NCBI RefSeq assembly: GCF_004010195.1
Contig: NC_057719.1
Coordinates: forward strand, 41,690,249 to 41,754,248
Length of the DNA stretch: 64,000 nucleotides
Source: Chiloscyllium plagiosum
Taxonomy: Eukaryota
Direction: 5' to 3'
The translations under genes and the position numbers were made by a program. Shown here in pieces: positions 1-64,000 of the stretch; position 1 is the stretch's first letter; each line of letters begins with the position of its first letter. A model generated the notes under the pieces. It made no database searches, was not told the origin of the DNA, and saw only the letters and a list, made by a program, of their open reading frames with translations.

Positions 1-920
1 CTGAGGGAGGATATTCCCGGAAATACACCCAGGGAAGTTATTTGGGTGGAACTGAGAAATAAGAAAGGGATGATCACCTTATTGGGATTGTATGATAGAC
101 CCCCCCAATAGTCAGAGGGAAATTGAGAAACAAACTTGTAAAGAGATCTCAGCTATCTGTAAGAATAATAGGGTGGTTATTGTAGGGGATTTTAACTTTC
201 CAAACATCGACTGGGACTGCCATAGTGTTAAAGGTTTAGATGGAGAGGAATTTGTTAAGTGTGCACATGCCAGTTTTCTGATTCAGTATGTGGATGTACC
301 TACTAGAGAAGGTACAAATCTTGACCGACTCTTGGGAAATAAGGCAGGGCAGGTGACTGAGGTGTCAGTGGGGGAGCTCTTTTGTGCCAGTGACCATAAT
401 TTTATTAGATTTAAAATAGTGATGGAAAAGGACAGACCAGATCTAAAAGTTGAAGTTCTAAATTGGAGAAAGGCCAATTTTGACAGTATTAGGCAAGAAC
501 TTTCAAAAACTGATTGGGGGCAGATGTTCGCAGGTAAAGGGACATCTGGAAAGTGGGAAGCCTTCAGAAATGAGGCAACAAGAATCCAAAGAAAGTATAT
601 TCCTGTTAGGGTGAAAGGAAAGGCTAGTAGCTATAGGGATGACTAAAGAAATTGAGGGTTTGGTTAAGAAAAAAAAGGAAGTATATGTCAGGTTTAGACA
701 GGATAGATCGAGTGAATCCTTAGAAAAGTGTAAAGGAGGATAAAAGGGTAACTAGGGAGAGAATACAGCCCCTCAAAGATCAGCAAGGGGGCCTTTGTGT
801 GGAGCTGCAGAAAATGGGGGAGATACTAAATGAGTATTTTGCATCAGTATTTACTGTGGAAAAGGATATGGAAGATATAGACTGTGGGGAAATAGATGGT
901 GACATTTTGCAAAATGTCTA
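1..920 (+). mobile_element. CR1 LINE ORF2 fragment (AP endonuclease and linker), disrupted
   Basis: Translates to EVIWVELRNKKG...RPPNSQ...VVIVGDFNFPNIDW...SDHN...LNWRKANF and LNEYFASVFT, typical of CR1 ORF2; stops and frameshifts after about 640. Confidence 0.9.
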
Positions 921-1948
921 ATGGAAAAGGAGCGGTGCTCCCAGAAGACCAGCTTCTGCCTAGCTTTGGCGATGCACTCTTCCCAAGATTTTGCACATGC
1001 CCCGGCTGCTCCAAACCATATTCACAGAGACTTCAAGTAATCTGTCCTGATGGTGAAGGAGATAAAGGATCTGTCAGCCCAGTTCCCAAAGAATATGGCC
1101 TCACTCTTGCCTCAATTTACCTTGGCTCCCGTGGCCAGTACAAACTGATCACATATCGTTCGTCTGGATTGCTGTGAGGACTTGTTTGGATTGTGCTTTG
1201 CCTGGGTCCTCCCCTCTGACCTTATCATCATGGTGACCTGACTAGGAGTCGAGAACTCCTGATGGCATCACTCTCAGGATCAATGGAATACCACTGCACC
1301 TGGGACAAGTGATGATGGAATAGAAAGAAACTGGAATAAAAGTAAGTAATCTGCCAAGTAACTTAATTTAATTTGGATTTTGAACCATTATGTTCAATTT
1401 TCTTTGTTACATGATTTCCAAGATACAAGCGGCAGAAGGAGAGACTGCAGGTAAATGATCAGAGCAGCTAATGTTAGTTTAATCCCTCAGTACATTATTC
1501 ATGTTTCTATCCAAAGTGAGAAGATTCCAAGAATATAGAATTAGAATCACATTTTCTTATGCCATAAAAATTGATAGTGCTTTTTAATGATGAAATACAG
1601 CCTTTTACTGACAAGGAAGGTTATGGCAGAAATCAAAGATTTTATGATAAACTAATTTTATGCTGCCTTTTGTTTCTAGTACTCTCATTGCTGACCTTGC
1701 TCTATGGTACACTTTGCAGTTGCCTATTTAATTAGCTTCCAAATCATGAAAATTCCATTTGCTTTTCTTCCTTCGATACAATTTCTTTAATGGCCTCAAA
1801 TGCTAATCACAGGATTTTAAAGCATCTGTGAATCTAATCAACATAATCAGTTCATGATGTGATCACATTGTGGTTATGTGATCACATTCAGTTCTGATAT
1901 GAGAAGCATAATCCAAACTAGGTTTAAACACGACAGTGCAAAAAGAAA

Positions 1949-2062
1949 CAAAGAGCTGGAAATCAGAAATAAAAACAGAAATTGCTGGAAAAGCTCAGCA
2001 GCATCTATCAAGAGAAAGCAGAGTTAACATTTCAGGTCAGTGATCCTCCTTAGGACAGCAGA
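1949..2062 (-). mobile_element. Old PLE terminal-repeat-derived short insertion with decayed HHR; 16-bp target duplication
   Basis: ACAGTGCAAAAAGAAA at 1933-1948 and 2063-2078; internal gctggaaaagctcagcagcatc motif shared with other PLE repeats here; minus strand reads ctaagga...gaaatgttaac. Confidence 0.65.
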
Positions 2063-2739
2063 ACAGTGCAAAAAGAAAACATGTATTGTTAATCAAGGAA
2101 CATAGGTAAAGTTGAAATGAAAACATGAAACAATGAACATGCAGAGTGGATCTGAATGGAGAAAAATTGGCAGCATTTCAGGTATAATCCTTCATCTGAA
2201 TTTACTACTCCTGATTTAGGCTTACAATCAGAACTACTAAGCCCAGTTTTCCTCTTTTTGTTGTGGATTGACTTGCTGTGTCTTTCCTGCACTTCCTGCT
2301 TCATTTGGGATTTCCATCTCCTGCCTTTCTACATTCTAATGGGACCCCTGTCCTTCACAAACTGTAGAAGCTTTAACTGTACATTCTTTACCTATACAAG
2401 TCACACATTCTGTTAATGGGATCTTCATGGTCATTTGCTTGTTTTTCAACTCAATGGTTAATAGTGTTATGCTACACTCATAATAAAATGCCATGGCATT
2501 TGAGAATGAATTAGGGTTATAGGAATACTGTCAATATGTGATATAGGAAAGGCTGCCACGCAGAAAAGGCGCAAAATTTATTTCATACAGTACAGTGATG
2601 AACATTACATCAAACTCCTTAGTGGTACACATCTAAAGAATAATGTTACTCTTTAACTAACGTGCAAATGTGAATGAATACAGGATGTATCATTAACTTT
2701 ATTGTTACTGAATACTTGGACTGTATTAATTGACAATAT

Positions 2740-2754
2740 TGCCATCTAGTGGCA
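2740..2754 (-). promoter_or_regulatory. CTCF binding motif
   Basis: Minus strand TGCCACTAGATGGCA matches the CTCF core CCAC(C/T)AG(A/G)(T/G)GGC in non-repetitive AT-rich DNA. Confidence 0.55.
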
Positions 2755-3689
2755 GTATATTGAACAGTGCAGTGGGATAATTCTGTCTCAACTCATTTTT
2801 CAAATCAGTTGACAGCAAATTTGTCACTGAAAAGTAAATATCTAAATAGGACCTTTTACCTGGAGTTGCTGTAATAATTAGGGTTTACTTTGCATAATGA
2901 TATGTTTTTTTTCTGATTTCTCCTCAATTACTTCCAATTGATCTTTAAATTTACAATAACAATACCATTTTGACATTCTTCCCAAGTCCATTAATGCTAT
3001 TATGCTTTTTACACATGATTAACTTACTTTTGTGTCAAGTATTTTCCTGTACAACTCCTAATGGCTATATCTCAATGTGGTGACATGCAAACTTTGATAA
3101 TCTCTTTAAATGAAGACTGATTTCTTCCCTCTTATTGGTCAGCGAGCACAGATGCTGAAGGTGTTTTTAAATTGAGCTCCTGGATTTAAGTCAGAACTTA
3201 TTTTTCGATGAATTTCCAAATACACGAATGGGTGGAACCTTTGTGATGATATGATTTTGCTGGTGAGAGACTAACGCTGTGCGGTGGGAAGGTAGACGCA
3301 GGGTCTCCCTGCGTAAAGCACCATTCTGGTGGAGCAGGAGGGACAGTGGCATTCAGGTACAGCACACTTGGTCGAACTAAATGCCCTACCCTTCTCCCAG
3401 CTCGCCACAAGATTCCAGCAACAACACTGTTTTCTTCACTGCACTGATGATTAGGTGGAATTTTTCCCATTTCAGTTGAAGGGTTTTGTTGAGCGAGACT
3501 TGTGGCCCAGTCCATCATGGCACACAGTAGCATTTCTTGCACTGTCCACCTCAATAACTATACATTGAAGCTTGTCAGTGCTCCTCTCATGGAATTGTGG
3601 GTAGGATGCTTGCCACTGCTACTAGCTCCATACTTAAAGCCCAGTTGCACATCACTTCAGACCCACGTAAGGTGGTTCTTGACCATTAG

Positions 3690-3895
3690 CATTGTGGATA
3701 TGACCCAGAAAGAAAAGCTGGCAGCCAGTTTCTTGGATGGGCTGGTGATGGTGTAAAGGAGTAGAGTCTTCCTTCCAGCTGTTTGTCAGAGGGTGCCCCA
3801 CCACCACACGTTGCCAGTCTGGACCCAGGTGGTAGCCCAGAGCAGTGCCAGATTAAAAGAAATGGGCAGCAGTGAACGAAGAAGGTCACTGGATC
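3690..3895 (+). mobile_element. PIF/Harbinger Myb/SANT-like ORF remnant (continues near 4380-4400 after the Rex1 insertion)
   Basis: MTQKEKLAASF...LKRNGQQ*TKKV resembles the trihelix (R..QC+K+) motif of Harbinger ORF2; tctgccaag|gtaagt donor at about 4392. Confidence 0.45.
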
Positions 3896-3899
3896 AAGA

Positions 3900-4362
3900 T
3901 TAGGTATGGCAGCTACTCTGCCCAGGATTGTAAGAAACTACAGAGAGTGTGAACACAGCCCAGTCCAACACACAAGCCAGCTTTCCATCCATTGAGTCTA
4001 CCTACACTTCTTGCTACCTCTGGAAGGTAGCCATCATCATCAAAGACCCCGCCCGCCAGGGTTGTAATCTCTTCCAACTCTTCTGTCAGGCAGAAGATTC
4101 CAAAGTTTGAACACATGTATGAACAGATTCAAGAACAGTTTCTTCCCTGCTGTCATCAGACTTCTGAATGGACCTCTCAAATTTTAAATTTAATGTTGAT
4201 TTCACTCTCTGTGCACCTTCTCTGCAGCTGTAACATCGTATTCCTGGCTCTGTTCTACAATCCTATTTTACTTTGTATGGCATGACCTGCCTGTACTTCC
4301 AACAAAGCTAACCTTTCACTGTACCTAGTTACATGTGACAATAATAAATCAAATCAAATCAA
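3900..4362 (+). mobile_element. Rex1/Babar-type non-LTR retrotransposon 3' fragment
   Basis: YGSYSAQDCKKLQRV.NTAQ...IIKDP...RFKNSFFPAVIRLLN C-terminus followed by an aataaatcaaatcaaatc tail. Confidence 0.75.
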
Positions 4363-7300
4363 AACCAACCAAAAAAATCAGCATTCTGCCAAGGTAAGTG
4401 CCACCATCTTCTCTCTGCCCTCACACTCACAAGGCCAGCACTTACTATAACATTACCATGGCTCATACCTCTCAGCAAAGCTCATGGATAACATCTCTCA
4501 CTATCCCATGCAATGTGACCACTCAAATGTTCTTACCCAGCCCATTCTCCCAAACTGCTAACCTTCTCTGCCCTCTGCACTTCTTACTCACTCTCCTCAC
4601 CATCCCTCCTGCTCCTGCATCACCGCTTCCATCAGACTCAATCCCTACTGTTGTGCAATTGCAGAAACCTCCAGCTCACACTCTGGTTTGATATCTCAGC
4701 AGTACCCCGACTGACCTCCCTTTAATCCCCAGACTGGTAGCATTTCAATTGCATGACAGACCATCCTGGACTAACGACTGGATTTAGACAAGCTCCTTGG
4801 CTTACTGCAGTCCCCACTAAGGATTGCGCCCCTTTCACTTTCAGACATGACCATTTCCATGAAGCCCATGCAGTGAGTTTGCTGTGTCCATTGCTGTTGC
4901 ATGCTGTAGCATGGTGCCATACTACAACTTGCCCATCTTTTGCCTGTTCTGTTTTCCCCATCAAGATGAGCTGTGTGCCACTCCCTGTATGTTTAAAGCA
5001 ATCAAAGCCACAGGGCCTGGCATCCTCCAAGGAAGCACAAAGTGAGTGAACACGAAGAAGGCAAGCTAAGAGCCAAAAGATTCATGGGGATGTATGAGAT
5101 GCTTGTAAAGTGACCTGGCAGAAGCATACGGGTCATTGGTGTTCCTGAGCTCCAAAGTGTTTGAGGATTGAGATGTTCTGTGAGTTAGTCCATGAGCAGG
5201 CATGGTGATACAGTAGTTTGTCATTGTGAATTGATGTGAGTCAGTAAGAATGGTGACCATGGAGCATGTAGGGATGTTGCTGTGAAGGAGCAGTTGAATA
5301 ATGAATGGGATAGGCATTCGATGAGCTGCAGCCTCCAGGTTACTGCTCTGATTTCACATGAGCAGCAATTTATAGCATTTCATTTCTCAGAGAGGGAGTG
5401 GAGAATCAGAAATGATATATAAATAAAGCAAGGTGGTTTGCTAAAAAGTTGCAAACTTTGGAACTGAGCTACTCAATGAGGTCACCATTCACATCATAAG
5501 GGGAAAAAAATTGGAAAACCTTTTCTGAACATAAAGATCCTGGCGTTTTTTTCATTCTTGCTGTATTTTCCTGATTTAGCCACCATTGCCATGGACCATG
5601 TGTGAGGAATGTCCCACATAATATATTTGACTGTAGTTATAATGTCGATGACATTTGTATTTAAAAAATCATGAGTTTACACTAATTTATAGAATACACA
5701 TGAATCATACCAGAATGCATATGCGACAGCAATAAAAGTACCGTCTATGGTTAAACAATGTGTTTGAGCAGTTTGAACTTTTATTGAGTGCTAGGCAAAC
5801 CAAATGCAAACAAGACATTCTGATACATTATCTATTTAAAGCCTCTTTATGCAAGCTGGGTCTTCAATTCCTGACCATTTCAGGTGCATTACACTTCCTA
5901 TGGCACATTAACGTTGAGGCTTAGGTTTAATTGTTTAAGCTATGAATGTTATTTTATACTTGAAGTCAATACTTCCAATCTCTCTATTAGTCACTCAATG
6001 ACTTTCAAGCTTGGAATCAACATCATGCCACAAATAACGTTATCTAGAATTAATCAGATTTTCAAGATCGCACAAGGTGTTTGATAAGCTAAATCTGAAT
6101 AAATTGCTTCACCATGTAAACCCAAACTAAGCTCAGAATGGGAAGGAGAGCAGTCAGTGGACCAAAATCACCAAGAAGATGATTTGCATGTGAAACACAT
6201 TGCAAGGGAATATATGGAAATGGGTAATCATAATACATTCAAGCGGAAGTAGGACAGTTGTTTGGAGGAATTCGAAATTAATAAATACCAGAACTAGGTA
6301 GCTGTACAATTTTTAAAAATATTCATATCTAGTCTAATGGGCATAATAATTTCTCCAGTCTTGAACTTTCTTATGTTATTTTTTCCTTCTTCAATTTAAT
6401 CAAACAATGCAGTTGCTTTCATCTTGGATTGCACATGTTACAGGTAAGTAGAATTTATTCTTTAAACTAATGTTGTGCCCCACATTACGAAGAATCTTTT
6501 CCTGCTAGTGTGAAAGATCCACATTTGTCAAGGCCAGGAATATTGTATGAGATTACAAGGCACAGTGAAAAAAATTCCAGAATAGTTAGGCATAATCCTG
6601 AGCATTTATTTGACACAGGCATTCAAATGCCACAGCTGTGAGCCTAATATAAAACTGAATTTCAAAGTCATTCTGATGCATAAACATGTTTAAACTTTAA
6701 TAGTGTAATGATATTGACTGTAATGGTATTCCTACAGCGAAAGCACAACGTCCTTTATATGTAGGTTCATAATAATACATAGCATAGGAGCCTCACTGGG
6801 AGTCTGAAGCTTATTGCAAGACATAAGCATTCATGTCTGTTGGCTGCAGCTGCTCTGCGTGTGTGCAAAACTGTTTTGTTATATCTGAAGACTGAAATTC
6901 CTATCATGCTGCATGCCAACATCAGCTGAGAATCAGATTGAAGTCGCTGAACAGAAACAAGTAAAACAAAATGCAAATGGCCACTGTATCAAATGAATAT
7001 TTTTAAAATGTGATTGACAAATCACAGGTGGTAATAAAGAGCAGATTCCTTCTGCAACCAGAGGTTTTGTGAGAAATTAGACTCAGCATTGGATATCACT
7101 GGTAGGGTGCAGCACGGTGTAGCACTTGATAAAACAAAATGTATAAGCTGATGTTTAAAAAATAAACATCAAAATGGAGATTATTAGATTCTTACAGGTT
7201 GGACTAATTCCTTCTGAAATCCTCACACAATGATAACATTTATTTAGAACACTGAACTTTTATCCTAGCACAACGTGTGTATGTGAAATGACAGCAAAAG

Positions 7301-8188
7301 CTAATCCTTGACAATATTGTTCATGCATTGCAATTATCTCCTCTGTGCTTTTCGTTGCACAAATCTGTCCAGCTGCTCTCTGAAGCTTACCATAGGGGTT
7401 AGTATTCAATTCCCAAGGTCTATCATACATTTCTGATACTCTGAGACCTCAATTCATCTTCCTGTCATATTCTGCTATCATCTACCAGGCTCTTTTACAA
7501 TAAGGTTTATCTTAAAAGCATAACAATCATCAGCTTTCTTGTCATCCAAAAATATAAATGTTTTCTAGTTCAGTGATAATTCCACCCAAACATCGGTAGT
7601 TAATTTTTTGAAACATAGTCTTGTTTCATAGAATATTTATGAGTTGACTTTTGTAATGATAATGATCTTTCTAATTGTGTTTCATATTGTTTTTCACAGT
7701 ATGCAGGATAAAATGATGCTTAAATGGTCCAGTGTGGTGTCTAAATATTTTGGGTTATTCTTATTGTTAATGTGCACCTTATTTCTCTGGTTGATAAGCT
7801 AACATTGCTCTGATGGTCTTGCACTGCAGTAAAATAAAAAAGAATATACAGCCAGAAACATCACAGGCCAAACAAAATCTTAACCCTTTGAGGAAAAAAA
7901 TAATAGCATGGTACCAGATAATTTGAGAGTGTGTGCTTTTATCAATGTGTTCTTAGAGAGGTGTATGGGTTGCTGTAATTCCCCAACCATTCTTCCAATA
8001 TTCAATCTACAAAATTCGCGGATATTAATGAACAATGTGTGTTTTGTTTTAACTGCTAGGAAGTCATTTAAGAGCTACAGAAAAATAATAAGCCTAGTGA
8101 AGGTGCTTAGAGAATCAAAGGAACAATTGGATAAATTAGGAGATGCAAAAACTTGGTGATGCCTGAGGTCCTTATTGCAACAACGAAT

Positions 8189-8260
8189 TACAGAATAACC
8201 TCAGTTATCTAAACCTCAATTATCCAAAATACAGATTATCCGAATAAGATCTCAAGGTCT
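8189..8260 (+). mobile_element. Possible Tigger/mariner MITE end
   Basis: TA-CAG...aacctc(a)gttatc / aacctcaattatcc / gattatccgaa subterminal repeats. Confidence 0.3.
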
Positions 8261-11200
8261 CATTTAATATCATACTATTGTTTGCTTTGCTCAAATGGTA
8301 CTTTATCATTCATTATTCCATTCATTATTCCATTCTGCAAAATTCTTTGATTTGTACAGTATTTGTCCATTAAAAGAAGTGCAGAAAGTTGGGAATTACA
8401 ATTAGTAACAGAAGTACGCTTTTAACATCTTAATTGCTAACGCAATGCCATTTAGTCCCTCTGGTCTAGAACAATTTAAATTAAACAATATTGTTCCTGT
8501 ATGTAGTAAGTTGGTGTTCAAGATTTTTTAAAGAATGAACTTGGATTTTTTCTTACGTTCCTTCCTTTCCATTTTTTTCCTGACCTGTCTCCTTACCAAT
8601 TTTTCTCCCCAGCCACCTTATTTCTCTTTCTATATCAATCTGAATGTAATACATCTTTCTTCCCTGCCGTTCCTCCATTTCTTTTGCAATGCTTAAATTA
8701 AGTTTGTTAAGAAGACACACTGTTGATCCTGTTTTTCATGGATGTCCCAGGTACCACATTACCCTCACTATGCACTTGCTTTCCCAACTAGTTACTCCTC
8801 CCATTTTAATGGAGCTGAATGATATAGGGTTAAAATTGTACCGATAGCCACATGTTGTGAGATAGAAGATTTGATCCAGTTGGTTGTTTATTTAGGTAAG
8901 GCAGCTAAATGCTTTAATATTTCTGTCACATCCACATGACTTCAGTGTTTAGCCCAAAGTTTGACTACAGACTACAAATATACTGAATTTACACCTCCAT
9001 TCACTGAAACCCTCCATCAACTTCGGAAGGTAAATGTGCAAGTCACTTTGATTATTTTATCAGTGCTGAGTGTCTACACAATGGAAGTGATTTACAACTA
9101 GAAAGAAGGAAGAATTTAGAGCAACAAAACACAGAAACTTCAGTGCACTAGATGGTGAGAGGCAAGATGGACATTGTCAATCTGGGCCATGAAGATTATT
9201 AAGAAAAGTTGCTTAATAAACTGAGCTGGTCAGAATGTTTATTTTATTGTTTTTTAAAATCTTGAACACTTAACATTGATATTCCTTTTGCTGTTGATTT
9301 TGGGCTGTTGTACAATCATAAGCACTGAATAGGTGTGGCCACTGGCTACAGTCAGGAAATTTATGGGACCACTGAAATCCCTTTTACAATGATTATAATA
9401 TAGACATTAACTGTCAATGGTCAGTTTAAAGATGAAGTAATACCTTTTTTGGCACTATCACATGTTTGCATCTCAAGAGGGACAGTAACACAGTGAGACA
9501 TTTGTGTGCTTATTTATCTGTAAGACATAGATAGCAATGCTTGAGATGTCAACCACAACATAGACAGTGCTCTATTTATATGTTTTCACAGCTGAAAGAC
9601 AACGTATTGCCAGCAGTCCCACAGACAAGATAAGCTGCAACCTAAAGTGACAAAGAGCTGCTGAATCGATCATTATTTTTCCACTTCGCCTGACTAACTT
9701 GAAAATCACCAACTGTTCACTTCAAAGAAAACACAGCTGCAAATGACGCAAATGCCATTAGGGAGAAAATGATTTTTTTTCAGAATTATCATATTACAAA
9801 ATCAGACTGCAGGTGCAAGTTGTTAATTTTGCAACTCATGATTTAAGCCTGGGAGATGAGGACTCGCTAGCACTTTCTTCTGAATTGCATCATTGTTAGA
9901 CCACTATTAAACATGACAGTCTAGGACTCGGTTAAATGGAGATTCAGTGCTACTGGTTTAGAACAAACATGAGAAAATAGTCTGGATACAAAGGACTTGA
10001 CATCAATTATCAAAGCCAATCCAGTATTATGTGAAGGAAATGGAGAAAGTGGCAGTCAATAGGATCATGTTCTGCTTCTTTTCTATCCAATTCCCCCTGC
10101 TGATAGTGAAAATCCAAATCCATACAGAGAACAGTGTTGTATTACATAACTTTAAATACTAATTTGATCTGCTTTGTGTATGATAATGCATTAGTTATGG
10201 ACGTACCATACCAATTTCACTTTGCTTTATATGATTCACATTTTGGTGGTTTGCTCTCTTATTGGGTGAACTACATGTATCAGGGTAATCCCATGCAGCA
10301 CAATTTAATTTGACAAGTTTTGCTAATTTTGTGCCAGCTTTTAAAGTCTAAAGAACAAAAGCCAAAGAAGAGCAAGCTACAGGCCAATTGACCTGAATCT
10401 ATCAGATATTATTGGAATATAAGGTGCATGGTTTGTACTGTCCCCTTGTTCATGCCCAAAGGACCAGTCAGAATGATGCCATAACTTCCTTTATGGATTT
10501 ATGCAAGCAGAACGGTTTGTTTAACTGCTTAATTATGTTTTCCTGAATGTTTGCAAAAGAACACCTGCGGTGTGTTTCTCAGGCCAGTTTTCAGATTTAA
10601 CCAGGTCAATGGCACATTTATCTGTAATTGTTGCTTATTGTAAACAAGCTGGTGAAGAAATAAAACAAAATTAAGCACAATATGAAGTAGTGACTTAATT
10701 GAAAAATACATGATGGACTCACAATCACCCAGCAATCACATGGGCTTTCACAGATTCATTATTTAATGCTGCAGGACTGATTAATTCCACAGAAGGAGGT
10801 AAATTGCTGCCCACTTAAATGTTCAAAGTGGTCCAATTAATAGAAATGTAGCAAAATAATTTTCTTTTCTACTTAACCAATTTTTCAAACTCCAATTTTG
10901 CTTAAGCAAATATTTACAAAAGTAATTATTTTCTTAGGTATTACAACTGAACATTTAGAAAGTTCTAATTTATTTAGCTCATGTATAAGTTATAGTCTAA
11001 TCCACTTGATATAAAAGGCAGGCATGTTAAAGAAGCAGTAGCTTAATATAATTTTAATTTGATTATGTGCATGCTTTACTATTCAGCTGGTATAAATCCA
11101 CATTTTAAATTTGCATGAAACTGCAACGAAGATGACAAATTGACTAATGTGTATTTAATGCACTTTAGTAAAAACAAAATTAGCTGGGGTTAAAAAAAAT

Positions 11201-12280
11201 GATCTCGAAGGACTAATGAAGAACATAATTTATGCAGATACGCCGAATGTACAAATTGCACACTTGTACCATTCCAGGACAAGATCCAAGCATACATGCA
11301 TTACATAGTCAACTGGCACTATTGTAGTCAGTTGTAACAAAAAGGGTGGCATTTGCAATTATCCATTGAATGGCAAACACAAGTAGTTGCACTTTGTAAA
11401 TAGTTCCTTGGTGGTGTGTCCTTATCTTGACACATTTGGAACATGCTGGAATTTGTAAACCGAGGGTGGGGTGGTATTTGAATACCTACTCACTGTCAAT
11501 TACCTGCCTGCAAAAGTCCTTGATGAGTTAGCAATGGGCTGGGGAGAATGATGAAATAATTTTCAAATCACAGGTCACCAAAACTGAAAGTGCCTCTTAA
11601 AGCAAGCTGTCAAATTCAGTTAAGTAACTTTTTTTAAATAATGAAAGATATTTGTCCATGGAGGACTTGTTCAAACTGGGTGCAGAACTCTAAATTTCCA
11701 AAGTATCATTTGAACATGTTTGTGTGTGATGAGGCTCCATCTGCCCTTGCCATTCATGCTGTGCAGCCTGCTCCCATCCCCTGGTGATACTCAATGCCAC
11801 TCTTTGGGAATCTAGTTCATCTCCAGCAAAACTGAGGCTTCTATGTTTGAAGGTTGTATCATGTGATAGACACAGATTTGGTGCAGGTGAAGCACCCAGA
11901 AAGTATCACAGAATCAGATTCCTCATCCTGGACTGAATATCAAACTCAGAGTATCAAATGAGGCAATAGTCGCATTTTACACATGAGATGTTATAATTCT
12001 TATCCTTCATATCAGATCCTTCCATGGTCTTGTACCTCCCTATATCTATAACCTGTACAGTTCTAGAACTCACAAATTACTTCACTCCTCAAATCTCTTG
12101 AGATTCTCTGGTTTAATCACTTGACCATGTTTCTTCTATAAAACTTTCAACCTCTCATTTCTCCTCAAAGGTGCTTCTTATGAATTAGTTCTCTGTCCAA
12201 GATTTTGCTTATCTGTCCTAATACAGTTTCTATGGCTCAGATTTGAATAGCATTATTGTGGGGCGTTTACTGTATTAAAT

Positions 12281-12760
12281 CATAGAATTCCTACAGTGTG
12301 GAACAGGCCATTCGGCCCAACAGGTTTACACCAACTCTCCGAAGAGCATCCCACCCAGACTCACCTTCTCCCCACCCCAACAACCTATTCCTGTAACCCT
12401 GCATTTCCCATGGCCAATCCACCTAACCTGCACATTTTTGCGCTGAGAGAGGAAACCAGAGCTCCTGGTGCAAACGCATGCAAACACAGGGAGAATATGC
12501 AAACTCCACACAGTTCGTTGCCCGAGGCTGGAATTGAACTCAGAGTAACAACAGAGTCCCTGGTGCTATGAGGCAGCAATGTTAACTTCGAGGAGAAAGT
12601 GAGGTCTGCAGATGCTGGAGATCAAAGTTGAAACTTTATTGCTGGAGAATATGCAAACTCCACACAGTTCGTTGCCCGAGGCTGGAATTGAACTCAGAGT
12701 AACAACAGAGTCCCTGGTGCTATGAGGCAGCAGTGTTAACTACTGAGTCATCGAGCCACC
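12281..12760 (-). mobile_element. HE1-type tRNA-derived V-SINE with internal 98-bp duplication and PLE fragment
   Basis: Reverse complement shows the tRNA head, the V-domain gtgtggagtttgcatattctccc and a CR1-like tail. Confidence 0.85.
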
Positions 12761-12916
12761 TATGATATGTGTATTCTGCGGTTCAAGATGAAGGATGTAA
12801 ACACATTTCAGCTTCTATTTCCTAATCATTACATCAGATATTTGGAAATTCATAATAGCAAATGAGGCTAGTCTTTCTCCAGTTTCCTGTTCATTCAACT
12901 CAACAATGGAACAGTA

Positions 12917-13046
12917 AGAGAAAGTGAGGACTGCAGATGCTGGAGATCAGAGTCAAAAAGGGTGGTGTTGGAAAAGCACAGCCAGTCAGGCAGCATCTGA
13001 GGAGCAGAAGAATCCATGTTTCGAGCATAAGTTGTTCATCAGGAAA
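12917..13046 (-). mobile_element. PLE (Neptune-type) terminal-repeat fragment with decayed HHR (13011-13045)
   Basis: Matches the reverse complement of 16120-16250; minus strand reads ttcCTGATGAacaacttatgctcGAAACatggatt. Confidence 0.8.
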
Positions 13047-13194
13047 TAACTCACCAACAGGAAGTTCAGGTCTCATACAGAAAGATCAAGCCCTGCCTGT
13101 GTCACCCCCATTCTCAATCAAGGCCCTTGTAATTGCGATCTCTTCCCTGTAACTTAACCAGATGCAGGGACTATTCCTTTGATCTCTGATCAGT

Positions 13195-13590
13195 CACCCC
13201 TCCTGGCTAAATTCCACAGTGGTGGTTCCTGCCCAGTACCAAGGTTCAGGACATCTGCTCAAGGCTGGAAATGAATTTACAGTGGGAGGAGGAAGATCCA
13301 GCATTCATGGTCCATGTAGATACCAATGTCATAGGTAGAGTTATCATGGAGTAGATGTTTTACATGGGGAGTATGAGGAGCGAGGAGCTAAATTAAAGAG
13401 CAGAAGCTCAAAAGTTATAAATTCTGCATTACTATCTGAGCCACGTGCAAGTTTGCACAGGTTTCAGAAAATTAGAGAAATGTGTATGTGGCTGAAAGAC
13501 TGGTGTTGGAAAAGTGGGTTTCTGTATGTGGGCCATTGGCACTAGTACTGGGGAAAGAGAGAGCTGTATCATTGGGATGGTTTAAATCTA
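13195..13590 (+). mobile_element. CR1 ORF1 SGNH-esterase remnant
   Basis: LPSTKVQDICSRLE...EDPAFMVHVDTN(V)IG...LKSRSSKVI corresponds to CLPGARV.D...VHVGTND. Confidence 0.7.
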
Positions 13591-13764
13591 CCCTGACCTT
13601 AAATTTACCTGGACCATCTCTGACACCTCCCTCCCCTTCCTGGACCTCTCCATCTCCATCAGTGACGACCGACTTGACACTGACATTTTTTACAAACCCA
13701 CCGACTCCCACAGCTACCTGGATTACACCTCTTCCCACCCTATCTCTTGCAAAAATGCCATCCC
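13591..13764 (+). mobile_element. Internal PLE reverse-transcriptase fragment
   Basis: PDLKFTWTISDTSLPFLDLSISISDDRLDTDIFYKPTDSHSYLDYTSSHPISCKNAIP, the PLE RT thumb region. Confidence 0.85.
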
Positions 13765-13844
13765 GTTTAGGCTATATCTCAGGATAGACTGTAAGGGGTG
13801 AATGGCCTTTTCCTAGTCTTGTGAAATGGGTTCTGACTATGTAG

Positions 13845-14132
13845 AAATACAGTCAGTTGTACAACATGGAAACAAACCCTTTGGTCGGCACCAACCAGAT
13901 ATTCTAAATTAATCTGGTGATCCATTTGCCAGCGCTGGGCCCATATCTCTCAACCCTTCCTATTCATGTATAGATGCCTTTCAGTGTTGTAATTTTAACA
14001 GCCTCCACAACTTCTTTTGGTAGTTCGTTTAATACACGCACCACCCTCTGCCCTTTAGGTCCCTTTTAAACCTTTCCCCTCGTACCCTACACCTATGCCT
14101 CTCTAGTTTGGGATTCCTGTACCTGGGGGAAA
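13845..14132 (-). mobile_element. CR1 3' end
   Basis: Homologous to the reverse complement of 25600-25815 and to 34520-34810; GERFKRDL on the minus strand. Confidence 0.8.
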
Positions 14133-14499
14133 AAACATACAAAGCCAGAGCAGCCAGACAAAATGGTAAAGGAATAAAATGTCGAGCAGAGGGGGAGAAA
14201 ATGTGGCTTTTTTTCTCTCCCATTGGCATTTGAACACTCAATTTGTCAGTTAACATCAGCATCTCAACTGAGTATGCTCCTCTGTGCCTGCAAAAACGTG
14301 CCAGTCTTTCCAAGGGCTAAGAGGGTGTTGTGAAGGACCGAAAGTAGTCTTGTCCTCCTGCCAATCAGAGCCTGCCTATTGACAAAATGTTCTCTCTCAC
14401 TCAATGAAGGTTGAACCTCACCACAGATTACAATTCCCTCTGTCCAACACCTTTCAAAAAGAGTAGGGGTTTCTCAGCAACAATCCCAAACAAGTAGAC

Positions 14500-14737
14500 A
14501 AACACCTTCATCTGCTTCCCCACTGACCTATTGTACTCTATGCTACTCTATCCCCACCCCCCCCCTCCTCTAGCTGATCTCTCCACGCTTCAGTCTCTCT
14601 GCCTTTATTCCTGATGAAGGGCTTTTGCCCGAAACATCGATTTTGCCTGTCCTCGGATGCTGCCTGAATTGCTGTGCTCTTCCAGCACCACTGATCCAGA
14701 ATCTGGTTTCCAGCATCTGCAGTCATTGTTTTTACCT
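14500..14737 (+). mobile_element. PLE terminal repeat (solo)
   Basis: Pyrimidine-rich leader, HHR motif, then ggatgctgcctg...ccagcatctgcagtc tail shared with 16120-16250. Confidence 0.8.
14607..14642 (+). ncRNA. Minimal hammerhead ribozyme motif (one CpG-type change)
   Basis: attc-CTGATGA-A-GGGC-TTTT-GCCC-GAAAC-ATC-gatt; perfect stem II, with GTC changed to ATC. Confidence 0.7.
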
Positions 14738-15084
14738 CTAAATCATGACAGGGTTAGTGTTCTTGAGAACTTTATAGCTCGTGACATAGAGAAGGTTTTA
14801 AACAAAATAGTGGGGAAAGAGATCAATTGTGATCAATAGAAAAATAGAGACATGTTAAAAAAGGAAATAAGCAATATAGGAAAGAAGGGTAAAGCTATTC
14901 TGAGCAGGAAGGGGTACAGAGAGAAAACAAGACTACGCCAACAATCAACACCGGGGTCTGAATCTTACTTACTTTTGGCTAACTCCAAGTTACATCAAGT
15001 TTGTTGGAGGGGACCTAGTCACAAGACTCGATGAATTTTCTCACAGCATTTTACCAACCTTGCTGCAATGCACAAACAGCGATT

Positions 15085-16250
15085 TACTCCCAATTCCTTT
15101 GCCTCTGCTATATCTGCTTCCAGGAGGAGCAATTCCACTCCAGGACATCCTAGATGGCTTCCTCCTTCAAGCAATTTTCCCTTCCATGTGATCAACAATG
15201 CCTTCCGGCACATCTCCTCCACATCCCACACCGCCAACCTTGAATCTCACCCCTCAAACCACAACAAGGATAGAACTCCTCTGGTTCTTACCTTCCAACC
15301 CACCAACCTCTGAATATAACACATTATCCTCTGCCATTTCTGCCACCTACAGTCAGACCCCACCACCAGCGATATATTTCCCGCTTCACCCCTATCAGCA
15401 TTCCACAGAGACCATTCCCTCCGCGACACTGACATTAGGTCCATGCCCGCCACCAACTCACCCACCACTCCCGCCACCTTCCCTTGCTGCCACAAGCAGT
15501 GTAAAACCTGTGCCCACACCTCCCCCCTCACCTCCACCCAAGGCCCCAAAGGATCCTTCCACATCTGATAGAGATTTTCCTGCACATCCAAACACCTCAT
15601 CTACTATGTCCATTGCTCTCAATGTGGTCTCTTCTACATTGAGGAGACAGGACAGCAAATCATGTAACATTTCAGGGAACATCCCTGGGACACACACACA
15701 CCAAACAGCCCCATCGCCCTGTGGCAGACCACTTGAACTCCCCCTCCCACTCTACCAAGGACATGCAAGTCCTGGACCTCCTCCACCACCAAATCCAAGC
15801 CACCCAAAGCCTGTAGGAAGATTGCCTCATCTTCCACCTTGGGACCCTCCAACCACACGGCATCAATGTTGATTTCACCAGTTTCCTCATCTCCCCTCCC
15901 CCCACCTCATCGCAGACCTAGCCCTCCAAATTGGCACCACCCTCTTGAATTGTCCTATTTGTCCATCTTCTTTCCCTTTTATCTGCTCCACCCTCCCCTC
16001 TGACCTATCACCATCACACCCCACTCCCATCTACCTATCGCCTTCCCAGCTACCTTGCCCCCAGCTCCACCCGATCCCCTCCCATTTATCTCTCAGCCCC
16101 TTTCCCCCAACCTCCCAATATTCCTGATGAAGAGCTTATGCCTGAAACATTGATTGTCCTACTCCTCAGATTCTGTCTGACCTGCTGGGCTTTTCCAGTG
16201 CCACACTTTTGACTCTGACTCTCCAGCATCTGCAGTCCTCACTTTCTCCA
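15085..16250 (+). mobile_element. Penelope-like element (Neptune-type) 3' part: RT C-terminus, GIY-YIG endonuclease and terminal repeat with HHR (16124-16151)
   Basis: NKDRTPLVLTF.P; CCHKQCKTC; FSCTSKHLIYYVHCSQCGLFYIEETG; LGTLQPHGINVDF; CTGATGA...GAAAC in the terminal repeat; multiple stops. Confidence 0.92.
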
Positions 16251-17878
16251 CAAACACCAAACTAGCTCAGCAACAATGGAGCAGCAGCACTGTCTGTTTC
16301 TCTGTCTGAGAATTATCTGGCTTTGGCAGGCAAATTAAAGGGCTTAGCGGAGCTGATCCCTGACCAGAACTGTAAGAGTCTATATAGCTACCGGCAATGT
16401 TTAGAGCTTGAGGCCAAAATCTGTGAGGTTGATATGAAGGGAGGAGGATCTGGGGATCTCTAGAGAAAGGAGCAATCTGGTATAGGCCTGAGGTTCACAT
16501 TACACTCCAGTATCTCCATCCCTCCCTTCCCATCAAAGTGGACCATCCTGGTCTGTTCAACTTAAAATCATTGGCGAATGTGCTACATACGACGGTTAAA
16601 GTTAATGGGTTTACTCCTCCAGAGTTTAACTGGCTCATCTTAGATTTCATATTTGACAAGCAATTTGAAAATACATGGATAAGTCATATGTAGAAATTGA
16701 CCACATGTTTTCAGGTAATATCTCAAAAATACAGAAGTAGTTGAGGAGGTTGGAGAGTGAGCTCCAAACGCTTCTGATGGGAATAGAAACCATTCCTGGA
16801 GATGCTCTGGCTACAGTCAGTTTGTTGAAAGTTGAACCAGGTGAAAACAAAGAGATGCATTGGAGCAGAATGTGTCAAATTTTCAATGTCAGTAGCAAGT
16901 AGGGACAGTTCAGTGAGACAGACAATGGAATTTGTGACACTGCACATTAAAAAAGTGATTTGTGACTGCACAAGGTACAATATCCACAGTATAAACATAA
17001 AAACAAAACAGTATTATTGGGAAACTGAAACAAAAACGTAAACTGGTACAAATACATCTGTTATAAGGAAGAGATTAATGTTCTAGTTGTAAGACGAACC
17101 ACCAGAATTTCACAGAGATTGAAAAAAATTGAAGATTTACTGTAATGATTTAAGAAAAATCTTTTTTTCATTCCTCGTCTGGACTTTATGAGATACAAAA
17201 ATCAAAAGCAGTTCAATTATAAAAATTATTCAAATGCAATAATGATTATTTATGTAAATCTATAGCTGGATTATTTTCCAGTTGCATGCTGAGAGTGGGT
17301 CCAGTCATACGGTTCTTAATAGCTGCTTTGAATTGAAATAAGTTGTAAACAAATGTGGAATGGCTGCCAATAAATAAAAAGAGGTTTTTAATCATTCTGA
17401 TGGTTACAGGGCCTTAAGATAAAAATGAAAAAAAATCATTATAATCAAATTCTTTCACTTCCCATCCTCATCTCAGCAGCTACTAATCACAGCATTACAA
17501 TGATTAGAATGCTATCTACCACGAACAGTTAAACAGGAAATTTAATGGAATCAATAATGCTATATACCCATAGTGGCAATTGTGATAGTTGTGACAATTA
17601 ACTTTAGAAGATGTGATAGATTCATTAAGAGACTGAAAGATTTTGAATGATGTGCCAACATACAGAACTAGATTTTTGCTAACAATGTGGGTAGCTCAAT
17701 TGGGGAGATTTCCAGTCTCAGCAGCATCAGTGTGAAGGGTCTTATTAGACACAATTTAGGGAAATGGGGGGGGGAGCGGGGAAGCATGGTGGTGGCATTG
17801 AGTCAGGTCCACTAAACCCAGAACTATATTGTTTGCAGCCAGAGGGTGAGAGGGTATCAAGACAGGCTTGTTAGAAGG

Positions 17879-18106
17879 CCTCAGGATTAGAGTGGTGCTG
17901 GAAAGGCACAGCAGGTCAGGCAGCATCCGAGGAGCAGGAAAATCGATGTTTCGGGCAAAAACCCAAGGGCTCCCATTAAATTTCCTGTTTAACTGTTCGT
18001 GGTGGATAGCATTCTAATCATTATAAAGCTGCCTGACCTACTGTGCCTTTCCAGCACCACTGTAATCTCGACTCTAACCTCCAGCATTTGCAGCACCCAC
18101 TTCTGC
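17879..18106. mobile_element. Fold-back PLE terminal-repeat insertion with 12-bp target duplication and captured host DNA
   Basis: CTTGTTAGAAGG at 17867-17878 and 18107-18118; inverted arms of the PLE repeat. Confidence 0.85.
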
Positions 18107-19189
18107 CTTGTTAGAAGGTCTGTCGCAACTTCTGGAACTGGGTTCCAGTTGCTTTAGAAACTGCTAAGGCTTCAAGCCCTCAACACTCACACTTATCCTA
18201 CCCAATCCCTCATATGTCATTCCATCTTTCCCAGGCACACCCCATGCTTTTGCATGCTTGTCATACCACCAGGATTCACCAGGGGCAGACCTCTATCTCT
18301 ACTTCACCAAATCCGATCTTTCAAGGTCACATTTAGTTCCCCTTACATCCATCTATGTTATTCACTGCAATTGTTCCAAGAAGTTCCATTTTCTGACCAC
18401 TCTCGGAATTCTTAGGTAATGGTGGTTTTTAACTGAAACAATGAGCCAGAATTTAGCTGAGTCACAAAGGTTCTGCAAACCTTTAACTTTGATGGGCAGG
18501 ATTCTGATGAAATTTACTATTGAGACAGCCACAGGGCTGAGACTAACTAATGGTAGTAAAAGTGCACTGTGACTTCTTTTCGCATGGGCAAGAATGTCAC
18601 AACAGACTTTAACTTGAGTAGGGATGTTTATTGAATTGAAAGGGAGTAGATCTATTGTGTATATTTAATGCACAGTAATTGAACTAGCTGTTTGCATAGT
18701 GATAAAGATTTCACGAATCTTTAATATTGATGGGCAGGACAAGGATGCAAAATTCTGCTCCCACTTCAGACAGTTCCAATATTCGTCAGAAGGGGAAGGG
18801 TAGGGCATGAGTCATACAGGCAGGAAACACAAACTCATGAGGACCACTTGAGTTAGTACTGACAGGCCCCATTTTGGCTGTTCCAATGGCTTTAATCTAC
18901 ATGTTGGTACACTCAGTTGGCGAGACAGCTTGTTTGTCAAGAATTCCTCAACTATAAAGGTCTGGCAAATATTATGGCACTGCATAATTAAAATAATTAT
19001 AGCAAAAAGAAACATGCTACAGAGAGAAGGAAAACAGAAAATGCTGGAAATACTCAGTACGAGCGGCAGCATCTGTGCAGAGAGAAGCAGTGTTAATGTT
19101 CCAAATCAATAATCGTCTGTCAGATCATTGAAGGATGAGATATTATTGAGTGCTACCATGCATTCCTGAAGCTGAGGTTCATGAAAATA

Positions 19190-20010
19190 AAACCATAAAA
19201 TCATAAATAGACCGTTCAATCCATTGATTCTCCTCCCCACTCATTGAGATCAAGGGCTGAACCGATAATCCTCAATTCCACTTTCCTACCTTTTCCCCAT
19301 AAGCCTTGATTCCCTTATTATCCCCGTCAAGAATATGATAATGAGTCAGTCTTTACAGCCTTCTGTGATAAAGATTCCACAAATTCACTACTCTCTGAGT
19401 ATTCTCTTTCTTTCCCAAATGGGTCACCCCTTACTTTGAGATAATACTCTCTGGTCCTCGACTTTCCCACAAGCGGAAATAACTTCTGCAAGCCTACCTT
19501 GTCGAGTCCACAAAGAATCTTGTTTTTTTTTAAATAAGATCACTTCTATTCTTCTACAGACCCAACTTACTCAATTTATCTTTAGCCAACAGACTTACAT
19601 ACCCAGGATCAATCTATTGAACCTTCCCGAGTCTGTCTCCAATGCCAATATTTATTTCCTTGGATAAGGGGACCAAAACTCTATAGACAATTCGAAGTTT
19701 GGACTTACTGGTGTTTTGGATAGTTTTAGCATGACTTCACTATGTTTTTCTCCATTTCCTTTGCAAGAAAGGCCAATGTTCCATTTTCGTTGTCTATTGC
19801 CTTATGAGCTTAGATACTAGCTTTTTGTGATTCATGGACAAGAGCTCCCTAATCCCCCTGTGCTGTAGCTTTCTGCAGTCTCTGCTTAACTAATATTCAG
19901 CTCCTCTATTCTTCCTGCTGAAATTTCACGTTTTCCTATAATATTCCATTTGCCAAGTTTTTACCCACTTGCTTAATCTGTCTATATCCCAATGCATCTT
20001 TGTGGATAGC
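19190..20010 (-). mobile_element. Decayed CR1 3' fragment
   Basis: cataaaatcataaatag tail end; ggggaccaaaact and tattccatttgccaag hallmarks (reverse of QFWSP and WQMEY). Confidence 0.75.
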
Positions 20011-20399
20011 CTGTTTATAGACATGCAAGTGCACTCTACATTGAAAGGTTTGCAGTCAGAGATGGAATCTGTGACTGCCTGTCGGGCAAGAAGGGCCAGG
20101 AAGATGGTTCAACGCTCCACAGAGTCCATACTCCAATCACTCCCTGTCTAAGGTCTTTCTGCCTTAATGTCTTGAAGGGCTATTACTGTGTAGAACCCCT
20201 TGGTCAGACTGAATGGCTGGTGTGTGCTGCAGAGTAGTACCAACTCATGGGTTCAATTCCTAAACCAGCTGATGTCCTAAGGAGAGGTTACTCTCCTCTC
20301 TTTCTCTCTGTCTCTCTCTAAAATGGTAGGGCAGCCCGACAGTCTGGTTTCTGGTTATATTTGGTAATTGTTCTGTTTACGTGTTTGGATGGAAGCACC

Positions 20400-20740
20400 T
20401 AGCAGTACAGATGATACTAATGTGAGGTGATTGGTTAAGAATAAATTCCTGAAGAAGGGCTTATACCGAAACGTTGATTCTCCTGTTCCCTGGATGCTGC
20501 CTGACCTGCTGCTTTTCTTTTCTAGCAACACATTTTCAGCTAAGAATAAAGCAAGACTAGATAAACCTGTTGTATGAATAAACAGGAGTGTCAGACATCC
20601 TGTTCACTCTAACAAACAACAAAAAAAGAAAAACCAACAGGAGTGTCAGACATCCTGTTCACCCTGAGAGCTGCCTCTGAGGGAGCTGGAGCAGTGTGAA
20701 GGATTTTCCATTTTGTGTTAGGGAGGGGACTGACTCTAAA
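20400..20740 (+). mobile_element. Decayed LTR-like repeat related to 58737-58965, interrupted twice
   Basis: ctgttcaccctgagagctgcctctgagggagctggagcagtgt matches the reverse complement of about 58800-58850. Confidence 0.5.
20446..20540 (+). mobile_element. 95-bp PLE mini-insertion starting at an HHR motif (20449-20475); 10-bp target duplication
   Basis: TAAGAATAAA at 20436-20445 and 20541-20550; CTGAAGA-A-GGGcttataCC-GAAACGTT. Confidence 0.8.
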
Positions 20741-23039
20741 CTTAAAAAAAGAAAAATAAATCTGTTGTATGCAATGAGTGGTTAGGATCTGGAATGCCTG
20801 TGACTAGGATGGAGACAGATATAGTTGCGGCTTTCAACAAACAATTTATTAATGATCTTGAAAAGAAAATGTTTGCACAGTTATAGGGAAAAGATCGGGG
20901 ACTGGATGAGTTGCATTTGCAGATGGCTAGCTGCTTTCTTGGTAATTCGATGATAACAATGGTGAGTAAACTTCAAGAAATAACTGTCATTAAGCTGAAT
21001 TGGATTTCCAGTGGTGATGAAGAATGTGGTATAATTTTGCAAGACCACTTTGTTGACTCTGCAATCAGTAGATTGTAGCTGTTCTGTTATATCATGAATC
21101 CTGTGAAAGGAAGAAAATCTCAATTTATTCCCTTCAATCAAAGGTTCTGTTTAAATGGCCACTTGACTGTCAGTTTATTGGAACAACTTGATTGTTTGAA
21201 AAGCTTTGCCTTTTAACAGGCAGAAAACATGCAGTAACTTATATACAAACATGAACATTGTTGAATTTTTAAGTATTCTTTGGTATGTTCCCAGGTTAAG
21301 TCAAACAGTTTTCAGATAATTTAAAATGGCATGAACATTTATAATTTCCAGCATTTTGGTTTGTCTGTGCCAAGTCCTTACAGTTTACAAATGCAGCTTA
21401 TGAAAAGTGAAATGAAGTACAGTCACCTCGCCCCCACCCCTGGCCCCAGCTCAGCTGCTGCTGGGGCAACCCCACACTGCAGAGAAGGGGGCTGCATACT
21501 GTTTTAAACAAGGTCAAAGACTCAAGATGAAAGGAGGGAGAAACAAGCAAGTGTTGACACCAGGTTTTCCCCACGCATCCACCCCTCAACCCACCTCACT
21601 CTCCAACTTTCCCTGTTCTTCAACTTCCCTCTTGCTAACACCTCCATCATTCTTTAACCTCCTGGCTTTCTAACTTCCCACTCTTTATTCCCCTTGGTCT
21701 CCAGCCCCACCAGCACAAACATACACTCTCACACACTCCCTTACACTCACTCACTCACTCACTCCTCGGCTTTCTAACCTTCCCCCAAGCAGCATAAATC
21801 TTCTGGCCTTTTAAATTCCCAACCGTCTGACCCCACCCTTCTCCTCCTCACATATCCTCTATCACTTACCCACCTCAATCCCGGTCGATTACCCATTTTC
21901 CTTCACCCCTCACTCTCTTCATATCACATGCACCCTGCTCCAGCTTCACTCTGTAAGCCTTGATTTGTAGAATGTACGGATTTTCTAATCACCTTATAAT
22001 CTGTTATGACACACTAGAGGCACAAGTGGGACTTGACACTATCGCACCATCACAATACCCTTCCTAGCATTTAGGTTATTTCATTTTTATTGCTGACTTT
22101 CCAAAACTTTACCCCTGAAAGTGAATGTGGAGCTTAATTTTTAAAAAAAGGCATTAAAGCTAACTGGCTGGGTTGAGCTCCCCTGGCCAGGTAAGGTGAG
22201 GGGGACATATTAAGGTTCAAATGGAAGGGGCACATGACCTCTTGGGGTCAGACTTTGCAGAAAACCTGCATGGAACAGAGGATGTGTAAAACATGTCAAA
22301 GATGATCTGGTTTTCCAGGGATTGTGTAAGTGAATGGTGACCAGTGAGCTGTCAGCTCTGGATATTTGTTATTTATGGGGAGAACACTGTGTTTGCTCCT
22401 ACCAGTGGAAAACCTTGATAATGGCAGTCTCCCAGTGACGTGACTGGAACAATTGGCATAGCCTGGGGAAACCATTATAAATAATCATTATCATCTGAGC
22501 TGTTGATCCTTGCTTCAAAGATGCAAACTGCTTTTATCAGATTATGAAAATAATATTTGGGATTGATCCGGAAAAGTTTACAACGTTAAGCGGTGATCTT
22601 GATACATATAGACACAGAGTGGGTGTTCACCTAAACAGGTTGTGATAGATTGCTGGGGTAACGTTCATGCTGAAGTAGTGAATGTTCACATTATGTTTGT
22701 GCTGATTAATTTGGCAATTTATTCTTCAGACTAATGACTCAGTGCCTTTCATGTTGAAAGTCAAGGCAATTTGGATGCAAAAAGAAGTTTGTTGTGTCAA
22801 GAGGATGTAGACTGAAACATGCCTAGCATCAATCAAAAGGGAACTGAGCACTCAGTCTCGTGCGGTTTATAAAGGCAGTCCATTTCCCTAGGGTGTATGT
22901 ATGAAAATACTGAACATTTTGAGTAATGGTTTTGAAGCAGATTCTGAGGGCTTCCTTTGTACTACCTGGAAGAATAAAGGGAACACGATCATCTGCACAA
23001 TCTCCTCTGCAACCCATCCACCCCCCCGGTGAGAGTCAC

Positions 23040-23240
23040 ACATTATGCTGACCTGGAACCCCTTTGTGGTTCCATCACTGTCACTGGATGAACATTTTGG
23101 GACTCCCTACACGATAGTCTCTACATATCAAGAGCTGCAGCAGTTCAGGCAGCTGATTGCTAACTTCTCCAGTCCATTTAGGGATGGGCAACAAATGCTG
23201 ACCTAGCCATTGATGCCCACACCCCACAGATGAATAAAAA
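23040..23240 (+). mobile_element. CR1/L2-group LINE 3' tail (type shared with Deu/LF-type SINEs)
   Basis: ctgcagcagttcaggcagc...tagggatgggcaacaaatgctgacctagcc...gatgcccac. Confidence 0.65.
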
Positions 23241-23280
23241 TAAATTTGGGAATGGAGCCTAAACATTTGCTCTCTGGAAA

Positions 23281-23613
23281 TAGAATCATAGAATCCCTAC
23301 AGTTTGGAAACAGGCCTTTCAGCCCAACAAGTCCATACCGACCCTCCAAAGAGTAACCCACACAATCAGTCCCCATTACACTACATTTAGCACCTTACCT
23401 ACACATCCCTGAATACTCTGCGCAATTTAGCATGACCAATTCACTTGACCTACACATCTTTGGATTGTGAAAGGAAACCGGAGCAGCTGGAGGAAACCCA
23501 CGCAGATACAGGGAGAATGTGCAAACTCTACACACACAGTCGTCCGAGGCTGGAATCAAACTTGGGTCCTGGCTCTGTGAGGCAGCAGTGCTAACCTCAG
23601 GGCGGCATGGTGG
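23281..23613 (-). mobile_element. HE1-type V-SINE
   Basis: Full head, V-domain and tail in reverse orientation. Confidence 0.88.
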
Positions 23614-24789
23614 AAAATTTGCTGTTAAAGATGGCGAGATGTGTAATGATGATACAAAAACATTATCCTGATATGTCCAGTACAGATATGATGGGTCAAA
23701 TGGCCTTTTTCAATACCATAAAAGTCTATGATTCTTTATTGCCAAGGAGGTGCTGGTACAATTAATAGGCATTTCAGGACTTATATCCTTTATATGAAAA
23801 TCACCCTATTTACATTAAATTATTGAAGATGCAACTTTTACATGCATCATTCTACTGGAATGGAGAAACTTCCTCTTGTATGAAAAAACTCATTGAAATC
23901 CTCATTCATAACATAAATCAACAGGTTAGTATACTTTAGAATTGGCCACACTATTGGAATTCCGGTGCATACATATCTGTGTAAAGGTTAACAACACCAT
24001 GTCGATAGTATGAAGGAATCCAATGGTCTCAATATTTTTGGCTAAGTGTTTTTTCAAGTGAGAGTCATAATGTCTAGTTCACCATGTCTTGTGTCACCTT
24101 CTTTCATACAACCTTTACTTTTCAACTCAAGAATAATGCAAATAGCTTATTTTAAAGGAAGTAAGTGATAGTCTGTGCTTTGTAAGAATAAGTACCACTA
24201 TTTTCTCGCTACCTCACACTCACAAGCCCACCACTCACCCCGATTCTGCCATTGCACATAGCTCTTAGCAAGGCTCATGGATTCCCAGTCTCACTGTTGC
24301 ATCATGTCCAGTCAATAGCTCTCACCTCATCCTCTGAAACTGCCAACCCCTCTTTCTGTCTGCACTTTCTACTCACTCAATGGGAACATTGTCTCTCCTG
24401 CCCTTTCATCATCACAGCCATCACAGTCAAATCTTTTGTGTCAATGCTGGAAAAATTGACTCATCCCAAACTGATGTCTGCATAGCAGCTGAAGGAAATA
24501 CACATAAACCCTATAGTGATTGCACTTGACCGGCAGGGTAAAGTGTGGCCCAATTCCCATACTGCTAGTTTGTGGATCCCTGGATTCTGGTAGAACTAAC
24601 CACCAGCCACAGCCAAACCCCTGCACTGGAATCAGACAAAACTCTTGACTGAGTGAGGTGCACTCCCGGACTGACCATAGATTCCCTATATTCCACTAAG
24701 GACTGACACCCCCTTTGAATTTCTGACATGGTCATTCAGTTGAAGCATATGCAGAGTATTTGCTGTGTAAGCTGTGAATAGATGCTGTA

Positions 24790-25815
24790 AATATGGCTTT
24801 GTGCATGGGAAATCATGTCTCACAAACTTGATTGAGTTTTTTGAAGAAGTAACAAAGAAGATTGATGAGGGCAGAGCAATAGATGTGATCTATATGGACT
24901 TCAGTAAGGCGTTCGACAAGGTTCCCCATTGGAGACTAATTAGCAAGGTTAGATCTCATGGAATACAGGGAGAACTAGCCACTTGGATACAGAACTGGCT
25001 CAAAGGTAGAAGACAGAGGGTGGAGGCGGAGGGTTGTTTTTCAGACTGGAGGCCTGTGACCAGTGGAGTGCCACAAGAATCGGTGCTGGGCCCTCTACTT
25101 TTTGTCATTTACATAAATGACTTGGATGCGAGCATAAGAGGTACAGTTAGTAAGTTTGCAGATGACACCAAAATTGGAGGTGTAGTGGACAGCGAAGAGG
25201 GTTACCTCAGATTACAACAAGATCTGGACCAGATGGGCCAATGGGCTGAGAAGTGGCAGATGGAATTTAATTCAGATAAATGCAAGATGCTGCATTTTGG
25301 GAAAGCGAATCTTAGCAGTAATTATACACTTAATGGAAANNNNNNNNNNNNNNNNNNNNNNNNNNNNNNNNNNNNNNNNNNNNNNNNNNNNNNNNNNNNN
25401 NNNNNNNNNNNNNNNNNNNNNNNNNNNNNNNNNNNNNNNNNNNNNNNNNNNNNNNNNNNNNNNNNNNNNNNNNNNNNNNNNNNNNNNNNNNNNNNNNNNN
25501 NNNNNNNNNNNNNNNNNNNNNNNNNNNNNNNNNNNNNNNNNNNNNNNNNNNNNNNNNNNNNNNNNNNNNNNNNNNNNNNNNNNNNNNNNNNNNNNNNNNN
25601 GTGTATCAGAGGGTGATACAGAGGATGTGGTGGAGGCTGGTACAATTGCAACATTTAAGAGGCATTTGGATGGGTATATGAATAGGAGGGGTTTGGAGGG
25701 ATATGGGCCAAGTGCTGGCAGGTGGGACTAGATTGGGTTGGGATATCTGGTCGGCGTGGACGGGGTGCACTGAAGGGTCTGTTTCCATGCTGTACATCTC
25801 TATGACTCTATGACT
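24790..25815 (+). mobile_element. Young CR1 ORF2 RT region and 3' end, spanning an N gap
   Basis: Open frame GFVHGKSCLTNL...DFSKAFDKV...GVPQESVLGP...KFADDTK; (ctatgact)n tail. Confidence 0.95.
25340..25600. other. Assembly gap
   Basis: Run of N. Confidence 1.
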
Positions 25816-25935
25816 GTCTGTAGCATAGTGCCATATAGCAATAGATCGACTCCCTTTTCTACTCAGTGCTCTGGACCACGACAGCTACTGGCTTTTCTGC
25901 TTTGCATTGCTGTTTAGGGCTTTTCAGAATGATGG

Positions 25936-26091
25936 GAGAAAGTGAGGACTGCAGATGCTGGAGATCAGAGCTTAAAAATGTGTTGCTGGAAAAGCGCAGC
26001 AGAGGGGGAGGAGAGCTTCTTAAAGGAAGGCATCCTTGCAAGAGGATTCGCAGTAGGTTAAAATGCTTTTCCAGCAACACATTTTTAAGCT
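25936..26091. mobile_element. Fold-back PLE mini-insertion; 15-bp target duplication
   Basis: TTTTCAGAATGATGG at 25921-25935 and 26092-26106; perfect 27-bp inverted arms 25969-25995 and 26065-26091. Confidence 0.85.
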
Positions 26092-26689
26092 TTTTCAGAA
26101 TGATGGTCTTCTGTAAGACTTGAAAATCACTCACCTGAAGCGCTGACTTTGTTTCACTCTCTATAGTTGGACCCTTACCTGAGCTTTGCCAGCCTTTTTT
26201 GCTTGAATTTCAGATTTTCAGCTTCTAAGGCAAATAGACTTTTGTCCTATTGTAATCATTGTTGGAAATGCTTGTCAGCTCTAGAATGAAATATTCTTTA
26301 TTTTACAAATTGAACTGTTTATAAAGGTTTTTTTAACAGCCTCAGATTATCTCCAAGTGCTTTATGGTTTGTGAAATATAATTCCTGTTACAATTAAGAG
26401 AAATATTGCAATCAATTTGCACACAGCAGATTTCAACAAATAATGAAATAAAGCAAATGAAATAATTTCTGTATAATTTGTTTTAGTGATAGTTGTTGAA
26501 GGACATTGGCCAGAACACTGAGGGACAATTCCCCTCTTGTTGAAAAATTGTTATGGAATCTTATACATCCAGATCTGAATGCATAATTACAAGTTTCATA
26601 TGGTAAATATGACCACAATATAATGCGCACCATGTATTGCATCGGCAAAAAGTAAAATTTGCTCTGAAACCATATGCATTGGTGAAGAA

Positions 26690-27160
26690 AGTCTGAGGAA
26701 GGACATTCTTGCGACTGAGGGAGTCCAGCAAAAGGTTCACCAGACTGCTTCCTGAGATGGCAGGACGGATATATGAGGGAAGGCTGGATCGACTGGGCTT
26801 GTATTCGCTGGAATTTAGAAGAATGAGGGGATCTCTTAGAAACATACAAAATCCTGATGGGACTGCACAGGTTAGATGTGGGAAGAATGTTCCCGATTCT
26901 GGGTAAGTCCAGAACGAGGGGTCACAGTGTCAGAATAAGGGTTGGGCCATTCAGGACTGAGATGAGGAAACACTTCTTCACTCAGAGAGTTGTGAACCTG
27001 TGGAAGTCTCTCCCACCGGCTTGAGTGGCCCTTGTGGCTAAAGGGATCGAGGGTTTCAGGCATACTGAGATTACATGTTCAGCCCTGATCGTATTGAACG
27101 GTGGTGCAGGCTCGAAGGGCTGAATGGCCTACTTCTGCACCGATATCCTATGTTTCTATA
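26690..27160 (+). mobile_element. CR1 3' fragment
   Basis: RFTRLLPEMAG..YEGRLDRLGLYSLEFRRMRG; FFTQRVVNLW. Confidence 0.88.
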
Positions 27161-27449
27161 TGCAATATGCGCAATTGAATGCTTGCAACATTGTTGTCAA
27201 AATAATCCTTTATTGGCAAAATTTGTGAACAAACCAACTAAGCTCAAAGGTCTGTTCACACTCTAGCTTGTTAACTGCCCAACTCAACTCCTAGATCAAG
27301 CAAAACTTGTGATATTCAAGTAAATTGAATGTGTTGGTAGTGTTCGATGGTCAGTTTAGTGGAACACACATTGGTGACTCTTTTTACTACGTTCACATTG
27401 CAACTTTCAAACATAGGCTAGTTGTTACTGAAAACCATGCCAACAAATC

Positions 27450-28310
27450 AGATATTCAATGTTAATCAAGTAAGTGTTAAACTTTGGTGAAACTCACGGT
27501 GTAAAGTCCTAAATTAGCCAAAGCCACGAACATGAAACAAAGGCTCAGTATCTTGGGTTTGATGAGCAACTTCTGGTATATACTCATCAATGTTAAGCTA
27601 ATAGATATACTATCAGTATGACGGAAATTTGGTTTGAGTCCCCTTTCTATCACAAAATCATTGTATCCCCATAGCACCTTTAAAACATGCCCAAAATGGA
27701 ATTACGTATTCATACGTTGATGTGCTTCAGTCATGCATTGCATTCCTAATGATTTTGATGAAAGGCTATGTGAGTTCCATTGTTTTATATATAAGGGTAC
27801 AAAATCATCATCAATGCAGTGTATCTCATGTTGCCAACTTGGATCAGGCACCCCTGAAGTCTGACATTGTATTCAGTCAAACCATGGCTATCAAATGAGA
27901 AAAAATGATCACCTTAAGGTCAACTGACAATGCAAACAATTGTTTCATTGTCATGCTCAGAGCATATGGAGATGGGATAAAGATGCCATGATATATCACA
28001 TTCAAAGAAAATATTCTCCTAAAATAATCAGGTGGCCTCAGGACTGATCATTCATGAACATGAAAAAGCTTGGTTAGCTGAAGATTTGGCCAAAGACTCG
28101 TTGTATAGCACATAGTGCAAAGGGCCTACTTGGGAATTGTGGATGCTGGCCCTCTACACTTTAAGATGTCATTGAATGTTAAGCTTTAAACATATCATAG
28201 ACAATAATCACACAGATCTTGTCATTATTCCAGGGGTGTGACTAATCAGTTACAAATGATGGCCACCAGCTGACCATTAAAACAGCTGGTGTGCTACAAG
28301 TGTGAAACAA
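27450..28310 (+). mobile_element. Ancient pogo/Tigger DDE transposase remnant
   Basis: VANLDQAPL...ITLRSTDN.NNCFIVML.AYGDGIKMP...HEKAWLAEDL...DLVIIPG.TNQLQ correspond to pogo motifs N.DETP, DG.KLPP, W, IPGG.TS.LQP. Confidence 0.7.
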
Positions 28311-30539
28311 GTAGCTGTCATCTCGCGCAAGTGTTTATACTTCCTCGTTTGCCAACTGATCAGAGAAGCATGTGATCTATGTATTCCAGTAAAAGGAAAA
28401 AAGTCAGGAAAATACACATTATACTTGGAAAATTATTGTCATGTGTAGAATATCATTTTAAATGTAATGTATGCTTTCTGAATAAGTCATAGCAAACTCA
28501 AAATGTCAACTCTGTTTTTCTCTCTCTACAAATGCCAGACCTCCTGAGTTTCTTCAGCATTTTCTATTTTTAGTTCAGGTTTCCAGCATCTACAGTATTT
28601 TGCTTTTCTATGCCATAAGTAAAGGTTTTGTGGCACAGTGGTAGTGTCTCTATCTCTGGGTCAGAAGTTTTGAGTTTAAGTCTTGTATCATAACATCTCT
28701 GAATAGGTTGATTAAAATTTGATTTTTTAAATATGTTTTCACTCCAGAAGAGAAACTCTTGTTAAAGAAATACTGCAACAGAAAGGCATGTAATGCCCTT
28801 AAACTGGAGCACAGCTTCCATTAAACAAAAACACCTTTGCAATATTTTATTTCATTTTTAACACCAAAAGTCAATATTTGGTTTTGCTTTTTGTCAGAAA
28901 AGCTATTTTCTATGTGAGTGGAGAGTGAAAGTTTTGAAAGCAAACATCCTGTTTCCCACCTTAATTGTTCTTACATCTCACTGCTCAGTATATTCAATGG
29001 AACATCACAGGGTGGTGCATAAATATGCAAATTGTGGTGAATGCAAGAACTGCCAAGGCGATAATTGCCACTATACTTGTGCTTTAAAACATTTTTTTCT
29101 TTAATATCCTGAAGTTTGAAGGTAATACAGTGTTGCATTATATATTTTGCCTTGATTATAATGCATTCCACAGTGTCTTGATCATTTATAATGACCAGAA
29201 TGGTTGGATTATGATTTTTTTCCTCTGTATTTGAACAGTCTTAGAAAGCTCCCTGCAGAATGGATTGGATAACCGGGAATGCTGGTAACTTTCGACCAGA
29301 TATTCAAAAGACAAATTCAGTCCTACATTCGTAGGAATTAGGCAAAGATATTGGAACAAATAGTAATTTGTTGAAAAGGAAATCTCTGAACTGTAACCCA
29401 TCTGCGCTCATTAATGGCGAACATGTCTATTTTCACCAACTTCATACAACAGGGCGACATGTTCTGGGTATTTGCTCACAGTATTGTTCTTTGTTGGTCT
29501 GAGTGCTTGTGAGAAAATTGTAAACAGCAGTTTATGCATTACTGATACACACTAGAGGCAACTCAAACCATCATTGTAAAAAGTTTCCAATTTAAATGAA
29601 AATTTTAACACATTTCTGACCTAAATAATTTACAGAACTGATTTATTCCTAAAATAATGTTTAGTCATATCAGCAAGCAAGGCAGGACCTTCAAAGAGAA
29701 GAATGTGAAAGTCAGTGTTCTGTAATCAGCAATCCAATTGTTACAAGATTCTCATGATACTTGGACAACCAATCACAACACTGAGACTGATTCCACAAAG
29801 TTTTTTTCAAACTCTACAGAAGTGCTCGGTCCCTGTTTTCTCTGTGCTGTCGCATTTATTGGCATGATGAGAATTTGGGTTTATACAAACTCCTTTATTG
29901 TCCTATGTCCTACGTTATGGTTTTTGAATTATTTAGGACAGCACCAGTAAAATATTTTTGAACTGCTGTAAACGTTCAGGTCAATTAAACTTCAGTGAGT
30001 TTAGCTGGGAATTTGAATTGAATGAAAATGTTGGAGATTTGTTATAACAGTGTTTGATTGTATAAACATTGTCAAGATTCACTTTGAAGGATGCCTAATT
30101 CCTGATGAGTACTGTTTTTTGAAACCATGGGAAGTGAGCACAGACAGGATTATGGGGTCAAGTGATGTGTAAGATAGTGGTTCTGAAAGACTTAATGCTG
30201 AAGACGACATTAAACTCAACCAATTTGATGATTCAGTAAAGATGTGGGGAGGGAAAGGCGGAAGAACCCTGGATCTTGAAGGAGACAAATCCACTTTAAA
30301 GGTCTCATCATAGTGTTTTTACAATGTCCATGACACCAACATTCATTTTTATTGCTGCCATGTGATAAAATATATCATGCCTTAGACAAGAGTCTGTTCT
30401 GTTCACCTTGAGGTTTGCTTCTACTACATTCGACAAAACAGGCCCTGTGGATCCCAACTGAAAAAGAATATATAGCAAATATACCCTTTGGGTGACCATA
30501 CAAAATACTCTTCGCATTGGTCCCCTGAAGATTTAGTTT

Positions 30540-30724
30540 GAGTCAAAAAAAACCTGCAGATGCTGGAATCCAAGGTAGACAAGCAGGAGGCTGGAAGAAC
30601 ACAGCAAGCCAGACAGTATCAGGAGGTGGAGAAATCCTGAAGAAAGGTTACACCCGAAACGTCGATTTCTCCACTTCCTGATGCTGCCTGGCTTGCTGTG
30701 CTCTTCCGGCCTTCTTGTCTACTC
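30540..30724 (+). mobile_element. Palindromic PLE mini-element with central HHR; 12-bp target duplication
   Basis: AAGATTTAGTTT at 30528-30539 and 30725-30736; arms 30575-30636 and 30664-30722. Confidence 0.88.
30626..30674 (+). ncRNA. Minimal hammerhead ribozyme with extended helix I
   Basis: GTGGAGAAATC-CTGAAGA-A-aGGT-TAC-ACCc-GAAAC-GTC-GATTTCTCCAC; the closing pair of stem II is an A.C mismatch. Confidence 0.75.
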
Positions 30725-30779
30725 AAGATTTAGTTTAGCTGCACATTTACAACATGGGAGGCAGCAATGTGAATTCGAA

Positions 30780-30990
30780 ATCAGTTTAGCTGAATAGAAA
30801 GATTTTTTGTGCCTGTCTGAAAAGGCAGCAGAGCCTTTGCTTAGTATCTCATCCAAAAGGTGTTAAACTGAGGCTCTTTCTGCCCTTGCAGGTGGATTTG
30901 AACAACATTATGGCACTAAATTAAAGTGTAGCAGGAGAGTTACCTCCGAGCTAACAATTACCCCTCATTCACCATTACAAAAATATGCTT
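30780..30990. mobile_element. Deu-domain SINE remnant (SacSINE1/AmnSINE-like)
   Basis: aaactgaggctc...tgcccttgcaggtgga...atggcacta...gcaggagagtt Deu-like core. Confidence 0.5.
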
Positions 30991-32254
30991 ATTTTTTCTT
31001 CCAGAATACAGAGATATTTTATCCTTGCAGTAAAATCTATCACTAGCGGACCAACTATCAATGAGCTATCAATATGAATAATAAGCACACAACCATGGTC
31101 TGCCATTTTGTGCTGTGTATATTTACATTGAGCCGATATTTTTTGTCAAACTGAAACTTGCTTTGTTGACTCCCATCATGAAATGCCTTTGAAATCTTCA
31201 GAATGTTCTAAAGAGTTTCATAACTAATAAATTATTGTCACTGCTGTTTTATAGACAAATACAACCGATTCACTCACAGTAGGGTCTCAAAAGCAACAAG
31301 TTAAAGACTGAGCAGTTAATCTGGTATTGGCAACAGACTAAACCATGGTCAGAGCACTGTGAAACCTTGCTTCATTTATTTAAGAAAAGATTTATTTGAA
31401 AGCTCACTGCCTCAAAGGCTCACATTAGGGAATAGCTCAATGCCCTTACACAAAAATAAGGTTACAAAGTCGGAATTCGTTCACAGTGAGGTTATTTTCT
31501 TTTCTCTTCTTGCCCAGTAATCCTATTATTCTAAAAATATTCTTGTGGCATTTTCCAAGATGGCCATGGGTACCTGGTGTTTTTTTACCACCTTCAACAG
31601 TATGAAGTACTGAACAAGGTCTGTTTGAGAGAATTCGCTGTCACCAATTCTCCATTTATATTTGCTTTACCTAGGGCTAATCTAGTGATTAATGACAGAG
31701 ATTATACCAAAATATCTATGGAAAAGACATATCTCTTAAGATGACAAGAAGGCTTATTGCATGATAGCAATAAGTAAAACAACCTTTAGCCAGACATAAT
31801 TACTAAGATATAAGGGAACTGGTACAAACAGATCTGCCCCCTCTAAACATTAGAGTAGAACACCTTGTCTCCACTCATGGACTGTTTGTGACATCAACAG
31901 AATGGGTGGAACCAATATAACATGCACGTTCACTCCTTCAGAATGAGGAGAACAACTTTTGTATGCAAAAATCAGTAGCTTTATTTGGATGAAAAACGAC
32001 ATTGTGAATATGCTATTAAAGTATTTTTCACAATTCAGGCCTTCGTGTGGTCTCTTAGTGACATCACAGCTTTTGTCCTGAAGTAAACTTTGTTTTACAA
32101 CAACAAAAAAAGCACCTTTCAATAACCTGCCCTTGGAGATGAAATGTTACTCGATGCTGACGATGACGGTGCAGGAATAAACATCATAAATTTTGCAAGA
32201 TACTTACATTTGTAACTCCTCAGAAACTGAATCACTCCTTGCCCAAATGCAACA

Positions 32255-33030
32255 ATCCTAACCCTATCACAGATCTGGACAATATCAAGGCTTTGTCTGA
32301 TAAATGGCAGGTAGCATTTGTGCAACATAAGTGCCAGGCAATGATAGTTTCTGACAAGGGATAATCTAACCATTGCCCCATGACATTCAATTGTATCACC
32401 ATTACTGAATCCTTCATTTTCAATATCCTGGGGATTACCATTGATCAGAAATTGAACTGGACAATAGACTGTGGCTAAAAGATCAGATCAGCGGGTAGGA
32501 ACTTTACAGTGAATAACTCACCTCCTCACTACCTGAAACCTGAACAGCAAGGTAAAAGTTAGGAGTGTGATGGAATACTCCCTACTTGTCTGTCTGACTG
32601 CAGCTCCAGCAACATTTAAGAAGCTTGACACTATCTGGGATAAAGCAGCCTGTTTGTTTGGCATCACATTCACCACCAATGTTCAGTAGCAGCAGTGTGC
32701 ACCATCTGAGATACATGACAGAACTTCACCAAGGGTCCACAGACAGCACTGTCTAAACCCACAATCACCAACATCTGAAGGACAAGGGGAGCAGATATAT
32801 GGGAACAACATTACCTGCAGATTACTCACCATCCTGACTTGAAAAAACTATTCGATTTTGTCAGTGTCACTTAGTCCATACCTTGTAATTCCCTTCCTAA
32901 TAGCACTGTGGGCATATCTACACCAAATGGAGTACAACTGTACAAAATTTCAGCCATCTTCTCAAGGGCAATGAGGGATGGGCAATAACTGTTGGCCCAG
33001 ACAGCAAAACCAAAATCCAGACAGTGATTT
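32255..33030 (+). mobile_element. CR1/L2-group LINE 3' fragment
   Basis: DLDNIKALSDKWQVAF..HKCQAM...LGITIDQKLNW...VRSVMEYS; gggatgggcaata tail. Confidence 0.8.
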
Positions 33031-33949
33031 TAAAGCATCCTATATCAATCAACGTTTAGGCTATGATGAAATTTACAAAACAGATCAAAATTACCATAAG
33101 CTAAGATTAATTTAAGCATTCAATTTATGAATTAAATCCCTTTGAAATATAAGAGTATGGAAAGCTATCATAATTGCAAAAAAAATCCTTTGCAACACAT
33201 GCTAACCATAGTTTTCCATTTACATCCAACAAAGACATGAAAATACTTAATGTTTTAAAACCATACTGTAAATAAAACGATGTGACAGCAAGAAAAAGCT
33301 GATTGTGACGGTGACAACAAAAGTTACAAGGCCCGAATCGCATTCCAACAACAGTGCTGAGAACTTGTACTCCCGAGCAAAGCAAACTGCTAACCAATGT
33401 GTTCCAGCACTGGCAGTAACCCAACAAAATTGTCCAGGTACGTCCTTCACACAAAATGCAGGATTAATCAATTCACGATTGTCAGAATGCACACTACTTC
33501 CATGGATGAGTGCAACGCTTAACAACATTCAAGAATCTCAATGCTAATTTGAACAAAGTAAGTCTGCTTGATTGGCTTTACCCCCCCCATTTCCTCCACT
33601 ATCAGTGCACTGTGGCAACAGTATATACCATCTACAAAATGGCATATACTGCAACTAGTTACCAAGGCTTATTTGGCAGCACCTCTAGCATTTAGAAAGA
33701 CACCAGATACAACAATCTCTTATATTGTCATCCACGTTGTACATGCCATTCATGAAAATGCATTGTAGAAACGTAATTATTTCGTTGGTGTGGCATCCTG
33801 AGGCTTATTATCAAACAGCACTGTGGAACAATAAATGCTGGCCCAGACAGTGTTACCTTTAATTTGTGAATGAATAAAGCAAAACTCCTGTTTAATCTTT
33901 CAAGCATAATAAAAATTGATGACTGCTTCCTCTCGGTGCCAGCCACTTT

Positions 33950-35760
33950 CACCTCACTCCCTTTTGCTCATTCCAGAAGAAATCATCACGCGATAGGGCA
34001 GAAAGGGCCCAGGCAGTGGTGGGATGCGTGTCCGTATGTGCCTTATCCCCTATGAGGAAAGAATCCTGGCCCTCTTAGGAGAATCAGGGGATTGCTCCTG
34101 CAGGGATACCGAGTACCACTGTTCATTCCAATACAGCTCTTACATTAATTTCACTGTCAGTGTCATTTATTGCACACAACTCAAAACCTTGAAGTTTCTC
34201 TCTTTTCTGTCTTGCACTTAAAAGTGGGATGCCCATGTAATTTAGCCACTCTGCAAGGAAGAACCTCGAGCACCTCAGAGGAGGAGAGTTCAGAGGCCTC
34301 AGAAGAGACATTGGAAAGGCTGCTCCTGTGCTCCCACCAGCTCAGAAACTGTCATCTCAGTGGTGGTGGGTAAAGGAGTTGAGAGTCAGTGATGACTTCA
34401 TTGCCTCATCTCTGCCTCTAGCTGAGAAAGTAATGCCCTAGCCTACTGGAGTGCAGGTGCTTACTGCTCCCTGGCAGGGTAGAACACTACAATGCTGGCA
34501 ATAAGAGATTTTGAGCACATAGAGTCATAGAGATGTACAGCATGGAAACAGGTCCAACTTCTCCCTGCCGACCAGAAATCCCAACCCAATCTAGTCCTAC
34601 CTGCCAGCACCTGGCCCATATTGCTCCAAACAATTCCTATTCATATACCTATTCAAGTGCCTTTTAAACGCTGCAATTTTACTAGCCTTCACCACTTCCT
34701 CTGGCAGCTCATTCCATACATGTACCACCCCCTCTATGAAAATGTTGCCCCTTAGGTCTGTTTTATATCTTTCCCCTCTCACCCTAAACCTATGCTCTCT
34801 AGTTCTCAACTTTGTCTATTTATCCTATCCATGACCCTTATGATTATATAAACCTCTATAAGGTCACCCCTCGGCCTCCAACACTCTAGGGAAAACAGTC
34901 CCCCAGCCTATTCAGCCTCTCCTTTTAGTTCAAATCCTCCAACTCTGGCAACATCCTTGTAAATCTTTTCTGAATCCTTTCAAGTTTCACAACATCCTTC
35001 CAATAGGAAGGAGAGTAGAATTACAAGCAATATTCCAAAAGTGGCCTGACTAATGTCCTCTTCAGCCGCAACATGACCTCCCAACTCCTGTAATCAATAC
35101 TCTGTTCAAGGAGACACAGGAGCAGTAGTCAGGTGTGTGGGAGGCAATGGCCCTCATAGCCCAGGAGCTGAAGGGCTGCAGCTACTCCATGGGAACCTTG
35201 CTGCCTCAGGCAAGCAATCATCTGGCGGCCTGTATGGATTGATTTCTAGTTGCTGTGACAAGCTAGGCCGAGTATCTAAGGGTCTGCTGGATATACAAAA
35301 GGACCAGCACTCCATGGCTCTATCCATTAGTCTGCAGCATGAGTGGCAAGTTGACAAGGGGAACCCTGACCTCACTCCAGCTGCTCCCCTCTTACAAGGG
35401 GACAGGGTACCTACCAGCAAGCACACAGCCAGAGGAACAACCTGACTTATCTCCTCCCAGGATACTCCAGAGGTGGCTGGGCCTTCTACCTCCACCTTGC
35501 CTGTCATCCTCATACCTTTGGGAGTTTCCACCAAGGAGGCTACCCTGGTCTCTGGCAAGGACACACTCAGCAAGTCTGGGCCCTTTACGCAAATCCACAA
35601 CTGGGGCCACCTTGATAGTCTCCAAGGCCAACAGGGCTTCTACTATCAGGCAGCTTCCCTCCAGCCCAGCTGCAGAACCTAGGCCTGCATTTAGATGCAT
35701 TGGGAACGAAAGGAAAAGGAAAAATCTTAAGGGCACATTAGTGGCATGAATGACGTCACT
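33950..35760 (+). mobile_element. Harbinger Myb/SANT-ORF downstream remnant, interrupted by CR1
   Basis: RAER...GG...LIPYEERILALLGE segment resembling Harbinger ORF2; GC-richer decayed coding texture. Confidence 0.4.
34519..35102 (-). mobile_element. CR1 3' fragment
   Basis: atagagtcatagag tail; RFRVRGERYK.DLRGN...WNELPEEVV. Confidence 0.9.
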
Positions 35761-35824
35761 TTTTATTGTGCCTCACATGTGTTTAAACATGTGGAATATG
35801 CTAGCTCGATTCCATTTGTTAAAA

Positions 35825-36250
35825 ACCCTGCTTGATTGACACCCTATTCACTACCTTCAACATTCACTCCTTTCACCACTGACACACAATGGTAACAGTG
35901 TGAACCACCTACACAATGTATTGTGGTAACTCATCAAGGCCCCTCTGACCAAACCTTCTAAACCTGCCACTTCTACCACCTAAAATGATAAAGGCAGCAG
36001 ACGCATAGGAATGCAACTACCTCAAAGGACCCCTCCAAGTGACAGACCATCCTGACTTGGAACCGTATCGCCTTTCCTCATTGTCACTGGGTCAAAATAC
36101 TGGAACTCCCTTCCTAACAATGCTATGGGTATCCCTGAAACTCTGAGAAACTGCAGTGGCTCTAGAAGGCAGCTCAGCACCACCTTATCCAGGGCAAAGA
36201 CAGATAAGCAGTAAATGCCAGCCTGACCAGCAATGCTCACACGCCACAAA
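35825..36250 (+). mobile_element. CR1/L2-group LINE 3' fragment
   Basis: Homologous to 32640-33030. Confidence 0.7.
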
Positions 36251-36860
36251 CATCACATAAGGAGACAATGGGCAGAATTTTCCCCACCTTCATTTGGTGA
36301 AAGTAATATGGTGACAAATAGAATAAGAATGAAAAATCAGTCTTTTATCATTCAGAAACAGTTTTTTTGTCAAGTCTTAAAAGTCAACTTCAGAATCTCG
36401 TCCTTGACCTTATTTCCACTTATTTGTATTTCATTAAATCTCAAACTCACCTGATTTAGCTCCCACTTCCAATTCTCTCTTCCTTTACCAATCAAGTGCA
36501 AGCTGTCTGGGGATTACAAGTAGATCCATTGGGAAGCGCTGTTGAGACATTGGTCTGGGGTGAGATTATTTTATTTGTAATGAGACACAAGGAGAGATTG
36601 AGACTGATGGAAGTGAGTGCAAGAGCAAGTATTTGTGATGCAGGAGCAGGAGAGGTGGTGAGTTGTCACCATTGAGTGAGTAAGAAGTGCAGAGGAAGGG
36701 TTTGTCGCTTGGGAGGATGAAACTGGTGACTGCCTTCAAGTGGTCACAATGCATGTAATTCTGTCGTCCATGAGCTCTGGTGACAGTGCTGCAAGGTGGC
36801 AGAGTTAGCATGAGTGCTGTCCATCTGAGTAAAAAGCAGCAGGAAAAGATAGGTGGCTCT

Positions 36861-37962
36861 TACCCTGGTTGTACAGCATTGTTGGGCACCCTTTAGATAT
36901 GGCACCCTGGTGGTGCAGCATTGTTGGGTATCTGTTAGACATGGCACCCTGGTGGTGTAGAGCACAATATGGAAGCAGATCCTTTGGTCCAACCCGTCCA
37001 TGCCGACCAGATATCCCAACCCAATCTAGTCCCACCTGCCAGCACCCGGCCCATATTGCTCCAAACCCTTCCTATTCATATACCCATCCAAATGCCTTTT
37101 AAATGCTACGATTTTACTAACCTCCACCACTTCCTCTAACAGCTCATTCCATACACATACCACCCTCTGAGCGAAAAAGTTGCCCCTTAGGTCTATTTTA
37201 TATCTTTCCCATCTCACCCTAAACCTATGCCCTCTAGTTCTGGACTTCTGCAACCCAGGCAAAAGACTTTGTCTATTTACCCTATTTATGTCCCTCATGA
37301 TTTTATAAACCTCCATAAGGTCACCCCTCAGCCTTCGACACTCCACGGAAAACAGCCTCAGCCTGTTCAGCCTCTGCCTTTAGCTCAAATCCTCCAAGTC
37401 TGGCAACATCCTTGGAAATCTTTTCTGAACCCTTTCAAATTTCACAGCATTAAACATGGCACCCTGGTGATGCCGCATTGTTGAGTATCCGTTAAACATG
37501 GCACCCTGGTAGTGCAGTTTTGTTGGTTATCCGTTAGACATGGCACTCTGATGGTGCAGCATTGTTGAGTATCCATTAGACATGGCACCCTGGTGATGCA
37601 GCATTGTTGAGTATCCATTAGACATGGCACCCTGGTGGTGCAGCATTGTTGAGTATCCGTTAGACATGGCACCCTGGTGATGCAGCATTGTTGAGTATCC
37701 ATTAGACATGGCACCCTGGTGGTGCAGTATTGTTGGGTATCTGTTCGACATGGCACCCTGTGGTGCAGCATCATTGGGTATCCGTTAGACATGGCACACT
37801 TGTGGTGCAGCATCGTTGGGTATCCATTAGACATGGCACTGTGATGGTGCAGCATTGTTGGGTATCTGTTCGACATGACACTCTAATAATGCAACATTGT
37901 TGGGTATCTGTTAGACATGGCACCCTGGTGGTGCAGGATTGCTGGGTATCTGTTAGACATGG
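36861..37962. repeat. 42-bp minisatellite, about 2.5 plus about 12 units, split by a CR1
   Basis: Unit catggcaccctggtggtgcagcattgttgggtatccgttaga; 14-aa periodicity in the ORF track. Confidence 0.95.
36960..37450 (-). mobile_element. CR1 3' fragment inserted in the minisatellite
   Basis: RRLRGDLMEVYKIM...RTRGH...WNEL. Confidence 0.92.
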
Positions 37963-38985
37963 GACTCAGCACTGATCCATGCTGTAATTTCTGATCCAGC
38001 TGGCAGGGACCAGTGATGTGGCCTGCTTTGGCAGTTAGCTGGAAAAAGGACTGACCTCCTCTCACTTCCCGTCCATCAGCACCTCCACCTCCTTACCTGG
38101 AAGCAGGGAGTGAGCATTCCTTTCCTTTGTGACAATTTTAGAGTCAAGCACTGGAGCTGGAGAGGTAGTTCCTGGTTTGCAGCATCTGAATGGTGTACAG
38201 CTAGTCTCTAAATATAGTGTCAGAGGTATGCAAACCAGAATATCCCAGCCATGCCAACCACTTCTTTGTCATTCACCCTGAGATTTCTGGCAAAACACAT
38301 CCAATAGTTCAGTTGCATAATTAATGAGGTGAAGAGTGGAAGGTTGCACAAAAAAATTATCCCAGCCATGACAGACTGGCCAGGTACCATGAACTTGACT
38401 TACCACCACGTTTTTATTGCAAATTGGAAAATTTAACCCCTGATTTTACTTGGTGTGACTGCATGTCTGTCTGTGTCTGTGCATGTCTGTGCATATACAC
38501 ACATGGGTATCTTCATATGTGTGCACGCGTGCGTATGTACTTCTCTGTTACCAGTTTTTCAAAAGAATGAAGAAGTGATCCATGCTTTCCTCTGAAAGAT
38601 GATAATATTTTCTAATAGTGCACTTAAGGCAAAAATCCCTTGTCATGTGTGTACACTTTAAATTAATACCAGTTCCCATGATCTCACCAATGTTGACTGT
38701 TCATTTTGAATACAAAATGGGTACATCCATACGGTACATATGTGCCACTTTCTGCACACTAATAAGAATATAAGAACTAGGAACAGTCAATTCAGTCCTT
38801 CAAGTCTGCTCCACCATTTAATACAAACAAGGCTTATCTCATCTCGGCCTCAACTCTACTTTGCTGTCTGCTTTTTATAACCTTTCAATCTTCCTACTTC
38901 CCCCTTAAATTTATTCAATATCCAAGCATCCACTATACTTTGGGCTAGTGAATTCCACAGGTTCACAACCTTTTGTGAGAAGTAG

Positions 38986-39276
38986 AGTGGCTCAGTGGTT
39001 AGCACTGCTGCCTCACAGCACCAGGGACCCAGGTTTGATACCAGCTTTGGGTGACTGTCCATGTGGAGTTTGCATATTCTCCCTGTGTCTGTATGGGTTT
39101 CCTCCCACAGTCCAAAGATGTGCCAGTCAGGTGGATTGGCCATGCGAAATTGCCTATAGTGTTCATGGATGTGTAGGCTAGTTAGAAAATACAGGGATAG
39201 GATGAGTCTGGATGGAATGCTCCAAGGATGATCAGTGTGGGCTGAATGGCCTGTTTCCACACTGTAGGAAGTCTAT
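38986..39276 (+). mobile_element. HE1-type V-SINE
   Basis: gtggctcagtggttagcactgctgcctcacagc (A box), ggtttgatacc (B box), V-domain. Confidence 0.88.
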
Positions 39277-39379
39277 TAAATAATTTCTCCTCATCTCTAT
39301 TTTAAATCTGCTATCCATTATCCTAAAATTATGACCTCTGGTTTTAGAATGCCTCACATGAGGAACTAACCTCTCCAGA

Positions 39380-39690
39380 GGGGGCATGGTGACCCAGTGG
39401 TTAGCTCTGCTGCCTGACAGTGCTAGGGACCTGCGTTTGATTCCACCCTTGGGTGACTCCAGCTTCCTCTCACAGTCTAAAGATGCAGAGGTTAGGTCGA
39501 TCGGCCATGCTAAATTGTCCACAGCAATGTGTAGGTTAGATGGATTAGCCATGTTAAATGTGGGATTACGGGACTAATGTACGGGGGTGGGGGGGGGGGG
39601 GGGGGGGGGGTGTGGATGGGATGCTTTTCCAAGAATTGGTGTGAGTTCAATAGGCCAAATGGCCTGCTTCCAAACTGTAAGGATTCTATG
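39380..39690 (+). mobile_element. HE1-type V-SINE (internally deleted, poly-G expansion)
   Basis: tRNA head and ggccaaatggcctgcttcc...ggattctatg tail. Confidence 0.8.
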
Positions 39691-42600
39691 AAATCTTTGT
39701 CAATTGCCTTTAGCATTTTATGTACCTTAATTAGATCTCCTTTCATTTTTCTAAACATTGGAGCATATAGGCCTAAACTGCTCAATCTCTCTTCATAAAT
39801 CAAATCCCTCATCCCTGGAATCAGTCTAATGAATCACCTCTGAACTGCCTCTAATACAACTACATCTCTCCTCAGGTAAAGGGACCAAAATTGTATCCAA
39901 TAATCCTAGCGCAGTCTCACCAGTACTGTGCAGGGGGCACCCAAATCCCTCTTCAATCTGACATTTCTCTCCATTGAGATAATAAGTTGGCTTTTTATTC
40001 CACTGACCAAAATGGATTACATCACACCTATCTGCATTAAACTTCATCTGCCAAATTTTGACCCATTCACCTAATTTATTCGGATCTGTTTGTACATTCC
40101 TTATTTCTTCATTGCAAATTTCTTTACCACCTATTTTAGTGTCATCTGAAAATTTGGCTGTAATATTTTCTATCACCACATCCAAGACATTCATATATTG
40201 CTGAAAGATTTGCTCCAATCTTAAATAAGTCAAAAATTTAATTGTGAATGAGAAGATTCTAACAATAATTTCGAACCCTATGTGGTTAGAATAAAATTAA
40301 AACTTAAGATTTTCAGCTTGTTTCTGACAATTGCTTCATTTTAGTAACCAAGTGTTGATATAGAAAACATTTTACCAAATGTTTCAAATTCTGAACATCA
40401 ATTAACCTCATATATTTTGTAACATGGATCTATTTATATGAATTTAGAATGCTTTCAAAGGTTGCTGGTATTGCAATGGGGAATAAACTAAAACTTGTTA
40501 GCAGCCTATGAATGAATATTTTAAAAAAAGGAACAAAATGGCATGGGAAGCATTTAGCAAGTTCTAATGTTATAATTGCTTTGAGTTAATTATCAAAAAC
40601 AAAACAGGAGTAACTACCATGTGGCAACAAAGCACAACAAGGAATGAATGGGATGAATAACCAGTTCATCCTTTTCTCTTCTGCAGGACCTTTCTCTTCT
40701 GTAATGACATGTATTGAATAGGTGGATAAAATTCAAATTTTTTTTAAAGCATAGCTTCCCAGAATTTTCCGTGAAGCAATTCACCTACTGGGCACTCAAT
40801 GCAAAAAATGTATGCTTGAGTGGATTTCTGTTCTGTAACATTTAATGTAATTTAACCTAAGCATTACAACAACACAGTATTTGAAATCCCAATATGTCTG
40901 ACTTTGCAGTACTGCTCAGACTGACTTGAGTGTTCATTTGGGACTGATTTCTTCTCTTTGTTATGAGGAGGGAAAAGGCACCTGCTTCCAAACATATATG
41001 CCTCTCCTTACTGCCAATTTGGAGTGTTGTAGGAGAAAATTCTGTTCAGCTGCAATATAGGTGGTTTACAGAAATCAATAGCACAGGGGTTTGTAATCAG
41101 CAAGAAATAAACAGTATTCAAATATGATCAAATATTCTCTGAAACAGCACTCAACCATTTTGGATGGAATAATATATGCTAGAGTGTTTCCACGTTAGGA
41201 CTGAAATGCTGGATCTTATCTTCTGGTTAATGACATTGCTTTTTAATGTAATATGTTAAGTATCTATCTTTATTGTGCTTGTATGTTTATCATATTTCAT
41301 TTGTTACAACCATTATTTATTCGTAAATAGAATATTTGACTCTGCATAATTATTTCAGGAATGATCATCATGTTTATGCACATGAGTTAGATGGGAATCA
41401 TAATATCATAATTCTAAAAGTATAAATCCAGCAAAGTTTAGGACAATGAAATCATGGTCATCGGCAATGCCATTTTGTTAGTGATGCATTTTAATAGATT
41501 TGGGGGCCTGTAGCTTTCAGGAAAGTTTGTGTAGTTTTGCCGATGTTGAAAGAATGAGGGTTAGTTATAATTAGTTCCTGCCGTGGCCCCTGTTGATTAT
41601 GCCAGTTAAATAAGGTGTGCCAATTTTAGCAGATGTGTACACTTTGCTACATTTGCAACTCTGTCTGCTGGATCAACACCGCCATCTGTATAAAGTGCTC
41701 CAGCTGACTCTGATATGCTCTGATCCAGCTATTTATTCTCTTTCTGATGTTTTTCAATGTCAAATATAAGTCTTGATAGAGATAAGAGAATAATATATTC
41801 TAAACATGAATTATAAACCCTTTGGGTTTGCCTTTGCATTTTCCAGGAAACAATCACTTGAGAAAAAGTGCTAGGGAAACTAATGGGGATAAAGACTGTT
41901 ATGCCCCAAGGACCTGATGAGATCCATCCTATCTGCCACCTTGTCCTTCCAGATAGTAGAGATTGTGGGGTTGGAAAATGTGGTCTAAGGACCCTTGGTA
42001 AATTATGCAACTGATTTCATTCCCATTCGACCATGGGCCTTAACTTTGATGGAATTTATTTTTGGAATTCCATGTATACTACATCTTTAATATTGCATCA
42101 ATGGATTGACAGGACTGTGCTTGTGTTATCAATTCAGGTTCCTAGGCCAATACTGGGTAGACATTCTGGTTTCATTCATTTTCGTCATTGCTGAAATTTG
42201 ATTCAATCAAGTGGCTTGTGAAGCCATTCAAAATTCAATCATGTTGCTGTGGGCAGCGAATTTCCATCCTTAAAGAGCATTCGTGAACCAATGATCTTTT
42301 AAATGAAAATCAGGAATGCTTTCTTGGTTACTGTTAAAACAGGTCTTTGTTTCTTGATTTTTATTAATTGGTTTTAAATTCCATCAGCTGTGGTGGAATT
42401 TGAACCTACGTCTCTTGAGCATTAACCCGAGCCTACTGGATTACTAATCCAGTGATGTCACTACTATGTCATCACATTCCCATGAGGATAAAGCTTGTGG
42501 CATCTGTACAATACTTTCTGTTCAATGTATATTAGAGTCATTTTTTAAGGCTGCTGAAAGGTTAAATTTTCAACACTCATATTGCATTAAAAAAAAACAA

Positions 42601-43637
42601 CCAATATTTCCCCGGTTAACACTGTTGTTTCTTATTTCATACCCTAAAAATACTTCTGTCTCCTCTCTCTCGGCAACTAAAGCCTTCTAGTAATCTACAC
42701 TGCGTTGATGCCAGTGCCAAGTAGACTTTATGTTTTCTGTGTTCCACTTATTCTTCAGCTTGATCTCTGCACCATATAGCTTAGTGCATGAGCCCACATA
42801 ACTGCTCCACTCCACATCTCCCATGTCCATACTACCTACTGCCTGTTGTGTTCCTCATCTCCCTATCTAAACCACAAACTGACTTTCCATAAATAATACA
42901 GGGAAAGATTCACTAGCATCTATAAGACAAATGCAAAAGTCCAAAACGTAATTTATGACCATGTCCTGCCATTGTTATTAGATTTCAGCATACATTAATA
43001 TTTGAAGTTAAGAGTAACTGCATTAATCAGTACACTGCAAAATGAGGACACATGAGTTAGGAATGTAAATTGCATACATCAGGTTAATCTTGTTTTTGCT
43101 CATTCATGATTGGTGATGGGGAATCAAGCCCTATTATGTGTTACATATATACAAGTTCTAAAATAGAAGAACCATTTATAATCCTCAGGCAGTTATTCTC
43201 AGGTAATGTTGATTCATAATTTATATTTCTACCAGTGACGACTGCATGCTGTTTAGCTTCACATTCTAATGTGACTATTAAGAAAGTTTTTCCTAATTAT
43301 TTAAAGTAAGCTAGTTGATACATCAAAACAGAACATGGAACATAGAACAATACAGCGCAGTACAGGCCCTTTGGCCCTCGATGTTGCACCAACCTGTGAA
43401 ACTGATCTGAAGCCCATCTAACCTACACTATTCCATTAAAGAACATAGAACATTAGAGCGCAGTACAGGCCCTTTGGCCCTCGATGTTGTACCAACCTGT
43501 GGAACCAATCTGAAGCCATCTATCCTATACTACTCTATTTTCATCCATATGTTTATCCAATGACCATTTAAATGAACTTAAAGTTGGCGAGTCCTACTGT
43601 TATTGTGGTTCTGTTCGCCGAGCTGGGAATTTGTGTT

Positions 43638-43677
43638 GCGGACGTTTCGTCCCCTGTCTAGGTGACATCCTCAGTGC
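43638..43677 (-). ncRNA. Minimal hammerhead ribozyme (minus-strand copy)
   Basis: GCA-CTGAGGA-T-GTCACC-TAGACA-GGGGAC-GAAAC-GTC-cGC. Confidence 0.72.
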
Positions 43678-43796
43678 TTGGGAGCCTCCTGTAAAGCGCT
43701 TCTGTGATGTTTCCTCTGGCATATATAGTGCCGGAGGAAACATCACTATAAATGCCGGAGGAAACATCACAGAAGCGCTTCACAGGAGGCTCCTAA

Positions 43797-43836
43797 GCAC
43801 TGAGGATGTCACCTAGGCAGGGGACGAAACGTCTGC
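43797..43836 (+). ncRNA. Minimal hammerhead ribozyme, intact core
   Basis: GCA-CTGAGGA-T-GTCACC-TAGGCA-GGGGAC-GAAAC-GTC-TGC; helix I GCA/TGC, palindromic ACGT helix III, GUC triplet. Confidence 0.8.
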
Positions 43837-46800
43837 AACACAAATTCCCAGCTCGGCAAACAGAACCACAACAACGAGCACCCAAGCTACAAACCTTTTC
43901 CCAAAATTTGAGTCTACAACTGTTGCTGGCAGGGCATTCCACACCCCTACTACTCTGAGTAAAGAAACTACCTCTGACATCTGTCCTATATCTATCACCT
44001 CTCAGTTTAAAGCTAAGTCCCCTCATGCTAGCCATCACCATCCGAGAAAAAAGGCTTTCACTGTCCACCCTATCCAATCATCTGATCTTCGTGCATGCCT
44101 CTATTAAATCACCTCTTAACTTTCTTCTCTCTAATGAAAACAGCCTCAAGTCTCTCAGCCTTTCCTCATAAGAGCTTCCCTCCATACCAGACAACTTCCT
44201 GGTAAATTTCTTCTGCAGTCTTTCCTATGCTTCCACGTCCTTCCTATAATGCAGCAACCAGAACTGTGTGCAACACTCCAAGTACGGCCGCACCAGAGTT
44301 TTGTACAGCTGCAACATGATCCTATGGCTCCGAAACTCAATCCTTCTACCAATAAAGGCTGACACACTGTACACCTTCTTAAACAAATCTATCAGCCGAG
44401 TTGGCAACTTTCAGGTATCTATGCACACGGACACCAAGGTTTCTGTGCTCATCCACACTACCAAGAATCTTACCATTAGCCCACTGTATTCCTGTTACTC
44501 CTTCCAAAGCGAATCACCTCACATTTTTCCACATTAAACTCCATTTGCCACCTCTCAGCCAAGCTCTGCACTTTATCTATGTCCCTCTGTAACCTGCAAA
44601 ATCCATCCGCACTGTCCACAACTCTACCAATTTTGGTGTCATCCGCAAATTTACTAACCCATCCGTCTGGGCCCTCATTCAGGTCATTTATAAAAATGAC
44701 AACCAGCAGTGTCTGATCTTCGTGCATGCCTCTATTAAATCACCTCTTAACTTTCTTCTCTCTAATGAAAACAGCCTCAAGTCTCTCAGCCTTTCCTCAT
44801 AAGAGCTTCCCTCCAAACCGGACAACTTCCTGGTAAACGTCTTCTGCAGTCTTTCCTATGCTTCCACGTCCTTCCTATAATGGCCCCAAAACAGATCCTT
44901 GCGGTACACCACTAGTAACTGAACTCCAGGATGAACATTTCCCATCAACCACCACCCTCTGTCTTCTCTGATATGTTAATTTTAATTAACATACCTTTTT
45001 GATAATACTGTCTAAGCTGAGAATGACTTTAAATCTGTATAGTAATTGAAGCAGTTCATAATGGACGATTATTATGTCTCATTATTCTTGAGCATTTAAC
45101 AGTGATTAACCATGTCAAGTCAGAGGATTCAAGGCTCTGGAGCTGTCCTCTCAGTTCAGATGTACACCAATCAGTGCAGTACAGTTGAGAAACATGAGCA
45201 ATCAAGACATTAATCAAAGGCAAAGGAGGTAAATTGATTTTTACTCTGCTGTTAAAGCAATTGCTAGTTTACATTGTCTCTGCAGAACATTACATTCATT
45301 GGAAAATGTGCTTAATGACTGTATATAGCACAAAGCAGACATTCAGCAATAAATATTTCCCATTAGATATAAGTGAGATAACTCTATAAGTGAAGCTTTT
45401 CAAAACCCTTCTCCTATTCATGCCCTGAAGGCAGCAACTCACGTTGTTGAATCTGTTAATAATCATTAAATTGCATTTTTAAAGAAAATTATATGCTTTG
45501 TGATTAATATCATAATTGAGCCTGACCTCACTTTCTTTCTAGCAATATTATACTGGACATATACAATCATTTGAGGTTAAAATAGAGGTTGACAGGTGAA
45601 AATAAACATTTTTCATATTCTTGTCTGTGCTCCTTTTCCTTTTATCTACATGGGAGCTGTTGCTCAAATCTGCGAAGAGTCATGCTTGTGGATGATCACG
45701 AGGCAGAGCTTGTGGAGGTGGTTAAGTGATAAAGCAAGTGATAAAACAAAGCAATAAAGACAGTACAGTGACATTAAAGCAGTTATAAAACATACATTTG
45801 TAGGGACACATTTGTATCAGATTAGTTTACCAAGAATGATCTGAAAGCTTGAACTAATTTTAAGAGTCTGGCCTCAATATAATGAATGAATGATGCAAAT
45901 AGACGGATTTATAAGAGTGAAAAACTAAAAAGGACAATGCAATAAAACAGTTAAAGTGCTCCACTCAATAGGAACCATTAGCCAAAATAGGAGAACAGGA
46001 AATCCACAGGTGAAGATCATCATTTGGACCATTATTGAACTTACTTTTGTTTCTTTCCAATATCATAACAAAATGTTTTGGCTATTACCTGTTTTCTTTA
46101 AGACATGACATCCACTCATGACAACTTCTTTCAAAGCTTACTAATACTGCAAAACAAATGTATTACTCACACTATATTCAAAACATTTATTTAAAATAAT
46201 GTCCATTATGGTATTCAAAATTGCAAAGTCAAGGAAAAATTAATGCTAATAGCAATAGAGTTTTCTGCCTTTGGTCATCTTCAGCATCTTCGGTAATCAT
46301 CCAATTACTATGTAGATTAGTAAAACTTCAACCTCCTAATTGGTAAATGAACACGACCCCTAAATGTATCAGTGAAATAATCAGATATAAAAATATACTT
46401 ATTTGTTTTATTGAGAAAAGTCATAAGTCTATAGTCATTGATTAGCAGAGCACATAATTGCACTTCAGAATGGGATGCAAACTGAAGAACCCATTATAGT
46501 ATTTACCAATACACAAAAATATGTCTGATGCAGCAAAAAATCTTCCAAAATTAGTTTCTTATTTTAGACTCATTGGCAGAACTTGTTTTAGGGAAAAAGA
46601 CAATTTTGCCTAATTGACAGTTGGTTACTGCTTTTTTTATGGAAAATCAACACTCACTAACAGTCCTTTTCGTTTTCAGATCGAAATTTATCACTAAGAC
46701 AATGACAGTAATGTTTTATTGTGATGCTTAATGCTACCTGCAACCAAATTCTGCCCATGTTGTTACCAGTTTACAATGCTAATAGAGAAGTAAATAAACT

Positions 46801-47149
46801 AAAGGTGTTGTTCAGATTTGTCAAATAACCAATCTGATCTTCTTTTACAAACTCATTATGTGCAGTTCAGGTACTTGTGCACAATCTATGGCTGCGATAT
46901 GTATAATGTTTCAAGGTTGCCTTTCATGTCTTTAATATTTTGCTTCAAGTCACATTTTCAATCTATATTCACTGATATATAAATAATTTAAGTTTAATTT
47001 TTTAAAATCAAAAATATTTTACTGATCAGCTAAATTAATGGATTTGAAACACGAAAAGGGCAGCTAAAACATTGAGTAGATGAGATTTAATTTGAAATTG
47101 ATCATTAACAAGGGGGTCATACTTTCCTATTCCTTTCTTGTGCTTATGA

Positions 47150-47345
47150 CCTGAGGGCATAATCTAGGCTGATATTTCACTGCATTATTAAGATAGTGCT
47201 GTGTTGCCTGAGGTACTATCTTTCAAAGGAAATGTTAACTCTTAGCTTCTTGTTCAGGTGCATGTAAAAGACCCCATGGCACTATTCACATAACAGAGAA
47301 GTTCTCCATCTGTCCTTGCAAGCATTCCTCCCTTGGCATGAGCAC
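47150..47345 (+). mobile_element. Deu-domain SINE remnant
   Basis: tcaggtgcatgtaaaagaccccatggcactatt...gaagttctcc Deu-domain core. Confidence 0.65.
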
Positions 47346-47384
47346 CAAATATTGAACATTGCAGTTGGCAGTCAGATGAGCACT

Positions 47385-48290
47385 TACATTTTCTTTATTC
47401 AGTCATGGGATGTGGGCATCACTGGCTCACCAACATTTATTGCCTTGGAGAAAGGTACTTTTGTGAGTTTCTGTAGTCTGGAGGCATCCATAGTACTGTC
47501 AGGAAACAAATTCCCAGGTTTTGACACTGAAGGAATACTGACATATTTCCAAGGCAGCATGGTGAGTAAACCTGCACATGGTGATGTTTCCATGTATCTT
47601 CTGCCCTTGCAAGTACAGAAAACAAGTTTTCTAAGGCAAGAGATCACAGGTTTGAAAGGTTGCAAAGGAGTTTTGGTGAAACACACTATCACCACTGTGT
47701 GTTGGTAGTGAAGGGAGGGAATGTTGAAAGTGGTGTGAAAGGTGCCAGTCAAGCAGGCTGCTCTGTCTCGAATGGTTTGGAGCTTCTTGAGTGTTATTGG
47801 AACCGTATTCATCCTCATAAGTAGTGAGTATTCCATCACACTCCTGACTTATGACTTGTGTTTGGTGGACAGGCACTGTGTCATTTGGTGATCAGTTATT
47901 TGCCATAGAATTCCTAGCACCTGACCTGCTCTTGTGGATATCTTCTTTATATCAACGATCTCATTCAATTTCTGTTCAATGGTAATCTCAGGACATTGAT
48001 AGTAGTGTTTCAAAGATGATAATGCCATTGAATGTCAAAGGAAGAAACTTACATTTTTTTCTTGTTGGAGATGGTGACTACCTGATACTTGTGTGTTGTA
48101 CATATTACTTTCCACTAATCAGTTCAAGACAGAATGTTGTCCAGGTCTTGTTGTATATGGATATAGGTTGCTTCAGTAGCTAAGGAATCACGAATGCTGA
48201 TGTGAAAACTTCAGTGAAAATTTCCACTTCTGATCTTATTATGGAGGAGAGATCACTGATGAAGCTGCTAAAAGTGATTGGACCAAAACA
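47385..48290 (-). mobile_element. CR1/L2-group LINE 3' fragment
   Basis: MEYSLL...TLKKLQTIRDRAACL; tail gggatgtgggcatcactggc; same family as 32255-33030. Confidence 0.8.
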
Positions 48291-48999
48291 TTAGAACCTA
48301 CATTAACTCCAAAAGTACTTTGCTTCAAATTAATTTTTGGGCATTTCAGATGCCATGAGAAAGTTATGGTCTGTTACAGGGATTGTTACAGTCCTTGAAA
48401 CTGTTAAAAAGTATTCATTCACTGAATGACCACTACATGAAGAAATTACAAACAGGATTCTACTTCCTGTATCGTTTATTTTAAAATGATCAGACCCAAC
48501 ACAAATGATGTATGAATCAACTAGCAAATGATCATCAAAAGATGAACAGACCCTACAACCTCACTCAATTACAAGCACCTATATCACTCTCTGTACCAAT
48601 GTAGTGCCAACTTTCCAAGACAACTCCGGAAACATATGATCTCTAAACTTTCCCAATGGCGTAGCTTTTTAAGAATTCTTTTCTGCTGACCAGTCAATGG
48701 CTCATAATTTGGTCATCTGATACAAACTGTCAGCATATTTCGTGCCTAAACAACTTCACTTTTGGATTTCAGTGCCTTTTAACTTGTCACACGTCACTTC
48801 CCCAAGAGCTTCTGGAATTTTAATCTTGTTCTGATTATCAAAGAATACTATCCTTTTAGAGAAAACTCGGCTTGCTCAGAAAGATGCTTTGAACTTAATG
48901 ACTGTGACTTGTTCTAGCATTGGTTTGTGTTGGCTGCTTCCTTCTGTGTCTGCTGACCACATGGCTTCCTAAGACTCATCCAGTTTTTACAGCATGACA

Positions 49000-51900
49000 T
49001 CATGTTTGGACCAAGCATCAAACAGTTATAATCCAATTTTCCAACCCTGGGCCTGTAACCTTGAATGCAATGGTATTTCAAGTGTACATCTGAGTAAATC
49101 TCAAATATCTTGAGAATTTTCCCCTTCCATCACTCTTTCAGGCAGTGAGATCCAGATACCCACAACTCTCTAGGTGACAATGTTCAAATCCCCTCTAAAC
49201 CTTCTGCTTCTTAAAACTGTTTCCCCTGGTTTTGGGCCTCTCTATTAAGAGGAAACATTTCTCCCTTTCTACCATATCTATACCTCTCAAAAATGTATGC
49301 ATCTAAACGAGACCATGTGATCACATTCTTCCTATAGTGTGGTGACCAGAACTGCACACACTTCAACTGTGCCCAACTAACACTATATACAGCTCCTCCG
49401 TTAAGGAAAGCAGGTATTCCACATGCCTTTTTAACTGCCTGATCTACCTGTCCTGCTGTCTTCAAGGTCTTTCCAATCCTTTGCATTTCCCCTCCATCCC
49501 ACCCCACCACCCCATCCCACTAACTTTTAACTTTTTAAATTACCCTACCTGGAGAATGAAGGCTCAATGAAGGGAACCAAGTTGCAGACCAGAGCACAGA
49601 GCAGGGAACAGATCAAGCATGGGCTGACCTGGGAGCCCAGTCACAGGCTGGAGACCAGAGAGGGGAGCAAAGTGACTGTGGGCTAAGCTGGAAGGCCAGT
49701 CACAGGCTGGAGACCAGAAAGGGGAGCAGAGTGAGTGTGGGCTAAGCTGGGAGGCATGTCACAGGCTGGAGACCAGAGAGGGGAGCAGAGTGAGTGTGGG
49801 CTAAGCTGGAAGGCCAGTCACAGGCTGGAGCCCAGAGAGGGGAGCAGAGTGAACATAGGCCGAGACTGTGACTCACTCCAAGCACAGGCCAGAGCCCAGA
49901 GAGGGGAGCAGAGTGAGTGAGGGCAGAGCTGGGAGCCCAGTCACAGCCTGAGCCCAGAGAGGGGAGCAGAGTGAGCGAGGGCTGAGCTGGGAGGCCAGAG
50001 CCCAGAGAGGGGAGCAGAGTGAGTGTAGGCCAAGGTTGTGACTCACTCCAGTCACAGGCTGGAGTCCGAAGCAGGGACCAGAGTGAGTGTGGGCCGAGCT
50101 GGGAGCCAGTCACAGGGTAGGGCATGAAGTGGGATGCAGTGTGACCATGGGCCGAACTGGGAGCCCAGTCACAGCTAGAGCCCAGAGTGGGGAGCAGAGC
50201 GAGTGTGGGCCGAGCTGAGAGCCCAGTCACAGCCAGAGCCCAGAGTGGGGAGCAGAGCAAGCATGGGCCAAACTGGGAGCCCAGTCACAGCCAGAGCCGA
50301 GAGGGGGGAGCAGAGTAAGCGTGGGCCAAGCTGGGAGCCCAGTCACAGCCAGAGCCCAGAGGGGGGAGCAGAGTAAGCGTGGGCCAAGCTGGGAGCCCAG
50401 TCACAAGTCAGAGCCCAGAACATGGAGCAAAGCGAGAGCGGGCTGGCTGGGGCTCAGGTTCTGGAGGCGAGTTCACATTAAAAGCCAGTGCATGGAGGCT
50501 GGGAGGCCTCGTGTTCTGAAGCCCAGTGGTCACAGACTCAGTGGAAAAGAGCTATAACTTTTTATTCTCATTCTAGACTTCTAAACTCTGCATTGCCATG
50601 TTGGTCCTTTATTTTACAATCTCAATTTTGTGAGAACATTAAAGTGTCAATACCTAGGTATCCTATCCCTAAGTTACCACCGAGTGTGCATGTGCCAATA
50701 AAGGCTACTGTATTCTGTTCCATTATTGTCCTGTAGTCTAAGGCTTTCCTCCTCACTATTTACCACACCTCCAGGTCACATGTCATCTGGGAACATACTG
50801 ATCATACCTCCTACATTCATGTTTAGATCATTAATGTAAGCAACAAACAGCAAGGGAGCCAGCACTGAACCTCCCAGTTCAGACCGTGCTCACTTGTTCC
50901 CTTCTCTGGGCTCTGGCCTGTGACTGGCCTCCCAGCTTAGCCCACGCTTCCAGTCACAACAACATCTTTCAATCATAACATTCTTCTTCCTGCCACTAAG
51001 CTAAATTTCGGTCCAATTTGCCATGGGTTCTTAATTTCTTAACCAGACTGTCATGTGTGACTTTATCAAAAGCCTGACAGACATCCACGTAGACTAGATC
51101 CACTGCACTACCTAGCCAACTACTCAAAAAATCAATCGCATTTATTAGACCTGATCTTTCCCTTACAAAGTTGTGTTGACTATCCTTGATCAATCTTTAC
51201 CTCTCCAAGTGAAGATTAATTCAATCCCTTAGATTTTTTTTCCAATAGTTTCCCGAGCACAGATGTTAGATTCACTGGTCTGTGGTTTCCTGGTTTATCC
51301 CTCCGACCATTCTTGAACAATGGTACCACATTAGCTGTCCACCAGTCCTCTAGCATTCCTCCTGAGGGTGGAGCTGGCTTGAGAACTAATGTCAGAGCTC
51401 CAACAATTTCCTCCCCTTGCTGCCCCCAGCAGCCTAGGATACATTTAATCTTGGACAGGGGGACTCATCCACTTTCAAGCCAGTTAAAACCGCTTTTTCC
51501 TTAGTTAATGTCTTAGCCCTAATAAAATTATAAAATGATTTTGAATTTTCTTTAATGCTTTTTCATGTCCTCCCTTCACTTTGATAATTTCTTTTTAAGC
51601 AACACTCTGTGTTTCTCTAAGGCATCCACTGTTTTAAACCTTCAGTATCTATCATAAGTTACATTTTTTTCAGATCCTGTCTTATTAAAATTAGCTTTCC
51701 ACCACCTTCAGAACCATTATTTCTGTTCCATCATTGTTCTTATCCATAATTACTTCCAATCTTACTGAATTATGGTCCCTATCATTGAAGTGCTCACATC
51801 CAGCACCATTCCTCTCTTGTAATATTTCCTACGTGCTGTTTAAAAGTACCACAGTCACATTTTAAGAATTTTACCCGTCTAAGCCTTTCACATTTTATCT

Positions 51901-52030
51901 ATCCCAGTTAATATTGAGAAATTTGAAATCTCCTACCATTATTACCCAATTATTTTTCAGTTCTCTGAGATTTGCCTGCTAACCTGTCTTTCTGTCTCGC
52001 CTTGATAGTTCACAGGTCAATAGTATGCCC
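49000..52030 (-). mobile_element. Long decayed CR1 (endonuclease to 3' end) interrupted by the satellite
   Basis: CVQFWSPHYRK; IKDSQHNFV...AVDLVYVD..QAFDKV; gttaatattgagaaatttgaaatctcctacc is the reverse of a VGDF.F.NINW-like motif. Confidence 0.8.
49580..50440. repeat. GA-rich tandem repeat, unit about 58 bp, roughly 14 degenerate units
   Basis: Unit ggagcccagtcacagccagagcccagaggggggagcagagtaagcgtgggccaagctg. Confidence 0.92.
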
Positions 52031-52290
52031 AAGCAAAGTGTTTGCTTCCTGTCAGTGACCACCACTACTCCCTACATGGAGAGCATTAAGGAATGGCACG
52101 GCCAACATTCAGCTGCAATTCCAGGGTTCAGGGGGCAGGGAGAACAGTGGGAGATAAGATCCAATATGGTGGAACCCAATCTGGGAGGAATGAGTGGAAG
52201 TGGGTCGTGCAAGATAATAGGGGACATGGGGGTTTTGGGGAAATGCCTCGTAACCAGTCCAAGCGCAGTGGTGGGAGTGTCCATCATGAG

Positions 52291-52498
52291 CTGATGAAGG
52301 GCTTTCACCCGAAACGTCAATTTTCCTGCTCCTCGGATGCTGCCTGACCTGTATCACCTGATGAAGGAGCAACACTCCAAAAGCTAGTGTGCTTCCAATT
52401 AAACCTGTTGGACTACAACCTGGTGTTGTGTGATTTTTAACTTTGTACACTCTAACCTGGACTCTGATTTCCAGCATTTGCAGTCCTCACTTTTGCCT
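52291..52498 (+). mobile_element. Chimeric PLE mini-insertion: one terminal-repeat family nested in another, with two HHR motifs
   Basis: CTGATGA-A-GGG..CCC-GAAACGTC at 52291-52318; CAC-CTGATGA-A-GGAG..CTCC-aAAAGCTA-GTG at 52355-52389; first family resumes at about 52451. Confidence 0.82.
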
Positions 52499-52559
52499 GG
52501 GGGAGGAGCAAGACCTGTGGCAAGCCCAGGAGCAGCAGCAGGCTAGTGTGGAGGGTGGG

Positions 52560-53580
52560 GAGTAGTCAGTCAGGTGGCAATTGCTGCCACATGGCCCCCC
52601 TGAATGGAGTTGGTCTCCCTGACTCCCATTTCCTGAGGATGAGTGAGGTGTCATGTAGACGCAGGCTTCGTATGGCTCAGGGCACTGTGATGGTACTGTA
52701 TTGGATGTTGCAGAGGGATCGAAGAGCTGGAGAAGAGGGAGGCCATCCTTTCCCAGTGGTTATGAAAGTCACTGTGACATTAAATGTCTATATGACTGGC
52801 TCCGTCCAGGGAGCAACAGGAAACCTCTGCAGAATCTAGCAGTTGAGTTCTCCCAAATGCATCAGGACAATGACACCTGTATATAACCACCCCGGGTCAT
52901 TTGATTCTCCCGATACTAGGGTCAGTGATGCAGACCGGGCCCTGGGATTCAGGATGCAGGGCGCCATTCGCTGCTCACGTGTGGCACTGATGAGACATAT
53001 CAGAACCCTACAGAATTCACCAACAAGACGGGATTCCATTCCATTAATGGACATGACAAATGTGATCACCATTACACTTCCAGGAGGTGTGTGCCCCTTA
53101 CCTTGGAAGCTGCCATGACTTATAAATACCAGAACATTCGCAAGTACCTGGTGTATTTGAGGGTCCAAAGCAGACTGCAGGAGGACAAGAGATACTCTCT
53201 GTAACCAGGGCTCATGACTTCTTTGCGCAGCCCCCAAACTGAGGGGAACACAGATACAGAGCTACCCAGGCTTGATCTAGGGCCATTGATGGGCAGACGA
53301 TAGGGCTGCTGCAGATGTGGTTCTGCTGCATGGAGCGTTCTGGGCAAGCCCTCCAATATAGTCAGGACAGAGAGTGCTGCATCATCTGGTGTGCTTTATT
53401 CAGCAAGATTGGAGCAGGCAACAAGGCCATGTGCTGGATGCTGAGCAATCAGGGAGATGAGAGGAGCTTACCAAGGAGGAGAGCGGGGAGGAGAAAGCTG
53501 GCATTACCCATATCAGAACATGCCTGGTACTATGGGCCAGGCAGGACAGGATTGATTCCCACTTCCAGTAGGTGAGAGCT
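52560..53580 (+). mobile_element. PIF/Harbinger DDE transposase (HARBI1-like) remnant
   Basis: GHPFPVVMKVTVTLNVYMTGSVQGATGNLCRI; MQGAIRCSRVAL (GAIDCTH); GFHSIN; YLGSCHD. Confidence 0.85.
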
Positions 53581-53799
53581 GGGTGCAAGGAAATTTGAGG
53601 ACTACAAAATATTTTTTGATCATGTTGCCAAAAAACCAATATATGTTGTGGGTGTGAGCTTCAGTCTTTTGCTGCCTGTAAATGGAAGCTCATGTTTATA
53701 TTTGTCTGATTCCTTGTCTGAATGTGATGTTCCCTTAGAATTTACAGTACAGAAGGAGGCCATTCAACCCATCCCGAAAGAAGTACACAGCTTTTGTTT

Positions 53800-54108
53800 T
53801 AATTCATTCACAAGATGAGGCATCGTTGGCTAGACCAGCATTTATTGCCCATCGCAGGTGGCAGATAAGAGGCAACCATTTTGCTGTGGGTCTGGACTCA
53901 CATGGAAACCATTTCAGGTGAGGACGGCAGTTGGGTGTTTCCTGACAATCAACAATGGATTCATAATCATCATTAAGCTCTTCGTTCCAGATTTTTATTG
54001 AATTCAAATTCCACTATCTGCCATGGCAAACTTGGGTCCCCAGAACATTACTTGTGTCTCTGGATTAACAATCCAGTGACAATACCATTAGGCCATCATC
54101 ACCTCCCC
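53800..54108 (-). mobile_element. tRNA-head SINE with CR1/L2-type tail (older copy at about 42200-42480)
   Basis: Minus strand ggggaggtgatg.ggcctaatggtattgtcactgga...gatgggcaataaatgctgg. Confidence 0.75.
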
Positions 54109-54774
54109 TAATCTTACTGACTTGCCAAGATTAGGGGAGGTGATGACCTAGTGGCATTGTCACTGGATTGCTTGTTACCTTGTCAAGATTGTTCATAATT
54201 TTGAACACCAGAAAAAAGGTCACCTCTTAATCTTCTCTGCTCCAAGTAGAATAAACTTAATTCCTCTGAGCTTTCCTTGTACCTAAAAATCGCTCACTCC
54301 TCACATTATTCTAGTAAATCTCCTTCACACTCTCTTCAGGGCTTTAGCCTTAAAGGAGGAGCACAGAACTGAACAAAAAACTCCAAATGTGGTCTGACCA
54401 ATGATTTGTAGAGGCCTCTACTGGACAGTGATGAGCTGCAGGTCTACAGTTGGTTATGGGGACAGGGTAGCACTGAGATAGAGGGTGTTCAGGCAGAATG
54501 TAGCTAGGAACAGGTAATGTGTGTGACCTGGTGGTTACGCAGCGAGTAGGGTGTTAGTAAGGGATTGTATGTAAGAGGGAGTGTTAGTCATGTCATCTGT
54601 GTCATGGGTAGAATGGATTCTGGCTGCTTTGCCAGTAAGTGGGCAGTGAGGGACAATGTCGGATTGCCAGTGCTTATTTGGGTGTACAGAGGCCTTTAAA
54701 AGATGATGTGGGTGCATGGCATGCTGATTTCTGCTGGAGCAGTATTCTCTCTGATTTTCTTTCTGCCTGCCCAG

Positions 54775-54897
54775 ACTTCCAAGGTCAATGAACGCAAACA
54801 ACTTCCAGAACCGTGTGCAGATGCCGATTGCTGAGTGCGGAGCCTTACAGCAGTTGCGCATAGCCACACAGCTTCGAGAGAACATTGCTGCTGAGTG
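54775..54897 (+). CDS. Candidate 123-nt internal coding exon of an unidentified gene
   Basis: Long polypyrimidine tract plus ccag; TG|gtaagt donor; length divisible by 3; only one frame open (LPRSMNANNFQNRVQMPIAECGALQQLRIATQLRENIAAE); six CpGs retained. Confidence 0.5.
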
Positions 54898-57800
54898 GTA
54901 AGTTGTTCTGAAAATGATGGAGCCAGAATCGAGCATGAAAGACATCACTGAGGCAGGTAATTCATGTAATGAGTTTGGGAATGTGCAGCTAGAGAACTTA
55001 CTAGGCCATGTAGCAAATATCCCTCCCAAAAAACTCAATGCAATTCAAAACAAATGTAAAGATTCAGCTTCTAAAACACAGAACACACTCTACACACCTT
55101 TAAAGAAATTCCAGCTTTGCCTAACTGTACTGCTTCCAGGTTGATGTTTGTCACCATATAAAATTAAGCTGCACTTTATCGCCCTTGAAAAGATGTGTCA
55201 CTCTCTCAATCTAATTTGTTTGCTCTCTCTTTCCCTCTTTCATTCCCTTTATGAAGCTAAAGATCATTATAGGAATTGATGTGTCCTACCCTGCCAAACC
55301 GTAACCCAGAACAAAGTGTTTCTTAGAAGTGCATATAGTTTTGTAAAGTTAATCAATTTATGAGACCAAAATTCTATGTATGTAAACTACGAAAAATACA
55401 GATGTCTATGTGTACAGAAAAGTATCATTAATCTGTCAGTTGTTAAGGAGATTTGTGGGCATGGATTTATTTTTATATAAATTTATGGCAAGTAACACCA
55501 GGGTTAAAGAACTTCGCCCTTAAATAAACAGATAACTGAGCTCTGAAGTTAGTTCAGCTGAAGAAAGTACTATGAAGCAGCTTTGCTCAATCTCTCTGCA
55601 ATGACGGAAGAATTAGGTAAGTTCCTTACAGTGCCTTCAACTTGTACAAGACATGCTGAATTTATAACTTGTTTTCTGCAAGAAATGCATTTTGATTTCA
55701 TAATTGTATTTGAAACTTTAGTTTTAAAGCATTCTGATGTTACACAGTTGGGATATTTTTATCAAATAAAATTTGAGTTGATTATCTCATACTTCATTGC
55801 AGGCGCAACTTTACATTTCATTTTTTATGATTGTTCAACGTAGATTTCAAATAATGACTTGAAGTGAACATTCAATAATTCAGACACTAAAGTTAATTGT
55901 GGTTAATACAAAATGTATTAAATGATTATGGTTAGCTTTCCTGGACCCAAATCTCTCTGGTGGCCTCAGCAACTTTGCATAGTTTAGCTGCTTTCAGGTT
56001 GTGAAATCTTGACGTATAGATTTTCTATTATTATGGATATAAAATGAATGTATGCCTGTAGTGCACACGAACATTGTAAGCAAACTTTAAAGGCATTATT
56101 TAATCTCTCATGGCATTACACAAGGGAGCCAAGGCATTGGACTTTATAAGTCAAGCAGAGTTAACAGGTTAGTCATGGCTGCTTACAGATTTCGAAAGAA
56201 TAACAGATGAGCAAAGTCTTTCTCTTGCCTCCGCCTCCATCTCTTTCTCTTATATATTCCTGCTTGTGTCTGTCTACACCAGACGTATCATGAGAATTGA
56301 TGTTATTTTTGTCTCACTCTCACAAACATTCACAGGAATGTCACTGGCCAGAAAATCATATGATCTTTAAAAGTCTTATCAGCAGATTTCCTCTGCTTTG
56401 CTCATTGTCAACAAGAGAATTATATGGAGGAAAACACTTTCTGTACTCAATAGTATGAGTAAGGAAGTCCTATTAAAACAAGATAATTTATATTCATAAT
56501 AGAGCCTTTTCACTAGTTATATTATGTCGAGAATAACTCTAAATCCATAGCGTTATCCCACTTCCTGCATTCTCCATCAGGGTAAATTAATCCCTTTGGT
56601 CAGGCTTTGCTAAAATGCTAAGCCCAATTTTAACCTACAAAACATCTAAGCTGAAATAGCTACAGCAATTTATCTCCAGTGTTCCTGCTGTTTTATTGTG
56701 GGTTGCTATCCTCATCTGTTTCTGAACAGGTGAGCATAACACCAAGCAATTGGCACAGGACAGCCCTTCTTTAAGGATGGAGATTTGCCTCCATCTTGAA
56801 CATTGAACTTGAGGCCTGTGTTAGTAAACCAGATCAGCCTAACAGGCAATAAAACTGATCCTGGGCCATGAGAGGTCAAGAGTCACAGGCTATTTAAAAT
56901 GTTTTTCTCTTTCCTTGTTGAGCAATAAGAGCAGGATTGCTCCCGTGGAGCCCAGGAAGGAAATTTGAGTTTTTCCTAACTTGAGGTCCCCTTCCCCATC
57001 CCCGATTGAGATATACTCTCAATTCCTCTCCTAAGAACTTAGTTAACTACCAGGCACTGTTATTGTACAATCTCAGTGATAACTTGAATTATTTTTGGGA
57101 TCCCCAAACTTTGTCTGCATCCTTGCCAGCTCGTTATTCCCACAGGATAAAAAATAAACAAGACTGCATTTCCTTGATACTGTGAGGTCTTACTGAGGTT
57201 GCATAGAGAGAAGCGAGTCATGTTTCACAATTGTAAACAGGAACCTTTCATTAACTATATGCATGACATACAGAGTTAGGTATGAGAGAGAACTCCTCGA
57301 ACCATGCTGGCTTTTTCCTAATTTCAAATGCAAGGGAACATCAGCAGACATAACGGGTCGTGTTTACTATTCATTCACCTAGCCATTATTCTACTCCTTT
57401 CTCAAGTTTTTTCTTCTTGCCCTTTAAATCACTATTATTTCCTATTAATATTTAACCAGTAATATTTCTCTTTACACCCATCCACACCCCCCTTCCCTCC
57501 CTTGCCAAACCTCCTTTTGACTCTGAATTTGTAAGCAGGTTAGGACATCAAGAGTTATTTCACAGGGAACGTTTGTGGGAGGTTTCAAATGATGTGTATT
57601 TAAATGACTGCCACAGACTGCACATGGATGTCCTTACCGATGAGGCAGAGGTCACATAACTACAGCAAGTCAGCCTGTGTACTAAGTGCATTGCTCTTCA
57701 AGCATTGCCCTTTTTTTTAAAACAAAATGCATACAATATAATTTGCAGTTACAGGTTATATGAGTTGTCAATGTACATGGTCACAGAAAGTTAATATTCA

Positions 57801-57969
57801 TTACCAAAACGAATGTCAACTCTTGTTAGTCCACTTTCATTTCTCTCTGCACATGCACTGGATTCTTCAGTCACACTGCTGGTCACTGAAGTCAGCTGGC
57901 CTCACTCCTCGGAGTCAGAATAGGAGTTGATGGTAGGGGGTTCTTGTGCTGCACTGGTAGTATCCCACG

Positions 57970-58077
57970 GGGCAAAAATGAGGATTGCAGATGCTGGAAA
58001 CCAGAATTTAGATTAGAGTGGTGCTGAAAAAGCATTGCCGGTCAGGCAGCATCTGAGGAGCAGGAAAATCGACGTTG
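57970..58077 (-). mobile_element. PLE terminal-repeat fragment truncated within the HHR, nested in a tRNA-SINE head
   Basis: gcagatgctggaaaccag...ggaaaatcgacgtt. Confidence 0.75.
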
Positions 58078-58339
58078 CCCAGGGTATGCAGTTTTGAGTC
58101 CCACCTACTCCAGAGGTGTGTGCAGGTGGTTAAAAAAAAAATAGAACTTGATGGTGACAAGTTAAGCAGTTGCTTTGTGAAGAGCTTCTTCCGTAGTCTG
58201 TCTGTGATGGTGCATGTCAGAAGTAGCTCTTTATAGCTTGGCTTGGAATTCAATAAAGCACTCAACTGGTTAATATGCTCCTTAATCTCATTACTCATAT
58301 TTAGCCGGTTGAATACTCTTTTGCCTTCCTCAGGTAAGT

Positions 58340-59250
58340 CTGAGTTCCTTGTGTGGACTATCTTCACAGCATCTCTTTCCACATCTTCCTAAGGATAATA
58401 ACTCTACTTACTTCAAAAAGATGACATCTTGAGCTTTAACTTCAACTTTCTATGTCCAATAGTCTTGCATAGCAAGAGGTATGTCTCAATGCTTTCAGAC
58501 ATCCTTTCATCACTACTTCCTGCAAGAGTTGCATCTCCTTGATAATTTGCTTGCTTTAAGTAAGACTTTCAGAGTCAATGTCTCTGCTGGATTGACCAAT
58601 ACATAGTAAACTGTTGCTTCTTATTGAATCTCAAACTGTCCTAGCATTCTAAAGTTTCTTTATAGGAAATGTATATCTGTTTTCCTTGTTTGTATATCAT
58701 GTCTCATTGATATCTCTGCAAATGAAATAACAGATATGAAATAAGTCCAAAGGCCAGTATTCCGTCACCTAGTCACCCTTTATTTTCATGTGGAGAGTCC
58801 TGGACACTGATCCTGCTCCCTCAGAGCCAGCTCTCAGAGTGAACAGAACCTCTGAGACTCCTCTTTATAACTGTCTGCCAGGGCTCCCCAATTGGAGCAG
58901 ATGAACAGCCCCACTCAGAGAACTCGTAATCCAGGAGATACACTTGACTTGTTACAATCACTACAAGACACTTTGTAACAGATAGGAGCAGTTTGAGGAT
59001 GGTGCTATGAAGTGGCCTGTATGTTATATCTTTTGGTTACTGCCTCACTGCTGCTACTCTTACCTTGCCAGGATTCAGGTGAAGTCTTTTTGCTGTCAGT
59101 ACACTTGATTTCAGGCATCTTCAATTGAATCTTAATCAGCTTCCAATTCATCTGGTAAGCTCTGTCTAGCATTTGCATTAGATTCTGATTGTGATTTGCT
59201 TGTTTTTTCTTATTGTGTTCTCACAAACATAGACCAACATATTATCCATA
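58340..59250 (-). mobile_element. Gypsy pol remnant A (RT, RNase H and linker)
   Basis: KLLLSVTKCL/..LFHLQRYQ*DMIYKQGK; LQEVVMKG...PLAMQDYW...SRVIIL. Confidence 0.7.
58737..58965 (-). mobile_element. Solo LTR
   Basis: Minus strand TGTAGTG...TTATTTCA with AATAAA; flanked by AGATA and AGACA; splits the Gypsy RNase H coding sequence. Confidence 0.75.
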
Positions 59251-60035
59251 CTAGCTTCACTCTGAGAAGATTACTGCCTACCTGGTAATGTCCATATTGA
59301 TACATTTCTGGAACTCTGGAAAAGTTAAACGGCTCACACCACTGTCTGAGTCTCCTGATAGGAATCCAGAATGTAGTAAGAGAAATTGGTCAAAAAGATT
59401 TTTTTTTTGTGTGTGTATATTGTAAAGGAGAGAAAGATGTAAAAAGGAAATTCCAGATCTGGAGGAACTTGGAGGGTTTTGACAGCTGGAGGAGCAGACT
59501 ACCAACATTGTACACCATTGAGCAACTAAACATTGATGATAATGCAGATGGAACTGCATTGTTTCAAATACCTCCATATGACTGGGTTATTGGGAACATA
59601 CTCTGGTCAAACCTCCAAATAGATCATACAGATCTTTACAAATTGTTCACCACATAACTGAGCTTCTCAACATTCCGGCATCTTCTTCAATATGGCTGAC
59701 AAGCAGTGAGTGATTATGGCTGTGAAGGTCTCAACTGCAAGAATGACATTTTTTGTCCTCGTCAGGAGTGTTGATAGAGCATCACTATTACTTTGTTGTT
59801 GTTCTTCTATGTACTCTATGATGGTTTCATATTGCATCATTTGCAAATTGAATCCCGGGACTCTTTACCCATTCTTTTGTGTTTAATAAAGTTATCAATA
59901 GCTTTTGGTCAGTTTCAATTCTGATCAGCAAACCTAAGGGGTAATCAAAGAATTTCTTACACAACTCTTCTACTGCAAATGCTTTCTTCTCATTAAAGGT
60001 ATGTGTTTCTTCTATATGTATAAGAGTACTGGAAG

Positions 60036-60383
60036 GAGAAAGTGAGGTCTGCAGATGCTGGAGATCAGAGCTGAAAATGTGTTGCTGGAAAAGCGCAGCA
60101 GGTCAGGCAGCATCCAGGGAACAGGAGAATCGACGTTNNNNNNNNNNNNNNNNNNNNNNNNNNNNNNNNNNNNNNNNNNNNNNNNNNNNNNNGGTTGGAT
60201 GGTTCCTAGGCGGAAGATGAGGTGCTCTTCCTCCAACCGTCGTGTTGTTGTGGTCTGGCGATGGAGGAGTCCAAGGACCTGCATATCCTTGGTGGAGTGG
60301 GAGGGGGAGTTGAAGTGTTGAGCCACAGGGTGGTTGGGTTGGTTGGTCCGGGTGTCCCAGAGGTGTTCTCTGAAACGCTCCGC
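60036..60383 (-). mobile_element. Young 5'-truncated Neptune-type PLE; 14-bp target duplication; contains an N gap
   Basis: AAGAGTACTGGAAG at 60022-60035 and 60384-60397; AQHFNSPSH...RRLEEEHLIFRLGT. Confidence 0.92.
60138..60192. other. Assembly gap
   Basis: Run of N. Confidence 1.
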
Positions 60384-61538
60384 AAGAGTACTGGAAGCAT
60401 AGTAAACTGGTCATCTGATCCCATCATGGATCAGAAATAAGACTGCTCCTAGACTTGTGGATGTTGCATCTCCACTATTACAGCTGGAAGAGCTGGGTCA
60501 TGATTTGCAAGTACCTGAGATGAAATGAGCATTTCTTTTATTTGATCAATCAAGTTTTGCTGATATTCACATCAATACCAGATCTGATCTCCCTTCAGAA
60601 GTTGTCTGAGATTCATTGGGCTAAATGAGGTAAGAATTTCCCTTCCTGGTTCACCATTCCCATGAACTGTTGGAATGTTGTAGTATTCGTGGGCGGTGGA
60701 AAGGTTATGATAGCCTCTTTGTACTCTAGAACTGCCATTTTTCCTATCACCTGAACCACATGGCTCAATAATTTGATTGTAGACTTGGAGAACTCATACT
60801 TGTCATTGAGTGACATCAAAGCATCCTGTAACTTATGCAACAAGATTCTCCATGCTGTCTTGTTATGTTGATCTTTAGTGGATCCGTAGTAGAGAATGTT
60901 GTCCATGTGACATGTAACACCTTTCATGCCTTCTTATATATTGAACATTGTCTACTGAAAACTCTCAGATTGAGGATATGACACCAATTTTGCAGGTGGT
61001 TAAAGCAATAATGTCTATGACAAGCTATGAATGTGGTGAGCAGTTTGATGTTCTCATTTAACAGAGATTTCCTGAAGCCACTGTTGCTATCTAACCTAGT
61101 GAAAAGTGTGCTCTGAGCAAGATTAATCAGGCTCTCATCTACAGATACCATTAGATATACTTCACAATGCACTGCAATATTCAAATGTATAAGACACACA
61201 TTTGAATAAAACGCTCCGTTCTGGGAAATGACACCATAACTGAGCACCATATCACCAGCTGATAGACTTTTGAAATCATTCTCTTCCTGAGCATTGTCTC
61301 AATCTTCTCTTTTGCCTTGACCAAGGTGGATGTGGATCCTCCCTGGGTGTGAACAAACACAAGGGTTTGGCATCTGCTTTGAGTATGACGTGATACACAG
61401 CACTGAGCTTTCTGAGCTATGAGAAGAGCTTCAGAAACTGTTATCTAAACTCACTGTGGTTGACTAGCTGACAGCTGTGTTTGCCTGAAGGATGAGGTTG
61501 AGAGCCGTTCAGGCTTTCCTACTAAGTTGTAGTTAAGT

Positions 61539-61682
61539 TGTTGGCTAGCTCAGTTGGTTGGATGGTTAGTTTGTAATACAGGGTGATGCTAACAATGTGG
61601 GTTCAATTCCTGCACTAGCTGAGGTTATGATGTGGGTCCCTCAGTTTAAACTCAGCAGCCTTTGGGATCATGGTGACTTTAT
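61539..61682 (+). mobile_element. Short tRNA-derived SINE (related copy at about 20200-20290)
   Basis: tagctcagttgg A box; gggttcaattcc B box. Confidence 0.6.
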
Positions 61683-62039
61683 TCTTAACTTAAATAGCTG
61701 GTTCTCAAAAATGTTCAGTATTTCCACAATTTGTCTGCCTTTGTGCCATAACATTTCCTAAAGCTAGCCATTTATCACAAGGTTCTATCATCCAGGGCCA
61801 AATTAGTTGGAAAGTTCAAGATGGAAGGTAACTTCTTTCAGCTATGTAAAGCCTTCTAAACAACAGAATAACTGCACCTCCTATATCCAAATAACATGTG
61901 TGTAGTATCCATTGATGGAAATCTCTGAGGTTCAGTGTTATCATCCTGGCCAATAATTTCTCTAACAGCCAGATTTTACATTGAAGGTGGGTCTTTTCTA
62001 CAGGATGTCATGTTTGTTTCTAAAGCAATCTTCTGTGAT

Positions 62040-62585
62040 CAGCGAGTTTTGAATACCGTGCAAGAACTGTAACAAACACTACATTGGACAAACAGGCAGA
62101 AAACTAGCCACCAGGATACACGAACATCAACTAGCCACAAAACGACATGACCCTCTGTCACTAGTATCCTTACATACAGATGAGGAGGGACACCACTTTG
62201 ACTGGGACAACACACCCACCTTAGGACAAGCCAAACAGAGACACACACGAGAATTCCTAGACGCATTCTTGAGCCATGTGGTTCAGGCAATAGGAAAAGT
62301 GGCAGTTCTAGAGTACAAAGAGGCAATCATAACCTTTCCGCCACCCATGAATACCACAGCATTCCAACCGAAACGCTATCAACAAACACATCGAGTTAGA
62401 CCCCATCTACCATCCCCTGAGAAAAAGAACATGAAATGACATCACCACAGGAAATTACATCACCACAGAAAATTACATCACCAACCCAAACATATAAATA
62501 GAAAGTAGGAATCATGTACAGTGCTTCGCCTGAGGCCCACTGAAGATGCTACCTAGTAGGGCTCAGCAAGCAAACCTACATCAAG
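62040..62585 (+). mobile_element. 5'-truncated Poseidon-type PLE (GIY-YIG plus terminal repeat); 13-bp target duplication
   Basis: IPCKNCNKHYIGQTGRKLATRIHEH...HHFDWDN...REFL; AATCTTCTGTGAT at 62027-62039 and 62586-62598; half HHR CTGAAGA at 62540. Confidence 0.92.
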
Positions 62586-64000
62586 AATCTTCTGTGATGA
62601 ATGAGGAGTTTCATTAGTACAGACATAGCTTGTGGCAGAGCTTTTCTTCCAACTGCATTTCCTCTATATGCTGCTTTGAGAGACTGTGAAAGAGCAGTTG
62701 GGGATTTTTTTTAGCGTAAACCCGTGTTTTTGGTGTGATGTTCTTTCAGTCTTGTATTATGTCTGGCAGCTCGGCCACTGCTCAGCTCTTCTGGGCTCCG
62801 ACGACTCCACAAAGTCAGTCCAGTGATCAGATTATTGTTGCTGACCTTTCATTGTAGCTTGCATTTTAATGTGCAGATGTTAAGGTCTGCCTTTCCATGA
62901 TTGTCGTCTCTTGGAGCACTGCCTACTTTTCAACTGTTGTTGGGGTCTCACATGTTGAAGGGTGCTGATCTAACTTAATGCTTCAAAGTAGGAACCTAAC
63001 AGCTGCCCGTCACCTTTGTTTTCAATGTTTGTGCCAGTGGTGGGCATCACTCCCATTGCTCTAAAGGAAGATTTTGTCAACTTTTAGTACTACCACCACA
63101 TTGTGAGGTTGTATTAGAGTGGTACAGAGAGAGCCATGTCAGTCTTCATACCAGTGAACAGGAATCTTTCATCAATGATATAAACTAGATATAAAATAAG
63201 GTAGGAGTAACTTTCCTGGAACCTTGCCCCTCTAGTTCTACTTCTAAATGTGTGAGAATATCAGCAGGTATTGTTGATGCTGTATACTGTTCAATAGCAT
63301 AATGAAGCTAAATTACCAAAATGGGGCTTGACCATTATTCTACGCTTAACTGCACCTACCTTGAGCAAACATTAAGTTTAGCATTTGTCTCCTGCTCACA
63401 AACATAAACAGTTCTTTTGTGTCAATTAAGTTATTGAATACCTCTTCATTGTTTTCTTCCAGATGTTTCAGATATTGGATTATCATTAAATGCCAGTTAC
63501 CAATTATTACATCATTACATATTAAATATAGAGCCCTTTACAGGCATTTCCAGTTCAGCTTTTGGTGTTTATCTAACGTGGCAATATGCCAATCTTTGGC
63601 ATCTCTTTTTCCTATCAGCTGAGAACGGAGTTAATGACATCGTAGTTTGATAGACTTTTCTAATAGCCTCAGATGAAGGACAAAGTTGGAACTCCAGAGA
63701 TCAGTCTTCAGCACAGGCCCAACTTACCAAAGGTTATGAGAAACTGAGCAAACTTTGCTTCATATGTAACAGGTAAGGCTAAAGAACAGCAGGGCGTTAC
63801 AATTTTAAACTTTTGGTGTTTTTAAAAAATTGTTACTGACATAATGGAGACATCTTTTGCTATGATTTCGACAGGCCAGTATCTGTAAATCTGATTCAGT
63901 TGTTATATTGTGAGCATTACAAATATAAGCGGCAATTGAAAAGCTTTTCGTAGCTTGTTAAACTGTATTTTTTGCATTGATGGGACAGTGTTTAAACTGA

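Follow-up and report, generated by a model that had tools for sequence, protein, structure and literature searches.

Minimal type I hammerhead motifs (min-HHRs) were described in the pLTRs of metazoan Penelope-like elements (PLEs) in 2014 (Cervera and De la Pena 2014, PMC4209133). In the parts of that account drawn on here, the motif combines a type I core, an extra base between positions 9 and 10.1, a G10.1-C11.1 pair, a palindromic 15.2-16.2 without loop III, and a short helix I; several covarying families occur per genome, mostly as single truncated copies with some close opposite-strand pairs, and sharks are not named among the hosts. In EN+ PLEs of the Neptune and Penelope/Poseidon types, as covered by the relevant portions of two studies (Craig et al. 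2021, PMC8557442; Frangieh et al. 2024, PMC11167929), a C-terminal GIY-YIG endonuclease is followed by a pLTR with a hammerhead and a short tail, and copies show 5′ truncation and, at their 5′ end, a truncated copy in inverse orientation. Non-LTR retrozymes, according to the cited part of a preprint (Li, Clavereau and Pollet, bioRxiv 10.64898/2026.07.22.740005), are non-coding, pLTR-derived tandem arrays with a type I hammerhead, reported as PLE derivatives and found in one chondrichthyan, among others.

The DNA analysed here, a 64-kb stretch (the window), shares the min-HHR and EN+ PLE features listed above. Compared with the sections of PMC4209133 used here, helix I is 3-4 bp long, and in two of the families (A and C) stem II has 4-5 bp; compared with the EN+ PLEs, three distinct endonuclease types were found and no intact ORF was recovered. 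The class has been known since 2014; what is added is the copy number and a negative strand test.

The initial annotation had listed 14 sites with complete, decayed, or partial cores. All 14 proved to be members of five hammerhead-headed repeat families (A to E; Table 1), but a full core with stem II and an ACGU palindrome is present in only three of them, 43674(-), 43800(+), and 52291(+). The first two form the arms of a predicted 132-bp hairpin; helix I is missing from the third. The site placed at 43638(-) does carry a motif, which starts at 43674. A profile search, whose seeds included five window copies, returned 19 family-profile matches in the window, compared with none in 25 shuffled windows, and a strict descriptor found three sites against a mean of 0.1 (maximum 1) in 20 dinucleotide shuffles, so that the expected excess over shuffled sequence was borne out; five of the pieces recovered by the profile search were new (Table 1). 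The family A stubs at 12919..13045(-) and 14606..14735(+) lie head-to-head with 1.56 kb between them, the stub at 30601..30710(+) sits in a fold-back with its own tail, inverted, directly 5′, and the stub at 43795..43912(+) has a predicted stem II pairing probability of 0.0 in context. Among Rfam models searched over the window, the miRNA matches were hairpins, and a U6 match (34904-35012; 22 bits against a cut-off of 44) lies in a repeat resembling a LINE fragment; both were set aside.

Table 1. Hammerhead-headed stubs and parent-element remnants in the window.
Feature	Positions	Strand	State
Family E stub (old, A-related)	1955..2048	-	core decayed, CUGA broken at 2025; profile match
Family A stub	12919..13045	-	G10.1 mutated; G16.2>A, palindrome lost
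Family A stub	14606..14735	+	core and stem II (4 bp) both intact; ACGU palindrome abolished by G16.2>A
Putative broken PLE ORF end with C-x4-C-x2-C motif, then putative pyrimidine-rich pLTR	15035..16118	+	runs into the 16124 motif
Family A stub	16119..16248	+	CpG-decayed: C11.1>U, G16.2>A; palindrome lost
Family A stub	17890..17964	-	without CUGANGA
Family A tail alone	18028..18097	+	new; head-to-head with 17890..17964
Family E stub	19029..19118	-	new; decayed; profile match
Family A stub	20445..20545	+	core and ACGU intact; 1-nt deletion, stem II down to 2 bp
Family A-type tail alone	25957..26002	-	new; best score from E profile
Family E stub, weak	26128..26222	+	new; decayed; profile E 1e-4
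Family E stub	28492..28587	+	new; decayed; profile match
A-subfamily stub	30601..30710	+	stem GGGU/ACCC, top G mutated; G10.1-C11.1 pair gone
Family B stub	43570..43679	-	complete core from 43674; left arm of 132-bp inverted pair
Family B stub	43795..43912	+	complete core, helix I GCA/UGC; right arm of inverted pair
Family A stub	52291..52351	+	begins at C3; complete core, no helix I
Family C stub	52353..52459	+	AGCU palindrome; G12>A; directly behind truncated A stub
Family A stub	57973..58076	-	begins inside GAAA
Family A stub	60036..60137	-	interrupted by N gap in assembly
GIY-YIG endonuclease, C-terminal part, family A parent	60212..60410	-	longer near-identical copies match Pfam
GIY-YIG endonuclease remnant, family D parent	62053..62280	+	Pfam E 0.0084, under cut-off
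Family D stub	62538..62598	+	deletion takes out GAAA and helix III

Pairs were counted by motif anchoring, because MAFFT misaligned the families. The CUGANGA/GAAA/UH core is the majority state in families A, B, C, and D, and the unpaired base between 9 and 10.1 is invariant within each family among anchored copies, being A in 107/107 A and 37/37 C copies, and U in 9/9 B and 7/7 D copies. G10.1-C11.1 is present as G-C in 84/107 A, 7/9 B, 24/37 C, and 3/7 D copies, the remainder being mostly G-U through CpG decay. The third pair of stem II covaries between families, as G-C (A), C-G (B), A-U (C), and U-G or U-A (D). Helix I comprises three base pairs in B, C, and D, with differing pairs, while in A two pairs are followed by a U-U mismatch and then A-U. 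These counts confirmed the proposal that stem II differs by family and still pairs, and that helix I covaries. The further proposal of an always palindromic helix III holds for most copies of families A, B, and C (15.2-16.2 is CG in 75/107 A and 6/9 B, and GC in 32/37 C, in a motif without loop III), but the palindrome is lost at 14611, 16124, and 13042; for family D it was found in 2/7 sampled copies, yet 1,122 exact copies occur genome-wide. ACGU is common to A, B, D, and E, and AGCU is found in C. The between-family covariation shows a real RNA structure; being between families, it reflects selection on the parent elements rather than on the inserted copies.

The initial annotation had invoked at least three PLE families, and the present data are in accord: the minimal type I hammerheads head five repeat families, four of which (A-D) lie downstream of GIY-YIG endonuclease remnants. 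A family A piece follows the endonuclease end in 13/13 other loci, at a distance of 322-323 nt in nine, and longer near-identical copies of 60212..60410 match Pfam GIY-YIG over the cut-off (E 6.8e-5). Family D lies downstream of a GIY-YIG ORF remnant in 7/7 loci, whereas the same holds for 4/14 B and 4/105 C sampled copies, two of the C matches possibly being one locus. Family E showed no tie to an ORF of its own. Clade labels derive from motifs rather than from an RT tree, with a CX2-5CxxC-like linker in A and none seen in B or D. The stretch at 15035..16118 counts as an inferred PLE ORF end and pLTR, as its Pfam search was blank and the assignment rests on translations and sequence. A candidate RT remnant at 13476-13784 was likewise Pfam-blank, and the four long frames fetched in search of a full-length parent ORF were gaps or tandem repeats.

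Exact-core patterns revealed at least 130,039 copies genome-wide (98,236 A, 8,967 B, 21,714 C, and 1,122 D), with none for reversed controls, compared with about 9,000 in Xenopus, 4,000 in coelacanth, and 2,000 in Schistosoma, counts given in PMC4209133 with another descriptor. The very large genome-wide number that had been envisaged is thus borne out, but a large working load inside introns is not supported, since only 94 of 570 copies in 1.745 Mb sampled are complete. G12 is changed in 16% and G16.2 in 31%; outside CpG, 80/1899 core positions are changed compared with 76/2403 in the tail (p 0.07). Core positions are no better preserved than the tail, and CpG sites bear most of the changes, which is neutral decay of inserted copies. 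Pairs within 200 nt among the 570 copies were head-to-head in 111 cases, tail-to-tail in 6, and direct in 14, and a compatible complete same-strand partner was present within 1 kb for 4 of the 94 complete copies. An apparent strand bias (family A on the plus strand only, among the matches listed for C1:1.62 to 2.95 Mb) was dropped as an artefact of that list; fetched DNA holds exact minus-strand family A copies at C1:1,413,130, 1,648,924, 1,667,738, 1,738,388, and 1,751,827, and further minus-strand copies appear in another list of matches.

The favoured reading, at a probability of roughly 0.8, is that the stubs are terminal repeats of several Penelope-like families, whose hammerhead likely serves the parent RNA and is likely inert once inserted. 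Since the motif lacks loop III, cutting would require two same-strand copies to pair with each other by way of their palindrome (ACGU or AGCU), which would happen in tandem parent transcripts and rarely for scattered stubs. According to PMC4209133, single min-HHR motifs did not cleave in vitro and dimers cleaved weakly. A head-to-head partner would hide the motif in double-stranded RNA, and the three CpGs of the family A core would inactivate it over time; rare dimers, double-stranded burial, and CpG decay would together leave host genes with no detectable cost. More tentatively, many stubs might have been copied from the capped 5′ end of the element RNA. The base before the stub start is G in 10,206 cases and A in 4,524, an excess that could partly be the templated base of one subfamily.

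High copy number, and the report of PLE-derived retrozymes in a chondrichthyan, might suggest that some copies are domesticated host elements, comparable to the conserved hammerheads found singly in amniote introns, or non-LTR retrozymes propagated as RNA circles. This is the least probable of the alternatives considered: the copies are dispersed single or head-to-head stubs rather than tandem arrays, as the scarcity of direct pairs indicates, and whereas a RECK-type domesticated hammerhead keeps its core after insertion and has a canonical fold, here cores decay like tails and no Rfam hammerhead family matched in the window at E up to 10.

The motifs had also been placed inside introns, but the window, probably intergenic, yielded no exon; 37 long ORFs and, from 264 kb, 145 splice-flanked candidates gave only transposon domains or sub-threshold matches. 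For neighbouring exons, PDB and Atlas look-ups gave one blank each and one TMEM179 lead at 0.80. A predicted depletion of intact sense copies was looked for in 1.153 Mb of intron elsewhere and was not found, with 178 sense and 192 antisense copies overall, 27 and 29 complete, 120 and 115 core-spanning, and 63 and 57 core-spanning and unpaired. Cores were equally damaged in the two orientations (31/594 and 51/216 for sense copies, 27/605 and 53/218 for antisense ones), and introns held 321 copies per Mb, the non-genic surroundings of the window 317; these density counts take in the 200 kb preceding the C4 EF-hand exons, along with three orientation-unknown stretches, all of which the strand test omits. 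That a harmful load has been purged of intact sense copies is accordingly very unlikely, even though unpaired complete copies lean that way (11 in sense and 16 in antisense orientation, p 0.44, CI 0.22-0.61, at weak power) and Xenopus introns are modestly poor in tandem retrozymes, as stated in the cited part of bioRxiv 10.64898/2026.07.22.740005.

The 1:1 orientation does not prove that cutting is absent, because introns cut by a slow hammerhead may still be spliced, as the passage of PMC2995048 relied on here describes. A load that works and is tolerated would have complete sense copies cutting pre-mRNA through long-range or intermolecular dimers, with exon tethering saving splicing. The shared ACGU of A, B, D, and E, and the 27 complete sense copies, 22 with at least three of four helix I pairs, are compatible with this; the inactivity of monomers and weak activity of dimers in vitro, the failure of 8/9 Xenopus retrozyme dimers to cleave, and the rarity of compatible partners within 1 kb make it improbable. 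RNA reads over 40400-49300 (about 2/100 of one run, too shallow to judge transcription) fell almost all on repeats and none in unique DNA, and their ends showed no pile-up, a weak point against cutting. The narrower version, in which the complete sense hammerheads (about 23 per Mb of intron) cut through cross-family ACGU dimers, is slightly less probable again; if true, it would constitute a natural genome-wide experiment in splicing across severed introns.

The stubs are thus likely harmless leftovers and not a working ribozyme load. Their number exceeds the top count of PMC4209133 by a factor of about 14 to 21, although the methods differ. That intronic copies face both ways equally fits motifs that act only when dimerised in the RNA of the parent element, and suggests that vertebrate genes can carry tens of complete motifs per Mb at no visible cost; with so many copies, this genome is well suited to asking whether such motifs ever cut in cells.

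Nineteen matches to the profiles of five repeat families (A to E), short stubs headed by a minimal type I hammerhead motif, were found in the window. They comprise the 14 sites named in the initial annotation, each a piece of a repeat starting with a hammerhead-like motif, and five that it had missed. The profiles, seeded from core-bearing copies that included five window copies, gave 0 matches in 25 shuffled windows, and a strict descriptor free of family information hit three window sites, against an average of 0.1 per shuffle over 20 shuffles; the motif density thus exceeds that of shuffled sequence. No hammerhead family was matched in an Rfam search of the window, even with E allowed to reach 10. 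The annotated complete, decayed or partial cores were borne out as repeat pieces at all 14 sites, with a full core, a stem II of at least 3 bp and an ACGU palindrome at three sites only (Table). Two of these make up a 132-bp inverted repeat, one per arm, and are predicted to fold in context, on either strand, into one long hairpin with a stem II probability of 0.0; the third begins at C3, without helix I. Apart from 60128, which an N gap interrupts, the remaining sites have suffered truncation, deletion, a G16.2>A or G12>A change, or the loss of G10.1.

Features of the window by position
Position	Strand	Feature
13476-13784	+	Frameshifted stretch, presumably resembling a PLE reverse-transcriptase end; no match in Pfam search
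14659-14686		Example of family A tail: branch-point-like CTGAC/CTGAA, then pyrimidine run and CAG, 3′ splice site-like
17490-17548, 17973-18031		59-nt flank piece, copied inverted (second position) between two head-to-head family A pieces; suggests template switching at insertion
37384-38007		Minisatellite, 42-nt units
43674	-	Complete motif, inverted-repeat arm
43800	+	Complete motif, inverted-repeat arm
49580-50950		Minisatellite, 58-59-nt units
52291	+	Complete motif without helix I
52291-52459		Family C stub immediately behind truncated family A stub, same strand; their AGCU and ACGU palindromes, as read, could not pair as a dimer
52840-55840, 58008-58388		Several ORFs that look protein-like and match nothing in Pfam; may be decayed DNA transposons
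54067-54172		Near-perfect hairpin, ~100 nt; Rfam miRNA matches below threshold; may be a MITE or the inverted ends of a transposon
59827-61444	-	Disrupted pol pieces of LTR-retrotransposon-like character; weak match to RT_RNaseH (E 0.003)
60036-60410		Family A element inserted into these pol pieces
60128		Motif site interrupted by N gap
60212-60410		Endonuclease remnant upstream of motif
62053-62280		Endonuclease remnant upstream of motif

A non-random sample of 1.745 Mb yielded 570 copies, 94 of them complete, and base pairs were counted by motif anchoring in 107 A, 9 B, 37 C and 7 D copies. In the anchored copies, G10.1-C11.1 tops stem II, the single extra base after A9 is A in families A and C and U in B and D, and the palindrome is ACGU in A, B and D and AGCU in C. 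The third pair of stem II is G-C in A, C-G in B, A-U in C and U-G or U-A in D, and helix I consists of 3 bp in B, C and D, with pairs differing between them; the covariation claimed earlier therefore holds, the pairs changing between families with pairing kept. These traits are those listed for minimal Penelope-like element (PLE) hammerheads in an excerpt of PMC4209133. Family E, old and related to A, is too decayed for pair counts (one anchored copy), and its listed copies look by eye to share the same fold.

Families A to D were linked to PLEs through endonuclease remnants. Relatives of the 60212-60410 remnant match Pfam GIY-YIG above cut-off, and a family A piece lay downstream on the same strand at 13 of 13 other loci (nine at 322-323 nt). 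Family D followed the 62053-62280-type remnant at 7/7 other loci. Of the copies sampled, 4 of 14 from family B lay downstream of a related endonuclease, and 4 of 105 from family C downstream of a third endonuclease type. Linker motifs (PMC8557442, excerpt), rather than a tree, point to A being Neptune-like and B and D Poseidon-like. No intact parent ORF was recovered, the four long frames retrieved consisting of gaps or tandem repeats.

Among 173 family A copies spanning core and tail, non-CpG changes occupied 80 of 1899 core cells versus 76 of 2403 tail cells (p 0.07, core slightly higher). Core CpG positions were changed in 22 (C11.1), 16 (G12, the general base of the hammerhead; PMC6155905, excerpt), 17 (C15.2) and 31 (G16.2) of every 100 copies, similar to one tail CpG (21 per 100). 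By these sequence comparisons the family A core decays like the tail, and no selection on stubs after insertion is seen; because core and tail decay alike, the covariation reflects selection on the parent elements, not the stubs.

The initial annotation also envisaged a large intronic ribozyme load, to be checked by depletion of intact sense copies; no depletion was found in the introns sampled. Intron orientation (1.153 Mb of introns in total) was taken from Pfam exon matches in an ADAM gene, two dystrophin-family genes, three minus-strand spectrin-repeat genes and one TMEM179-like gene. Intronic copies numbered 178 sense and 192 antisense (CI 0.43-0.53), with 27 and 29, respectively, among complete copies (CI 0.35-0.62). 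Unpaired copies matter most, since head-to-head pairs are symmetric by construction, and their sense:antisense ratios were 88:99 for all, 63:57 for core-spanning and 11:16 for complete copies (CI 0.22-0.61). Core damage was equal between the orientations, and copy density was 321 per Mb in introns versus 317 per Mb in the non-genic DNA surrounding the window. A strong purge of sense copies from introns is excluded; a mild purge of unpaired complete copies may be compatible with 11:16. The splice-site-like family A tail showed no intronic strand bias (105:105). The ADAM metalloprotease gene (C1:1.452-1.663 Mb, +) has exons across >210 kb, with a ~180-kb gap between two detected exons. An apparent 1.3-Mb one-strand run of family A matches (C1:1.62-2.95 Mb) was rejected as an artefact: for this very frequent pattern with its variable gap, minus matches beyond ~1.40 Mb were left out of the matches listed (C1:1.40-2.95 Mb), and the DNA there does contain exact minus copies, at C1:1,413,130, 1,648,924, 1,667,738, 1,738,388 and 1,751,827.

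The window itself probably lies between genes and might bear a non-coding transcript; the RNA reads, aligned over 40400-49300, were too shallow to tell. No exons were found in it or in the 100 kb to its left. Plus-strand kinesin exons lie ~770 kb to the left, and minus-strand exons ending ~66 kb to the right are taken by us to be TMEM179, also their Atlas lead (0.80).

The motif lacks loop III and would cut only when two copies pair; in vitro, single motifs were uncleaved and dimers were cleaved weakly (PMC4209133, excerpt). Only 4 of the 94 complete copies had a partner on the same strand, complete and compatible, no more than 1 kb away, and neighbours within 200 nt were arranged head-to-head in 111 cases, directly in 14 and tail-to-tail in 6. 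We infer that inserted stubs are inert and that the ribozyme would act in tandem parent transcripts. Splicing of an intron can survive cleavage by a slow hammerhead (PMC2995048, excerpt), so that even orientation is no proof against cutting. The base preceding the family A start is G in 10,206 copies versus A in 4,524, against a G:A ratio of 0.74 to 1 expected from base composition; this excess would fit a cap-copied G, many stubs perhaps being copied from the RNA's capped 5′ end, and might also stem from a templated subfamily base.

Across 3.56 Gb, exact patterns found 98,236 copies of A, 8,967 of B, 21,714 of C and 1,122 of D, and reversed control patterns had 0 genome-wide matches. By extrapolation from the non-random 1.745 Mb, the genome would hold about 1.2 million remnants and some 190,000 cores that are complete; the highest hammerhead count in the PMC4209133 excerpt, obtained by a different method, is ~9,000. 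The literature covered, an incomplete set of main texts, yielded no paper with comparable shark counts or a strand test. These stubs are ordinary for their class, and remarkable in number alone.
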